Source: Leucoraja erinacea (Eukaryota). Taken from it: a stretch of 64,000 nucleotides of DNA. Location of the stretch: NCBI RefSeq assembly GCF_028641065.1, contig NC_073398.1, positions 18,724,001-18,788,000 of the forward strand, written 5' to 3'. Positions 1-64,000 of the stretch are shown here, piece by piece. A program made the translations under genes and the position numbers. A model generated the notes under the pieces. It was not told where the DNA came from. It saw only the letters and a list, made by a program, of their open reading frames with translations, and searched no databases. Position 1 is the first letter of the stretch. Each line of letters opens with the position of its first letter.

Positions 1-782
1 TAAATCAGCATCTGCAGTTCCTTCTTACAAATATCAACATAAATACTAGTTTACCAAAGCTAATAAATAATTTTCTGATCTTTCATCAGTCACCATATCC
101 TGTTTTGTCTGGATAGTGAAAACCACAAATAGTGAGAACCACAATACCTTCTGCTTTAACTGTTAACCAAAGATCCACACCTTCCAAAATCAGAAAACGA
201 TTGGTTCCAATTATATATATTTGATGTTACCAGAGAGCAATGATTCCATCAAAAGCTTTTTATTCTGGCAATAGAGGGCCATGATAAAGTTGGCATTTCT
301 CAAAGTGAACATCAATTATTCTTAAAATGCCCAGCAAGCTTACAGTATAAATTTATTTTCAATATGACGGAAATGTGCATCTAAGTTCTTAACATCCTTT
401 CCGATGAATCAAAAGTCATAACTCAAATGAATGAATGGATGATACTTTATTGTCACATGTGACAAGCCACAGTGATATTCTTTGTTTTGCCTATGCAAGG
501 TATGCAAAGAGTTGCCACATAAAGGCCGGCAACAAAGTTACAAAGTATTCAATTTTTCCCAAACCATTTTTAACACAAGAAGGAACTCATCTTGATGGGT
601 ACACTTAGAGAGGATAGCTCTCAGGTGGTGTCATTTCATAGATTTCATTTCTCTGTGTAGGTAAAATTAGGCAACGAACACCTTATGTACGTTAATTAGG
701 AATCAAATGTCTGCTGAGGAAGTTATTATAATGCAAGGGTTAACCAGGCTTTTAGCTAAAACTAGTAGTTTCATTCTCTATT

Positions 783-1032
783 GAGTCATAAAGTGATGCA
801 GCTTTGGAACAAGCCCTTCAGCCCAACTTGCCCACAATGGCCAACATGTCCCAGATACATTAGTCCCACCTGCCCGTGTTTGCTCCACATCCCTCCAAAC
901 CTGTCCTGACCATGTACCTGTTTAACTGTTTCTTAAAAGTCGGGATAGTCCCGGCCTCAACAACCTCCTCTGGCAGCTTGTTCCTTGCACCCAACACCCT
1001 TTGTGTAAAAAAGTTACTCCTCAGATTCCTAT
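783..1032 (-). mobile_element. CR1-type LINE 3' fragment
   Basis: Antisense CR1 3' end (aacaagcccttcagcccaac...gcctcaacaacctcctctggcagcttgttcc). Same subfamily as 9051-9405, 13305-13545 and 33674-33995. Confidence 0.75.
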
Positions 1033-1416
1033 GTCTAGCAGGCTTACTGAAAATAATAGGTGCTCATGAAAATAATTGGGCTGTCTTGGAAGAACTGGTA
1101 AATAATAAGGCCTAGGTGCATGCAGCTGCAAGGACATACAGCAGTTAGATAGGATAAGATTAGTTTTGTTCCTGATGTACTGAATAAACCAATTTTCAGT
1201 TTTGGGAAGGATAGCTAATTTTAAAAATATTGTTGGACTACCGTCTTAAAAATAAAACATAGTTGACTGTTATTTGTAAATTACGGTGAAGCACAGGGTT
1301 GGTTTATATGAGTGCATTCTGAGAGCAACCTCATCAGAATTCAATTCAGGCCATGATTCTGAAACGGTACCAGAACCCATGGGCATATAGCTGTCGTACA
1401 GAGTTCTCGAAAAGCT

Positions 1417-1623
1417 ATGTGTAGGAAGGAACTGCAGGCGCTGGTTTAAACCGAAGATAGAAGCAAAATACTGGAGTAACTCAGCGAGACAGGCAGCATC
1501 TTTGGAGTGAAGGAATGGGTGAGGTTTCCAGACGAGACCCAGAGTCTCAACCCGAAACGTCACCCATTCCTTCACTCCAAAGATGCTGCCTTCTCGCTGA
1601 GTTACTCCAGCATTTTATGTCTA
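1417..1623. mobile_element. Fold-back Penelope pseudo-LTR mini-element
   Basis: An antisense pLTR arm is followed by a sense arm (...cccgaaacgtcacccattcc...gagttactccagca). Flanked by the direct repeat TCTCGAAAAGCT at 1405-1416 and 1624-1635. Confidence 0.8.
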
Positions 1624-2284
1624 TCTCGAAAAGCTTATGCAGTTAAAGAATGTGTGATATTCAGTGTTTATTTGCTGTTTTGCTTCTGTTTCGTTGTAGC
1701 TATAGTTGTAGTTTTATTTTCATTTTTTTCCCCTATTCATTTTATATTGTTTGAATGTTCTTCCTCCATTATTGACCAAAATTCCCAAAACCTGCACATA
1801 TATTGTTACACCTTCTGAACAGAAGCTTTATCTGAGAGGTTACAATTGTGTATAATCTCCAGCAATCTAGTCATAATATCCTTGTGCCAAATCAGTGATC
1901 ATTATGTTGCTGGCTAATAAAAGAGAGATAGTTTGTCATTCTCGTCAAAGGGTGCAGTGGACCGGCAACTATTCGAGCAAATTAGATTGTGTAGTAATTT
2001 CATGGTTATTCCAATTTTTAAAACTCAGAAGCCCATTGCGCTCATTTCTAGTTAATGGTGTAATACATTGTTTATTCTGCGAATTAGTTTCTGAAAACCT
2101 TCCAGGATATCCTGACCCAAAATAAACAGCAACTTGTATTTTTATGCAGACTAAATCAATTGCAAATGATGAAATATTGAATCAAGAATGTTAGAAATAT
2201 GTGTAGATTAATCGGTCTCTGTGCAAAGGAATGGTACAGTGATGTCTGGAGTGAAAGCATTCATTGCACTCCGAATAAAATCAT

Positions 2285-2578
2285 TGTGATAGAGAACTAG
2301 AAGGCATAGTCTTAATGTGAGAAGGTCAAATTTAAAGGAGGTGTGCAGGACTTTTTTTTTTACATAGTGTGGTGAAAGCCTGGAATGCGGTGCCAGGGAT
2401 GGTGGTGGAGGCAGATAGGATAGTGGCATTTAGGAGGATTTCGGATAGGTACATGAATATACAGGGAATGGAAGGATATGGATACGTGTAGGCAGGGGAA
2501 ATTATTTAACATGGCATTATGGTTGGCACAGATATTATGGGCCAAAGGGCCTGTTCCTGTGCTGTATGTTGCATGTTA
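2285..2578 (+). mobile_element. Degraded CR1 LINE 3' end
   Basis: ctagaaggcatagtctt...gcctggaatgcggtgcca...gggcctgttcctgtgctgtatgtt, a typical CR1 ORF2 end plus 3' UTR. Confidence 0.7.
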
Positions 2579-3128
2579 ATTGACTGTGAGGGAAGGAGTT
2601 TATCTATCACATTGATTTAATTTTTTTCTTTATTTTTCGAACAGACCCAATTGATGAATTTCCCCAAAAATGAATCGGTTGGTTTCTTGGCAAAGGGTGA
2701 ATTGCAAATGTTTTGAAATAGGAATCGAAACCTTCCTGATCTTATACAATGAAGCTTTCTTTGGAACCCGGCAAGGGCAGGCCATCAAAACGCACCTCGG
2801 TTACTTGTTTAAACGTTAGAATCATGCAACTTGCCTCTATTTTTAATCCTCAGTCATCCTGAAAACTCAGGAGAAAAAAGTAGTCAAGAAAGGCAACATC
2901 CATAAACTGTGCTGCAAAACTAATGCCAATTATTGGATTAATCTACCTAAATTTCATGAATAAGGAACAACTAATAGATAGTCTTCTCATTTCAAACAGG
3001 AAGGTTTGACATTGTGAACCACCATTTGCTTCCTCTGCCCTTGGTCAGGCAACCTTTCCAACTGCAGCATACACCATGTCAAGGATGCCCCTCATTTGCC
3101 TTGTCCTATATCCACACATTGTTCATAG

Positions 3129-3629
3129 CAGGGGTCAACAACCTATGGCCCCCGGGCCACATGTGGCCCATAACCTGAAATCATCTGGCCCGCAGGCAGA
3201 TATTTTTTACCGTAAACATCCGGCCCGCCAAGCGCTGGGTGCGGCCGAGCTCCGAGCACCGAGCGTGGCTGATCGCCGAGCACCGAGCTCGGCCGAGCTC
3301 TGGCTGTACCGCATCCTGCGCAAAGCTGCCGGCACGGCCGCGCATCCTTCTGTGAACATGTTTAAGAAAGAACTGCAGATGCTGGAAAAATCGAAGATAG
3401 ACAGAAATGCTGGATAAACTCAGCGGGCGAGACATGCAAGGATCGCATGAGTGCCTCACCCGCTGAGTTTCTCTAGTATTTTTGTCTACCTTGTGAACAT
3501 GTGATTTGATGCCTGCCATCCGGGGTGGGCTGGGGGCGGGATCCATGTGTACACTTGATAGATGTGGCCCGCCATCCGCTCACAGACGTGCAACCTGGCC
3601 CCTATGCAGAATTAGGTTGCTGACCCCTG
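3129..3629. mobile_element. hAT-superfamily non-autonomous DNA transposon (MITE)
   Basis: TIRs CAGGGGTCAACAACCT (3129-3144) and AGGTTGCTGACCCCTG (3614-3629); subterminal GGCCC repeats; 8-bp flanks GTTCATAG/CTTTATAG (6/8 identical), consistent with a hAT TSD. Confidence 0.8.
3362..3491. mobile_element. Fold-back Penelope pLTR mini-element nested in the hAT MITE
   Basis: Inverted arms (aaactcagcggg / cccgctgagttt) and a perfect 11-bp TSD TGTGAACATGT at 3351-3361 and 3492-3502. Confidence 0.8.
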
Positions 3630-3635
3630 CTTTAT

Positions 3636-3898
3636 AGATACAAAATGCTGGAGTAACTCAGCGGGACAGGCAGCATCTCTGGAGAGATGGAATGGGTGAC
3701 ATTTTGGGTTGAGACCCTTTTTCTAGACCGATGTCAGGGGAGAGGGAGATACATAGACAAGGAAGTGTAAGAAGTGAGAACAGGACAAAGGGAATGGAGA
3801 TCAAGGAAAATGTAGAATATCATTATTAGCTGGGAGAAGGTAACAACAAAGGAAACAGATATAAACTGTAGTCGGGGACAGTAGGACAGGTCGAAGAA
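3636..3898 (-). mobile_element. Penelope pLTR/3' fragment
   Basis: Antisense pLTR core (gctggagtaactcagcgggacaggcagcatctctggag...gtgacattttgggttgagaccc) followed by the purine-rich 3' region. Confidence 0.75.
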
Positions 3899-3940
3899 TG
3901 CTGACCTGCGGGTGATGCCCGGATAGGGTCAGGGTTAGGG

Positions 3941-4348
3941 TTACAACGTTGCTGTTCCCGTTCCCGGCCCCTGCTGCTTATCGACCCGACCGGTAGAGCC
4001 GGGCAGCAGCCACTGGACTAGGCTGCGACCACCTTCAAAGTGCGGGCACTGCTGGTGGCCGCCGATCACTGCACCAACACGCACTTCTGCCGGTACATGC
4101 CAAGCGAGTCGGACCTGAGCTGCCTCTTGTAGTTGAGCGACGCACGATGTCAGGCGGGAGCCCCAGCTGCCCGCTCTGTTGGGGGCTGCTGGAGGCCAGG
4201 TAACTCTTCGTGTTGCTGCTGGCCCCGCTGCTGTTGCTGCTGCCTTCCTTGTAGAGCTGCCCAAACCATTGGGCTCCACTTTGCACCCCCTCGCCGTTTG
4301 GCTCTTCATGTACTTGGCCTTGTTGGCAGCCAGTCTCTACATGGCTGA
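3941..4348 (-). pseudogene. Decayed FAM110-family gene fragment (FAM110C/D-like N-terminal region)
   Basis: The minus strand reads SAM*RLAANKAKYMKSQ from 4348, resembling the FAM110 motif SAVERLxADKAKYVKSQ. A shifted frame reads KRQLRSDSLGMYRQKC (4128-4081), resembling RPDSLxIYRQKC, followed by GRSLVQWLLPG. Contains an in-frame stop and frameshifts. Confidence 0.7.
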
Positions 4349-5889
4349 TGTAGGGTGGGGGGCGGGGGGCTAATTTCTGTGTAGTGCATTATAATGTATT
4401 TATGTGAGAAATACCGATTTTCCCAACATAATACTGATTTTCAGCCATCAAAATAAGGAAATGCTCCGTGAAACTTGGCAGCTCTGCAATTAATCACAAT
4501 CACATTATGTTTGAAAATTCAAAATGTGCTTTGTGATCTAGAATTTGTTATAATAGTATGACAGTAAAATTGGTTAGTTTGAAAGTGATCATAGTAATGT
4601 AAATGCACCATTTAGTTTGACTTCAAGTTTTTGTTACTGCAAAAACTTACAGTATTTTATTTGCAGTTTTTGCATGCTCCTTTATAACATTTTACAACAG
4701 TACAACTTGATTATTCAAACAAGGACAACTTCAATTCTTGATTTTTAAAAAAAAATCTATACAACAATGGCCCCAATAATCCCATTCCACCCACTCATCC
4801 CATACTCACTTGACTCAACCAAAATTATTTCTGAAATATTGGTCATAAATTTGGTGCAAAAATGCTCCAAAATAAGTCTCAGAATGCACCAGAGGGCATC
4901 TAAAACCCCAGAGCTTCCAGGGCCCGCTTAAGGGCCCTGGACCAAGCTGCGAGGGGCTTCACGCTCGTGATGTGCGTTGCGCACACATTATTTCACATAA
5001 AATGTTTGTAATCCTGTCATGCCACCCCCCTTTTTCAAAAGCTTCGTATTGGCCTGAACTTGTCTATTTCTTGTTACAGACGTCAATCAGTCTGTTTCAT
5101 GTTGCCAGCTTTCCCTGCTTTTATTTGCACTCTGGTTGCTGTGCAATTGCTTTGTGTACCTGGAAAGTAATTGTAATGTATATATTGAGCCTTGTGATAT
5201 TTATTTGGACTTCAATAGCACTTGGTTTGTTCACTACCTGCATCTAAGACAGATCAAATTATTGGAATTCGACACGTGGATTCCCTTGAAAGCTCAAAAG
5301 AAGCCACAATATAACCTTGTTTATTGGCTGCCTCCACTATCATCCACCCGCCGCCAGCCCAATTGAATCTAGATGATTTGTTTAAAGGTGAAATTGAGAT
5401 GGATATTGCTCATCAAATTTCAGGACCGATGCATGACAGCAATTCCGTTGAAATCGTGAATTTAACATCAATGTGGACCAAGCACCTGGTCTTGTTCCAG
5501 AGAATCAAATTCCATCATAATCAAAATGTAATATAGTGTAGCTCCCTCTGTTGCACATTTGTCCTTTGGAAATAAAAAAAAACAAAGGATTCACTGTTAT
5601 TCTTTTGATAATTATTTTATTCTGTCTGCAATCTGTGAAGGTAAGCTTTTGTTTACTTCTTTTAATGAGAAAGTATCATGTTGTCAAGTACAATGGAATT
5701 AATACGAGTGCTGGTTTCATCAAGGTTTCATTAATGAAAACTCTTGACGGATGCCCAGTTTGGTTCTGTTATTCCAGTCAGAAAGGAAGATTTGCATTTA
5801 TATGGACCCTCTCACATACCCAGAATTATTCAGCACCTGATTTAGGTATCTATCTACATGTGCAATATATAGCAAAGCTGCCCTTTTTT

Positions 5890-6040
5890 ACTCTTGCAAT
5901 TTATTTTTACATTTTTTAATGATAATGTTTTTTGTTATTGTCTTCTGTATATTGTTTTTACCGTGTGTGAGCAACGCACCGTCATATTTCTTGTATGTGT
6001 ACAAATCTGGCCAATAAATTGATTCTGATTCTGATTCTGT
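5890..6040 (+). mobile_element. Rex/Babar-type LINE 3' tail
   Basis: ggccAATAAA followed by an (ATTCTG)n tail. Confidence 0.55.
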
Positions 6041-6111
6041 TTCTGACTCTGCTACATCATTCATAGCATTCTATAGCATTCTGCTATATTCATCATGCCA
6101 TAACATGATGT

Positions 6112-6277
6112 ATTCAAGAGAGTTAAATCTAGCTCTTCGGGCTAATGGAATCAAGGTTATGGGGAGAAAGCAGGAACGGGATACTGATTTTAGATGATCA
6201 GCCATAATCATATTGAATGGTGATGCTGGCTCAAAGGGCCGAATGGCCTACTCCTGCACCTATTTTCTATGTTTCTA
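6112..6277 (+). mobile_element. CR1 (HER1-like) LINE 3' end
   Basis: gggccgaatggcctactcctgcacctattttctatgtttctat terminus. A second copy lies at ~7117-7283. Confidence 0.8.
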
Positions 6278-6356
6278 TTCCTGTGATAAGGAAAACAGAG
6301 TGGCTAGTTGTCCACTGCAAGCTCTACAAACAGTTGTGTGATAATGATTTTTTTTC

Positions 6357-6780
6357 CTACTGCTCGTAGGCCCATCTTGGTCATGACTGACCATGGGTGA
6401 TGCATCCTGGTCGGATGCAAGCCTGGGCGATGTCATATGGAGGACAGGCTGTTGCCAATGCAGCACGTTCCCCCTCTCCACACTGCTGACCGATCGAAAA
6501 GAACAGCAGGGCCGTTACAGTTTGGCACCAGGAGCTGCCAGAGCGAGGTGTAGACAATGACGAACTGCCTTAGAGGCGCCGACTCCAGATTTTCTTGAGG
6601 TTTATTCATGGAGCCTTTTCCATGACTGGGTATGGCCACAAGGCAGTGGAGGTTTTAAATCAGAGTTTTCCCTCCCCTAGATGGACTGCCTTCCCAGACT
6701 GACGAGCCCCATCTGCCCAAAACGTATGGGGGCGGGAGCGTCTACCTTCCCGTGCAGGTCTATAGCACCTGCCCACTACT
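6357..6780 (-). mobile_element. RTE-clade non-autonomous LINE derivative (5' UTR-rich)
   Basis: The minus strand contains GGCAGTCCATCTAGGGGAGGGAAAACTCTGATTTAAAACCTCCAC, resembling the conserved 5' UTR of vertebrate RTE elements. No ORF. Confidence 0.55.
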
Positions 6781-8599
6781 TACTGCTACTTCAAAGATAA
6801 ATATTAATCATGACATTAAAACTTTTCAAAATGACAATATGCAATCCTTTACATCCACCTGTGGGGATGTTTCAATGTCTCGTTTCAATGTCTCATTTAA
6901 AAGGCAGCTTTTCCAACAATTCCTTACATTCTCCATGTTGGGGTACCCAAGTCTCTTGAGTTGGACTTGAGTCTGTAAATTTTGGAATAATTCTTCTCTT
7001 CATAGCTATGTGTACTCATATTACACAAAGCTGTGATCTCCAAGTCATGTGTGATTATTCCAAAAATAATCTGGTCCTCATTACCATTTCTTAGAAAATT
7101 TAGAGTTGCAATTTTCAGTTAGATATAGCTCTTAGGGCTAACAGAATCAAGGGATATGGGGGGAAAGCAGGAAAGGGGTACATATTTAAGATGTTCAGCT
7201 ATGATCATATTGAATGGCGGTGCTGGCTCGAAGGGCCGAATGGCCTACTCCTGCACCTATTTTCTATGTTTCTGTGTTTCTATACATGTGGATGCAAGAC
7301 GGATATTGTTTTCAATTACAAATAGATATCGTTGTAACATGTTTCTATCATCGGGAAAACGACAAGTTATGAAATGGAAGTGTTTCCTATTTCCGATTAT
7401 AAAATCATGAGAAGCTGCAAAAATATCAATTCAACACACAAACCTTAATGGTTCCAAAAATTAAAACACTCCAGACAAAATGAAAGGCCGCTAATGATAT
7501 TTTGAGGAGTGCTGCTTCGAGCAAAGATACAGATTATTTTCATTTTGAGAAGTACAATGACACATAAATTAAAGTACAAAAGAATTAGAAAACTCAGCTG
7601 TCGTGGAGACATTTGTACATACTGAAAAGCCTATTGAGAAAATATACAATAGTAGTTTACACATTTCAAAGATTTTCAAAGTTACATTTATCTGTCTTAA
7701 GTTTTTGTTCAAGCTCAACTTTGTGCACTTGGAGCTCAATAACTGAAGTCAAGGAGAAAGTGGATTTACTTTCAAGAGTGGCTGTGAGTTACAAACTATT
7801 TCTTGAAGATGTGGTCTATTAGATAATTAAACTCAATTCAGTGGATGTGGGATTTTACGGAAGGTGTTTGATAATGTGTCTCAGGGGACTGCTTACAAAA
7901 ATGTAGCTGCATCGATAGAAAGAGATTTGGATGGCAAAATGTGCAATGTTACAGAAACCTGGTTATCACCCAAGAATGATTGGAAGCCACATCTTCTAGA
8001 ATCTTGTCAACCATATAACCATATAACAATTACAGCACGGAAACAGGCCATCTTGGCCTACAAGTCCGTGCCGTGTTAGAAATTGGAAAACCAAATGCAG
8101 GAGCAACAGTTACTACTTTGGCAAAAATAACATTTTTAGAACAGGTAGCGGGGAGCAGAGATAGTGTGCATAGAGTTAAACAAAATATGGATCAATAATC
8201 ACAGTGATCATTGCGATAAAATGGAGGGATGCGTAAATGCAAAGATCATTAAGCAAAAACAGTGTTTAGTTTAATCACATAATAGAAGGAAAAGTTAACT
8301 TTCATACATGCGTTAGTGAGACAGAACAACTGACACTGGATGAATCACTGGCAATAAATTTCTCAAAAGTATCCTAGCAAATTTATCATAACTGTCTGCC
8401 TCCCATCTGAATCCTCCATATCTGACTGGATGGAGAGAAATAACTGAGCAACTTATTCCAAAAGTTTCCAGAACACAACTGGCTCTTTTTTGTACTGTTC
8501 AAGTGGCAGAGTCCTGTTTAATACAAGTCTTACACTAGGCCTCATAGAAAATAAGATGTATTCCTAATGTGCATACATTCTTGCACTTTTTTAATTAAG

Positions 8600-9530
8600 T
8601 ATGTACAGTTGTAGTTACTCTAGTGCAATTGTACAAGACACTGATGATGGCACTATTGGAATATTGAGTTTGGTCACCCTGCTTTTCCAAGGATATTATT
8701 AAGCAGGGAAAGCACAGGGAAGATTTACAAGGATGTTGGCAGGACTTGAGGGCCTGAACTATAAGGAGAGGCTAGGACTTTTTCCTTGGCGTGCAGGCGG
8801 TTGAAGGATGATATTTTAGATGTGTATAAAATCACGAGGGGGATAGGATAAATGCATGGAGTTTTTATTTACCCAGAGTTGGTGGAACAAGAACCAGAGG
8901 ACAGAGGTTTAAGGCAAAAGGAGAAAGATTTAATAGAAACCTGAGGGGCACCTTTTTCACTCAGTGGGTGGTGGGTATATGGAACACGCTGTCAGAGGAG
9001 GTAGTTGAGGCAGGTACTATAATAACATTTAACGGACACGGACAGATAGAGTTTGGAGTCATAGTGTGGAAACAGGCCCTTCGGCCCAACTTGTCCACAC
9101 CGGCCAATATGTCCCAGCTACACTAGTCCCACCTGCATGTGTTTGGTCCATATCCCTCCAAACCTGTCCTATCCATGTGCCTGCCTAAATGTTGGGATAG
9201 TCCCTCCCTCAACTACCTACTGTGGCACCTTGTTCCATGCACCCACCACCCTTTATGTGAATAAGTTACCCCTCAGATTCCTATTAAATCTTTTCCCCTT
9301 CATCTTAAACCCATGTCCTCTGGTCTTCGATTCACCTACTCTGGACAAGAGATTCTGTGTATATACCCAATCTCTTCCTCTCATGATTTTATATACCTCA
9401 ATAAGATACATGGATAGAAATGCTTTAGAAGTATATGGGTCAAATGCTGCAAACAGGACTATCATAGATAAGGCATCTTGGTTGGCATAGACATGTTGGG
9501 CCAAAGGCCCAGTTTCCATGCTGAATAAAT
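8600..9530 (+). mobile_element. Degraded CR1 3' region interrupted by an antisense CR1 fragment (9051-9405)
   Basis: Plus-strand CR1 ORF2 end and UTR on both sides of the insert. The insert encodes LLSRVGESKTRGHGFKMKGKRFNRNLRGNLFT on the minus strand. Confidence 0.75.
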
Positions 9531-9792
9531 CTATAATTATATAACTTTAAGGACAAATGAGCTAAACTATTAAATAAATACTATAACAGAAGTGACACTT
9601 GTTTTATTTTATAGTTTAAAATAAAGAAGATGTTTTGACTAGGACTGCAAAATTCTAAATAAGAAACTATGAAAGTCTTTAGAATTTGAGCTTTAGGATT
9701 CTTTCAGGAGGTTATTGATATGTAATGATTTTTATTCAAAAGCAATCCTACAAATGATTGGTCACAGATTATCTGCGATGGTTATTGGCATA

Positions 9793-9931
9793 CAAAATGC
9801 TAGAGTGACAGCGGGTCAGGCAGCATCTCTGGCGATGCTTCTCTCCGGAGATGCTGCCTGACCCGCTGAGTTACTCCAGCATTTTGTGTCTACCGTTGAT
9901 TTAAACCAGCATCTGCAGTTCTTTCTTACAC
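9793..9931. mobile_element. Fold-back Penelope pLTR mini-element
   Basis: Inverted arms (cagcgggtcaggcagcatc / gatgctgcctgacccgctg) and a perfect 15-bp TSD ATGGTTATTGGCATA at 9778-9792 and 9932-9946. Confidence 0.85.
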
Positions 9932-10185
9932 ATGGTTATTGGCATATTGAAGCGATGATTTGCTATGGTCTGTGCATCCAGCTCTATAAAAGGAGCTGTG
10001 CAGTCAGCCATTTGGCATAATGGAGTGTTAAATAGCAAGAGATCAATAAACTAGACTTCAGTACTCTTGAGTGAGTAAGTCCTTGATGCCTTAATGAGAG
10101 GAACCAAGCTACAGCAAGCAAGGAATCAGTAAATTGCAAAGAATTCCTTATTGAGAAGAGGAACACAACTTATTTTAATTTTAAT

Positions 10186-10503
10186 GGGCAGCACGGTGGC
10201 GCAGCAGTAGAGTTGCTGCCTTGCAGTGCCAAAGACCCGGGTTCAATCCTGAATATGGCTGCTGTCTGTACGGAGTTTGTGCGTTCTCTCCATGACCACG
10301 TGATTTTTCTCCAAGATCCTCAGTTTCCTCCCACATTCCAAAGATGTACAGGTTTGTGGGTTAACTGGCTTGGTATAAAAATGTAAACTGTCCCTAGCGT
10401 GTGTAGGAAAGTGTTAATGTGTAGGGATCGCTGGTCAGAGCGGATTCAGTGGGCCAAAGGACCTGTTTCCACACTGTATCTCTAATCTAAACTAAACTAA
10501 ACT
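10186..10503 (+). mobile_element. HE1-type tRNA-derived V-SINE
   Basis: A-box (tggcgcagcagtag), B-box (ggttcaatcc), central ttcctcccacattccaaaga core, CR1-like 3' end and (CTAAA)n tail. Confidence 0.85.
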
Positions 10504-10619
10504 CCTCAAGGTGATAAATTCAATTGGGTCTCATCTGCAAATTGTACGGCGTGATCTAAATTTGTACTCACAAATCCCACCCTGACACGGGATCAAAATT
10601 GGATGTCATCCACTTGAAA

Positions 10620-11745
10620 TCTATGTAGGAAATGCTTCTCAAGGGCCAGTTCTGCCTGGTGAGCTGCCTGCAGGTAAAGTATGGTGAAGTGGTGGAGCAA
10701 CTGTGGGTGAAGATGATGGTGAGCAGGGTCATCGGCAATAGTCAATAACTCAGTGGAATAACAAAATCGAACTGTTGATAGCTTCCAATCTGGAGTGAGG
10801 ACTCTTCATGTGTCTCTGGTTTGACTCCTTAAGGCAGAACTAATAAGCAAATGAGAAGCTAATCTTGGTGTTAGCATATTTGTTACATGAAATATATAGT
10901 GGTGTTTATGAGGCATTTAGACATGCAGGGTTTGGAAAAATATGATCATGAGCGGCCAGAAGGAATTAGTTTAATTTGGCATCATGGTTGGCACAGACGT
11001 CGTGGACAAAAGGGCTTGTTTCAGTTCTGTACTATTCTGTTAGAGCATTTCTATTATCGATTTATTTGGTAAACAAATATTACCTCGCTGTGTATTGAGT
11101 CATGTCATTACACAACTACAACATATTGTTGAAGGTCTGCCTTTTGAACAAGCTTGCAGGTTGTCGTTCATGTACACTTTTCTGCAACAATATAGTTTCT
11201 GTACAAAGGGTTGTTCCATTTTAAGTATGAGAGTCCTGGAACTGCTAAACACAGGTCTGGGTGTCATTGACAAATCTATTGCCCTTGCCAAGGATAGCAC
11301 CGTGTTATTGCTCACGCTGCTGCTGTTGCAGCTCAGGGCCAAGGATGAGTAACCAACACCACCCTCTCCCTGAGCAACTCAGACCATGACACACTGCAGT
11401 TACTGTGACCTACACGACATTTCAGACTTGCATGCAGCAATTAGTTTTTTCAGAATTTGATCATTTGTAACTTTCTTCCTACCCATGTAGCTGAATGCAA
11501 ACTACTTCCCATTCATCATCCAGCTTAAATGTTGTTTGGAACCCAGCCACCGTGCTTTAGGAATTGGTGAACAGCGTGCAGTGGGAATATGTGGGCCAGG
11601 AATGTGTTGGATAACCTGCCAGTAACCTGTAGACCTTGCACACCTGAACTTCCCTTTTCCACATGCAACGGGCCAAACAAGCTGAGTCTCCACAGCAGAT
11701 TGGAATCCAAGTGTCGACAATGTCTCAGGTAAGTTGGCCCCAATA
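10620..11745 (+). mobile_element. Highly degenerate Ty3/Gypsy pol relic
   Basis: Colinear decayed motifs: RNase H-like KAE..EA..GV (~10830-10880); VLSHV..IVEGLP and RVLELLNTGLGVIDKSIALAKDS (integrase Zn region, 11090-11300); SD..QLVFSEFDHL (~11420-11470); PIHHPA (~11508-11525). Interrupted by a CR1 tail at ~10900-11040. Confidence 0.45.
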
Positions 11746-11945
11746 CTCATCTCCCCCCCCCCCCCCCCCCCCCCCCGCCCACTTCCTCTCCCCACCCATC
11801 ACCACCACCTCACCCAGCTGCCCTGATAACCTTTGATAGATCACCATTGTTAAAGGCTTTGGAACTATTTTTAAATGCTTAATTTTATAATCAAATTTAA
11901 ACATTAACAAATAACTTAAAATATTAGGATGAAGTAAGATGACTC

Positions 11946-12485
11946 AACATAGAAACATAGAAACATAGAAAATAGGTGCAGGAGTAGGCCATTCGGCCCT
12001 TCGAGCCTGCACCGCCATTCAATATGATCATGGCTGATCATCCAACTCAGTATCCTGTACCTGCCTTCTCTCCATACCCCCTGATCCATTTAGCCACAAG
12101 GGCCACATCTCACTCCCTCTTAAATATAGCCAATGAATTGGCCTCAACTACCTTCTGTGGCAGAGAATTCCAGAGATTCACCACTTTCTCTGTGAAAAAT
12201 GGTTTTCTCATCTCGGTCCTAAAAGATTTCCCCCTTATCCTTAAAACTGTGACCCCTTGTTCTGGTCTTCCCCAACATCGGGAACAATCTTCCTGCATCT
12301 AGCCTGTTCAGCCCCTTAAGAATTTTGTAAGTTTCTATAAGATCCCCCCTCAATCTTCTAAATTCTAGCGAGTACAAGCCGAGTCTATCCAGTTTTTCTT
12401 CATATGAAAGTCTTGACATCCCAGGAATCAGTCTGGTGAACCTTCTCTGTACTCCCTCTATGGCAAGAATGTATTTCCTCAGATT
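11946..12485 (-). mobile_element. CR1 (HER1-like) LINE 3' fragment, young
   Basis: (CATAGAAA)n tail. ORF pieces LSYEEKLDRLGLYSLEFRRLRGDLIETYKILKG and FFTEKVVNLWNSLP. Confidence 0.9.
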
Positions 12486-13304
12486 TGTCTTTCCTCAGAT
12501 TTGTCTCAAATGCTTGACTTCAATGATTTCTGTCCACAGGTTAAGTATTCCCACTTAAATGAATGGGCAGCATTCTAGTTTAAAATGCTTTCAGGACACT
12601 TCTGTAGCCCAACACTGAGCAATACTTCATTCAAAGAGTTCTCTCCAAGGAACCAGCTCAGTTGTAGTGCTGGTGACTCAATGCTCCTAAGAAAATCTGA
12701 TCTTAATAATTGCGTATAGAATTTGAATCATGAGTTCAGAAATTATTCATTCAAATTTGCAAAACAATTTTTCCTATTGCACACCTTTATCTTAACCGGG
12801 AAACTCTCATAAATGTTATATCCACCTGAATGTTTCAAAGTTCTGCATTCCTACCATTTGGGTATATTGGTCTCCATCTGGGCTTTGCCTACTTTATGAT
12901 TAGAGATGTAAGTTTTCTATACAATATTTTGTCTGGCTGTGGAGAATGTTTATACTTATTATGCACAGTGATTGCATATTCATCTCCATATGCATCTCTA
13001 TTACTTTTATGCAGTTTAAACAATCTTAGGGAGGGCCAGGTGCTTCATTTTCAAAAAAGTTTATATTTTAGGTGATTGAGCAGTGTAACACTCACAAAGT
13101 CAACCTCACTATGCTTTAACATCTCGTAATGATGAAAACAATAAGTATTCTGCAAAACTCCACAATGACTGATTATAATGGTTTAAAGGTTCAACGGTTT
13201 CTTTATTGAAGAATAAAGATTCAGTGAAATGCTTGTCCTGTGCGCTATTCATTAAATTATACCATACATTGGTACAATAGATCCTATTCTGAGACAGCAC
13301 ACTG

Positions 13305-13545
13305 AGAGTCAAGGAGGGATACAGTGTGGCAACAGGCTCTTCGGCTCAACTGACCCACACCGGCCAACATGTCCCAGCTACACTAGTCCTACCTGCCTGC
13401 ATATGTCCCATATTCCTCCAAACTTGTCCTATTCATGTACCTGTCTAATTGTTTCTTAAGCATTGCAACAGTCCCTGTCTCAACTACCTCCTCTGGCAAC
13501 TCGTTCCAAACATTCATCACCCTTTGTGTGAAAAAGTTAACCCTC
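13305..13545 (-). mobile_element. CR1 LINE 3' fragment
   Basis: Same 3' end as 783-1032. Confidence 0.7.
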
Positions 13546-13677
13546 ACTCGCCATCTTACAACCTCCAAGTCTATGAAATGTCTGATATAAGCCTAAAGAG
13601 GCATGCAATTCCTATATATTTCACCAGAAGGTCTGGTGTCCAGGCATCACTGGATCGATGAAGACGGTCCAGTGCGA

Positions 13678-15089
13678 TAATAGACAATAGACAATAGGTG
13701 CAGGAGTAGGCCATTCGGCCCCACGAGCCAGCATGCCATCATCCACAATCAGTACCCAGTTCCTGCCTTCTCCCCAAATCCCCTGACACTACTGTCTTTA
13801 ACAGCTCTATCTAGCTCTCTCTTGAAAGTATCCAGAGAACAGGCCTCCACCACCCTCTGAGGCAAAGAATTCCACAGACTCACAACTCTGTGAGAAAAAG
13901 TGTTTCCTCGTCTCTGTTCTAAATGGCTTACCCCTTATTCTTCAACTGTGGCCCCTGGTTCTGGACTCCCCCAACATCAGGTACATGTTTCCTGCCTCTA
14001 GCGTGACCAAACCCTGAATAATCTTATATGTTTCAATAAGATCCCTTCTAAACTCCAGAGTATACAAGCCCAGCTGCTCCATTCTCTCAGCATATGACAG
14101 TCCCGCCATCCCGGGAATTAACCTTGTAAACCTACACTGCAATCCCTCAATTGCAAAAATGTCCTTCCTCAAATTAGGGACCCAAAACTGCACACAATAC
14201 GCCAGGTGTGGTCTCACTAGGGCCCTATACAACTGCAGAAGGATCTCTTTGCTCCTATATTCAACTCCTCATTATAAAAGCCAACATGCCACTCATTTTC
14301 TTCACTGCCTGCTGTACCTACATGCTTACTTTCATTGACTGATGAGCAAGAACCCCCAAATCCTATTGTACTTCCCCTTTTACCAACTTGACACCATTTA
14401 GATAGTAATCTGCCTTCCTGTTTTTGCTACCAAAGTGGATAACCTCACATTCATCCACATTAAACTGCATCTGCCATGCATCTGCCCACTCACCCAACCT
14501 GTCCAATTCACCCTGCATTCTCATAGCATTCTCCTCACAGTTCACACTGCCACCCAGCTTTGTGTCATCTGCAAATTTTCTATTGTTACTTTGAATCCCT
14601 TCATCTAATTCATTGATGTATATTGTAAATAGCTGTGGTCCCAGCACCGAGCATTGTGGTACCCCACTAATCACTGCCTGCCATTCTGAAAGGGACCCGT
14701 TAATCCCTACACTTTGTCTCCTGTCTGCCAACCAATTTTCTATCCATTTCAGCACTACCCCCAATACCATGTGCCCTAATTTTGCCCACTAATCTCCTAT
14801 GTGGGACCTTATCAAATGCTTTCTGAAAGTCCAGGTCCACTACATCCACTGGCTCTCCCTTGCCCATTTTCCTAGTTACATCCTCAAAAAATTCCAGAAG
14901 ATTAGTCAAGCATGATTTCCCCTTCGTAAATCCACTCGGACCGATCCTGTTACTGCTATCCAAATGTGCCGCTATTTCATCTTTTATAATTGACTCCAGC
15001 ATCTTCCCCACCACCGACGTCAGGCTAACTGGTCTATAATTCCCTGTTTTCTCTCTCCCGACTTTCTTAAAAAGTGAGATAACATTAGC
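13678..15089 (-). mobile_element. CR1 LINE, 5'-truncated, frameshifted RT
   Basis: ORF pieces with GFTKGKSCLTNLLEFF, DFQKAFDKVPH, GVPQCSVLGP, KFADDTKL and YRALVRPHL; (CAATAGA)n tail. Confidence 0.92.
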
Positions 15090-15104
15090 AGGGATTAGCA
15101 GGCA

Positions 15105-15330
15105 TTAACATAAGGATGTCGTTAGCTCCTTCCATTGCTGTTCTGTGCAGCTGCCCCAGGCTCTGTGTGAATGTACTCTGCTGTAGGGCCTCCCACAGCC
15201 ATCTCCGCTACCACTACAACTCAAGACAACCGCAAACACGCCGCCCATCACCTCCAGCAGCCGCTCTCTGATTCCGTCCATTAACATCAACTCGTCCTGC
15301 CTCTCGAATCAAGCACGGAACTCTAGGATG
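15105..15330 (-). pseudogene. Possible Myb/SANT-like (Harbinger-associated) coding relic
   Basis: GC-rich patch. Mixed frames give ELMLMDGIRERLLEV, WLWEAL, RVHS, CTEQQWK and NDIL, weakly resembling a Myb/SANT-like domain. Confidence 0.25.
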
Positions 15331-16107
15331 CATCCAGAGGAGCTGACCATTAAGGTAATTGACCCAAAATGTAATATCCTCTGAAATAAAATAATTTGAA
15401 AATATTCAGTGCAGGCCTGGAGATAGAAAAATATTGATGTTTCATCAAAATCGAACTTTGAATGCTTTTGAACATTCCTCATATTCAAAAACTATTCAAT
15501 TGAATGAAATTATTAAAACATCAATTACTAAGTAGTTTAGAAATTGAAGGTAAAACAATCAAAATGTTTTAAACAGTTAAATACATTTAACTAAACTCAA
15601 TTAATGTAAGAATCAATCCTTTCTTGCAGCTGTTCCTACCTATTGCCAGTTCAATTGGCTAAAAGGTTGCTTAGTGTTCCAAAATAAAATTATCCTCTGA
15701 TTGCGCAAACTTTGATTTACGGTATAGATGAAGACGAATACTTTCTATATACCTTTACAAGTAGTGTTTTAATCCCAAGAACAAAATTATTCAAATTCTA
15801 TAATTTACCTTTTCTGTCTGTTGCAATGATTTCTAGACTGGATGATTGATTCATTCATTGCAAAATTATTGATACCTGGACGATTCTGTAAAGCTAAATC
15901 ACCCAGAAGAGAAAAAAAACCACGATTCTAGGAAGATGATGAAAGTGATATGATTTCTAATCACAGAATCACTTATTTCTCTTCTATACTCATTAAAAGC
16001 TGGAGAAAAGAATGCATGACATATTTCCTTTTACATAGTTAAATTGTAGGCATTAAAATACTCAGTTTTGCATCCAAAAGCTATTTTTTTATTTAACTGA
16101 TTGAAAA

Positions 16108-17347
16108 CTGCAGATGAACACAGCACAGAAACTAACCCTGCTGGGCCTCAACACCACCCTGTGTCACTGGATCTTGGACTTTCTGACAGAGAGACCGCAG
16201 TCAGTCCGTGTTGGCAAGAACACTTCAGGCTCGATCACGCTGAGCACCGGCTCCCCTCAAGGCTGTGTGCTCAGCCCGCTGTTGTTCACACTGCTCACAC
16301 ATGACTGTGCTGCCAGATTCAGGGACAATAAAATCATAAAGTTCGCGGACGACACTACAGTGGTGGGACTCATCAGTGGAGATGACGAAACAAGGTACAG
16401 GGAGGAAGTAGAACAACTGGTGGACTGGTGCGGCAAAAATAACCTGGAATTGAATGTCGAAAAAACTAAGGAGATGGTTGTCGACTTCAGGAGGGCGCAG
16501 CCAGAGCATACACCGCTCAACATTAGTGGCACTGCAGTGGAGAGAGTGGAGAGCATAAAGTTCCTCGGTGTGCAGATAACGGACAACCTCACCTGGTCCA
16601 GGAACACCACTGGGACCGTCAAACGGGCCCATCAGCGACTGCACTTCCTGAGGAAACTAAAACAGGCCTCACTCCCCACCAACATCCTCAGGACTTTATA
16701 CAGGTTGGTGGAGCGGTTGGTGGAGTCTGTACTCACGTACTGCATCAATACGTGGTACTGCACCTGCAACTGCTCGGACAGGAAGGCTCTGCAGAGGGTA
16801 GTGAGGGGAGCAGAGAGGATTATTGGCGTCTCCCTACCCTCGGTACAAGAACTGTTCCAGAGCCGCTGTCTGAAGAAAGCACAGAGAATTGCCAAGGACA
16901 AACTGCACCCCCTCCACACACACCTGGATCTCTTGCCATCAGGCAAGAGATATCGAAGCATCAAAGCCCGGACTACGAGGCTGCTAAACAGCTTCCTACC
17001 ACAGGCGGTGAGGCTGCTAAACAGTCACTCTGCACGCACAGTCACTTGACTTGACTCTGCGGCTGGCACGGACACTTTAATAACTGGCACTGGCCACTTA
17101 AATCAGCGGCCCCGGACATTTTTTTATGATTGGTTTACTGTATTTTAACATTGTGTTTTTTACCTGATTTTAACTATTTATTCTGTTCCATCAGGGACTG
17201 GATTGTTTTTTTAGTGTTATTATGTGAGAAGTGTTTTAAATTTCATGTGCGAGGCTCCGCTATTCACTGGGAAACGTCTTTTCATTTTGCACTGTACTTG
17301 TTGCTTGCAAGATGAAAATAAAGGTTGATTGATTGATTGATTGATTG
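16108..17347 (+). mobile_element. Rex1/Babar-clade LINE, 5'-truncated, young
   Basis: Open RT C-terminal frame, 3' UTR, AATAAA plus (ATTG)n tail; TSD TGATTGAAAA at 16098-16107 and 17342-17351. Confidence 0.9.
16114..17049 (+). CDS. Reverse transcriptase C-terminal half of the Rex1/Babar LINE (311 aa, truncated, not a host gene)
   Basis: [77 protein letters not shown]. Confidence 0.85.
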
Positions 17348-17369
17348 AAAATGATACGAAATCTTATAT

Positions 17370-17560
17370 AGGCACAAAATGCTGGAGTAACTCAGCGAAC
17401 AGGCAGCATCTCTGGAGAGAACGAATGGGTGATGTTTGGGTCAAGACCCTTCTTACGTCACCATTCCATCTCTCTAGCGATGCTGCCTGTCCCGCTGAGT
17501 TACTCCAGTTTTTTGTGTCTATCTTCGGTTTAAAGCAGCATCTGCAGTTCCTTCCAACAC
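17370..17560. mobile_element. Fold-back Penelope pLTR mini-element
   Basis: Inverted arms meet at the hammerhead region (~17450). TSD GAAATCTTATAT (17358-17369) / GAAATCCTATAT (17563-17574). Confidence 0.8.
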
Positions 17561-17671
17561 CTGAAATCCTATATTGTGGCTAAAAGATTCAAAGATGTTA
17601 TGATGCATAAAGTCTGAAAACAGGCGATGATATGTAGTAGTATTCAGTTTTATTTTTGACAGGGACTTGTA

Positions 17672-17766
17672 TGAAGAAGGGTCTCAACACAAAATGTCAC
17701 CCATTCCTTCTATCCAGAGATGCTGCCTGTCCCTCTGAGTTATTCCAGCATTTTGTGTCCATCTTC
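17672..17766 (+). mobile_element. Penelope pLTR fragment with decayed hammerhead
   Basis: tgaagaagggtctcaacacaaaatgtcacccattcc..., flanked by CTTGTAT repeats. Confidence 0.7.
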
Positions 17767-19808
17767 CTTGTATACACTATCTAATACTGACACCTACAGG
17801 TGTTTTAAAAGCATAATTTATTAATTACAGGAATATTTGGGCTACAATGTATACTGGGGAGCAGATTATATTCTCTTATAAAGTGAATATGATCTATAAT
17901 GTCAAATTTGCATTATTTGTCATTTTAGATGAATCTATTCATAAAGATAAGGGTTTTGTGTAACAGCCTCCTTCCTTTATCAAGTAACCTAAATGTTGGG
18001 TAAAAATATTGTGCAAATTTACTTTACTCTGAAACTGTGCCACTTAATTACTGTATATGATGTTGCATTTGATTGGACAGATGGGATAGAAATCTGGCAG
18101 AAAATAATTCATGATTCATGACTGAGTGGTTTGCGAGCTAGTTCCTGCAAGCAGCATTTCTGGGTGATTAAATTGGCTTTAAGCTGACACAGCTCTGATG
18201 GAAGTTCAGAGTGTCAGCTCTCTGCTGCAGACACAGTAATCAGGCAAGGCTGCAATAGATTTGGGCTTGGTCAATGATTGACCAGCTGTGTTGGCCCATT
18301 AATAGAATCCAGTAGGGCAAGAAACGATAATTGGTGCTGGAATTCTTCCCATTTCACTGCAGATAGCTTGCAAATGAGAGCTAATGGGTGGGTTGGGATT
18401 AGTTGGACAAGCAGCACAGAGGTCATTAGTGCTCTGTGCTGGCAGACCGTACTATTTCTGCAAGTTACACTAAAACAGCATCCCCTGTGTGCATTTGGGG
18501 TGCACTAAGCCCCAATCAGGCAATACATAGCTCAGCTCTTTATGCTCAGATACTGTAAATGGCTTATTTATGACGAGTGGATTCTTTTGGGAAAACAAAA
18601 ATGGTACTTGTGAATTTGTCATTATTAAAGTGCTGAAACTCCTAAACATTACAATAAATTTATACGTCAAATATGTATCTGGCCAATTGGAAAGTTCCTC
18701 GTAGAGAGTGTGCGAAAGAGTAAACAATTCTGTACTAACCATCAATCAGGCAAAGAAAGGTCCCATGGATGCTTTTAATTTATAAGCATAGCTATTCGGT
18801 GTGACGGATATTGGGGTCCCACAAGGATCAATACTTTGTAAATTAGTGGATGGTGCCAAATTGGGGAAATTTTATTCCAAGGGGGAACATAATATATTAT
18901 ATCAATAAACATGCAAAACAGAAACATAATGAGCAAATGAATATTAATATAGTCAAGCACAGAATTCCATTTTGTGGAGAAAAATTAGTTTACTTATTAT
19001 TATTTGGAAAATAAGAATCTTAAATGGGTAGAGAGTTCAGAGCAGAAATATACAAATCAATACCAGGAACAACGCAGGTTAACAAGACCATTAAAATAAC
19101 TAAAAAACTGATGTATTTCCAGGGAGAGAATTGTAGAGTAATTATACTTAACTTGCACAGAATATTTTTGGACCACTATTGGAGTAGAGTTTGCAGTTCT
19201 GTTCACCGTGCATATTATAATATAATGATATGGATGATCTGGAGAAAATGTACCGAGGTTTCTCAAGGATGGGGAAAAAATGTAAAGAAAACCATCAAGA
19301 AAATTGTGAGAGTTGATTTATGTTTAACATAACATAATGTAAAATTTTGTATTCTTGCGAGAATGTAAGGATATAATGAAAAGCAGCAGGATTTACAAAT
19401 CAGCCCTTCAAGGCTGATCTGCCATTTAATAAGAACAAGGCTGATCCAACCTTATCCTCAGCATTACATTCACACTCTTACACCATACCACTTGATTCCT
19501 GTATAATGTAAATACCAGCAAATCTCCTCCTTGAATATATTCAGTTCCACCAAAACGATTTTCAAAACTCAGAGAAAATAAATTATTTATCATCTCTGTC
19601 AGAAGTGGGTGATCATTTATTCTAAAAACTCATGTCCCTCTTGTTCTAGATATCCCCAACATCCTCTCAGCATCCACCTTGTCAACCCCCTTAGAATCTG
19701 ACATGTTTTTACCAGATCACATCTTATTTTTCTGCAGTGCAATGAGTGAGGATCCTTCTTCAAATGTAAAATGACTAAATTCCAGGAACAAACATAATAA
19801 AACCTTTG

Positions 19809-19975
19809 TGTGTAGGAAGGAACTGCAGATGCTGATTTACACCAAAGATAGACACAAAAAGCTGGAGTAACTCGGCGTCTGTGGAGAAAAGGAATAGGTG
19901 ACATTTTGGGTCAAGACCCTTCTTCAGACTGCGAGTCAGGAGAGAGGGTAACAAGAGGTAAGAAAAGGTACAGAA
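19809..19975 (-). mobile_element. Penelope pLTR fragment inside an old antisense CR1
   Basis: The minus strand reads agtCTGAAGAagggtcttgacccAAAAtgtcac, a hammerhead core with CpG-type decay. Confidence 0.75.
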
Positions 19976-20117
19976 CAAATTAGCCTTTATTACACTGCCT
20001 CTTATGCAAACACATCCTTCCTTAAATATGTAAACCAGAACTTTACACAGTGCCATTACTCGAGGTGCAACCTCACTAGTAAAGTTGCATTAAAATTTCC
20101 CTATTTTTGTTCTGTTC

Positions 20118-20992
20118 TGCTATGAGAATGCAGGGTGACTTGGACAGGTTGGGTGAGTGGGCAGATGCAGTTTAATGTGGATAAATGTGAGGTTATGCAC
20201 TTTGGTAGCAAAACCAGGAAGGCAGATTACTATCTAAATGGTGTCAACTTGGGAAAAGGCCAAGTACAACGGGATCTTGTTCATCAGTCAATGAAAGTAA
20301 GCATGCAGGTACAGCAGGCAGTGAAGAAAGTGAATGACATGTTGGCCTTTATAACAAGAGGAGTTGAGTATAGGTGCAAAGAGGTCCTTCTGCAGCTGTA
20401 CAGGGCCCTATCGAGACCACACCTGGAGTATTGTGTGCAGTTTTGTTCCCCTAATTTGATGAAGGACATGCTTGCTATTGAGGGATTGCAGCGTAGGTTT
20501 ACAAGGTTAATTCCCGGGATGGCGGGACTGTCATATGCTGAGAGAATGGAGCAGCTGGGCTTGTATACTCTGGAGTTTAGAAGGATGAGAGGGAATCTTA
20601 TTGAAACATATAAGATTATTAAGGGTTTAGACACGCTAAAGGCAGGAAACATGTTCCCAATGTTGAGGGAGTTCAGAACCAGGGGCCACAGTTTAAGAAT
20701 AAGGGGTAAGCCATTTAGAACGGAGACAAGGAAACACTTTTTCTCACGGAGAGTTGTGAGTTTGTGGAATTCTCTGCCTCAGAGGTCGGTGGAGGCCGGT
20801 TCTCTGGATACTTTCAAGGGAGAGCTAGATAGGGCTCTTAAAGATAGCAGAGTCATGGGATATGGGGAAAAGGCAGGAACGGGGTACTGATTGGGAATGA
20901 TCAGCCATGATCACATTGAATGGTGGTGCTGGCTTGAAGGACCGAATGACCTACTGCACCTATTGTCGATTGTCTATTGTCTATTGTCTATT
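20118..20992 (+). mobile_element. CR1 LINE 3' part, young (251-aa frame)
   Basis: QFNVDKCEVMHFG, YRALSRPHLEYCVQF, RTRGHSLRI, VVSLWNSLP; (ATTGTCT)n tail. Same subfamily as 13678-15089. Confidence 0.92.
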
Positions 20993-21844
20993 CACCTTAC
21001 CCTTTGCAACAAAATACCAAATGCCATGAGCCATTCTAATTCAGTGTTGTACCGTATGCTAACCTTTTGGGTTTAGTGTCCCTTCTACTACTATGTTCTG
21101 TAATATCACCTCCAATTAAATAATAATTTGCTTTTTCATTCTTCTGTTCAAAGTGAACAGTTGATCACCTGCCATTTTACACACCATCTGCCAACTTGTT
21201 GTCCACTCTCACAACATATTTATATCCTTTTGCAAACTCTTTGTGTCTGTCTCACTTATTAAGATGACATATCTTTGTAAAGAATATCTACATTAGGGAG
21301 CATTGTCAAAATGACCCCCCAAGTATTCAAATACAAAAATCAGAAGTAGTGACTTTGTCTGCAGTCTGGTAAGAATATAAGATGTTATCAGAGGTTTGGT
21401 TGAGGCAATATTTAGATGGGATAAGGGAACACCAGTAGAGCACATGAGGAAGAATCCAATAATAATAGGTTATAACATTAGAGCTGAATGATGATGGACA
21501 GAAGGCCACATGTGGAGCAAAAACACCAGCAGAGTTCCATGAACTAGACAGTCATAATCAACCACCTTTGTAGTGCATATTCAATATGATTCTATTTCAT
21601 AACAATGTTACATCATCTTTGGTTATTTTTGTTCAATTTATTCTACTATATGCTAAAATATAGTAAGATATATGACAATAACATTACCATGTAACCCACC
21701 GCTTACATCCAAGAATCATTATTAACCAGAAACTCATCTGGACAGTCACTTAAATAATTTATCTACTAGAATATGCTGGGTATCCTGTAGCAGGTAATTA
21801 ACCTAATGACACCCTCAGGCTTTCTATCATTCTTAAAGCATAAA

Positions 21845-22200
21845 GGGCCTCTCCCACTTACATGTCCTTGGCCAGCAAATTACGCGACCTCGTGGTCGCG
21901 TTGAGGCGCACGGGCATCATATGGCCGTGCGGGGTCGGTCCCACTTAGAAGCATGGAGGGGTATGTAGTTGTGCACGACATTGCGTGAGGCTCCGAATTT
22001 TTTGTAGTGAACAAAATCTTCGTGTGCCAACGGCCTGTCGCGGAACTGACAGCCAAAGTGGGACAGGCCCAAGACCCTGGTACGACGCAATGTCTCACTT
22101 TCAACAGCAGCAGAAGCAGGCAAACCATCGCCAAACTCTGCCTGGGGCACAAGGCCATTGCGGTCCGGATCCGCCCCAACTTCTACTATCAGAGCGGGGC
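21845..22200. mobile_element. PIF/Harbinger-like non-autonomous element (partial)
   Basis: GGGCCTCTCCCACTT at 21845 and the inverted AAGTGGGACAGGCCC at 22056-22070. Same TIR as 45444-46870 and 52737-53195. Confidence 0.65.
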
Positions 22201-22204
22201 CAAG

Positions 22205-22415
22205 AAAATTGAAGATAGACACAAAATGCAGAAGTAACTCAGCGGGACCGGCAGCATCTCCGGAGAGAAGCAATGGGTGACGTTTCGGGTCAAGGCCCTT
22301 CTTTTCAGACTGAAGAAGAGTTTGAAGAAGGGTTTTGGCCCAAAATGTTGCCTATTTCCTTCGCTCCATAGATGCTGCTGCACCCACTGAGTTTCTCCAG
22401 CATTTTTGTGTACCT
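22205..22415. mobile_element. Fold-back Penelope pLTR element built from two pLTR subtypes
   Basis: The antisense arm is the GAAACGTCACCCATT subtype. The sense arm is the ...GTTGCCTATTTCCTTCGCTCCATAG subtype. They join at ttcagactgaagaag. Confidence 0.75.
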
Positions 22416-22986
22416 ATAATTTTTCACTTACTGTTTGTCAAATGGTAATGCCAATTTTACAACAGTTTCTATGACTATAACAAAGAATGCTTATCTGAAA
22501 CAGAATGCCATTTGATGAGAATTGTCAATTTTACAACAAACCCGATGGATTTAGCTTTGGTTTCAGTGTTATTACTCAGGCAAAATTTGGTTTTACTATG
22601 AAACAGGAAATTCAGACACTTCCTGTGTTAATAACCCAAATATGATTGCTTCTTGACAGAACAGAAGCAACATGAAGATGATAATCTAAATTAAAACCTG
22701 GCCATTTATTTAATTTCTAAAATTAAATAAACATCCTCAAACTCTAATCTATTTTGCAAAGACAGCACCTAAATAGTAAGATTAAACGAGAACTTACCAG
22801 TTTGAAGTTTGATCGTTATTTTATGAGGAGTAACGTTGAGGGAATACGTGAAGAACCCAGCCAAGATGCATGCGTGTCATTCTTCAAAGCAGCAGTGTGA
22901 AATCACAGATAACTGTAATGACTAAACATAGTAAGATTAGAGAAAATATACCAGTTGAGTATATGATCAAGGGTGGGAGCGGAGGG

Positions 22987-23099
22987 CACGTATTCCCTCA
23001 ACGTTACTCCTCATAAAATAACGATCAAACTTCAAACTGGTAAGTACTCGTTTAATCTTACTATTTTACTTCGGAGTCACGTGAGTGACTACGTGAAGA
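22987..23099. repeat. DIRS internal complementary region (ICR)
   Basis: 22987-23066 is the reverse complement of 22771-22850 (1 mismatch seen). 23061-23099 is the reverse complement of 27490-27528. Confidence 0.92.
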
Positions 23100-23257
23100 T
23101 TTTAAAGCTCTGTGATTTCATGCCGGAAACGAGTCCATGCATCACATCTGCCTTGATTATGGGGAGAATAGAGTTAACATCATTAGACATCAATACGATA
23201 TTGAAACCCAACGATAAATATATTAACACCAATTATTGCCTCTATTTATGGGGTAAA

Positions 23258-24225
23258 TTATATTACAGAACTTAAATTTGTTTCTGCAAATGTTCCAGGC
23301 TCAATGACTGGTTTGTTATAAAGTCGTTGGAAAGTTTCCTCCGTTGACCATCCTGCTGTCTTGAGGATTTGGTCCATAGGAATGTCCAACTTCATAGCTG
23401 CCGATGTAGCTGCACCCCTGGTGGAGTGAGATTTAAAAATGTTAGTGTCTACTCCAGCCTTTATTAGGACCCTTTTTAGCCATCTAGAGATGGTCTGGAC
23501 TGTCACTGTTTTGAGTGGCTGTTTGTAGCTGATTAAAGTGACATTTCTTTCCCTCTGATGATCTTAGTATACTCCATATATAATAGTAAGTGTGTTACAA
23601 TACAGAGACGACCATCTGTCCGGTAGGCCCTGAATTCTGTTTTTAGGCCTGCTGACCCCTGGCTGTTCTGTTTGACTATTTCATTGATGTGAAAAGTTAA
23701 ATTTCCAGATGAAATAATCATATTGGCCAGCCTTAGTTTCTGTAGTGACTGGACCCTTTGTGCCGTGACCAAGGCCATCAGCATGACTGTTTTCATAGTC
23801 AGTTTCTGTAGGGACAGAGCTGTAGCTGGAGACCAGTTTCTTAACATGGTCAGTACAATGCTCACATCCCATATTTGGGAGTACCTGGTTCTTGGGGATT
23901 AACATTAAAATGCCCCTCATGAGTTTGGTTACCAGGGTGTGTCCCAACAGAATGCCGCTCTGTTCCTTGCCACAGGTATGTTGACAGAGCACTTCTGGCA
24001 CAGTTAGTGGCACTATGACTGAGCCTCTCATCGTAATGGAGGCTTGCCAAGAATTCCAGAACAGACGGGATGTTCATAGATCTGTGGGTGATGTTTATTG
24101 TTGTGACAGTACTTCCCATTTCTTGAAGACACCAAGTACTGTTTTTTGGTGGACTGGCTGTGGGCCGCTGAAATAATATCCACTGTTTGGTCCGTCAGTC
24201 CCAGGTGTAGTAGAGGTGCTTTCAA
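23258..24225 (-). pseudogene. DIRS tyrosine recombinase (frameshifted)
   Basis: STKKQY, SVLEFLASL..ARSALS, KLTMKTVMLMALVTAQRVQSL (catalytic R), TISRWLK..AGVDTNIFKSHSTRGAATS (HxxR), AGWS..TFQRLY. Confidence 0.88.
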
Positions 24226-24641
24226 CTCTATAAATTAATAGGTTTATATAATTATGACATGGGTAACTACCCCTTGTTGCGGGAAGAACCAGTAAATTAG
24301 GTCTATGATGGATGGTGATGCATGGTTCTAAAACCATGTCGTGTATCACCGGGACCCATGATTGAGTAGGCCAATCGGGTACTATCAAAATATCAGACGC
24401 GGAGTCTACTGTATATTCCTAAATACCCGACTGATGAGGCAGAAGGAGGGAATGCATAAATAAATAATCCCCCAATGCAGCGAAAATGCATCTGTAGCCA
24501 CTGCCCCAGGTTCTGGTTCCCATGAACATAATTCGATAACTGGTGAGAGCATGGATGCGAATAGGTCAATATCTGGTGTTCCATACCATGCTGTAATGTC
24601 AGCAATACATTTTTTATCCAACAGCCATTCAGTGTTTTCAT
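24095..24641 (-). pseudogene. DIRS DNA N6-adenine methyltransferase-like domain (frameshifted)
   Basis: WYGTPDIDLFAS, DAFSLHW, IYAFPP and IVPDWPTQSW motifs. Confidence 0.8.
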
Positions 24642-24649
24642 AGAATTAG

Positions 24650-25827
24650 CGTGACCTGGTGTCTGCCACTAATTCAGTTTACCTGGCAAGTAGGTAGCTG
24701 ATATCCAAATATCTCTCTGGATACACTATTGCCAAATTGTGTTGGCCATATTGTCACATGATGTCGATATGTTTCCACCCATATGGTTGATATATGCTAC
24801 CACGGTGGTGTTGTCAATTTGTAGTCTAACATGCTGGTGATATAACCCAGAACAATATAACTTAAAGCCATGGAATGCACTCAACATTCCCAGGTAGTTT
24901 ATGCCCAGTGTTTGTAATAATGATGCCTCCTGTGCATTCCATCTCCGCCACAGCTGGAGATGGAATTGGTAGCATCCCATCCAAGTGCACTGGCATCAGT
25001 ATGTAGTTCCATAGACGGGTAGCTGATAATGTTTGGATCGCAACAATGCCTAATGTTATGTTTTCCCCATTTTAGTTCCATTGTGGCCTCTGTTGGTAAC
25101 TTCATTGGTCTGTCAGAATGACTCCCATAATTTTTCAGTGCACAAATGTTTGCCCTCTGTAATTTTTGATAATGTAAAGGTCCGATTTGTGTGGCTGGAA
25201 ATGCAGCCACTAAAATGCCAATTATTCTTGCTACCAGTCTGATGGATGGTTTTGTTTTGCTGCAAGCCTCCATTAAGGCTGTAACCTTTTCTTTCGGCAA
25301 AGTCACTGACATGTGAACTGTGTTAAGGGTGAACCGCAGATGATCCATTGTGTTAAATAACATCTGTGATCACCTCTAATGGGTACTGTATAGTAAGCAT
25401 TTTTTAATACGATGCTTGCCATGTAGTAACCTAGGAATCAATTGTTTAGCAGTAACAAAGGTTCCCATCTAGTAATGAATATAAAGTACGAAAGTATTCA
25501 AATTAGTCAAATCTATGATGATGTGGCAACCACCATCTATTTTATGATAAAGATTTTGGACACGGATTCCTGTGATTCGTGTTGCATATCCTCCATTACT
25601 CCTTTTTTATAAAGCCACTGTAGTTCAGTATGCGCTTTTGATTTTTTTTCTTTGCCTGTAAGCACAAACATTCGGTTCGGTACATGCTGAACTGGAGGAT
25701 TATGTTTTGTATAAATTCTATGGTATAACCCTATACATCTGAAAATATGAGTGTCAGTAGTTAATTTATTCCATGCATCCAGATAGAATTGCAATCTCAC
25801 ACCAACCTCGTAAGGAACCAGACCCAC
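24650..25827 (-). pseudogene. DIRS reverse transcriptase/RNase H (frameshifted, internally deleted)
   Basis: GVRLQFYLDAW, DGGCHIIIDLTNLN, YMASIVLKNAYYTVPI, LHTDASALGW, HVRLQIDNTTVVAYINHMGG. No YLDD-type catalytic segment visible. Confidence 0.85.
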
Positions 25828-25899
25828 CTTCCTCCATGGTTACTATTAGTAGGTTTGTTACTTTTTCGGCATCCTCCGTGGACGTTGAGGTGCCGGTGT

Positions 25900-27290
25900 C
25901 TGGATCTGTAGTTGGGTCGGTGTTGAGGGTTAGCGCATTCCCCAAGAAGTAGTTTTTAGACGTTGCTTTAATGAGCCCCAGGGTTTTACCCTCTTTGTCA
26001 AGTTCTTTTACCTGTTTTGATAAGTTGCCTCAAAATAGTAATCTTGGTGGTTTGGAGGTTCCAGGTTTGCATAGGCCTGCAAATTAGGGTCTAAAGCTGG
26101 TTGGATGGCACTTCTTCCTAATGCTGTTTACTCGTATTGGTAGTTGCAAAATAAAGCCAGTGCATCCTGGTGATCTTGTGTCATGTCTTTTTTGTTTATT
26201 GTGCGGGCGAAACCCGTAATTCCCGCTGTTAGGATTTTCAGAACTTTCTGTTGTTTCAAGTCCCTGGCCCTGCCATGTTTTCAAATACACTGGTTAACAC
26301 TGGGAACATTCAGTGTTTTGCAGTTCCCTGATGGTAAGTGTCTTCCAATAGGTTTTCTTGCACCCCATGTGCACTAGGGGTATGTTCTGCACCCCTCTTC
26401 AGGTTCAGCCCAGAATTGACCCCCTATACTCCCCTCTGATGAGGGAGAAACACTGTGCAGCCCTACAAGAGGTACTGCTGTAGGACTTACTAGCTGCCCC
26501 CTGTGACTAGTCTCCATCTCCCGGAGCCTGCCACTTACCTGCTCCAACAGCCGCTCCAGCTGGCTCCGATGCTCTCGGGCACTGGCCACCTCATGGTCAC
26601 TGGCCGTCGCGGCTGCTCCTGAAGCCGCTCCTGCTCCAGCTCCTGCAGTCAGCCCAGGATGGACCCTCCATGCTCCCCTCTGATGAGGGAGAACTCTGTG
26701 CAGCCCCACAAGAGGTACTGCTGTGGGGCGTACTAACTGCCCACTGTGGCTAGCCTCCATCTCCCGTATTTCCTCCAGCAGCCACTCCAACTGGCTCTTA
26801 TGCTCTCGGGCATAGGCCACTCGCGGCTGCTGCTGATCCTGCAGCCGCTCCAACCGGCTCCAATGCTCACGGGCACTGGCCGTCGCGGCTGCTTGAAGCT
26901 GTTCCTCCTGCAGCCGCTCCAACCGGCTCTAACGCTCACGGGCACTGGCCATCGCGGCTGCTTTGTTCCCCACTCCCAGCCGCTCCAACCGGCTCCAATG
27001 CGCACGGGCACTGGCCGCTCGCAGCTGCTCCTAAAGCCGATCCAACCGGCCCCAATGCGCACAGGCACTGGCCGCTCGTGGCTATTCAGAGTCGGACTCA
27101 TCGGAGTCAACGACTCTGTTGGTTTTTTGCTTCGTTCTACCGCCCGGCCATGGCCGGTGCGGGAGCGAAGTCGGGCACAGCTGTTCCCATTAAGGGAGAT
27201 TGGCGTGCCGTTGGCCACTGCTGCCGGCTGCCCGCAACTCCACGGTTCTCCCCCGCCAGCTTTTCCGCAGCCTTCGTGGATCTGGCTCAT
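25900..27290 (-). pseudogene. DIRS gag-like ORF1 remnant with tandem coding repeats
   Basis: Lies 5' of RT. Repeated (A)REH(W/R/K)S(R/Q)LERL units, and GNLSKQVKELDKEGKTLGLIKA near its end. Confidence 0.55.
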
Positions 27291-28209
27291 GTCTCCACCT
27301 GTAAGGTAAGTGGAAGGAATGCAGAGTCTCCTTACCTGCTGTTCCCGACTTTCAAATTCTGGAACGCAGAGTCTCCTTACCTGCTGTTCCCGGCTTTTAA
27401 TTTTTGCCGCTAAGGGGAACGTCGTTCCCCCTCTGTGACTCGTTGCAATGCGTGTAGCGATATATGACACGCATGCGTCCTGGCGGGGTTCTTCACGTAG
27501 TCACTCACGTGACTCCGAAGTAAAATAGAATTGTGCAGCACAATGTACAGCAGGTGTGAATATTTAACTAATTAACGTTATAGCGCAAGGAAATATGAAA
27601 TATCAGCAGAAGCACATTTGTTCAATCATCACACAATTATATCCCAGTTAAAAGATAAAATCTGACCTTAAATTTTAATTAACTCAAAGTTTAATTTACA
27701 CATTATTTTCACATGCCATATGGATTGATGTTATTTTGCTGATGCTGGAGGTAATTTGCATATTTGCAATAAGTATAATTCATTATATATTCTGTGATTA
27801 ATAGTAATTTGACCAGCAAAAAAAAAAACACAGTCCTATGTATGTTAACTTTTCTATTCTGTGTTGATATTCCTGTTACTAATAATTGTAGAAGTTTATA
27901 TCAGAAACCTGCACTGTGGTCATCATATTCAGATCAAATGCTAAATAAATGGACATTAGAAATGTAAACATGAAAGAAATATTTATGTGCTTATTTTTTC
28001 CAGAGACACTCTTATGTCAAACCAAAGCAAGACATGGTACGTCACAAGAATGTGTTGCTTTTTACTTTTGAGACTTACTGTTCATAAATTCTGCCTTGCA
28101 TCATGGCTAAACATATTGATTTGGCAGAACACCTCCATTAAGCAGTGGCCATGTGCTTCCAGATGCCCATCACTTTCTTTCTAATTCTACTCCCACTCTG
28201 ATATTTTTA

Positions 28210-28690
28210 TCTTAGCTTCCTGAAACTCAATATAAGATTGAAGAAGATAACTTTATATTCCACCTAGATATATTGGAGTGCTTTGGACTTAAAATTATAC
28301 TCATCTATTTCAGATAACCAATCTTTCCTGTTTGTGCCACAGCAGTTTACTGCAACCTGAAATTCCAGCATTGTCTTCTTCTCTTTCTACTAGGAAGGTC
28401 CACATTCCCATCCCTCTACCTATGTTCCCCTCTATTAATTGGATAGAATACCAAGCTTTCAACAGTCTGCCTTAGATGGCACCACATATTTTGTGTTTCA
28501 CAGATAATCTTGGATTTCACCCTATCAAATTTCCCTTGCCCTCTTGACAACTTCAAATATGTTTGATTTCTCATCTTTTTCAACCATCAGGTCATCAGCC
28601 TGGAATGGTAACTTTGTCCCCCACAGTACATGCCTTCAACACTTCCTTTCTAACTTCAGATTTCCAGGATCTGCAATTTTTGTATTTTCT
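28210..28690 (+). mobile_element. Ancient Penelope 3' fragment
   Basis: gaagaagataactttatattccacctag resembles the EEQHLIFRLG ORF end at 36530-36560; terminus cagatttccaggatctgca. Confidence 0.5.
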
Positions 28691-29506
28691 ATATTTCATT
28701 GAGTCACCCTGTAATTATTATTTTAGCTTTTAGAATTCTCGACTCGAAAGTGCAAAATCATATCAATTATCTGATTAACCATTCTTCAGCTCACGGGGAG
28801 CTAGTTTATAGAAGTCTCAACATTTTTTGCCAACTATAGCTTTACAATACCAGTATTAGAAATCTTCGTAAAACAAACACTGGGACATATTTTGGAAATA
28901 AAGACACAAATTGATAATTACAGCACAGCAAATTATTTACTCTCATCTGCTCTGCAACAAATAAAGAGAGAATGTGTACGTACATAGGAGACTTACAGTA
29001 ATCTGTTATTGTGTTTCATGCTTAAACCTCTTAGGATAACAAAGAAAGATGTATTTTTAGTATAATGTTTTCTACCTTAACATCTTCATTAAATGTGTTT
29101 TTGTGTCTGGTGATTACTATTACTGGAGAAGTATCACACATAATCAATAACTAGTAGTCCTAATGTATAAAGAGGATGTCAATAAATCAACACATTTATT
29201 CATTATTATTTGTAAAGTTATGGTCCCATAGACATTAAGAACATTTAATCTGATATTATATATTTTTTATTCAGAATTAAGAATTGCAATTTTACAGCAA
29301 ATTCTTTCTGGTCATCTTGAAATATGTGTTGATAAAAACATGGATAAAATTGCATTATGCATGTGCTTTTATGCCATTTATTCCCATCTTCCTGATGTTC
29401 GCGTGCAGAAGTTTGGAGAAGCTCACTCTGCAGATATTTGCTTCTGTTGATTTCATTCAGTTAAATGAGACTTCATCAAGGCACATCAACCAAGATAACA
29501 ACCAAA

Positions 29507-29773
29507 GGGCGACAGTGGTGCAGCGGTAGCGTTACTGCCTTACAGCACCAGAGACCTGTGTTTGATCGTGACTATGGCTGCTTTGCTGTACGGAGTTTGT
29601 ACGTTCACCCCATGACCCCCATGGGTTTTCTCCACAATCTTCGGTTTCCTCCCACACTCCAAAGATACAGATTTGTAGCTTAATTGGCTTGGTATAATTG
29701 TAAATTGTCCTTAGTATACGTACTATAGTGTAAGTGTGTGGGAATTGCTGGTCAGCGTGAGAACAGAGGGCCA
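29507..29773 (+). mobile_element. HE1-type V-SINE interrupted by an antisense Penelope pLTR fragment (29774-30022)
   Basis: SINE head and core as at 10186. The pLTR follows, then a residual taaactaaa tail at ~30025. Confidence 0.8.
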
Positions 29774-30222
29774 CAAAATTCAGGAGTAACTCAGCTGTTC
29801 AGGCAGCATCTCTGGAGAGAAGGAATGTGACATTTCAGGTCGAGTCCCTTCTTCGGATTGGGAGTAGAGGGAAAGGGAAATGATAGATATAGACAATGAT
29901 GTAGAGAGATATAGAACAAATGAATGAAATATATGCAAAATAGTTACAATGATAAACAAAACAGGCCATTGTTAGCTGTTTGCCAGGTGAGAAGGAGAAG
30001 CTGGTACAACTTGGGTGGGGGAGTTAAACTAAATAAGTGACATGATTAATTCTTCAATTAAATCCTACAAATATTGGTTGGTTCATAGACTTTGATTTAT
30101 TTTCTTCTGCAACAAAACTAATGATGAAGATCAGTGAGCAGGTGACCAGATATCTTGAGAGAGGAGATGATATGCTTTAGGCCTTGATGAGGAGTCCGGT
30201 TAAATATATATAACAAACTGAC

Positions 30223-30316
30223 AATCTGAAGAAGGGTCTCGACAAGAAACGTCACCTATTCCTTTTCTCCAGAGATGCTACCTGACCCGCTGAGTTACTC
30301 CAGCTTTTTGTGTCTA
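30223..30316 (+). mobile_element. Penelope pLTR fragment with hammerhead core
   Basis: CTGAAGA-agggtctcgacaa-GAAA-cGTC at 30226-30253; stem II partly mutated. Confidence 0.8.
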
Positions 30317-31129
30317 ACATTAAGAGATACTGCGTCAAAAGTGTCAGGTAACAACCATCTCCAACAACAAAACCTTTGGCATTGAATAATATTACCATCG
30401 CTGAATCCTCCTCCACCACTGAGGCCACCATTGCCCTGAAATTCAACAAGACCATAAATACTGTCACAGCAAGAGAAGATCTATTTATGGGTAGCGGACA
30501 GGCCCATGAGTTAAAATTCTCCACTGCGGCATGTCATGTTTGAAGATATTAGACGGGAACTCGCTCAAATTAATTGTAGGTTGTTTGAAGGAAAAGGAAT
30601 TTTCATAAAGTGGGATGTTTTAAAAAGTGTGCTGACAAGACTCCAGGCCAAGTGTGCTGACAAGACTCCTGTTCCTGTTAGAGTGAAGGGCAAGGCAGGT
30701 GGGCATAAAGAAGCACAATGTGCTACAATAATTCAACAGTTCAGGCAGCATCTCTGGAGGAAAAGGTTAGGTGACATTTTGGGTCGAGATCCTTCTTCAG
30801 ACTCGAGGAAAAGTTTAGGAGATGTTTTGGTTCGGGATTCTTCTTCGGACATAAGGAAGCTTGGACGAGGAGAGAGATTGAGGCTTCGGTCAAGAATAAG
30901 AAGGAGGCATGGGGCAGGGATAAGCAGCCGAGATCACAATCTGCATGGTAATATGATACAATACGATACAATATAACTATTTATCCAAGGAGGTAAATTC
31001 TACTCTGGAGGGTTAGATTGCATGGGTTCCAAGGAGACGTAGATGGGGCATGTTGGCTGCATGGGCAATTTGGGCTGAAGGGTCTATATCCAAGCTGTAT
31101 GACTCTATGACTGTATGAGATCAGTAGCT

Positions 31130-31680
31130 GGGTATCCTGTGGCAAGTAATCCAGCTCCATATATCGCAATGCCTTTGCAGCATCTACAAGGTGCAAGTCA
31201 GGAATGCGATGGAATAGTCTCCAGTTCCCTCGATGAGTGCAGTTCCAAAAAATAGTCAAGACACTTGATGCCATCCAGAACAGCTCAGCTTTATGAATTG
31301 TAACATTCATTATCTCCACCACTGGCACTCTACGGTGGCGATGTGTGCCATCTACAAACTGAACTACAAATGATCAAGGCAGTACCCACCACAACCCTTG
31401 TCTCTATCTTCAAATGCAAAAGGCAGTAAGTGCATGGAGACATTGGCACATTCAGCATCCTCTCCAAATTACCACCCATGATGATTTGGAAATAAATTGC
31501 CATTTCTTCATCAAAGGTGTGTTTAAAACCTGCATCTCCTTCCTAATAGTAACGTGAATCTTTCACCAGAAGTACAGTAACCATTCAAGAATGTATCCCA
31601 CCACAACGTTCTCTGGAGAAGTTAGGTAATAATTGTTCATCATAGCAGTGATACCTGAATCCCAAAATGTGAATAAAAAC
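31130..31680 (+). mobile_element. Old CR1/L2-group LINE 3' fragment
   Basis: IYKVQVRNAME*SP and KTLDAIQN motifs, ending in gtgAATAAAaac. Confidence 0.55.
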
Positions 31681-32309
31681 AAAATCTGAAGACAGTTGAC
31701 CAAAAGCATAATTGATCTGAGTTTTTGTTTCTATAGGAAATCTTTGGTGGTGGCCAATCTTGCACTGCCAAGCACTAATCCTGTCTTCACATGCATTGAT
31801 TAACCTTAGTTAACAATCTGTCAGGAACTATATTAATATGGTGTGTCCAAACATAATTAATTATTGGGGTTGCAAATATATCAGATGCATCATTTCATTT
31901 TTGTCCCTTCCCAATTTTCCCAGGAAATTCAACTGGGCTTCTGTATGAATAATTCCTTCAGAAACAGGCAACAAATTGATGAGATTTATTTTAAATTTCA
32001 CATGTGCCAACAAAATTTCAGTGATTTATCTCGTATGTGACAGTTCAAATAATATGTGATTGATGGCTAATACCTTGCTATCCATAACACCGATAGAGAT
32101 TTTCTTGGTGAGAGGGATTTGCAAAATACAATCATAAGAAATACTATTTGGAACGGCTTCCTTTCCCAGTTACTGTCATTTGTCTTTATTCCCTGCTAAA
32201 GGCCTTCCTGTCTTTCCATTCCATTGTCTGGTCATGGGTAAAAATGACAGATTACATAAGGTTGCAGCCATGCAGAGCGGATATAAACTTTCCCAAGTGT
32301 TAGTGCTAT

Positions 32310-32622
32310 GTTTAGTTTAGTTTAGCTTAGAGATACAGAGCAGAAACAGGCCCTTCAGCCAACTGAGTCTGCACCGACCAGCGATTCCCGCATATAAACA
32401 CTATCCTACACAGACTAGACAATTTACACATATACCAAGCCTACATACCTGTACGTATTTGGAGTGTGGGAGGAAACCGAGGATCTCGGAGAAAACTCAC
32501 GCGATCACGGTAAGAATGTACAAATCCGTACAGACAGCAGCCGTAGTCGGGATCGAACCCAGGTCTCCATCACTGTAAGCGCTGTAAGGCAGAAACTCTA
32601 CCGCTCTGCCACCTTGCCGCCC
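32310..32622 (-). mobile_element. HE1-type V-SINE
   Basis: (TTTAG)n tail, antisense core tttggagtgtgggaggaaacc, B-box ggatcgaacc. Confidence 0.85.
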
Positions 32623-32689
32623 TATTTGCCGCATTTAACTACTCTGCCTCACTCCGATTAGCCTGACTGACTACCCTTTCATGTTTTAA

Positions 32690-33330
32690 TTTTCAAAAAT
32701 AACCTTTATTTGTGAAAAAAAATTGTGCCGAGATGTACAATATTGCCAAAATTGGGTTAACACCTTTCATTTTAGTTATTCATTGCCACTTATGTGGTCC
32801 CCTGGGGTGATATACTATCCCTTGTTTAGGGGGGTCCCCTCAGTATCTAGCAGTGGAAGAACAGAGCCTTGTCGTTGGCTGCACCAAGCTTCAGTGTGTC
32901 CTTCAGCACAGACTCTTCTAGTCTGGAATGGGCCAGTCTGCAACATGTCGCTGTGCTGGAAGACGCCTGACTTCCATAGATCTGGACTGAACGGTTCTGC
33001 TGTAATGCAGCAGCAACACCAGAAACAGTTATCCACCCACCCCCCCCAAGTGATTTATGAAACCCACAATTAACTCAGCCCAATTCGTTTTTCTATTCCT
33101 CCCTAAGTCATGGGCACAACCGGGGAAATCTTCCTGCGCCAACTCCAGATGGTGCAGGGAGAATATAGCCAGGTTGACATAGCAGAGGTGCCCATCCGGG
33201 AAGTCCCCTATTCTGCATGGGATTTGATGCAATGCCACAGGGCCTGTCTGCACCACTGACAACAATGGTTGACACTGCTGGTTTAAACCAATGCCAATGT
33301 TGCTCTCCAATGTTGACATCCAGCTGTATA
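32690..33330 (-). mobile_element. Tx1/L1-clade LINE 3' fragment
   Basis: The minus strand (~32948-32864) reads TCCRLAHSRLEESVLKDTLKLGAANDKAL, typical of a Tx1-like ORF2 C-terminus. AATAAA near 32705-32710. Confidence 0.65.
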
Positions 33331-33339
33331 CCCAGTTAT

Positions 33340-33620
33340 AGACACTCAGTAATTCAGCAGAACAGGCAACATATCTGGAGAGAAGGAATGGTTGTCATTT
33401 TCAGGTTGAGACCTTTCTTCAGACTGAAAGTCACGGGAAAGGGAAATGAGAAATATGGACAATGATGTAGAAATATATAGAACAATGAATGAAAGATATG
33501 CAAAAAAGTAACGATGATAAAGGAAACAGGCCATAGTTAGCTGTTTTTTGGGAGAGAACGAGAAGCTGGTGTGACTTGCGTGGAGGAGGGAATGAGGGAG
33601 AGGGAATGCCGGGGTTACTG
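33340..33620 (-). mobile_element. Penelope pLTR/3' fragment
   Basis: Same sequence as 29774-30022 and 3636-3898. Confidence 0.75.
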
Positions 33621-33673
33621 ACAGATGTTCTTCCAGTTATTCCTGACAGATGGCACTGCTGCAGTATGCTCAT

Positions 33674-33995
33674 AGTCATAGAGTCATAGAGTGAAACAGT
33701 GTGGAAACAGGCCCTTCGGCCCAACTTGCCCACACCGGCCAACATGTTCCAGCTACACTAGCCCCACCTGCCTGCACTCACTCCATATCCCACCAAATTT
33801 GTCCTATCCATGTACCTGTCTAACTGTTTCATAAACGTTGGGATAGTCTCAGCCTCAACTACCTCTTCTGGCAGCTTGTTCCATACACCCACCACCCATT
33901 GTGTGAAATAGTTGCCTCTCAGATTCCTATTAAATCTTTTCCCCTTTCACCTTAAACCTGTTTCCTCTGGTCATTGATTCACCAACTCTGGGCTT
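33674..33995 (-). mobile_element. CR1 LINE 3' fragment
   Basis: (AGTCATAG)n tail and antisense CR1 3' UTR. Confidence 0.8.
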
Positions 33996-34371
33996 GGATG
34001 AGTGCATGAAGAACTGTGCCCTGCAGGGATACAGACCAAGAGATAAACGGTGGGATTTGGCTCAGTATTGGCTTTGCAAATTGGCATGGGCATAATGGAC
34101 TGTGAAGGTTCCTGGTTATAGATTTTCCATAACTCTAAGATGGAAGTTCAACTGGTGGTCAGTGGTGGCGAACATACGATTGCAACAAAGAGCATTAAAA
34201 TGCACATCAAGAAAGGCTGATTGTCAGATGTCAGGATATCACTTCACTACATCGCTTGACTCAGCACCAAGTCATCTGATGAAGCACAGACACATATATG
34301 CGTGAAGTATTCTGAAGGTTGAAAGGGACCTGGGCTAAACAGGTCAGTGTAGAGGAGTGTAGATATCAGGC

Positions 34372-34619
34372 AACTAAGCCATCATACCGACAACTGGAGA
34401 GCAGTATCTACCTAATAGGAGACCCTCGGACTATCCTTGATTGGAGTTTAATGGACTTTATCTTGCACTAAATGTCATTCACATTATTTCCTTTATCATA
34501 TTTCTGTACACTGTGGATGGCTCAATTGTAATAATCTATTGCCTTTCCGCTGACAGGTTAGCACGCAACAAAATCTTTTCACTGCATCTCAGTAAAAGTG
34601 ACAATAAACTAAATTAAAT
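34372..34619 (+). mobile_element. Rex/Babar-type LINE 3' UTR
   Basis: ...ttttcactgcatctcag...gtgacAATAAActaaa terminus. Confidence 0.55.
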
Positions 34620-34809
34620 ATGCCAGCTTATTTATTTTACATCACTTTATCTTACCATTTAAATAAATGTATTACATATTAGTGTTTTAACTAATTACGT
34701 TTCATTAATTAAAATATATTCTTTCTATTTAGCCTATTTTGAAATACATTGACCATAAGAAATATTGTAAAATAGTTCACATCGAGACGTTGCAGGAGCA
34801 GGTCATCAC

Positions 34810-35126
34810 GGCGGCACAGTGGCACAGCAGTAGAGTTGCTGCCTTACAGCGATTATAGCGCCAAAGTGCTGGGTTCGATCCCAACTACGGATACTGTCTG
34901 TACAAAGTTCGTACGTTCTTCCCCGTGACCACGTCGGTTTTCTCCGAGATCTTCGGTTTCCTCCCGCACTCCAAAGACTACAAGTTTGTAGGTTAATTGG
35001 CTTGGTATAACTGTAAATTGTCCCTAGTCTATGTAAGATAAGTGTTAATGTGCGGGGATCGCTGGTGGGCGCGGACTCGGTGGGCCGAAGGGCCTGTTTC
35101 TGCACTGTATCGCAAAACTAAACTAA
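34810..35126 (+). mobile_element. HE1-type V-SINE
   Basis: A/B boxes (ggttcgatcc), core and (AAACT)n tail. Confidence 0.88.
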
Positions 35127-35750
35127 TCAGGAAATTACACTTAAACCCTGGATCTTGCTCTTGTTGGCAGAGGATCATACCATTGGTTTATGTCCTGTTA
35201 GTACAGGTGCTCTGGTATTATGGGGCATGTGCCAGATATAGAAAGTCCAGCCCAATTAATCTTCGATCTTTGCTATGAAATTTGTCAGATATACTTCAGC
35301 ATATTGGTGTGTGAAATTCTGTTGATAGAAGTGACCTGGAAAAAATATTAAACCATGTGGGATATCTCACTGTGGCTGCTTGGAGTTGGGTTTCTTTTCC
35401 TTATCCTTCAGTTATAATTAACTTTGAGCCACTTAAACTTTATTGGAAGTACTACTTGATAATGGCATGCCAGGGACCTTGGGAAATGAGAGGATTAATG
35501 GCCTGTCTCCACAGGTCAATCACCATTTGTGAATAGAGAAACAGAGTTAACAGTTCGGGTTAATGATCTGACCAAAAGTTGCTGCACTCAACTCCTTGAC
35601 TCTCCAAAGATGCTAGCTGACCTAATTTATTTCCAATCTCTGGCGTCTGTAGTCCACCTACGTAACCAATGAAATTTAAGGATTTGAATGATCAGCAAAT
35701 ATCGAATAATGCAACAAACATAATTTAATCGTAGACGCAAGACTATAATC

Positions 35751-36608
35751 GTGGACTGCACTTCTTCCCACACTGCTTCCTGTAAGGACTCCATCCCCTA
35801 CTCCCAATTCCTCCGTCTACGCCGCATCTGCTCCACGGATGAGGCGTTCCACACCAGGACATCTGAAATGTCCTCATTATTCAGGGAACGGGGGTTCCCC
35901 TCCTCCACCATAAATGAGGCTCGCACCAGGGTCTCTTCCATACCCCGCAACACTGCTCTCTCTCCCCATCCCCCCACTCGCAACAAGGGCCGAGTCCCCC
36001 TAGTCCTCACCTTTCACCCCACCAGCCGTCACATACAAAAAGTAATCCTCCGTCAGTTTCGCCACCTCCAACGTGACCCCACCACTTGCCACATCTTCCC
36101 ATCTCCCCCCATATCTGCCTTCCGCAAAGACCGCTTCCTCCATAACTCCCTTGTCAATTCTTCCCTTCCCTCTTGTACCACCCCCTCCCCGGGCACTTTC
36201 CGTTGCAACCGCAAGAGATGCAACACTTGTCCCTTTACCTCCCCCCTCGACTCCGTTCAAGGACCCAAGCAATCGTTCCAGGTGCGACAGAGGTTTACCA
36301 GCATCTCTTTCAACCTCATCTATTGCGTCCGCTGCTCTAGATGTCAGCAGATCTATATCGGTGAGACCAAGCGGAGGTTGGGCGATCGTTTCCCCGAACA
36401 CCTCCGCTCAGTCCGCAATAACCAAGCTGACCTCCCGGTGGCTCAGCACTTCAACTACCCCTCCCACTCCGTCTCCGACCTCTCTGTCCTGGGTCTCCTC
36501 CATGGCCACAGCGAGCAGCACCGGAAATTGGAGGAACAGCACCTCATATTCCGTTTGGGGAGTCTGCATCCTGGGGGCATGAACATCGAAATCTCCCAAT
36601 TTTGTTAG
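35751..36608 (+). CDS. Penelope RT thumb + Cys linker + GIY-YIG endonuclease (285 aa, 5'-truncated)
   Basis: SIPYSQFLRLRRICS, CNRKRCNTC linker, NLIYCVRCSRCQQIYIGETKRRLGDRFPEH, VAQHFN..SH, EEQHLIFRLGSLHPGGMN. Confidence 0.88.
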   Translation: MDCTSSHTASCKDSIPYSQFLRLRRICSTDEAFHTRTSEMSSLFRERGFPSSTINEARTRVSSIPRNTALSPHPPTRNKGRVPLVLTFHPTSRHIQKVILRQFRHLQRDPTTCHIFPSPPISAFRKDRFLHNSLVNSSLPSCTTPSPGTFRCNRKRCNTCPFTSPLDSVQGPKQSFQVRQRFTSISFNLIYCVRCSRCQQIYIGETKRRLGDRFPEHLRSVRNNQADLPVAQHFNYPSHSVSDLSVLGLLHGHSEQHRKLEEQHLIFRLGSLHPGGMNIEISQFC

Positions 36609-36721
36609 TCCTTGCTATCTCCTCCCCTTCCTCAGTCCTCCTGCTGTCTCCTCCCATCCCCCAGCCTTCGGGCTCCTCCTCCTTTTTCCTTTCTTGTCCC
36701 CGCCCACCCCCGCCCCCCATC

Positions 36722-36755
36722 AGTCTGAAGAAGGGTTTTGGCCCGAAACGTTGCT
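36722..36755 (+). ncRNA. Minimal type I hammerhead ribozyme motif in the Penelope pLTR
   Basis: CUGAAGA (36725-36731), an extra A, stem II GGGUU/GGCCC, GAAA (36745-36748), palindromic AACGUU in place of stem III, NUH = GUU. Stem I is only ~3 bp. Confidence 0.7.
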
Positions 36756-39499
36756 TATTTCCTTCGCTCCATAGATGCTGCTGCACCCGCTGAGTTTCTC
36801 CAGCTTTTTTGTGTAACCTTCAGAAATACTTAACTTTGTATGCCATGTTACAAAGACAAACAGAAATACATTTTGTTCAGAAACTTTAAGATTGGTTATT
36901 GATAATTTATTAAAAAAAACTATGACCCATATTGAGGTGGGGATACTTTAAAATTGTGCCATGGTGAAAATAAATTATTCCCAGACAGCACTTACATTCA
37001 TTTTCAAAAATTAATTTAATCAAAGGAACTTACATTATGGATTTGTGTCCAGCCCTATTAGTGGCAAACACACAAAAAAAGACAATTTATTAATATTAAT
37101 AATAATAATTAATGATAATATTTAATAATAGCAAAGATAATTTAAAGCTGTCATTTTGGATTCTGAGACCATAGAAGTCTTCGTTTTGTGCATGTTTAAC
37201 TTGTATTTGGAGCAGCACAACAAAACAATTTTGAGATGTTGTGCAAACCTAGCAAAGTTGTGGCGGCACCCAACTTATTTCCTCCTCCAGTTTGCTGGGT
37301 TTCGATTAGCTGTTTTTTGTTAAATCCCGATTGCTCTACCGCAACACATCGGCCCATTTTTGAAATTTAGGACATGAGTTTTCTACATCGTCAGTCATTT
37401 GATTCTGTGCTTCTGCCAGGAATCGGCTGCACATTTTAATTACTTCAGCAAAACACCTCTTTTGATTCAGAAGTACAGATGAGGAAGACCAATTGACCTA
37501 TATTAGCCCATCTATCAAATCCAATTAATCTCCTGTTTTAAATGAGGTACGTGCCAAAAAATAATTGTGATAATTAGTAATATTTGAAAGCAGAATGAAC
37601 TAGCCTGGAATATTTAAAGATCATTGAAAATAATGAAAGGGAGGTTCAAGAAACCAAAAACAAAGTATATCAGAACATAAGAAATAGGAGTAAAAGTAGG
37701 TCAATTTGTCCTTCAACCTGCTCCATCAGTCAATAACATCCTGGCTTGACTAATCTTGGTCTTCATTCTTCTTTTTTGTTCCCGTGCCATACCCCTTTGA
37801 CCCTCTTACACTTTAAATTCCTTCCAATTTCTGCCAATGTGTCCACCTCCACAGCCTCGAGGTTATAGGAACTGATCTGCACCTCCAGCTGGGCCGGAGT
37901 TCCAGAGCCCTGGCTGCAGGGTGCAAATTTGACCCGCCGAGCGGCCATGGAAGTCCTGATGAGATTGACATCGGCTGCCTCACCCGACCTAGGCGCTACA
38001 TTTTCGGGGGGACTTCCGTGGAGGGTGGGGGATTTCAAGTGTGCTTTCGTAATTTTTTCTGGATTAAAGAAGCTTTCAGACCAACAGTTGCCTGAAAATC
38101 GGTGGTGGACTTGTCGTAAGGGTACCTATAAATACTTATATCAGATGTAGCTCAACATTTTGACTTAAGCTTAGGACTCCAGAAGAGATGCGTTCAATAT
38201 CATCACATGCCCAACCCAATGTTAGCCTAACCATTCAAGACACTCCACTCCATGGGGAAGTAGCAAGCTATAGTCAGAGGGTGGCATTAATGTAATAAAG
38301 CACCAGCCTTCAAACTACAGTATTTCCAAATATAAATGACAAGCACTAATCAGTTTTGCAATTACAAGAACAGTAAACAAATCTGTGAAGGGAACAAGGT
38401 TTTAGCTCACAGTGGGAGATATGTTTAGGAAAAACATGACCATAAGACATTCTCTTGTGCATTGGCCAAATGTAATCATTCGAGCTTTGTAGATTCAACT
38501 ACATTGACTTGACATTAGACACCTTGAGCTAAGATATTTTACAACATTGTGAGATAGATGCATGAGTTATACCTCCAAGCCCAGAATGAATACATGGAAG
38601 GTTCTAGGTTAAATTTTGCCATGTGGCAAATCAAACATGGCCATGGACATATTTACCTGTCAATCAACACTGTGTTTTTTGTATAAAATAACCAACTTTT
38701 GCAGTATTGATATTGTAAAGCTTCTGCTGACAAAACCCAGACATCCAAAATATTATGATGTTAAAATAAGAAATGTTTAGAATAATGATGTGAACTACCT
38801 TCCCTCAACAAGGATGTTTATGTATTCCAAGTTGATCTGGCCAATTAAGACGTGCAACCATTATACATATATGATTCCATGGAACCATTTGTTCACACCC
38901 AAAATATTAAAGTAGGCTGTGCACTGTAGCTGTTATATTTTACTTGATCACCTGCTATTACTCTTGTACGTAAAATATATATATTTTCGAGTCAAAACTC
39001 AAAATCTATTAAGTTTTATATATATAAATATAAAACTTGATATATTTTGAGTTTGGGAAGATTCTTTTTCACCGGGTCTCCTTTGTGTGTTTGGTGGTGT
39101 CAACAAACGACCAGCGAGATCGGTGATCTGAAGTAACTCATTCAAGAGCAATACTTGAAACTAGTAATCACATACCTACATTGACCGCCACTGATGAAGA
39201 CAGTCATTTCAACCCACCTGCTTCTGTTGCATAATTCTACTTCCGCTACATCTCTCTACTCGTGATCACCTTTACTCGCAGTCTTTGAGGCCAGACTGAA
39301 CCCACATCCTTTCTGTACCTTTGTGTACCTTGGACTCACAAAACACATTAAAGCAAAGTCTTAACCAATTAGTAGTCAGTAAATCACAAACTGGCCGTTA
39401 CTACTTACTTCAAAACATCAGATTCACAACATAAACATTTTTGGGTTGACTATGTCGCTGCAGTTTAAGGCATCTTCACAGGTACCAATGATTTTTTTT

Positions 39500-39685
39500 G
39501 TGGAAACAAAGAACTCCTGCTGCTGGCTACTACACAAAAGGACACAAAGTGCTGGAGTAATTCAGCAGGTCAGGCAGCATCTCTGGAGAAAACGGATAGG
39601 CGATGTATCAGGCTGAAACCCTTCCTGGAAACAAGATCCTTGGAGACTTGACTGGCTGAGTTTCTCAAGCACTTTATGTACCTTA
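39500..39685. mobile_element. Degenerate fold-back Penelope pLTR element
   Basis: gctggagtaattcagcaggtcaggcagcatc arm and an inverted ggctgagtttctcaagcacttt arm. Confidence 0.6.
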
Positions 39686-39892
39686 AAACATTTTTGGCTC
39701 ATCTCACTGGATTGCTAAAAGTTCTACCATTCACTGTAAAAGTCATGCCCTGGATTAATTTCTCAAAATGCAACACCTCACAATTAGTTGCATTAAACTC
39801 TGTTATCCATTCTTTAGCCCACTTGTCCAACTAATCAAGTGACTGCAATTTTTGATAACCATCTTCACTGTCTAAGATACCACCTACTCTAG

Positions 39893-40673
39893 TGTTCTAA
39901 ATATGCTCCTAAAGCTTACACCCTCCCCCCTTCCATAGTCTAGTTCAGTAAAAAACACTGACTCAAGCACTGGACCAACTAATCTTTATTTTTAGAACAA
40001 ACAGCAAATTCCCCTATACAATACCTAAACCACCGCGGGATCAATCCTTGTCTCTGCATGGCCAGGCCCTTCAGCCTCGTGCAAGCAGACACTGCCCAAA
40101 AGGTCACCCAGTCCCAAGCACCCTTCCAGAAGATCGACACCGATCCAAAATGGGGCTAACTTTTATTGGTCCACGAACCTTGAGGGGCCAAACTACATAG
40201 GGGTGGTCCCCTTACAATCCAATCAAACATATCAATTACATCAATATATTATTGACAGTTCCCCAATCCAATTACAGAGAGTCTTAAACAATATTTCTTA
40301 CAGAAGCTTCTAGAAGGAAGCTAGTCAACTGAATAATGCAACATTTACCCTGGAACACAAAACAATTCTGCTAAGGCTTAACACTTTGGCAAATCAACAA
40401 ACCGCAGGGCAACTGTCTTGCAACATTATTTACAATTCCTTTGCAGCAATCCAATCATATCAATGCATTTAAGTTTATTTGCAGAGTTTTTATACATTTT
40501 ATCATTTAAGGGGAAATGAGGAGAACATCCGGATCTTTCACCATCCTGCATATCAATCTGAGGCTCAGACTGGCCAGCACCATCCACAGCCTGTAATTTT
40601 TCACTGACAAAGGTTAAGCAATTCTGGCAAATGCAGGGATTCTCCATTTTATAGTGTCTTTAATTTGGTCAAC
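39893..40673 (-). mobile_element. Solo LTR inserted in an old antisense CR1
   Basis: TG...CA ends; antisense AATAAA (~39985); the CR1 sequence resumes at ~40680; homologous to 47177-47849. Confidence 0.55.
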
Positions 40674-42379
40674 ATTAACAGTGTCATCTGTAAATGTACT
40701 AATTATTCCTTGTAAATTCTCATCTAAACCACAAACAACAATGGGCCCAGCACCGATCCCTGAGACACAGGAGTTCAAAAAATAATATTATTTGTTATAA
40801 ATTATTATAACCCCCTCTTCCCTCTCTTGTTATTCTCCGACTGTATACCACATGAGGATATGAGCGTCACCAATCCTACTGCGGTTGTCAATGATTGGTG
40901 AGGAACCATTGGCCTTATCTGGAGATGTGTTTCTCTCTGACTTTTCACTCCTTTTGCAAAACATTTTGGATGCTCATAGTACTCCATTACATTGCCCCAA
41001 AATAATTTAAATAGACCAATCTGTAGGAAGTCAAATCTGTGCAAATGAAAAGCATCCAGGAAAGTATGTGATGTGATATATATAATGCAATAACAATATT
41101 TGTCACTAACGCAGTGGTTTCTGATGGTATTTATTTTCATCTGCAATATTTCATTCCTGCCTTTGAACCTTGAAACATCATTTAGCAGGAACTCAGGAAA
41201 GATTCTTATTGTTTTTCAGTACTAAAATTAGATTAATATTTGTAATGTAAATATTACTATTGATTTTCTACCTGACTTCTATGTAATCAGCAGGAAAGAT
41301 GTTTCACAGCAATCACAGGCTTGACATAGCCCAGCATCTTATTTCTTAACGGTTGGAATTTGCTTAGCAGGAGTCAGTGCCCATGTTGTACTATTTTGTA
41401 GTAAGTTCTTGTCCTGGCATTCATTAAGAATGGGGAAGATGATTTAAAATTCAGTGCATTTCTGGAAGCAAGGTGTGTTGATAGATCCATTAACTTAAAG
41501 AATGATGTATATCCTTTTACTCCTGGAACATGCATGAGGGAACAGGAGTAATTCATTCAGCCCCTGGAGCTTGCTCTGAAGTTCAGGGCCAGCATATAGA
41601 TGTGCCGTTGATACCTGTGTTCCGACCGATATATTCTCTACATCTGCAGAACCAGAAAAATATTTAAAACAAGTATTTATAGGGAATCATTTTCCACCTT
41701 TATGCACAGTTAATGAAAAATAAATGACTGAATTTGGCATTGAACATAATTGGGGTTAGAGTGGTTTTGTGAGTAGTTATATTTCATCAGAAGAGAAAGA
41801 ATTGTAAATCTCCTGGGCTTTGAGCAAGTTTTGCTATGAGTGATAGAAGGAAGAGGGCTGTGTAAATTAATGATTTTGTCAGGAATAAATGCAAATGAGA
41901 AAGCAAACAAGGTGAACTATAAATTAGTACCTAGATTTTATTACTTGCATCTCAATTAATTGCCTCATTAAATACAGCCATTTCAGTATTCATTTCTCTT
42001 CATGATGCTATATTGACAACTTTTATAAAATCTTACAAAACTCTAACAAGCACTCTTGATATATATTTTTTTCAAATTACGTGCAATCTTAAATGTTTTT
42101 CTCACACACTAATGCAATCTTTATATTAATGAATAATCAATATTAAGTACTGTTACATATTAAATGTAGTTGAGCCACTTCATCACCATTTTTTAAAGCA
42201 ACAGTGTGTTGTTTAATATTTATCCATATATATTTTAATTAGGTTATATTGTATCCACATTATGTCAGAAGTTTCTGTAGTATTTTTAATTTATATTTTC
42301 TTTGTATATCCACACTGTTAGTCCAGATTAGATTCAATTACATGCCTGGAAATAGCCTGTAGTTATTACTAAATGATCA

Positions 42380-42620
42380 TGTTTAGTCAGAGGGTGGTGA
42401 AACTGTGGAATTCATTGCCATAGACGGATGTGGAGGCCACGTCAATGGATATTTTTACGGCAGAGATTGACAGTTTCTTGATTAGTAAGGGTGTCAGGGG
42501 CTATGGTGCAAAGGCAGGAGAATTGGGTTGAGAGGGACAGATAGATCTGCCTTGATTTAATGTTGGAATAGACTTGATGGGTTGAATGGCCTAATTCTGC
42601 TCCTAGAACTTATGAACTTA
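42380..42620 (+). mobile_element. CR1 LINE 3' end
   Basis: cagagggtggtgaaactgtggaattcattgcc...gaatggcctaattctgctcct. Same subfamily at 58040-58387 and 59733-59968. Confidence 0.8.
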
Positions 42621-43339
42621 AGTTCATATCAAATTCCCGTAATCGTTGTTGTAACCTGGACATACTACATTTGAAATGTGTTATGAGTGCATGTGTATTT
42701 ATCAATTTCTTCCAAGGTTTAGACAATAATTGTTTTATTTTCATTGTTGCCCTCAGAACAATTTCTAAATTGACAATAACAGAGGTACTGTAGGGAAGAA
42801 ATTACATGTTAATCTTTGGCTAGCAACAAATACTATCATCTTAGCCCAAGCTAAGGAAGGAGAATGTCATCAAAGTTTTAGCTTCTGATCCTTGTTTGTG
42901 ATTGTCTACTGAAACATGTACCTTGAATTTCAACAGAAGATTCAAAGAGTTTTAAAACACAGGAATTGGCCTTTCGGCCCACCACGTCATACCAAACATT
43001 TTTTCCAATTTGCACTAGTGTTATTTGTATGCATTATGGCTGCATCCTTCAATGCCTTTCCTTGTTAAATGTTTTCCTAAATGCACCTTAAATATCGTAA
43101 TTCTATCTGATGCCCCTGATCCCCTGTAAATCTCCTGCCTGACACTGGTGGAAGTGTCTAATCGTAGACACTTCGACCAGCTCACCCCTCAGCCTCCTTC
43201 AGTCCAGAGAAAACAAGTCCAGCTTATTCCATTTGTCCCCATAACTGATGTCCCTCAATCAGTGGACCATCTTGCAGGATCACGTAAATAACTCATTACT
43301 TTTGTGTCTGATGTTTCCAAAGGTTTAACAATCCAATGG

Positions 43340-44482
43340 CATAGGAACATAGAAACATAGAAAATAGGTGCAGGAGTAGGCCATTCGGCCCTTCGAGCCT
43401 GCACGGCCATTCAATATGATCATGGTTGATCATCCAACTCAGTATCCTGTACCTGCCTTCTCTCCATATTCCCTAATCACTTTAGCCACAAGGGCCACAT
43501 CTAACTCCCTCTTAAATATAGCCAATGAACTGTGGCCTCAACTACCTTCTGTGTCAGAGAATTCCACAGATTCACCACTCTCTGTGTGAAAAATGTTTTT
43601 CTCATCTCAGTCCTAAAAGACTTCCCCCTTATCCTTAAACTGTTACCTCTTGTTCTGGACTTCCCCAACATCGGGAACAATCTTCCTGCATCTAGCCTGT
43701 CCAACCCCTTAAGAATTTTGTAAGTTTCTATAAGATCCCCCCTCAATCTTCTACATTCTAGCAAATATACGCCGCGTCTATCCAGTCTTTCTTCATATGA
43801 AAGTCCTGTCATCCCAGGAATCAGTCTGGTGAACCTTCTCTGTACTCCCTCTATGGCAAAAATGTCTTTCCTCAGATTAGGAGACCAAAACTGTACACAA
43901 TACTCCAGGTGTGGCCTCACCAAGGCCCTGTACAACTGCAGTAGAACCTCCCTGCTCCTATACTCAAATCCTTTTGCTATGAATGCTAACATACCATTCG
44001 CTTTCTTCACTGCCTGGTGCACCTGCATGCCTACTTTCAATGACTGGTGTACCATGACACCCAGGTCTCGTTGCATCTCCCCTTTTCCTAATCGGCCACC
44101 ATTCAGATAATAGTCTACTTTCCTGTTCTTGCCACCAAAGTGGATAACCTCACATTTATCCACATTATACTGCATCTGCCATGCATTTGCCCACTCACCC
44201 AACCTATCCAAGTCACCTTGCAAGCCTCCTAGCATCCTCCTCACAGCTAACACTGCCCCCCAGCTCCGTGTCATACGCAAACTTGGAGATGTGGCATTCA
44301 ATTCCCTCGTCCAAATCATTAATATATATTGTAAATAGCTGGGGTCCCAGTACTGAGCCTTGCGGTACCCCACTAGTCACTGCCTGCCATTCTGAAAAGG
44401 ACCCGTTTACTCCTACTCTTTGCTTCCTGTCTGCCAGCCAGTTCTCTATACACATCAATACTGAACCCCCAATACCGGGTGC
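43340..44482 (-). mobile_element. CR1 (HER1-like) LINE, 5'-truncated, young
   Basis: [21 protein letters not shown] (catalytic FADD mutated), YRALVRPHLEYCVQFW; (CATAGAAA)n tail. Confidence 0.92.
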
Positions 44483-44629
44483 CTAGCACATGGGTGGGTT
44501 GAGATGACTGTGGGTTGAGATGACCGGCATGCATTGTTGGACCTATTACATAAAGCATGTTCATTTTGATCACGTTGGTAGGTAGCTGCCAGTGGAGTAT
44601 TGGTGGACTTGCACCTATTTCTCCACTGC

Positions 44630-45197
44630 CACTTCCCCTCCACCTCCTATTCCTTCCTCTAGCTTCACAATTTGCAACTCTTCTATCCTTTTATCTCACA
44701 CCTTCTAGTTTTTCATCTCTGGACTTTGTCTAACCATCTGCCTAACAAAGCCCTCCATTGCGTGTATTCACGTTTCCTGTCACACGTTGACCTTCCTGTC
44801 CTCTCTTCCATCTTTATTCTACCCCTCCCCCCACACACACACACACCTCTACAATCTGTCTGGAGAAAGCCTCCTGACCCAAAACATCACTTATCCATGT
44901 CCTCCAGGGATGCTGCCTGACTTGTTACTCTAGCACTGTGTCTTTTTTTGGTAAACCAGCATCTGGAGTTCCTTGTTTCCACAATGTTCATGTTCTATCA
45001 GGAATTCACCAAAATTATTAACCTCATTTAAAACTGATAATTTTTTTAAGTTGTTATTGTCCTCTCCTCATGGCATGATGTCTAAGATGCACTTGGATGC
45101 ACCTTTTCTCCAGAGATGCTGTCTGACCCGCTGATTTATTCCAGATTTTTGTGAATATCTTCAGGGTAAACCAGAATCTACAGTTCCTTCCAACACA
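44630..45197 (+). mobile_element. Two degraded Penelope pLTR fragments (44630-44985 and 45100-45197)
   Basis: Both end in aaaccag(c/a)atct..agttcctt; decayed hammerhead at ~44858-44890. Confidence 0.6.
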
Positions 45198-45443
45198 CTA
45201 CATATCTGGAAACTTGCAACTTCGAGCAAAAGCATTTTCAGACACTCAGAGACAAAAGGCATTTTGAAAAGTTATTTGAGTAGTTTGTACATATCCTGCT
45301 CTAGAACTTCCCCCAACAACAGAATATCAAACATTGGAAAATGGGTTTTCTCAAAATCAATATCACATAAGCCTAACAAAGTAAGTCTGGATCTTTATAT
45401 CTGTCACTTCAAGATAAAATCTTTTAGTAAAATTAATAACTAA

Positions 45444-46870
45444 AGCCCCTGTCCCACTTGGGCAACCTCCACCTTGAGTTCTGGTGACCTTGCCCATGAC
45501 CTATAGTTGCGGGAAGGTTGCCACGTGGTAGGAGGTCTTCGTCACTCTATGGTCGGGAGTGGTCTCCACATAGTCGAGGCTTCAGCTAGGTCACGGCGTA
45601 TTTTTCAAGATTTTTCAAGATTTTTCAATACTTTAGTCGTAGGTCTAGTCAAAGTCAGTCGTAGTAGGTCGTGATGCTAGTCGTAGCTACTCAAAGATGG
45701 TCGAAGGTAGTCGAAGATAATAGCTCCAGGGTCAAAAAAAAGGTCAGTAGAAAAAAAAGGTAATTTAAACAGCAGAACGTGACCTCCGTCACTCCAGGGC
45801 ATGTTCATTCATAGCTGGAGAGTTTTTTGGAGAGGAGACTTGTGTTTTAGAGATGGCACCAAAAAGGCAGCAGCGCAAGGGGAGGAGTGGCAGGAGGTGA
45901 TGCCACAAGAGGTGCTAGTGCAGGAGGAGTTAGCCCTGCATGAGAGACCCCATGGCGGAGGAGACCAGGGTGGTAGTATATGTCCCCACCACCACCCCAT
46001 CCTTCACTGCTCATTTGAAGGCAGCAAAGCAGCCCTTTCTCCTGTATCTGACACAGCATCAGCGGCAGATGCCCCATTGGTGGTGAGGGAGGGCTGGAGG
46101 AAGGTTATGCTCTACACCTTCACCAGGCAGCAGGAGGGGTCTTTGAGGAATGGTTCCAGCAGAATGCCATCCTGTACGATAAGGAAAATGAGGGGTACAG
46201 GGACAGGGACAAGAATGGCATGCTTGCCATCCACTGCCCCACATGTGTGCTTAAAGTTCCATGTTTTGTCAAAGCCCAGCGCCACTCTCTTCCAGCTATC
46301 TGGTGTACTGGGACAGTCCATCACATCATCTCCATTCACCAATTGAGACCTTTTCTTGTGCTTCCTCTTCACCCTTTCCCTTCCCCTTCTGCCTTTTTTA
46401 AAAGGCTGCTGAAGCAAAAGGGCTACTGCAAACAGCATAGTATTTTTACTAACATCCTCCAACCTAGTTCCTTCCTTGCTTGCATGGTTCAGAATGAATT
46501 AAAAAAAAAACCTGGGAGGCATTTTCTAGTGAGAAAAATCTGCAGACATGACATCATTTTATCAGGTGATCATTTGAGTTGTAGACACTCGTCACTGGTC
46601 GTTGTTGATTTTCAGTGTGGTCCTCTGAGGTCGAAGGGGGTCATACTCATTTGCGGACCAATTTGCCAGAGACCATCCTCGAGTAAAACGTACATGGTCG
46701 AAGCCAGTCTTCAACAGTTGAAGGAGGTCGAAAGAGGTCTTCATCATCGTCAAGGGAGGCCTTCAACATAGTCGTAGGAGGTCGTATGTCACCGTATGAC
46801 CTTGATTTATTTTTAGTCGCTAAAGGTCGCCAGAACTTGCGGTGGAGGTCTCCCAAGTGGGACAGGCCCA
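45444..46870. mobile_element. PIF/Harbinger deletion derivative with MADF and transposase relics
   Basis: Imperfect TIRs of ~45 bp (GCCCCTGTCCCACTTGGG...CCCAAGTGGGACAGGCCC) with TAA/TTA flanks. Minus strand: CPSTPDSWKRVALGFDKTWNFKHTCGAVDGKH. Plus strand: FEEWFQQNAILYDKENEGYRDRDK. Confidence 0.85.
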
Positions 46871-47176
46871 TTATCCCTAAAAAGGTTTAGTTTAATGACT
46901 GATGTGGGTGTTTTCTGATACCTGCATATTTTGATTGTTTTATTTTTCTCTGCAAGTAATATTTGATTTCTTACAAAAAAGAACCTATTACGCCAAGATT
47001 GTGTATGCACCACGTTAGAATAATCACGAGGCTGTATTTCTTCTTAATTCTTGACGATGTCCTTGATACTTAAAATAGCAGACCTGTAAAAGGGACATCC
47101 GAGCAGTTGCAAAAAATACCAATGGCCTCAAGCCTCATGGGTTTTCAGAGGAGGGCCAGAGGAAAAAAGATGTGTC

Positions 47177-47849
47177 TGTGATAATTGCTCATTTCTAAGC
47201 TTCCCCCCAGTCTAGTTTCAGTAAAAACACTGAATCAAAAGCACGTCACAGATCAAACACTGTACCTGAACCACTGCGGGTTCGATCCTCGTGTCTGCCT
47301 ATTCAAGCCCTCTAGGCCTCGCTCATACAGAGGCACTCCAGAGGTTCATGCAGTCCCGAGCGCTCTTCCAGAAGATCAAAGCTGAGCCTCGTGATCGCAG
47401 ACTTTTATACCTCCCGGGACCTCGAGGGGCTGAACCACATGGGTGTGGTCTCTCAATAACCCAATTACAGATAACGATTAACCCCATACATACCAGGCAT
47501 TCCCCTAACCCAATGATACAACAGTTCAATACATTGTATTCAAAACGGACTTCGAGAGGAAGTCAACTCAGAAACATTTACCCTGATTTACAGAAAACCC
47601 AGACAAGGCTCAACACCTCATCCAATCAACACTTGGCAAAGTCAAACTATGCAACATTATTTACAACTATTTACAAGATGTATGTCTGGTTTGCAGCCAT
47701 CCAATCCATTCTATGCATTTTGCACCAAATTGACAGGGTTTGCAGATCTTCCCATTCTTTGCTTGCAAATTGTATCTAAGCCCCAGACACTCTGGCAGCT
47801 CTCTGCAGCTCGTCCCAGCTCTGCAGAGAGCAATTCCAATTCGACCAAA
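47177..47849 (-). mobile_element. Solo LTR (truncated by the Rex insertion), related to 39893-40673
   Basis: Shared blocks: agtctagt(t)tcagtaaaaacactga, cttccagaagatc, gagggg, aacatttaccctg, tgcaacattatttacaa. Antisense TATAAAAG at ~47402-47409. Confidence 0.55.
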
Positions 47850-49418
47850 TAAGTAAGTAAGTAAGTAAGTAAGTATGTTTTTTGACCAAGTATTCACATA
47901 CAAGGAATTTGCCTTGGTGCTCCACCCACAAGTAACAACATGGTATACAGTGACAGTTATGAATAACTCAGAAAACACTAAACATTAATAATAATAAAAC
48001 ATTAATGATAAAACACCATTGATCAATCAGGCGAACCAACAAAATACCAGATCAAAGGGAGGCTACATATTTTTGGCTGTTGAGTAGAGCAACAGGTTAA
48101 AAACTGTTTTTATGTCTGGCTGTGGCAGCTTTGACAGTCCGGAGTCGCCTTCCAGAGGGAAGTGATTCGAAGAGTTTGTGGCCAGGGTGAGAGGGGTCGG
48201 AGATGATCTTGCCCGCTCGCTTGCTGGCCCTTGCAGTGTACAGCTCATCAATGGAGGGAAGGTTGCAGCCAATAACCTTCTCTGCTGATCGGACAATTCC
48301 AGGTGTTGTGCTTGGTGGCTGAGCCAAACCCAGACCATGATGGAGAAGGTGAGAACAGACTTTACGATGGCCGTGTAGAATTGGACCATCATTGCCTGTG
48401 GCAGATTGTGCTTCCTCAACTGCCGCAGGAAGTGCATCCCCTGTTGGGCCTTTTTGACTGTGGAGTCAATGGTAGCCCCCCACTAAAGATTATTGGAGAT
48501 GATGGTTCCCAGGAACTTAAAAGACTCCACAGACGTGACTGTGGTGTTGTTGATGGTGAGTGGGGTGAGGGGAGGGGAGCACTCCTAATATCTGCAATCA
48601 ATTCCACTGTCTTAAGAGCATTGAGCTCTGGGTTGTTGCGACAGCACCAGAACGCCAGCTGTGACACTTCCTGTCTGTAGGCAGATTCCTTCCCATCCTT
48701 CCCATCCTGGATCAGTCCAATCAGGGTTGTGTCGTCCGCAAACTTGAGAAGCTTGACAGAGGTGTCTGTGGAGGTGCAGTCATTGGTGTAGAGATAGCAG
48801 AGGAGAAGATAGAGTACGCAGCCTTGCGGTGCTCCTATGCTGAGTGTTTGCGGATCCGAGATGTGCTTTCCCAGCCTCACATGCTGCTTCCTGTCTGTCA
48901 GGAAGTTGGTGATTCACTGACAAAGGGGTTCAGACACAGTCAACTCGGAAAGTTTGGAGTGTTCTAGCTCTGGCACAATGGTGTTGAATGCAGAGCAAAA
49001 ATCAACAAACAGGATCCTCGAATCAGTCCCATGGCGGTCTAGGTGCTGTAGGATGAAGTGCAGGACCAGGTTGACTGCATCATCCACAGATCTATTGGCC
49101 CGATATGCAAACTGCAGAGGGTCCAGCAGGGAGTTTGTGATATTTTTCAGCTTGGCCAGCACAAGCCTTTCGAGTGTCTTCACATGACTACAGATGTCAG
49201 TGCGACAGGCCTGTAGTCATTAAGACAAACTTGCCTTTTTGGGTACAGGGACAATAGTGGAGACTTTGAAGCAGGCAGAGACAGTACATGTTTGCAGGGA
49301 CTGGTTAAAAATGTCTGTATAGTTCAGTGCCAGCTGTTTGACACAGAGCTTAAGAGTAGTGGGGGAAATATTGTCAGGTCCTGGAGATTTCCGGCTCTTT
49401 TGTCCTCTGAAAAGCCTG
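47850..49418 (-). mobile_element. Rex1/Babar-clade LINE, 5'-truncated, frameshifted RT
   Basis: KSPGPDNISP, LDPLQFAYRANRSVDDAV, FVDFCSAFNTI, GAPQGCVL, KFADDTTLIGLI, LPSGRRLR; (ACTT)n tail. Confidence 0.9.
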
Positions 49419-49599
49419 CCAGCAACCCAGAGAAAATCTCCCAGCAACTCTGAAACCAATTTTGAAGTTCAAGCTGCTCCAATTTAGCCAGGATTAACAT
49501 CTGCTTGGCGCCGGTGTTATTAATGAAGGGCTCTATCATTTTCTCTTTCCATATCTATTTGCTCTTTTTTTTGTCACCTAATAAATGAATGAAGCAGAT

Positions 49600-49890
49600 T
49601 CCAGTTTGGAGAAATCCTTAGGTTTGAGGTTCTATCGATGTTCCAAAAATTAGCAAGCAATTCAAGCTTTTCCCTGGGGCTATCAAACTGCACAACTACT
49701 CCCCCTTCTGTTGTAGAGTGTGTCCCCTTCCCCCTACCCCCCCTCCCCAATCTTTCCACATCACCAATCCTGGACTTTCCACTCGGCACTTTAATTTCAT
49801 GTTTCATGTATCTTGTTGTGTTTTATGTCTGTTGCAAACTAATTTCCCTCATGGGATGAATAAAGTTCTACCGTATGATATCGTATTGTA
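49600..49890 (+). mobile_element. Rex-type LINE 3' fragment
   Basis: Decayed ..AIKLHN ORF end, then gggatgAATAAAgttcta and an (ATCGT)-like tail. Confidence 0.55.
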
Positions 49891-52736
49891 GCATAATTTC
49901 CTAATCTTCAGTCAAAACCATGCTTGTGCTGATTAAGAGTGACGTTTGTGAGAACCCTCTGGTGGTGCTAGGTCCAAGCATTGTGTATGTTTTTGCATTG
50001 GATGGGCCTGTACATCGGTTAACATAACCTATGGAAATTACAAGATTGGGCGTATAATCATATTCCACCTTACTGGTACAATTTACTGAACATTTTTAAT
50101 TATATTTCATGACAAAAAAAACAATGTTCAAACAGGTAGATTTTTTTCCTTTTACTTCATCATAGAAAATATTAAATCCATTCATTTAAATCCATTAATT
50201 CATATTCTAACTGTAGAATATGAATTAATGATAGCACTCCATAGCTGCCAATCTCAACACTTTCAATTATGGAGATTTATTTTGCATGTCACAACTATAT
50301 CTAGAAAAATCTTCACCAGGATAATGAAACTGCCAAGCAAACATTTACTTGTCACATTTCATTGTCCCTTTTATCAGTGAGCTGAAAGGCCTGTAATTAC
50401 TAGCATTTTCTTCTTCATATTCATGAAAAGCAGCTTCTTTGTTACTTGATCTGGCCTATTAAAGGCTACAAGGAATTATAAAGCCCTCAGAAAAGGATTT
50501 GAAGTTCAGCTGAAATGGTTCTCACCAGGTCCAAAGATCTGACTTTATAAACGGTTGCATGAAGAAAGGGCTCACTTTTCAGAGGTTTGCCTTTCATTGT
50601 TGCAATTCACGTTTAATGAATTGCCCTTGTACTTGCTGCCCTGCGATGGAAGGGAATTTCAACTAGGTGGCAGAAATCATCAGTCGGACTGAAGAAACAA
50701 TATTGACGAGGACTTCTCAGTTGAAAATTATAGGCAGAAAAGAATTGCGACAAACAACATAATAGAGGTTACATGTTTTTAGTTCAAAATTGAACTGCAT
50801 TTTTAAACACATTTTTGTCATAAGTGCAAATAGTATATTGTATTTATTTAGGATTCCATGGTAACTGTAATGACATTGTGATATTGTAAAACGGTGGGCA
50901 TTTTCACCAATCACCATTTAATGTAATTCTATTTGGAAATGTAAAACTAGAACCATAGCAAACATAGAACAATTACAATGTGTGAGGTTGGCACTAAATT
51001 CACCAAGCACGTGTTGTACATAAATAGCTACCCCACATATGGTAATCCCACCTTCCACACTGGGTCTTTAGCTCCATATGTCACTGCAGATTATATACAT
51101 ATCAGAACTTTTAAAAACAAAATAAGGTTTGCTGAATCCATCATCAGATGCCTCTACCACCTTTTTAAGCAGTGGGTTTCATACCTGAGCAGCCTTGGGG
51201 AAAAAATATTTTCCTTTATTTCCTCTCATCCTTCTACCGAAAGTCAATAGTCCTGTTTATTTGACCCCTAAGGTGAGCAACTTAGGTCCTTTCCAATTCA
51301 TCTGCCCTTATTCATAAACACGCCAATGAAGCCTTCCTGACTTCAAAGAAAACAACCTCAGCCGACCTGATGTTTTCACATACCTTATGTTTTCCTGTCA
51401 TAAATATTGTCTGAAACATTCTTTGCACAGTCTCTTGTGCAACATCCCCTACCATGTGGTGACCACAACTGTATACAATACTGGTGTACAACTATGGTTT
51501 AACTTCCTTAACCAACATATCCTGTGAAACCTGGTTAAAAGATTTGTTGAAATCCATGTCGACTACTTCATGCACCATTACTTTGATCATTTAAGAGAAA
51601 CAGTAAAAATCAATGTATTGTTTTATCTTCACTTGGAAGACCTCCTCTTTCATACGCTATGCTTTTACACCATTTTTTCTGATAAGATAGTTCATGCTGG
51701 GGTGTAGCTAACCGACTAGATTTTGCTGAGGGAAAATAACATTCAAATGGAAATACCATGAATATCATGTAAATTGTTCAACAATTTTGTGCAAAAGGAG
51801 TTTCTAATCAAATTATTCTTCAACAAATTTAACTTACAGGTTAATACACCAAAATATACTTCAGCATGCAGCCCATTATCCTTGTACTAATCTGAATTTG
51901 TTACCAAGGTATTGCCTTGGGTAATTAGAACCATAGAGTTATAAAGCACTAAAATAGGCTCTTTGGCCCATCACATCTTTGCTGAAAAAGATGCCTATCG
52001 AAGCTAATTCCATTTGCTCATATCTCACTAAACCTTTCCTATCCATGTATCTATGTCCGTTCAACATAGTCTCTGCCTTCGCTGGTAGCTTGTTCCACAT
52101 ATCCACCATCCTCCATTTCAGGCAGTTCATTCTACCTTTCATGGTAATAATTCCAAATACATTCATAATAATTATTCACTAACCTTGTCACCTTCTTTTT
52201 TGTTCCTTGATAGTAATAGATCTGTAACTAAGCCCTGCAATTGTGGATTGTAAATGCCATTAAATATGAACTCATGGCAGTTGAGATTACAGTAGACGAC
52301 TACAGAATTTTGACCCAGAGACCAGAACAAAGTGGTGGCTCAGGTATTGTAGTCTATGGTGAAGAATAGTGACCTCTGTTGATTTTGACAGAAGTTACCG
52401 TAAAAGATCAAGTGATGATATTGGCATAGAATTAATCTTTTCCAAGATCTGGAATCTGGTCTTAGAAGATCCATGGTGTACGACATCAATTACATTATTA
52501 AGCAGACTGAGCAACCAATTGCAGTGAAAAATCCTCAGAGACACCAGACCAAAAAACAAAATGTACACATTTCAACTCTCTTGTTGACATTTTACAAACA
52601 AAGAAATAAGGTACACATCAGATTAACCTGGATGCAATAAACAAGCACTATAAATGTTGTTTTAAAGGAGGTAGGGAATTTGGAAATGTTCATCTGCAGG
52701 CATGATAATATCATAGAGACTAATGGACTATTATAT

Positions 52737-53195
52737 TGGCCCTGTCCCACTTAGGCTATTTTTAGGCGACTGCCGGCGACTGTCATGATCGTAGCAGGTT
52801 GCCGTAAAACTGGCGACTGGACCCCACTTCAACATAAAATTTTAAATAGAATCATTACTTTAACAACAAAAAAAAACAAAGTCAGCAACGACGACAACTT
52901 ACATCACCTGACAAGAACAACCTACATTAACCTGATGACAACCTACGATAGCCTGGCAACAACTACAACAGCACCTACGTCAGGTGAAGTAATTGGCTTC
53001 AAACCCACTGTCGCCAACTGTCTCCGAAAATTTTTCAACATGTTGAAAATCCAGCGTCGACCAGAAAGACGCTACGACTCTTTGGGCGACTGAGGAGATT
53101 ACTCACGACCATACAGGCGACACCCCGGCGACCATGTGGTGACAGCCTAGTCGCCTGTAGTTGCCTACAAAAATCACCTAAGTGAGATAGGCCCT
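52737..53195. mobile_element. PIF/Harbinger-like MITE
   Basis: TIRs GGCCCTGTCCCACTTAGG / CCTAAGTGAGATAGGCCC and multiple subterminal GGCGAC repeats. Confidence 0.8.
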
Positions 53196-54792
53196 TTATA
53201 CTGGAGGCACAAAATCAAATCCCGCTTCATAACTTCAAATCATGAAACGAATCTGAGATAGTAGCAATGGTGAACATGAAACTTCCAGATGGTCTTATAC
53301 GTCATATAGAGAAGAAAACCTGATGTCCGTATCAGACCTGTCCTAGATGCGATCAAGTCAATGCTTCAATGGTCCTTTATTGTCATGTGTACCGAGCTAC
53401 AGTGAAATTTGATTAGCCATACAGTCATACAAAAAAGCAACAAGATACATAACTACATAAAGCTTAAACATAGACTTAAACAGCCACCACAGTGATGTGT
53501 GAGAATCCCCAGGGCACACAGCATAAGCGGACACACCTAGCCATCAGTTCAATGTCTGGGCCACACATACGCTCCTTCACCGTGATGTGACCAGAGTTGT
53601 ACCAATTGCTGTCACTCTCTCTGCAGTCCCTGTCTTAACTATCCTTAAAAAATTCTAAACCTAACCCAAATTTGATGGCCTCATTTTGTGATATGCACAT
53701 TTGGAGGGAGTTTCCAGTTATAAAATTAGCATTGTATAGCTAGGGAGCTTAGAGCTGGAGAGCTAGATTGTTGAACGTTAATTATGGATTGGTATGCCTC
53801 ATTCGACAATATAACGTTTTCACGGGTATATAGAGCAGTTTATGATAGACAATAGGTGCAGGAGTAGGTCATTTGGCCCTTCAAGCCAGCACAAAGACAA
53901 GCCAGCATAATCAAACAAAGTTCTCAATAATTCAACAGATTTTTCTGGAATACGCTGGAGGTGGTGGTGAATGAGTGGATACTGAGGAGCAGGAGGAGAT
54001 TTACTCACAGTAGCTTCTGGAGTTCTGTATTTGACCAGGCTCACAATTATTCCAGAGTATGTTGTCAGTTTTTGTCTGTTATGACAGGGCCAGATTTACT
54101 CACAGTAGCTTCACTGCTACTTTCTTGACAAGCCCTATGCTAATATTGCACTATTAGATTCCAAATGCCATGTATTTCTAACGACTGTCAGTCATATGCT
54201 ACATTTTGGTCTGGCATCAGTTTCAATCAGCCTCTCACAATTGCCCAATAAATGTATCTGGAATATTCATTTCATAATATATCAAAATAAGGATGTTATC
54301 TGGGACATGAGCGGCCATTTTACGAAAATCTTTGTGAACTTTCCATTTGCTATGATTTGTTATAGGCAGTTTGAATTCAATTTATGATGCTATAACAAAA
54401 TCACACACTTTGTAATCAAAAGATTTAGTTACACAAAAGTCAAAACTATTACATCCCAACATTAAACAGAAGTGTTGTAATCATGTATTAACTATGATAG
54501 ATAAATCCATTAAATCATGTTTGTGTGTTGATCGCAAGCCGTTCATTGTTGATATGTTCTTTATGAACAGTGTTATTGTAATCAACTCCATTGACATGCA
54601 AACACAATAATTTTAAAATATCCTGTCTGCAGACACCAAGATAAAATGCTGTTTCACTGAAAGGCCTCTCAGGCTTATTTTAACCCTTACATTATTTGTT
54701 ATGAGTCTGAATATGATAAAAGACCTGGATTTTCTTGATGATTTTGTCAAGGATGTCTTCGAGAGAAAATTACAGCTGTAGGATATGGATGA

Positions 54793-55007
54793 TGTAGGAA
54801 GGAACTGTAGGTACTGGTTTAAACCTAGGATAGACACAAAAGCTGGAGTAACTCAGCGGGGCAAGCAGCATCTCTGGAGAGAAGGAATGGGTGACGTTTC
54901 GGGTCGACACCTAAGAAGGGTCTCAACCCGAAACGTCACCCACTCCTTCTCTCCCGAGATGCTGCCTGTCCTGCTGAGTCACTCCAGCTTTTTGTGTCCA
55001 TCTTCGA
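54793..55007. mobile_element. Fold-back Penelope pLTR mini-element, young
   Basis: Inverted arms of ~80 bp meet between two truncated hammerhead halves (gtgacgtttcgggtcga / aagaagggtctcaacccgaaacgtcac). Confidence 0.85.
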
Positions 55008-55561
55008 TGTGAATGATTATTGACTTGATCAGGTTGATGTAAGAGAGACAGTTTAGTCTCATCCAGTTTACTCAATGCATGGGCAATTGGAATAAAAACA
55101 ATAGGAACAAAAAAATAATCATAAAAAGAAAACATGGGAAGAAAACACGAATACTTGTCAGTGTTTGATGATAACATAATTGTGATACTCTTTTCACCAG
55201 GTAGATTTAACTAGAAATAAAGACCTAAAGAATTAAAGAACCGGGATGTTTTCAAAGTTCTTTTGTTACATGGGATAAGTAGATATGTTAAATGTTTATA
55301 TTATGTGTAAAACTCACAAACAGATAATTATTCATAATATAACAGAATAGAAATTCACTCATTTCCTGCAGAAATATTAAATGTTTGGGGTTAGGAAAAT
55401 TGCTTAATTTGCATTTTTTGCTAAACTAATGCATTCTATTGTTTAAACTAACATTTAAACATCAAATAATATACCTAAAAATGCCATTGTATGATGTACA
55501 TTTTGCAGTGATAATATAGATTGCTATTCCTGAGTGCTATGAATGAATCAGAATTCCTCCA

Positions 55562-56398
55562 TCTATCTTCTATCTAAACATAACTGAATCTCTGATCTTG
55601 TTATCTTCCGGTTTGCACGGACATTCTATTTGCGCAAAAACGGTACGCGATAGCGCTATGTTTTTTTGCCAGCTTACTCACCGTTCTCCTCTGCTGCGAT
55701 TGCACCAAGTTTCATTCCGATTGGTGGTCTAATGTAAAAGTTAGTGAGGTTTAAAAATTGCGCATGGCAGATCGATCTACTCTTCTGCCAGTTGGAGCCG
55801 CTTGGATTGGCCATTTCTCCTGTCACTCCGCGGGACGGTCCGCCCCTTCCTGCGCCATCACGTCTTTACTGGAGCTGAGGGAGGCTTTGAATGGCCGGCG
55901 GAGATCTCCAACCGGGCGCAATTTTTGGAGGGACCAGAAGCGGCCCAACCCGGTCCAACGCAGAGTCAGAGATGTCGCTGATGTAGCCAAATAGAAAACG
56001 GAGACTCTGATCCTGGCGGAGGAGAACGTCCAGTGACCAATGTCCGCTGTGAGTCCACAACAGCCGCTGTTAGTCCAAATCATCCGCTGTGAGTCCTCCA
56101 GCCCCTTTCCCTCTGGTCCCTGCCCCCCTCCCGCTTGATACCACCCTCTTCCCCCACAACCCCATCTTTTCTCTGAGCTCTCCCCCCCCCCCCCCCTCCC
56201 CCCCCCCCCCCCCCCACCCACCCCCCCCCCCCCACCTCCACAACCTCCTCCCCCACCACCAATAAACCCCTCCTCTCTGGCTGGTGGAATATTGCATTGG
56301 GGGAACGGGTTAGTGGTGGATATTGCATTGGGGAATGGGTTGCGTTGGGGGACTAGGCCTCCCGTGTGACTGGGACCAATGGGCCCCACTTAGTCTAG
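55562..56398 (+). mobile_element. Non-autonomous Helitron
   Basis: 5' A|TC start (55562 or 55573); subterminal hairpin GGGACC-AAT-GGGCCC (~56372-56386); 3' CTAG (56395-56398) followed by T; no TSD or TIR. Confidence 0.7.
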
Positions 56399-57074
56399 TA
56401 CACTATAAACAAAGTCATAAAATGCTATCGAATCTCAGCAGGACACGTAGCATCTACAGAGAGAGAATAACAGAAACAATGTCAGGTCTGGAATGTCCTG
56501 GGAGGAGATAATAATCAGGGCCTTTACTCTCCTGAGTATAGAAGAATGAAAGTTAATCTAATTGAAACAACATGCTTAACAAGATAGGTGCAATGTAGAG
56601 GCAATGCTTTCCCTCCCTCTAGAATCTAGGTATCTTGAAATAGGGCCCACAGTCACAGAATGAGAGAAGAACATTTAGCGTTGAGATGAGAAGACATTTC
56701 TTCACCAAAAGCGGAATCCTTTCAATTCACTGTCCAAGTGGATTGCAGAGGGTCAGTGCCTGAGTGATAGAGGTGATAGGTCTTTGAATATTAAGTACAT
56801 ATCAGATGTTGATTGAGTCATTAAATCAGTACTGAGGTAAAGGACCAAGCATGATGGAAGAAGTACAAGTGGCTTAAAGCCCCATTCCTACTTCAGATTC
56901 AGATTCAGATTCAGATTCAGATTCAATTTTAATTGTCATTGTCAGTGTACAGTACAGAGACAACGAAATGCATTTTTATTGTGTTCTATTATTTATAGTT
57001 ATTGTGTTCTATTGTTTATAGTTAGTGCTGATTGGTGCTGCTTTATTGTCTTACTTTGTGAATGATCTTTCAGT

Positions 57075-57980
57075 CTGGTTCTGAGCCTCTACTCCCTCTT
57101 CACCTACGACTGCACACCTGTATATGGTACTAACACCATCATCAAGTATGCAGATGATACAACGGCGATTGGCCTCATTAACGACAACAATGAGTCGGCC
57201 AATAGGGAGGATGTCCAGCTCCTAGCAGCATAGTGCGCTGACAACAACCTGGCCCTTAACTTCAAGAAGACCAAGGAGTTCATTGTGGACTTTAGAAGGT
57301 CTAGGGGCGGCACGCACACCCCCATCCATATTAACTGGACGGAGGTGGAACGTATTTCTCGCTTCAGGTTTCTGGGAGTCAACATCTCTGATGACCTCTC
57401 TTGGACTCACAATACCTCAACACTGGTCAAGAAGGCTCACCAGCGTCTCTTCTTCCTGAGTAGACTAAAAAAGGTCCATCTGTCTCCTCAGATTCTGGTG
57501 AACTTCTAGCGCTGCACCATCGAGAACATCCTTACCAACTCTGTCACAGTATGGTATGGCAACTGCTCTGTCTCTGACTGGAAAGCACTGCAGAGGGTGG
57601 TGAAAACTGCCCAACGCATCACCGGTTCCTCACTCCCCTCCATTGAGTCTGTCCAAAGCAAGTGATGTCTGCGAAAGGCGCGCAGCATTGTCAAGGACTG
57701 CTCTCACCCCAGCCACAGACTGTTTACCCTCCTACCATCCGGGAGGTGCTACAGGTATCTCCGTTGCCGGACCAGCAGGCTCAGGAACAGCTTCTTCCCT
57801 GCGGCTGTTACACTACTTAACTCTGCACCTTGGTGATGCCAGTTTGTACATATATATATATTTTACTGCTCATTATTCTATGTTCGCTCTTCTGGGGGAG
57901 TTGCTAACTGCATTTCGTTGTCTCTGTACTGTACACTGCACAATGACAATAAAGATTGAATCTGAATCTGAATCTGAATC
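57075..57980 (+). mobile_element. Rex1/Babar-clade LINE 3' part, decayed
   Basis: IIKYADDTT, KTKEFIVDFRR, FRFLGVNISDDLSW, KKAHQRLFFL; AATAAA plus (GAATCT)n tail. Confidence 0.88.
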
Positions 57981-58039
57981 AACTTTGGCTCAGTCGTAGC
58001 ATTCTGAATTAGAGGGTTGTGGATTGAAATTCTACTGCA

Positions 58040-58387
58040 CAGATGGAAAGGATGTTTCCACTAGTGAGAGAGTCAAGGACTAGAGGTCATAGCCTCAGGA
58101 TTAAAGGATGTTCTTTTAGGAAGAAGAGAGATTTCTTGAGTCAGAGAGTGGTGAATCTGTGAAATTCTTTGCCTTTGCCACAGAAGGCTGTGGAGGCCAA
58201 GTCAGCGGATTATTTTTAAGGCAGAGATAGACAGTTTCTTAATTAGTACAGGTGTCAGGGGTTATGGGGAGAAGGCAAGAGAATGGGGTTAAGAGCGAGA
58301 AATAGATCAGCCATAATTGAATGGCAGACTTGATGGGCTGAATGGCCTAATTCTACTGCTGTCACTCATGACCTTATGACCTTATGT
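58040..58387 (+). mobile_element. CR1 LINE 3' end
   Basis: SRTRGHSLRI remnant and (ATGACCTT)n tail. Confidence 0.8.
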
Positions 58388-58443
58388 ATCAGTCTGTGTT
58401 TGAAAAATGCTGCAGGAGGTGTCACCTTTTGCATAAATCAATT

Positions 58444-58740
58444 CAGGCCCTTCAGACCACCGAGTCCACACCAACCAGCGATCCCCGCACATTAACACTA
58501 TCTTACACTATCCTACACACATTAGGGACAATATACACATACACCAAGCCAATTAACATACAAACCTGCACATCTTTGGAGTGTGGGAGGAAACAGAATA
58601 TCTTTGAGAAAACCGACGCGGTCATGGGGAGAAAGTACAAACTCCATATAGATAGCACCCATAATTGGGGTCGAACCCGGGTCTCTGGTGCTGCAGGTGT
58701 TATAAGGCAGCAACTCCACCACTGTGCCACTATTGTAGCC
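58444..58740 (-). mobile_element. HE1-type V-SINE
   Basis: Antisense core and B-box (ggtcgaacccggg). Confidence 0.8.
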
Positions 58741-60409
58741 CCGATATAATTACATTATATTAGGCCAATAATATAAATATTATAATAAATAACTAAAAAA
58801 CTGATTACAAGGTGCTTGTTATTTTCGCCAGTTTCCGCACCTTTTTCTATATAAGTTCAACTTCTAATGCTAAATATTTACCCTGAGCAGAATGTTTTAT
58901 TACATCCTGAGATTATGAACGACAGTACAAATGAATGTCCTTTCCTTATTTTTTTTTAAATATAACAAAGTTAATTGTTTTTACGTTTGTTTAATTTGCC
59001 TCTGAAGTAAACCATCAGTGGATGTTTTAATCACATATTATACAAGGAAAGCAGAATCAAACAAATGAAAAATAAGCAGAGAAATTCTGTGATTTAACAT
59101 TTACAACAGGCTAACTCCAATAACCGTGAGAATATATGAAGACAAGATATATCTTTAGCTATAGTGCTCATCTTTCATAGCAAGAGATATTATTCAACTA
59201 CCTTCAACCAGTTGCATTAACACTTAGTTTCCCACAAGTTAAAATATAATTTCTCACAAGCAGACTAACAGTGAAGATTTATACACAATCTACAATTAAA
59301 ATGGACAGAATTTTGAAATGGAAAGTATAACCATTCTAAAAATGATAGGCAAAATAAACATATCAATCATTGATTAGCTCATTATCCCCAGTGGTCCTCA
59401 TAAATCATATTTTGACAACATTTCTCTGGCTTTATTCCCCAACCATTTTGCAGAATTATCACGGTCAAGAATCAGCCCCCAATCAAGTCTGTGATAGTAA
59501 TTTGTTGCAGCAAAGGATTGGGTATTGTGACCAAAGATCAGTAATAACAGTTGCAGAGCTTAATTAAAATAACAAGATGATGGGATATTTACGCTGAATT
59601 TTTATGTTAAATAAAATTAAAGCCAGCTGGTTTAATCAGCAATGGTGTTACACAATAGTACAAGATGAAGTAACTAGTTTCTTGACAGTGAATTAATGAG
59701 CGATCTGTTAGATTCATCAGAGAAGTGAAGTTACAGGGTGGTGAATCTGTGGAATTATTTGCCACAGAAGGCTGTCGAGGGAGGGTAAATTCATATTTTT
59801 AAGGCAGAGATAGATACATTCTTGATTAGTATGGGTGTCAGGGGTTATGGGGAGAAGGCAGGGGAATGGGGATAGGAGGGAGAGATAGATAAGCCATGAT
59901 TGAATGGCAGAGTAGGCTAGATGGGCCAAATAGCCCAATTCTGCTCCTATCTCTAATAACCTTATGACAATTAGCGTACAAACTTAAACTCTGTTTCCAT
60001 CAAAACTCTAAGTAGGTGTGCATGTAATATATGCAGGTGTACAATAGAAAATTCCAAAGAAAACGAATTTTCAAAGCACCTTAACAATAATTTTGTAGGG
60101 AAGATCTAGTTTGGCTACGATAGAAGAAGAAATCGACTGCAGTCTCCTAAAGTTCAGTAAGTGTGGACACGTTTCTGGGCAATAAATAATTTTAAAATTT
60201 ACATCGTTGCAAGTTTAACATAGCATTTTCAGAAAATTTATCAAACAAAAAATAAACTTTTGATTGATTCAGAATTGAGCTTTCTACCAGTAATAATTTA
60301 CTTGGATCTGCATATGCTGGTGTCATACTTATAATAACCATCGATAATCATTGTTTTTTTTTTGCAGGGCCTAATATAATGTTATTATCATCAATAACAG
60401 GAAGCAAGA

Positions 60410-62455
60410 AACTGTGGGCTGGTGAACCTTGCATCAGTAGTAGGGAAATATTTGGAGAAGATCCTTAGAGATAGGTTCTGCTCACATCCAGAAATCACAC
60501 TTACCAAAGATAGTCGCTTTGTGTGGGGAAGATACAAGATACAATTTTCATTGTCATTTGGACCCCTTGAGGTCCAAACGAAATGCCGTTTCTGCAGCCA
60601 TACATTACATTACAAACAAATAGACCCAAGATACAACATAATTTACATAAACATCCATCACATTGCTGTGATGGAAGGCCAAAAAAACTTATCTCTCCAC
60701 TGCACTCTCCCCCCCCCCCCGCGATGTCAGAGTCAAAGTCAAAGCCCCCGACTGGCGATGGCAATTGTCCCGCGGCCATTAAAGCCACGCCGGGTGGTGT
60801 GAGGTCGCACACCGAGTCTTGGTGTTAGAGCCCCCGGCGTGCGCTCGCAGAGTCCCGCGGTCATTCCAAGCCGCGCGGGGCGGTGATGTCAGGCCCTGCT
60901 CCAGGAGCTCTTCGACCCCGCAACTCGGGCGGGAGAAGTCGCCGTTGCGAGAGCCCTGAAAAGCGGTCTTCCTCCAGGGACCCGCGGGCTCCCGGTGCCG
61001 CCGTCCACCAAACCTGCAGTTGCAGCATCCGAATCTCCAGAGGTCGAGCCGCAGCAGCAGCAGCAGCAGCGCTCCTCCACCGCTCCACCCGCTCCGGACT
61101 CGGCCAGCCCCGCGACGGTGACGGTGAGTCGTTGGCACCAGAGTCCCCGGTCTCGTCCTGTTGGAGGCCGCTCCTCATTGCAGCCCCAACGATAACGGAG
61201 ACCCGACAAGAAAGGGTCGGGTCTCCCGTGCAGGGAGAGATTTAAAAGTTTCCCCCTCCCTCCCACCCCACCCCCCCCACCCCCCCACACACACACCCCA
61301 ACAAAAAATAACAAAAACTACATAGAAACATAGACAGAAAATAATAAAAACGCGGACGGGCTGCAGAGGCCGCTGCTGACGAGAGTCGAGCCGCCTACCG
61401 GATCATGACTTACAAGCTTGAATTAGTTTTTTGCGGAGGTGACAAAGGTACATGGGTCCACAGATTGTATTCAAAGACCGAGGATAATGATGGAAGGGTG
61501 TTATTCTGACTAGATGTCTGTGAGCAGTGCTTTGTTGTGAGGATCAGTGCTGGTGCCTCTGAATATATAGGTCGATTGGCAGTACAAAATTTGTCGATAG
61601 TGGATAGTGAGAAAACCTGTCAAATGATACAGTAGGATGTAGGCCAGTTTGAAATATGGGTGGGGACATCGCAGGTAGAGTTTAATCTGGATAAATATGA
61701 GGTGTGGCTCTTTGGAAGGACAAACATATCAGGAAAGTATAAAGTGAATGGCAGGACTTAGGATGCACAGAGAAATTGCAGGGTGCAAGTTCATAGCTCC
61801 CCGAGAATGGCAACACAAGTAGACAGGGTGATACAGAAGTCAGAAGACATACCATTATTAATCAAGACATAGAGTATGAATGTCAGGAAGTCATATTGTG
61901 ACTATAAAACTTTAGTAGGCCACATTTCGAGTATAGAGTACATTTGGTCATCACATGTAACGAATGATGTGGAGGTTTTGAAGAGGATGCAAAATAAGTT
62001 ATTTCGGGACTTGCGTGGTTTAGACATTATTAGGTATGAGAGGTTCGACACACTTGGAATGTTTTCTCTGGTAACCTGAGGCTGACTGACAATCTGATAG
62101 AAATGCATGAAAATATGAGAGGAATAGTTGGGATAGAGATGATCGTCCTTTTCCCAAAATGGAAATGTCAGATACTGGAGAGCATAGAATGAAAGTGAGT
62201 GGGGGAAAGTTCGGAAATTAATTTGGCAGGTTTTAACACAGAGCGGTAAATGCCTGGAATGGGCTGCCAGGGAAGGTTATGAGAGCAGATATGGCAGCAG
62301 CATTTAAGAGGCATTTAGACAGGCACATGAAAAAGGCTGTGTGTGGCAGGATATAGACCATGTGCAGGCAGATCTGTTGTTTAAATTGGCATTGTGATCA
62401 GTGCATAAATCTTGGGCATAAAGGCCTGTTCCTTTGCTGTGCTGTTCAATGTTCT
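60410..62455 (+). mobile_element. Old CR1 LINE RT/3' region, split by the insertion at 60531-61400
   Basis: VNLASVVGKYLEKILRDR before the insert. Decayed GSVL, YKTLVGHIS and CR1 3' UTR after it. Confidence 0.7.
60531..61400 (-). mobile_element. GC-rich non-autonomous retroposon with a Rex/Babar-like 3' tail
   Basis: Antisense tail gatacaagatacaat...ttgtcattt...aacgaaatgcc resembles the Rex ends at 56894-56975 and 57905-57980. It cleanly interrupts CR1 at GAT (60531-60533 / 61401-61403). No recognisable coding content. Confidence 0.65.
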
Positions 62456-63469
62456 ATATTAACAGAACTGTAAATTATCTATTTAGTATTTTTAAATCAT
62501 CAATATTTCAAAGGAGACCAGGATGTTAGCTTCATATCAATTAATATGCTTAACGTGGAACATACTAGGTTGCAAGTGCAGAAGTAAACAAAATCGGCCC
62601 AGTGAAGTATGTTGTTATTCTGTGTGTGGAGAGACTATTCCGTTAGCTCAGAGGAAGCTTGACTCCCTGCTGCACAAATATTGATGTTGCATGAGGATAT
62701 CAGCACCATCCAGTCATGCCTACTTGGGTTTCCATTCACTGGCAGAACTTAACAGCAGGCCTGCTGAGACCAGAAGAGCTCATTGCTCTGGTGTGAAAAT
62801 TATATTCAATCCGTTTGAGATTTACGCCCGGTGAAGAATCCCAATAATGTGCTGCATGTAGATTGTTTATACTTTTGCCTGAGTCATACAAGATAAATTC
62901 TTATCTTAGTAAGATTCACAGCTTTCCAGTTTAGCAGCAATAAGGTGTTCGGGATCAAGATCTGTGAAACAAATCAATGTGTGAATGTCCCTAACGTCCT
63001 GCACAAGGATCCATTGAATAAATATCAGTGAAGTTACACAGATAACTAGCTTGTCATACAGTGTCAGTTGTACAATTCTCGCGTGGCATTTGGCAATGTC
63101 AGAAATTGACACTGGATATATTACATGGATCTAGACAGACAGGGGATACATCTTCCAGCAGTCCAACTGAATTGATTAATCTTTAAAATACCAATAGTTT
63201 CATTACTGTCGCAAGGGTATCTGGAGGTTTTCAGTGTGGAATTAAGGTCATTGGTCATCCTTAATATAGTCAATAATTTATAAGAGAAAACATATGAAAT
63301 CAATAGATAGTAAAAATTCCAAACCATTATTTTATCCTTTGAACCACTGATAAATAAATTCATGTTCGATATCACTTTTATCACATTTAGAGTCCAAATT
63401 ACCTGCAGCGTTGGGTAAAACATGCCATGGGATGGGTTTGGCAAGTTCTAATTCAGGTAAAAAACACAA

Positions 63470-63747
63470 AGACACGGGTTAAATCCTGACCTTGGATATT
63501 GACTGTGTGGAGTTTGCATGTTCACCTTGTGATGCATGGGTTTCTTTTGGGTACTTCGGTTTCCTCCCACATCCCAAAGATGTGTGGGATTGTAGATTAA
63601 TTAGCCCATGTAAAATGGACGCTAAAGTGTAGGAAGTGGATGAGAAAGTGGGATAACATAGAACTGTGGTGTGAATGGGTGGTCCATGTCAGTGTGGACT
63701 CGATGGGCCAAACAGCCTGTTTCTGTGCTACATCTCTGAACTCTAAA
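63470..63747 (+). mobile_element. Older V-SINE (HE1-related)
   Basis: gggttaaatcctgac head remnant, ggtttcctcccacatcccaaaga core, CR1-like end. Confidence 0.75.
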
Positions 63748-64000
63748 ACAATTTATAAGAAAAAATAATTAAGAGGGTTATTCAAATAAAATATCAGAGT
63801 AAGTGCAGTTGTCAATGATTTTCACCAATAGACAGTGACCTGGCTAATGCCACTGATTCCCAATCAAACTACAGGAACCCACTGTTAGAGTAAGGCCACG
63901 TGCAAATTGGAGTAACTGCACCTCATATTTCACTTGGGCAGCTTACAACCCAGCGGCATGAATAATGATTTCTCATTACTTCAAGTAACCCCTTGGATTC

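Follow-up and report, generated by a model that had tools for sequence, protein, structure and literature searches.

Short inverted pLTR inserts in the genome of the skate Leucoraja erinacea are probably twin-primed stubs of a Penelope-like element

The short fold-back inserts found throughout a sample of the Leucoraja erinacea genome are the ends of an endonuclease-bearing Penelope-like element (RT, CX4CxxC linker, GIY-YIG). Probably, these hairpins are insertion stubs that were built separately at each site, with both 3′ ends of the target priming on one RNA at two fixed start sites. They represent a real and abundant insertion of a known kind and not a new element class. Seven of them are located in the window, a stretch of 64,000 nucleotides (contig NC_073398.1, positions 18,724,001 to 18,788,000), which was analyzed together with further genomic sequence.

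The genome has a size of 2.19 Gb. An unbiased sample of 1.264 Mb was used, consisting of 464 kb around and including the window, on the contig labelled C22, and eight 100-kb blocks from other contigs. A 134-nt pLTR repeat profile resulted in 541 matches in this sample. Column 1 of the model is the start of the hammerhead region, the predicted cleavage lies after column 33, and the model has a long end at approximately columns 133–135 and a short end at approximately columns 93–101. Pairs with a gap of less than 60 bp were counted as fold-backs. This gave 103 fold-backs with a median length of 192 bp and a density of 81 per Mb (2–19 per 100 kb outside C22), a set that includes duplicates, with no fewer than two MITE passengers and two pairs that share their flanks. 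Extrapolated from the sample with these duplicates included, the genome-wide total is roughly 10^5 fold-backs.

In addition, 99 young insertions were picked by two exact long-end motifs. They comprise the first 70 of 1,396 places, from which one locus was left out as a duplicate (L212, of L211), and the first 30 of 3,948. In total, 41 of the 99 are fold-backs. Their junction columns derive from a BLAST-based arm calling, which missed L211 and L248; a separate script, which stops early at mismatches, counted 42. For the arm ends of young copies, longer references than the 134-nt model were used.

The seven inserts of the window had been picked out in a sequence-only reading as pairs of inverted pLTR arms, and head-to-head pLTR arms were confirmed at all seven places. 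The first is a subfamily A stub (1405..1635) with a long arm at 1419-1540 (minus strand, columns 14-135), a short arm at 1541-1623 (plus strand, from column 13) and an exact TSD of 12 bp (1405-1416 and 1624-1635), so that its junction is 14/13. The subfamily B stub at 3351..3502 has an exact TSD of 11 bp (3351/3492) that is longer in sister copies; its long arm (3360-3434, minus strand) and short arm (3452-3492, plus strand) meet at 59/59 with a 17-nt spacer, and it is the passenger of a MITE. At 9778..9946, a short arm (9792-9835, minus strand, columns 46-91) and a long arm (9838-9931, plus strand, columns 42-135) are joined at 46/42, 3′ of the hammerhead, between exact TSDs of 15 bp (9778/9932). 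The stub at 17358..17574 is flanked by a 12-bp TSD with one mismatch (17358/17563) and carries a short arm at 17370-17454 (minus strand, to column 9) and a long arm at 17455-17560 (plus strand, from column 29; junction 9/29). The four TSDs of 11–15 bp described by the earlier reading are thus present, three of them exactly and that at 17358 with the one mismatch.

No convincing TSD was found in the compared flanks of the other three inserts. These are the composite fold-back at about 22205..22415, with an A arm (minus strand, columns 1-106) and a B arm (plus strand, from column 3; junction 1/3), the old fold-back at 39500..39685, and the subfamily A stub at 54793..55008. In the old fold-back, a long arm (39500-39624, minus strand) faces a weak and badly decayed short arm (approximately 39652-39684, plus strand; junction at about column 11-16 on the long arm, decayed on the other). 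The stub at 54793..55008 consists of a long arm at 54793-54911 (minus strand, columns 15-134) and a short arm at 54913-55008 (plus strand, from column 9; junction 15/9). As had been expected from the letters, all seven inserts are predicted to form long RNA hairpins, with in silico folding energies of -55 to -146 kcal/mol and longest uninterrupted stacks of 8–32 bp. An empty copy was found for none of the four TSD sites (1405, 3351, 9778, 17358) among the loci compared. Assembled contigs from four sequencing runs, compared with window positions 900-10300, were swamped by repeats and broken at the inserts. A Pfam search of 77 frames revealed no host-gene domain.

The arrangement of the arms departs clearly from chance. 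Among 114 pairs of adjacent pLTR matches in the 1.264 Mb that are at most 30 bp apart, 100 are head-to-head, 3 tail-to-tail and 11 in tandem. A TSD score of at least 9 was reached by 33 of the 103 fold-backs and by 0 of 309 flank-swapped controls. One long and one short arm are combined in 73 of 85 pairs, compared to 42 expected (p 4e-12). Both the 30–40 nt tail asymmetry and the TSDs noted in the window are supported. For the young insertions, an exact adjacent TSD was found in 50 cases with a median of 14 bp, 33 of the 50 being 14–16 bp long. Furthermore, empty host-repeat copies with one TSD were detected for 9 of the 33 TSD-flanked young fold-backs, of which about 6 are strong.

The parent of the stubs is represented in the window by a young, 5′-truncated Penelope-like element (35724..36819, plus strand) with a 294-aa frame, the CX4CxxC linker, GIY-YIG and a 3′ UTR; its pLTR stops at the short site. 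Window positions 35760-36650 share 98% identity with at least 40 copies. A longer copy at another locus (L172) has an open frame of 689 aa with an RVT_1 match (E 5.9e-7) and ends in the same pLTR as the fold-backs, which bears out the proposed Penelope origin of the pLTR. The GIY-YIG match of this frame is weak and below the cutoff (E 0.005), and the motif is visible in the translation. A C-x4-C-x2-C linker is present in L172 as well as at 35724-36608 in the window. Between RT and endonuclease, a CX2-5CxxC linker is described for Neptune and Nematis elements (PMC8557442), and the linker of L172 matches this motif, which makes it a candidate relative by its linker. The end of the GIY-YIG frame is found upstream of many solo pLTR copies. 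Partial tandems, in which the pLTR runs into further element sequence, were observed at L266 and also at L263, L268 and L277.

The pLTR 3′ ends in the 1.264 Mb sample form two clusters, at about columns 93–107 and 128–134. Copies that carry an ORF and lack an inverted partner end at one or the other start site, and in 32 of the 41 young fold-backs the inverted arm ends at columns 90–101. The overlap between TSD and RNA sequence has a mean of 1.66 nt for the 50 long ends and of 1.67 nt for the 33 short ends. At both ends this exceeds the 0.7 nt obtained for random targets (p 1e-4), a null that was drawn from random genomic and not from AT-rich targets and in which the downstream sequence of one variant also stood in for that of the other. 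Microhomology at both ends, TSDs and empty sites together are in line with priming by both 3′ ends of the target. For a Penelope protein studied in vitro, nicking and extension of both strands were reported, with two internal start sites that define the tail (PMC11167929); the two clusters of 3′ ends and the priming from both ends match this two-site, both-strand extension.

Both arms appear to derive from one template. The same one-base variant occurs in both arms of all 25 informative young fold-backs (16 of one kind, 9 of the other), and both variants are abundant (1,396 and 3,948 exact motif matches); this concordance could partly be due to variants that were active at different times or to gene conversion between arms. 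The older fold-backs comprise 49 AA, 12 BB and 3 AB subfamily pairs, with 21 AB pairs expected. Non-consensus, non-CpG bases are shared by A-A arms 2.6 times more than by permuted pairs. In 17 of the 41 young fold-backs (5.3 by permutation), the 5′ ends of the two arms differ by at most 3 columns, and both arms reach into the upstream UTR or ORF in 4 of 41 (0.6 by permutation). Since the arms overlap in sequence, either one RNA must have been read twice or two sister RNAs must have been used.

An inverted arm could also arise by snap-back self-priming, in which the first cDNA folds and is copied back, so that the second arm needs no second RNA-primed event; such self-priming was proposed for Penelope inverted repeats (PMC3846280). 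It would account for identical arms, for overlapping columns and for the excess of symmetric junctions; 7 of the 17 near-symmetric junctions are tight loops of 2–4 nt. It would also explain why palindromic centres recur, the palindrome junction at column 5 being present in 1,065 exact copies genome-wide. In 18 of the 41 young fold-backs, however, the short arm contains more than 3 columns of 5′ sequence that are absent from the long arm and thus reaches further than the long cDNA could supply. In addition, the short arm ends at the site used for priming in solo copies and shows microhomology to the target. Snap-back is therefore unlikely as the source of the stubs, and it may be the source of the tight-loop minority.

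Appreciably less probable still is that a separate RNA is primed at each of the two nicks, for instance if every subunit of a dimeric protein carries its own. For the anole protein, a dimer has been predicted (PMC11167929), and the 3 mixed pairs among the 64 typed ones do combine subfamilies A and B. Variant concordance in 25 of 25 cases and the coupled arm lengths speak against it, and a TSD is absent from all 3 mixed pairs. The mixed pair of the window is a composite with a pre-existing arm: its host repeat (21835..22316, plus strand) has a counterpart on contig C1 (85% over 484 bp), in which the left pLTR arm of 22205-22415 is already present. This fold-back is thus probably a secondary event, in which the A arm was joined to the B arm.

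The sequence-only reading had offered two origins, twin-primed insertions of very short, possibly ribozyme-processed RNAs or a retrozyme-like non-autonomous family. Copying as a hairpin RNA by a replicating fold-back or retrozyme family is very improbable. In its favor, the junction classes 1/1 (six times) and 21/4 (four times) recur among the 73 long-short pairs, and one fold-back has an identical junction in all 20 fetched copies. Among the 41 young fold-backs, on the other hand, 36 distinct junctions were counted, so that most are unique and a shared junction of a self-replicating family is not what was found. The recurrent ones fall on palindromes (columns 1–9, 14–25 or 16–30) or on 3-nt microhomology. 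In the most frequent palindrome, the central base is found in either orientation with respect to the long arm. Retrozyme-like tandem monomer arrays were not observed, as the 11 tandem and 100 head-to-head close pairs show, and the sampled and young arms are not monomers bounded by the cleavage site. Nor was a fixed junction found in unrelated flanks with fresh TSDs, as would be expected of a self-mobile fold-back.

The one fold-back that was truly replicated moves inside a DNA transposon. The 3362-3491 insert is carried by an element of 501 bp (3129..3629) that is non-coding, has terminal inverted repeats, is flanked by 8-bp duplications and is present in at least 40 copies; we take it to be a MITE of the hAT/Charlie superfamily type. 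Of 20 fetched copies, six (L153, L155, L157, L160, L168 and L170) have exact 8-bp duplications; in the window, 6 of 8 positions match. The same fold-back with the same junction, flanks and old TSD was found in 20 of 20 copies, two of them with short spacer deletions, in a search with an insert-containing query that could miss empty versions. Due to the shared junction and the old TSD, this fold-back must have been replicated as cargo. Directly next to the MITE lies a solo pLTR (3634..3723, minus strand), which has a short 3′ end and includes upstream UTR. The earlier view that each TSD-flanked insert marks a single insertion event consequently does not hold for 3362-3491, where TSD and junction were passed on within the transposon, and the composite at 22205-22415, made of two subfamilies, is no single event either. 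With these exceptions set apart, the long/short pairing, the microhomology at both ends, the single variant per pair and the mostly unique junctions favor the twin-priming origin.

The first 33 columns of the pLTR contain a putative minimal type I hammerhead core, as judged from core boxes, helix II and palindromic 15.2-16.2 positions in the alignments and read according to the description of the motif in PMC4209133. The Rfam search returned no hammerhead and only sub-threshold matches to miRNA hairpins. In the sample, 98 of 206 arm 5′ ends are located at columns 1–8, a bin that is inflated because the model begins at column 1, 57 of 206 at columns 9–24 and 3 of 206 at columns 33–35. Of the young arms, 25 of 82 end at columns 1–8 and 1 of 82 at columns 33–35; 14 of 58 young solos end at columns 2–6, 2 of 58 at columns 33–35, and 26 of 58 run upstream. 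The breakpoints thus pile up at the 5′ edge of the ribozyme. Together with the junctions on palindromes, these ends place the fold at the ribozyme 5′ edge and its palindromes and stems, and not at the cut site. The statement that the inversion centre lies in or next to the hammerhead in five window inserts is right for four junctions clearly inside the motif and possibly for an ambiguous fifth; two lie outside it, and the cleavage site coincides with none of the seven junctions. Least probable of all is that hammerhead self-cleavage supplied short RNA templates. In its favor, the core is present with junctions nearby; against it, cleavage should remove columns 1–33, the uncut site is retained in 159 of 206 sampled and 66 of 82 young arms, ends at columns 33–35 are as rare as given above, and cleavage is dispensable in vitro for the Penelope protein (PMC11167929).

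For the twin-priming origin, the arm ends suggest that the template usually begins at columns 2–6. An extra G before column 4 was found in 23 of the 41 young fold-backs (p 5e-4) and, once pLTR-derived flanks were removed, in 10 of 20 (p 0.05), which gives a weak hint of a capped 5′ end. The sequence at this boundary is presumably initiator-like. A spliced-leader origin of the boundary was considered and rejected, as no shared upstream exon is visible among the 59 contexts listed. Raw RNA reads of related organisms cover the pLTR in both directions, with a few strand-switch joints at columns 11/14. They show no pile of read starts or ends on the pLTR; these reads pool many copies from other organisms and are uninformative on start site, cleavage and A-to-I editing.

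Taken together, the preferred mechanism would start with a staggered cut of about 14 bp, after which reverse transcription on one RNA would be primed by both 3′ ends, by one of them at the long start site and by the other at the short site 35–40 nt away. Both cDNAs would run toward the 5′ end of the RNA, mostly 2–3 nt upstream of the hammerhead core (columns 2–6), and such a 5′ end would keep most products below about 230 bp. The cDNA ends might then be joined by short complementarity, offered by palindromes in the 5′ half of the ribozyme, or by trimming together with short templated jumps. The junction zone would be marked by position and palindromy of the ribozyme and not by cleavage, and a fixed stub would gain further copies only as a passenger, like that of the MITE at 3129-3629. 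A wider reading, on which we remain tentative and slightly more doubtful than confident, is that the approximately 100,000 stubs record the integration step of Penelope in vivo, with an RNA that starts from an initiator 2–3 nt before the hammerhead core and is read twice by the overhangs of a 14-bp cut, the ribozyme joining and not cutting. If this is true, inverted pLTR, tail and tiny inserts would be one default product.

In L1 twin priming, both target 3′ ends prime as well, giving an inverted 5′ part, a TSD and junction microhomology; the two L1 arms represent non-overlapping stretches of the RNA, and the position of the second priming varies. In the skate, by contrast, overlapping arms and a fixed second site are found. 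Published EN+ Penelope-like insertions share the head-to-head inverted pLTR, the 30–40 bp tail on one arm and the variable TSD, and also junction palindromes, partial tandems and a partner with RT and C-terminal GIY-YIG (PMC3846280, PMC8557442). Compared to the units described in these two sources, the skate unit mostly consists of two pLTR ends without an ORF, its density is about 80 per Mb, and its TSDs have a narrow mode of 14–16 bp. In these papers, the mechanism is left open or self-priming is proposed, and PMC8557442 describes the origin of inverted pLTRs and tail as unresolved.

Poseidon_Ac in vitro (PMC11167929) shares the two internal start sites that set the tail, the nicking and extension of both strands and the uncleaved RNA substrate. 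Its initiation site is not homologous to the cut DNA and inverted products are not described in the main text, whereas the skate stubs show a small microhomology excess at both ends; the CX2-5CxxC linker of the skate partner is absent from Poseidon. Retrozymes are likewise non-coding, PLE-derived and equipped with a minimal hammerhead (PMC4209133; bioRxiv 10.64898/2026.07.22.740005). They form head-to-tail tandems that are thought to replicate via circular RNA, in contrast to the skate stubs, which are head-to-head and assembled at insertion. Close opposite-strand pairs of minimal hammerhead motifs were noted already (PMC4209133). The suggestion of an undescribed system is thus not upheld, because inverted pLTR and tail (PMC3846280, PMC8557442) and the two start sites (PMC11167929) are on record. 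In a literature search that covered work outside subscription papers, supplements and Repbase/Dfam, no paper was found with counts of such stubs or with twin priming as a model for PLEs.

As reported in PMC11167929, the in vitro PLE system shows two start sites and both-strand extension and not the joined product. The counts from the young copies connect these start sites and the extension of both strands with the joined inverted product. Moreover, the stubs spread many potential long RNA hairpins over a genome of vertebrate size, and one stub was amplified further by a DNA transposon.

Other pLTR insertions were also found in the genome. At L211, a locus on contig C1 near 58,464,800 that was also retrieved as L212, a young insertion carries several tandem pLTR pieces behind an inverted arm. 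In columns of the pLTR model, these pieces comprise 86-132, 48-132 (twice) and 9-131, and they are read as repeated renewed priming at the long site. Large head-to-head insertions whose arms contain an ORF are located at L265 (contig C4, 98,420,001-98,430,000), L238, L248, L282 and L306, where the fold-back architecture recurs at a scale of hundreds to thousands of bases.

At 1491-1591 of the window, within a fold-back, two non-consensus bases are common to both arms and lie inside a 32-bp perfect stack, which may reflect either a private template or gene conversion from arm to arm.

Throughout the 1.264-Mb sample, one pLTR is shared by at least five distinct pyrimidine-rich upstream UTR families, each of which ends in CAG immediately before the hammerhead core. 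These ends are splice acceptor-like, comparable to what is reported for the D. virilis element (PMC4209133). Upstream of the RT frame at L266 (7010-7330), a 36-bp tandem repeat varies in copy number.

Separate young insertions occupy an identical position in a multicopy host repeat (L226 and L302, as well as L218 and L221). Their junctions or variants differ, and these pairs suggest a target-site preference.

A palindromic host repeat with short terminal inverted repeats contains a pLTR arm in two copies. The copy in the sampled C1 block (89370-89960) carries a fold-back of two subfamily A arms; the window copy (21835-22316) has lost the right part and carries a subfamily B arm. Further repeats of the window are LINE-like reverse transcriptases or C-terminal fragments thereof (16105-17049, 20126-20890 and 43501-44376) and inverted repeats unrelated to the pLTR (8873-9344, 22771-23066 and 38995-39054), including an 80-nt pair with 99% complementarity and an AT-rich 60-nt palindrome.

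A Penelope fold-back is also present as cargo in a MITE at window 3129-3629, which we take to be hAT-like. Additional copies were retrieved as L152-L170; 5,401 candidates were counted at first look and at least 40 copies were scored. The Penelope fold-back has been multiplied as a passenger of this MITE family.

Follow-up and report, generated by a model that had tools for sequence, protein, structure and literature searches.

Short copies of a hammerhead-bearing Penelope-like element in Leucoraja erinacea are probably run-off cDNAs of uncut element RNA

Introduction

Minimal hammerhead ribozymes (min-HHRs) are encoded in the pseudo-LTRs (pLTRs) of metazoan Penelope-like elements (PLEs), including Xena, Poseidon, and Neptune elements of fish (Cervera and De la Pena 2014, PMC4209133). 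They were found there not to cleave as single copies and to cleave little as dimers, and one of nine Xenopus dimers is reported in print to be cut. For PAc, a Poseidon PLE of Anolis, initiation is internal at two sites, and both strands are nicked and then extended; the substrate is RNA that has not been cut, the HHR cuts only with the protein, and insertion proceeds without need for cleavage (Frangieh et al. 2024, PMC11167929). Inverted-pLTR insertions have been described in two studies (Arkhipova et al. 2013, PMC3846280; Craig et al. 2021, PMC8557442), which also ascribe solo pLTRs to recombination or deletion, define a Cys linker as a PLE feature, and describe an initiator-like TCACT in rotifer pLTRs. 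Non-LTR retrozymes, which combine a PLE pLTR origin with a type I HHR and occur in a chondrichthyan, are defined as tandem repeats (Li et al., bioRxiv 10.64898/2026.07.22.740005). Already published are thus the pLTR hammerhead of PLEs, the dimer requirement, the tail, and the inverted copies.

Here, we describe a PLE and its copies in Leucoraja erinacea, starting from one window, the whole 64,000-nucleotide stretch of DNA that was analyzed (GCF_028641065.1, contig NC_073398.1, positions 18,724,001 to 18,788,000). The motif resembles metazoan min-HHRs in its pLTR location, its CUGANGA/GAAA core, the nucleotide separating positions 9 and 10.1, the G10.1-C11.1 pair, the palindromic 15.2-16.2, and its occurrence mostly as single dispersed copies (PMC4209133). 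It differs in a stem I of 2 to 3 bp compared with the typical 4 to 5 bp (a Drosophila virilis variant has 2 bp), in a stem II of 4 to 5 bp compared with 7 to 8 bp in Schistosoma, and in about 41,000 exact intact cores compared with 4,000 to 9,000 for coelacanth and Xenopus (PMC4209133). With PAc, it shares two 3′ end sites that define a 30- to 40-nt tail, a seemingly uncut template, a cut site free of RNA ends, and extension of both strands; in contrast, the ATG is found some 170 nt past +1 and downstream of the tail rather than inside stem II, and a Cys linker is present (PMC11167929).

Like the inverted-pLTR insertions of PMC3846280 and PMC8557442, the copies include a head-to-head copy, a tail on one arm, a target site duplication (TSD), and an initiator-like motif. 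However, their commonest product is a stub or palindrome of 100 to 250 nt without an open reading frame (ORF), and, unlike the solo pLTRs of those studies, they carry their own TSDs. In the parts of PMC11167929 covered here, PAc is not said to have 5′ ends piled up at the edge of the hammerhead, and no such pile-up was found in the portions of the PLE hammerhead literature surveyed; chondrichthyan examples may already be listed elsewhere. The copies form a large natural data set on the transposition mechanism, namely on where the RNA starts, whether it serves uncut as the template, and in what way inverted insertions originate.

Results and Discussion

The hammerhead motif lies at the 3′ end of a truncated insertion

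Read directly from the sequence, positions 36722 to 36755 of the window are AGU / CUGAAGA / A / GGGUU-UU-GGCCC / GAAA-CG-UU / GCU. The surrounding insertion, which spans 35752 to 36821 and is truncated at its 5′ end, comprises the following features.

35752-36608 (+): 5′-truncated ORF remnant of an endonuclease-bearing (EN+) PLE, with the end of the reverse transcriptase (RT) thumb, a Cys linker, a GIY-YIG endonuclease, and a TAG stop at 36606-36608, recognized from longer genomic copies
36204-36230 (+): C-x4-C-x2-C linker CNRKRCNTC between RT and EN in the translation, of the Neptune/Nematis type
36315-36422 (+): GIY-YIG motif region (PF01541, E = 0.0048; 17.6 bits, under the 22.6 cut-off)
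36609-36719 (+): pyrimidine-rich 3′ untranslated region, which is the upstream part of the pLTR and is missing in most short copies
36720-36724 (+): TCAGT, initiator-like by resemblance to the initiator consensus and to the TCACT of rotifer pLTRs; A36722 is numbered +1, most short copies begin here, and AGU doubles as the 5′ strand of stem I
36725-36752 (+): minimal type I hammerhead core, with CUGAAGA at 36725-36731, the extra A at 36732, stem II at 36733-36744, and GAAA at 36745-36748
Within 36725-36752 (+): loopless palindromic stem III ACGU at 36748-36751, with the predicted cut after U36752 (GUU)
36753-36755 (+): 3′ strand of stem I, a helix of 3 bp in the focal copy and of 2 bp in the commonest variants
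36756-36821 (+): remaining pLTR up to the first 3′ end cluster (+91 to +97); the focal copy is without the tail of about 36 nt

An earlier note, made from the sequence alone, had placed the hammerhead about 115 nt beyond the stop of the GIY-YIG ORF in a Penelope pLTR, and C3 indeed lies 116 nt past the TAG. The pLTR placement also held, except that the focal copy is the sole 3′ end of a truncated insertion and not one of two flanking pLTRs. No clear TSD was seen around it. Genomic copies are 93 to 98% identical from 35752 and extend upstream into the RT, which matched RVT_1 at E = 3.4e-7 (locus L032); the fixed 5′ end at 35752 that many loci seemed to have in common was rejected as an artefact of using the window copy as the query. 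The GIY-YIG matches had E values of 0.002 to 0.005, with scores that fall short of the cut-off, and a PDB sequence search with the element RT returned no matches.

Near-full copies follow the order pLTR, tail, ATG, long proline-rich N terminus, RT, linker, EN, and pLTR. In full elements, the core occupies +4 to +31, the tail runs to about +137, and the ATG stands at about +170; paired cores lie 3,832 to 4,194 nt apart in four loci (L081, L085, L087, and L088). The sampled long copies are frameshifted, with the layout of a single ORF in which the RT is followed by a C-terminal GIY-YIG domain. Inverted 5′ copies are common among them, and this trait of EN+ PLEs is accompanied by two others, partial tandems and an optional tail of 30 to 40 nt. 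The Cys-rich linker is a trait of the Neptune clade that is common to Nematis, and the only vertebrate PLEs in print are Neptune and Poseidon. The element is an EN+ Penelope-like retrotransposon, likely of the Neptune clade.

The core is conserved, and its stems are short

We have almost no doubt that the motif is a PLE min-HHR. The CUGANGA and GAAA boxes are present with an NUH triplet (GUU), and non-CpG core columns are 85 to 97% conserved among 147 random copies. The extra nucleotide between A9 and 10.1 is A in 98% of 103 copies, and the 10.1-11.1 pair is G-C in 12 and G-U in 2 of 16 rows. In the palindromic ACGU, the C is kept in 106 and the G in 110 of the 147 copies, with losses that are mostly CpG transitions. 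A random 800 kb of the genome held 33 motifs that combine core, stem II, and palindrome, compared with none in three shuffles. These features bear out the reading of the earlier note as a minimal type I hammerhead with a palindromic stem III in a PLE pLTR.

The helices are less clear-cut. Stem I has 2 bp in the common variants and 3 bp in the focal copy rather than 4 to 5 bp, and its third pair is unpaired in 13 of 16 rows. In stem II, 95% of cells are paired among 16 rows hand-picked from 116 distinct ones; three of the five pairs vary on one side, none varies on both, and the score of these hand-picked rows was equalled by 448 of 500 shuffles. The changes between subtypes are also one-sided (U-A to U-G and C-G to U-G), as they are at the first pair of stem I. 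The earlier expectation of a conserved CUGANGA/GAAA core with stem II covariation was thus borne out for the core, and for stem II only one-sided wobbles appeared. Rfam hammerhead models gave no match to the motif at E ≤ 5. No tRNA, 5S, or 7SL Rfam matches were found at the window copies, and weak Rfam miRNA matches in the window were traced to inverted pairs.

Predicted folds favor other structures. From +1 to +99, a rival helix of GAAGG with a downstream CCUUC is preferred, and forcing the hammerhead costs 4.3 kcal/mol; in L082 with its tail, the cost is 6.1 kcal/mol. The computed probability of stem II in these contexts is 0.02 and 0.001, respectively, and no partner that would lengthen stem I was found in the computed folds. 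Because stem III is loopless, activity needs a second copy, and the focal copy has no intact partner in the window. Between +50 and +120 of L082 (window 36771 to 36821 plus the tail), the tail is predicted to pair with AGAUGCUG in a long hairpin. This modeled hairpin brackets the first 3′ end cluster and is a candidate RT-binding structure.

The family is abundant and decays in part by CpG loss

A profile built from window copies gave 24 matches in the window, 12 of which form six head-to-head pairs. The eight further sites that the earlier note had listed are all homologous and, with the focal copy, make up 9 of the 24; only the focal copy, at 36725, has both core and stem II intact, and the listed sites other than 30226, 22278-22310, and 54913 carry substitutions. 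Copies other than the focal one include the following.

1453-1626: head-to-head pair of short copies, 12-bp TSD
3393-3492: head-to-head pair without the core, 11-bp TSD
9790-9896: head-to-head pair without the core, 15-bp TSD
17368-17526: head-to-head pair
17669-17765 (+): short GUC-type copy with a decayed core
19844-19931 (-): CpG-decayed GUC-type copy
22211-22415: head-to-head pair of a GUC-type arm (-), with a 2-nt core insertion at 22278-22310, and a decayed GUU-type arm (+)
29766-29857 (-): older GUC-type copy with a pyrimidine tract upstream
30225-30320 (+): short GUC-type copy with an intact core and a broken stem II
30711-30803 (-): CpG-decayed GUC-type copy
33348-33425 (-): older diverged copy with a pyrimidine tract upstream
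54827-55005: head-to-head pair with CUG missing in both arms

Because the arms at 22211-22415 belong to different subtypes, this pair stems either from one insertion nested in another or from two distinct template RNAs. Outside the family profile matches, at 50673-50700, a CTGATGA on the minus strand overlaps a CTGAAGA on the plus strand around a short palindrome, probably by chance or as a very old relative.

Over 800 kb of random genome, sampled as 80 evenly spaced stretches of 10 kb, the profile found 309 matches, which extrapolates to about 850,000 copies in 2.19 Gb, most of them short. The suggestion that a very common SINE-sized repeat is a ribozyme-bearing pLTR was supported. A 38-mer downstream of the cut site has 46,046 exact genomic matches, the young core has 26,774, and the core with both stems, over the main subtypes, has 41,239; the reversed-pattern control gave none for either core pattern. 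Intact copies, described earlier as few, thus number in the tens of thousands. Both subtypes that had been proposed (GUC and GUU) are present, within at least three variants defined by position 17+1.1 (CA in 102, UG in 22, and CG in 11 of 147 copies).

All 11 core letters are kept in 51 of the 147 near-full random copies. G12 has changed to A in 42 of the 96 broken copies (42/147) and is the sole change in 18, and mean conservation is 0.74 in CpG columns compared with 0.94 in non-CpG core columns. CpG decay of the core, which the earlier note had described as CGAAACG to CAAAATG, is accordingly real, yet it accounts for less than half of the losses, and the full CAAAATG form occurs in only 8 of the 147.

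Copies begin at the edge of the hammerhead and end at two sites

We collected 79 young copies by means of the downstream 38-mer, a procedure blind to the 5′ side (L043-050 and L101-210); the first 1.8 Mb of a single contig supplied 30 of the source loci, and two rows appear to be duplicates (L198 and L201). The 5′ ends of 48 copies fall between -3 and +15, 9 of them ahead of the proposed +1 (at -1 to -3), and are scattered over about 18 nt. Another 10, mostly inverted junctions, lie between +19 and about +45; 9 lie between -4 and -279; and 11 reach the end of the reference. None of the 79 lies at the predicted cut site (+29 to +35, site +32). A separate count of 68 copies gave a similar distribution. 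In a set of 68 copies of all subtypes without linked upstream sequence, A(+1) and the next G are kept in 76%, the two preceding bases in about 53%, and conservation has fallen to the background level by -5. Across the genome, AGTCTG is preceded by a base other than C in 2,354 exact copies, which marks a break before A+1, compared with 1,253 that have a base other than T one position further up. A cap-derived G before A+1 was not apparent in a hand count of the first 100 of each match list (G:A 33:41, compared with 20:25 at a control position; Fisher P = 1.0).

The 3′ ends form two clusters, at about +91 to +97 and +131 to +138, which lie 60 to 105 nt past the predicted cut site. A TSD of at least 8 bp flanks 25 of 40 noninverted short copies, compared with 2.6% in cross-pair controls, and TSD copies often show 1 to 3 nt of microhomology or filler. 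Among the 309 random hits, 102 form 51 head-to-head pairs, compared with 2 tail-to-tail and 7 tandem neighbors; the tandem units that define non-LTR retrozymes are thus rare (bioRxiv 10.64898/2026.07.22.740005). In the 38 pairs with both 3′ ends, one tail is present in 28, none was detected in 10, and no pair has two, with about five two-tailed pairs expected if the arms were independent.

Several loci depart from this pattern. One near-full tandem element (L071; G000:C12, also L084) has an upstream pLTR that starts exactly at the cut site, +32, the only one of eight tandem elements to do so. Three inverted junctions (L015:2745(-), L203, and L196) have an antisense arm that ends on the 3′ side of the cut site and could thereby extend stem I of the intact sense core into a long helix; stem III would still need a partner. 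Locus L145 (5030 to 5141) carries three hammerhead cores about 38 nt apart, a single retrozyme-like tandem micro-array that could fold as a dimer in cis.

Short copies as probable run-off products of uncut RNA

Since copies begin just before the motif and not at the predicted cut site, the RNA was likely reverse transcribed uncut. We hold it very probable that the element RNA is used uncut as the template, and probable that the short copies are run-off cDNAs of its 5′ end, with the motif as a minimal type I core in an EN+ PLE pLTR. A transcription start at TCAGT is favored with less assurance. The run-off reading draws on the element architecture, the two 3′ clusters, the 5′ boundary, copies that cross the cut site, the TSDs, and the one-tailed pairs. 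It also agrees with the favored rival fold, with the RNA reads that break off at +1/+2, and with the findings for PAc (PMC11167929). Under this mechanism, transcription would start at the TCAGT of the upstream pLTR, and the RT would prime internally at one of two sites, as PAc does. Priming in the 5′ pLTR would run off the RNA start and yield stubs of 95 to 135 nt; priming in the 3′ pLTR would yield ordinary 5′-truncated copies like the focal one; and head-to-head pairs with one arm tailed would result when both nicked target strands are primed. Cutting by the ribozyme would require a dimer or the element protein, and dispersed copies would remain passive, eroding through CpG deamination.

More tentatively, the roughly 850,000 stubs could be the footprint of the PLE reaction itself, in which a strong-stop-like cDNA extends from an internal priming site to the RNA 5′ end at the first base of the hammerhead and both target strands are primed at the two different sites. 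If so, a hammerhead at the 5′ extremity of the mRNA would be a protein-switched element that is held off by the rival fold, and a cut would take away just a 31-nt leader and free no unit-length RNA.

The main rival to a start site at TCAGT is that the boundary reflects RT stalling or trimming at the C-rich tract just upstream (G-rich in the cDNA), with the stubs being extreme 5′ truncations primed in the 3′ pLTR. The tract adjoins the boundary, and the spread of the ends and the missing cap-derived G fit such stalling. However, only 3 of the 79 ends lie inside the tract (-7 to -14), most stop before reaching it, and older subtypes with different upstream sequence have the same boundary, all of which makes stalling unlikely.

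At somewhat longer odds, the sequence may be maintained for a role as internal promoter or RT-binding structure, with its catalysis lost. The one-sided variation, the 2-bp stem I, and the stable hairpin modeled between +50 and the tail are consistent with this, as is the conservation of non-CpG core columns, which barely exceeds that of downstream ones (0.94 versus 0.91). Against it, subtypes that differ at neighboring positions retain all the catalytic letters, the nucleotide added after A9, the G10.1-C11.1 pair, and the palindrome.

We consider it decidedly improbable that the ribozyme cuts the element RNA in vivo, as a two-pLTR dimer or with protein assistance, and that cut or circularized RNA is the template. 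A model of this kind has been published for PLE hammerheads (PMC4209133), the PAc HHR does cut with protein (PMC11167929), all min-HHR features are present, tandem elements hold two cores, and L071 starts at the cut site. Yet none of the 79 young copies starts there, and most of them span the site; the 3′ ends lie well past it; and PAc insertion is independent of cleavage (PMC11167929). A circular template would span the site too but leaves the +1 boundary unexplained. Cutting of an RNA fraction that does not serve as the template is compatible with the run-off reading.

The discrete length, the TSDs, and the very high copy number would fit a SINE or retrozyme that amplifies independently from a promoter of its own, a reading that we regard as very unlikely: diagnostic variants and both 3′ end clusters are common to short and long copies, head-to-head pairs far outnumber tandems, and copies that begin at or after the putative start are without upstream promoter sequence.

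RNA reads cross the motif

We compared three raw-read runs (X21, X23, and X24; organisms A and E, possibly other species) and one contig set with a tandem junction. Reads from these related, possibly other-species runs cover the motif deeply, and the poly(A) run shows equal depth there in either direction (X21 depth of 2303 and 2462). No pile-up of read ends was found anywhere on the tandem junction in these libraries, which are fragmented and ill-suited to true ends. At +1/+2, 317 and 289 reads depart into unrelated sequence, with agreement of 0.41 and 0.33. Given fragmentation and uncertain strandedness, the reads are weak evidence that read-through RNA holds the uncut motif and do not speak for the absence of cutting. 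Over the ORF-end region (L082:5600-6900), the three runs are skewed in direction, about 2:1 in X21, and the short-copy region is balanced in X21.

An acceptor-like tract and CAG precede the core. Intron removal at such a splice acceptor, giving a longer stem I, found no support among the joints listed (15 of 21 and 15 of 130), none of which was GT-AG.

The earlier note had also proposed that intact dispersed copies cleave host transcripts that read through them, which would bring some 41,000 cores to bear on gene expression. The evidence points against this highly improbable idea: despite the 41,239 exact intact cores, their abundance in RNA reads, and the extended stem I at some inverted junctions (L015 and L203), stem I is mostly 2 to 3 bp, stem III is not loop-closed and needs a partner, the rival fold wins by 4 to 6 kcal/mol with a stem II probability of 0.001 to 0.02, single min-HHRs stay uncut and dimers cut little (PMC4209133), eight of nine Xenopus dimers are inactive in print, one-third of copies adjoin their own antisense, and X21 depth over the motif is equal both ways (library strandedness uncertain) with no pile-up of ends.

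Other elements in the window

The window holds other mobile-element remnants. On the minus strand, 23533-26928 contains RNase H-like and recombinase-like pieces, presumably DIRS-type by their motifs, with a better preserved relative at L032 7980-9901 (-); Pfam gave no confirming match to the window fragments. The segment 45783-46771 resembles a PIF/Harbinger transposase by its GAVDGKH motif, and Pfam gave no match to it. LINE RT fragments occur at 14363-15104, 16105-17049, 20126-20890, 43501-44376, and 48063-48913; the last three are assigned by resemblance only, and RVT_1 matches confirm 14703-15104 and 16105-17046.
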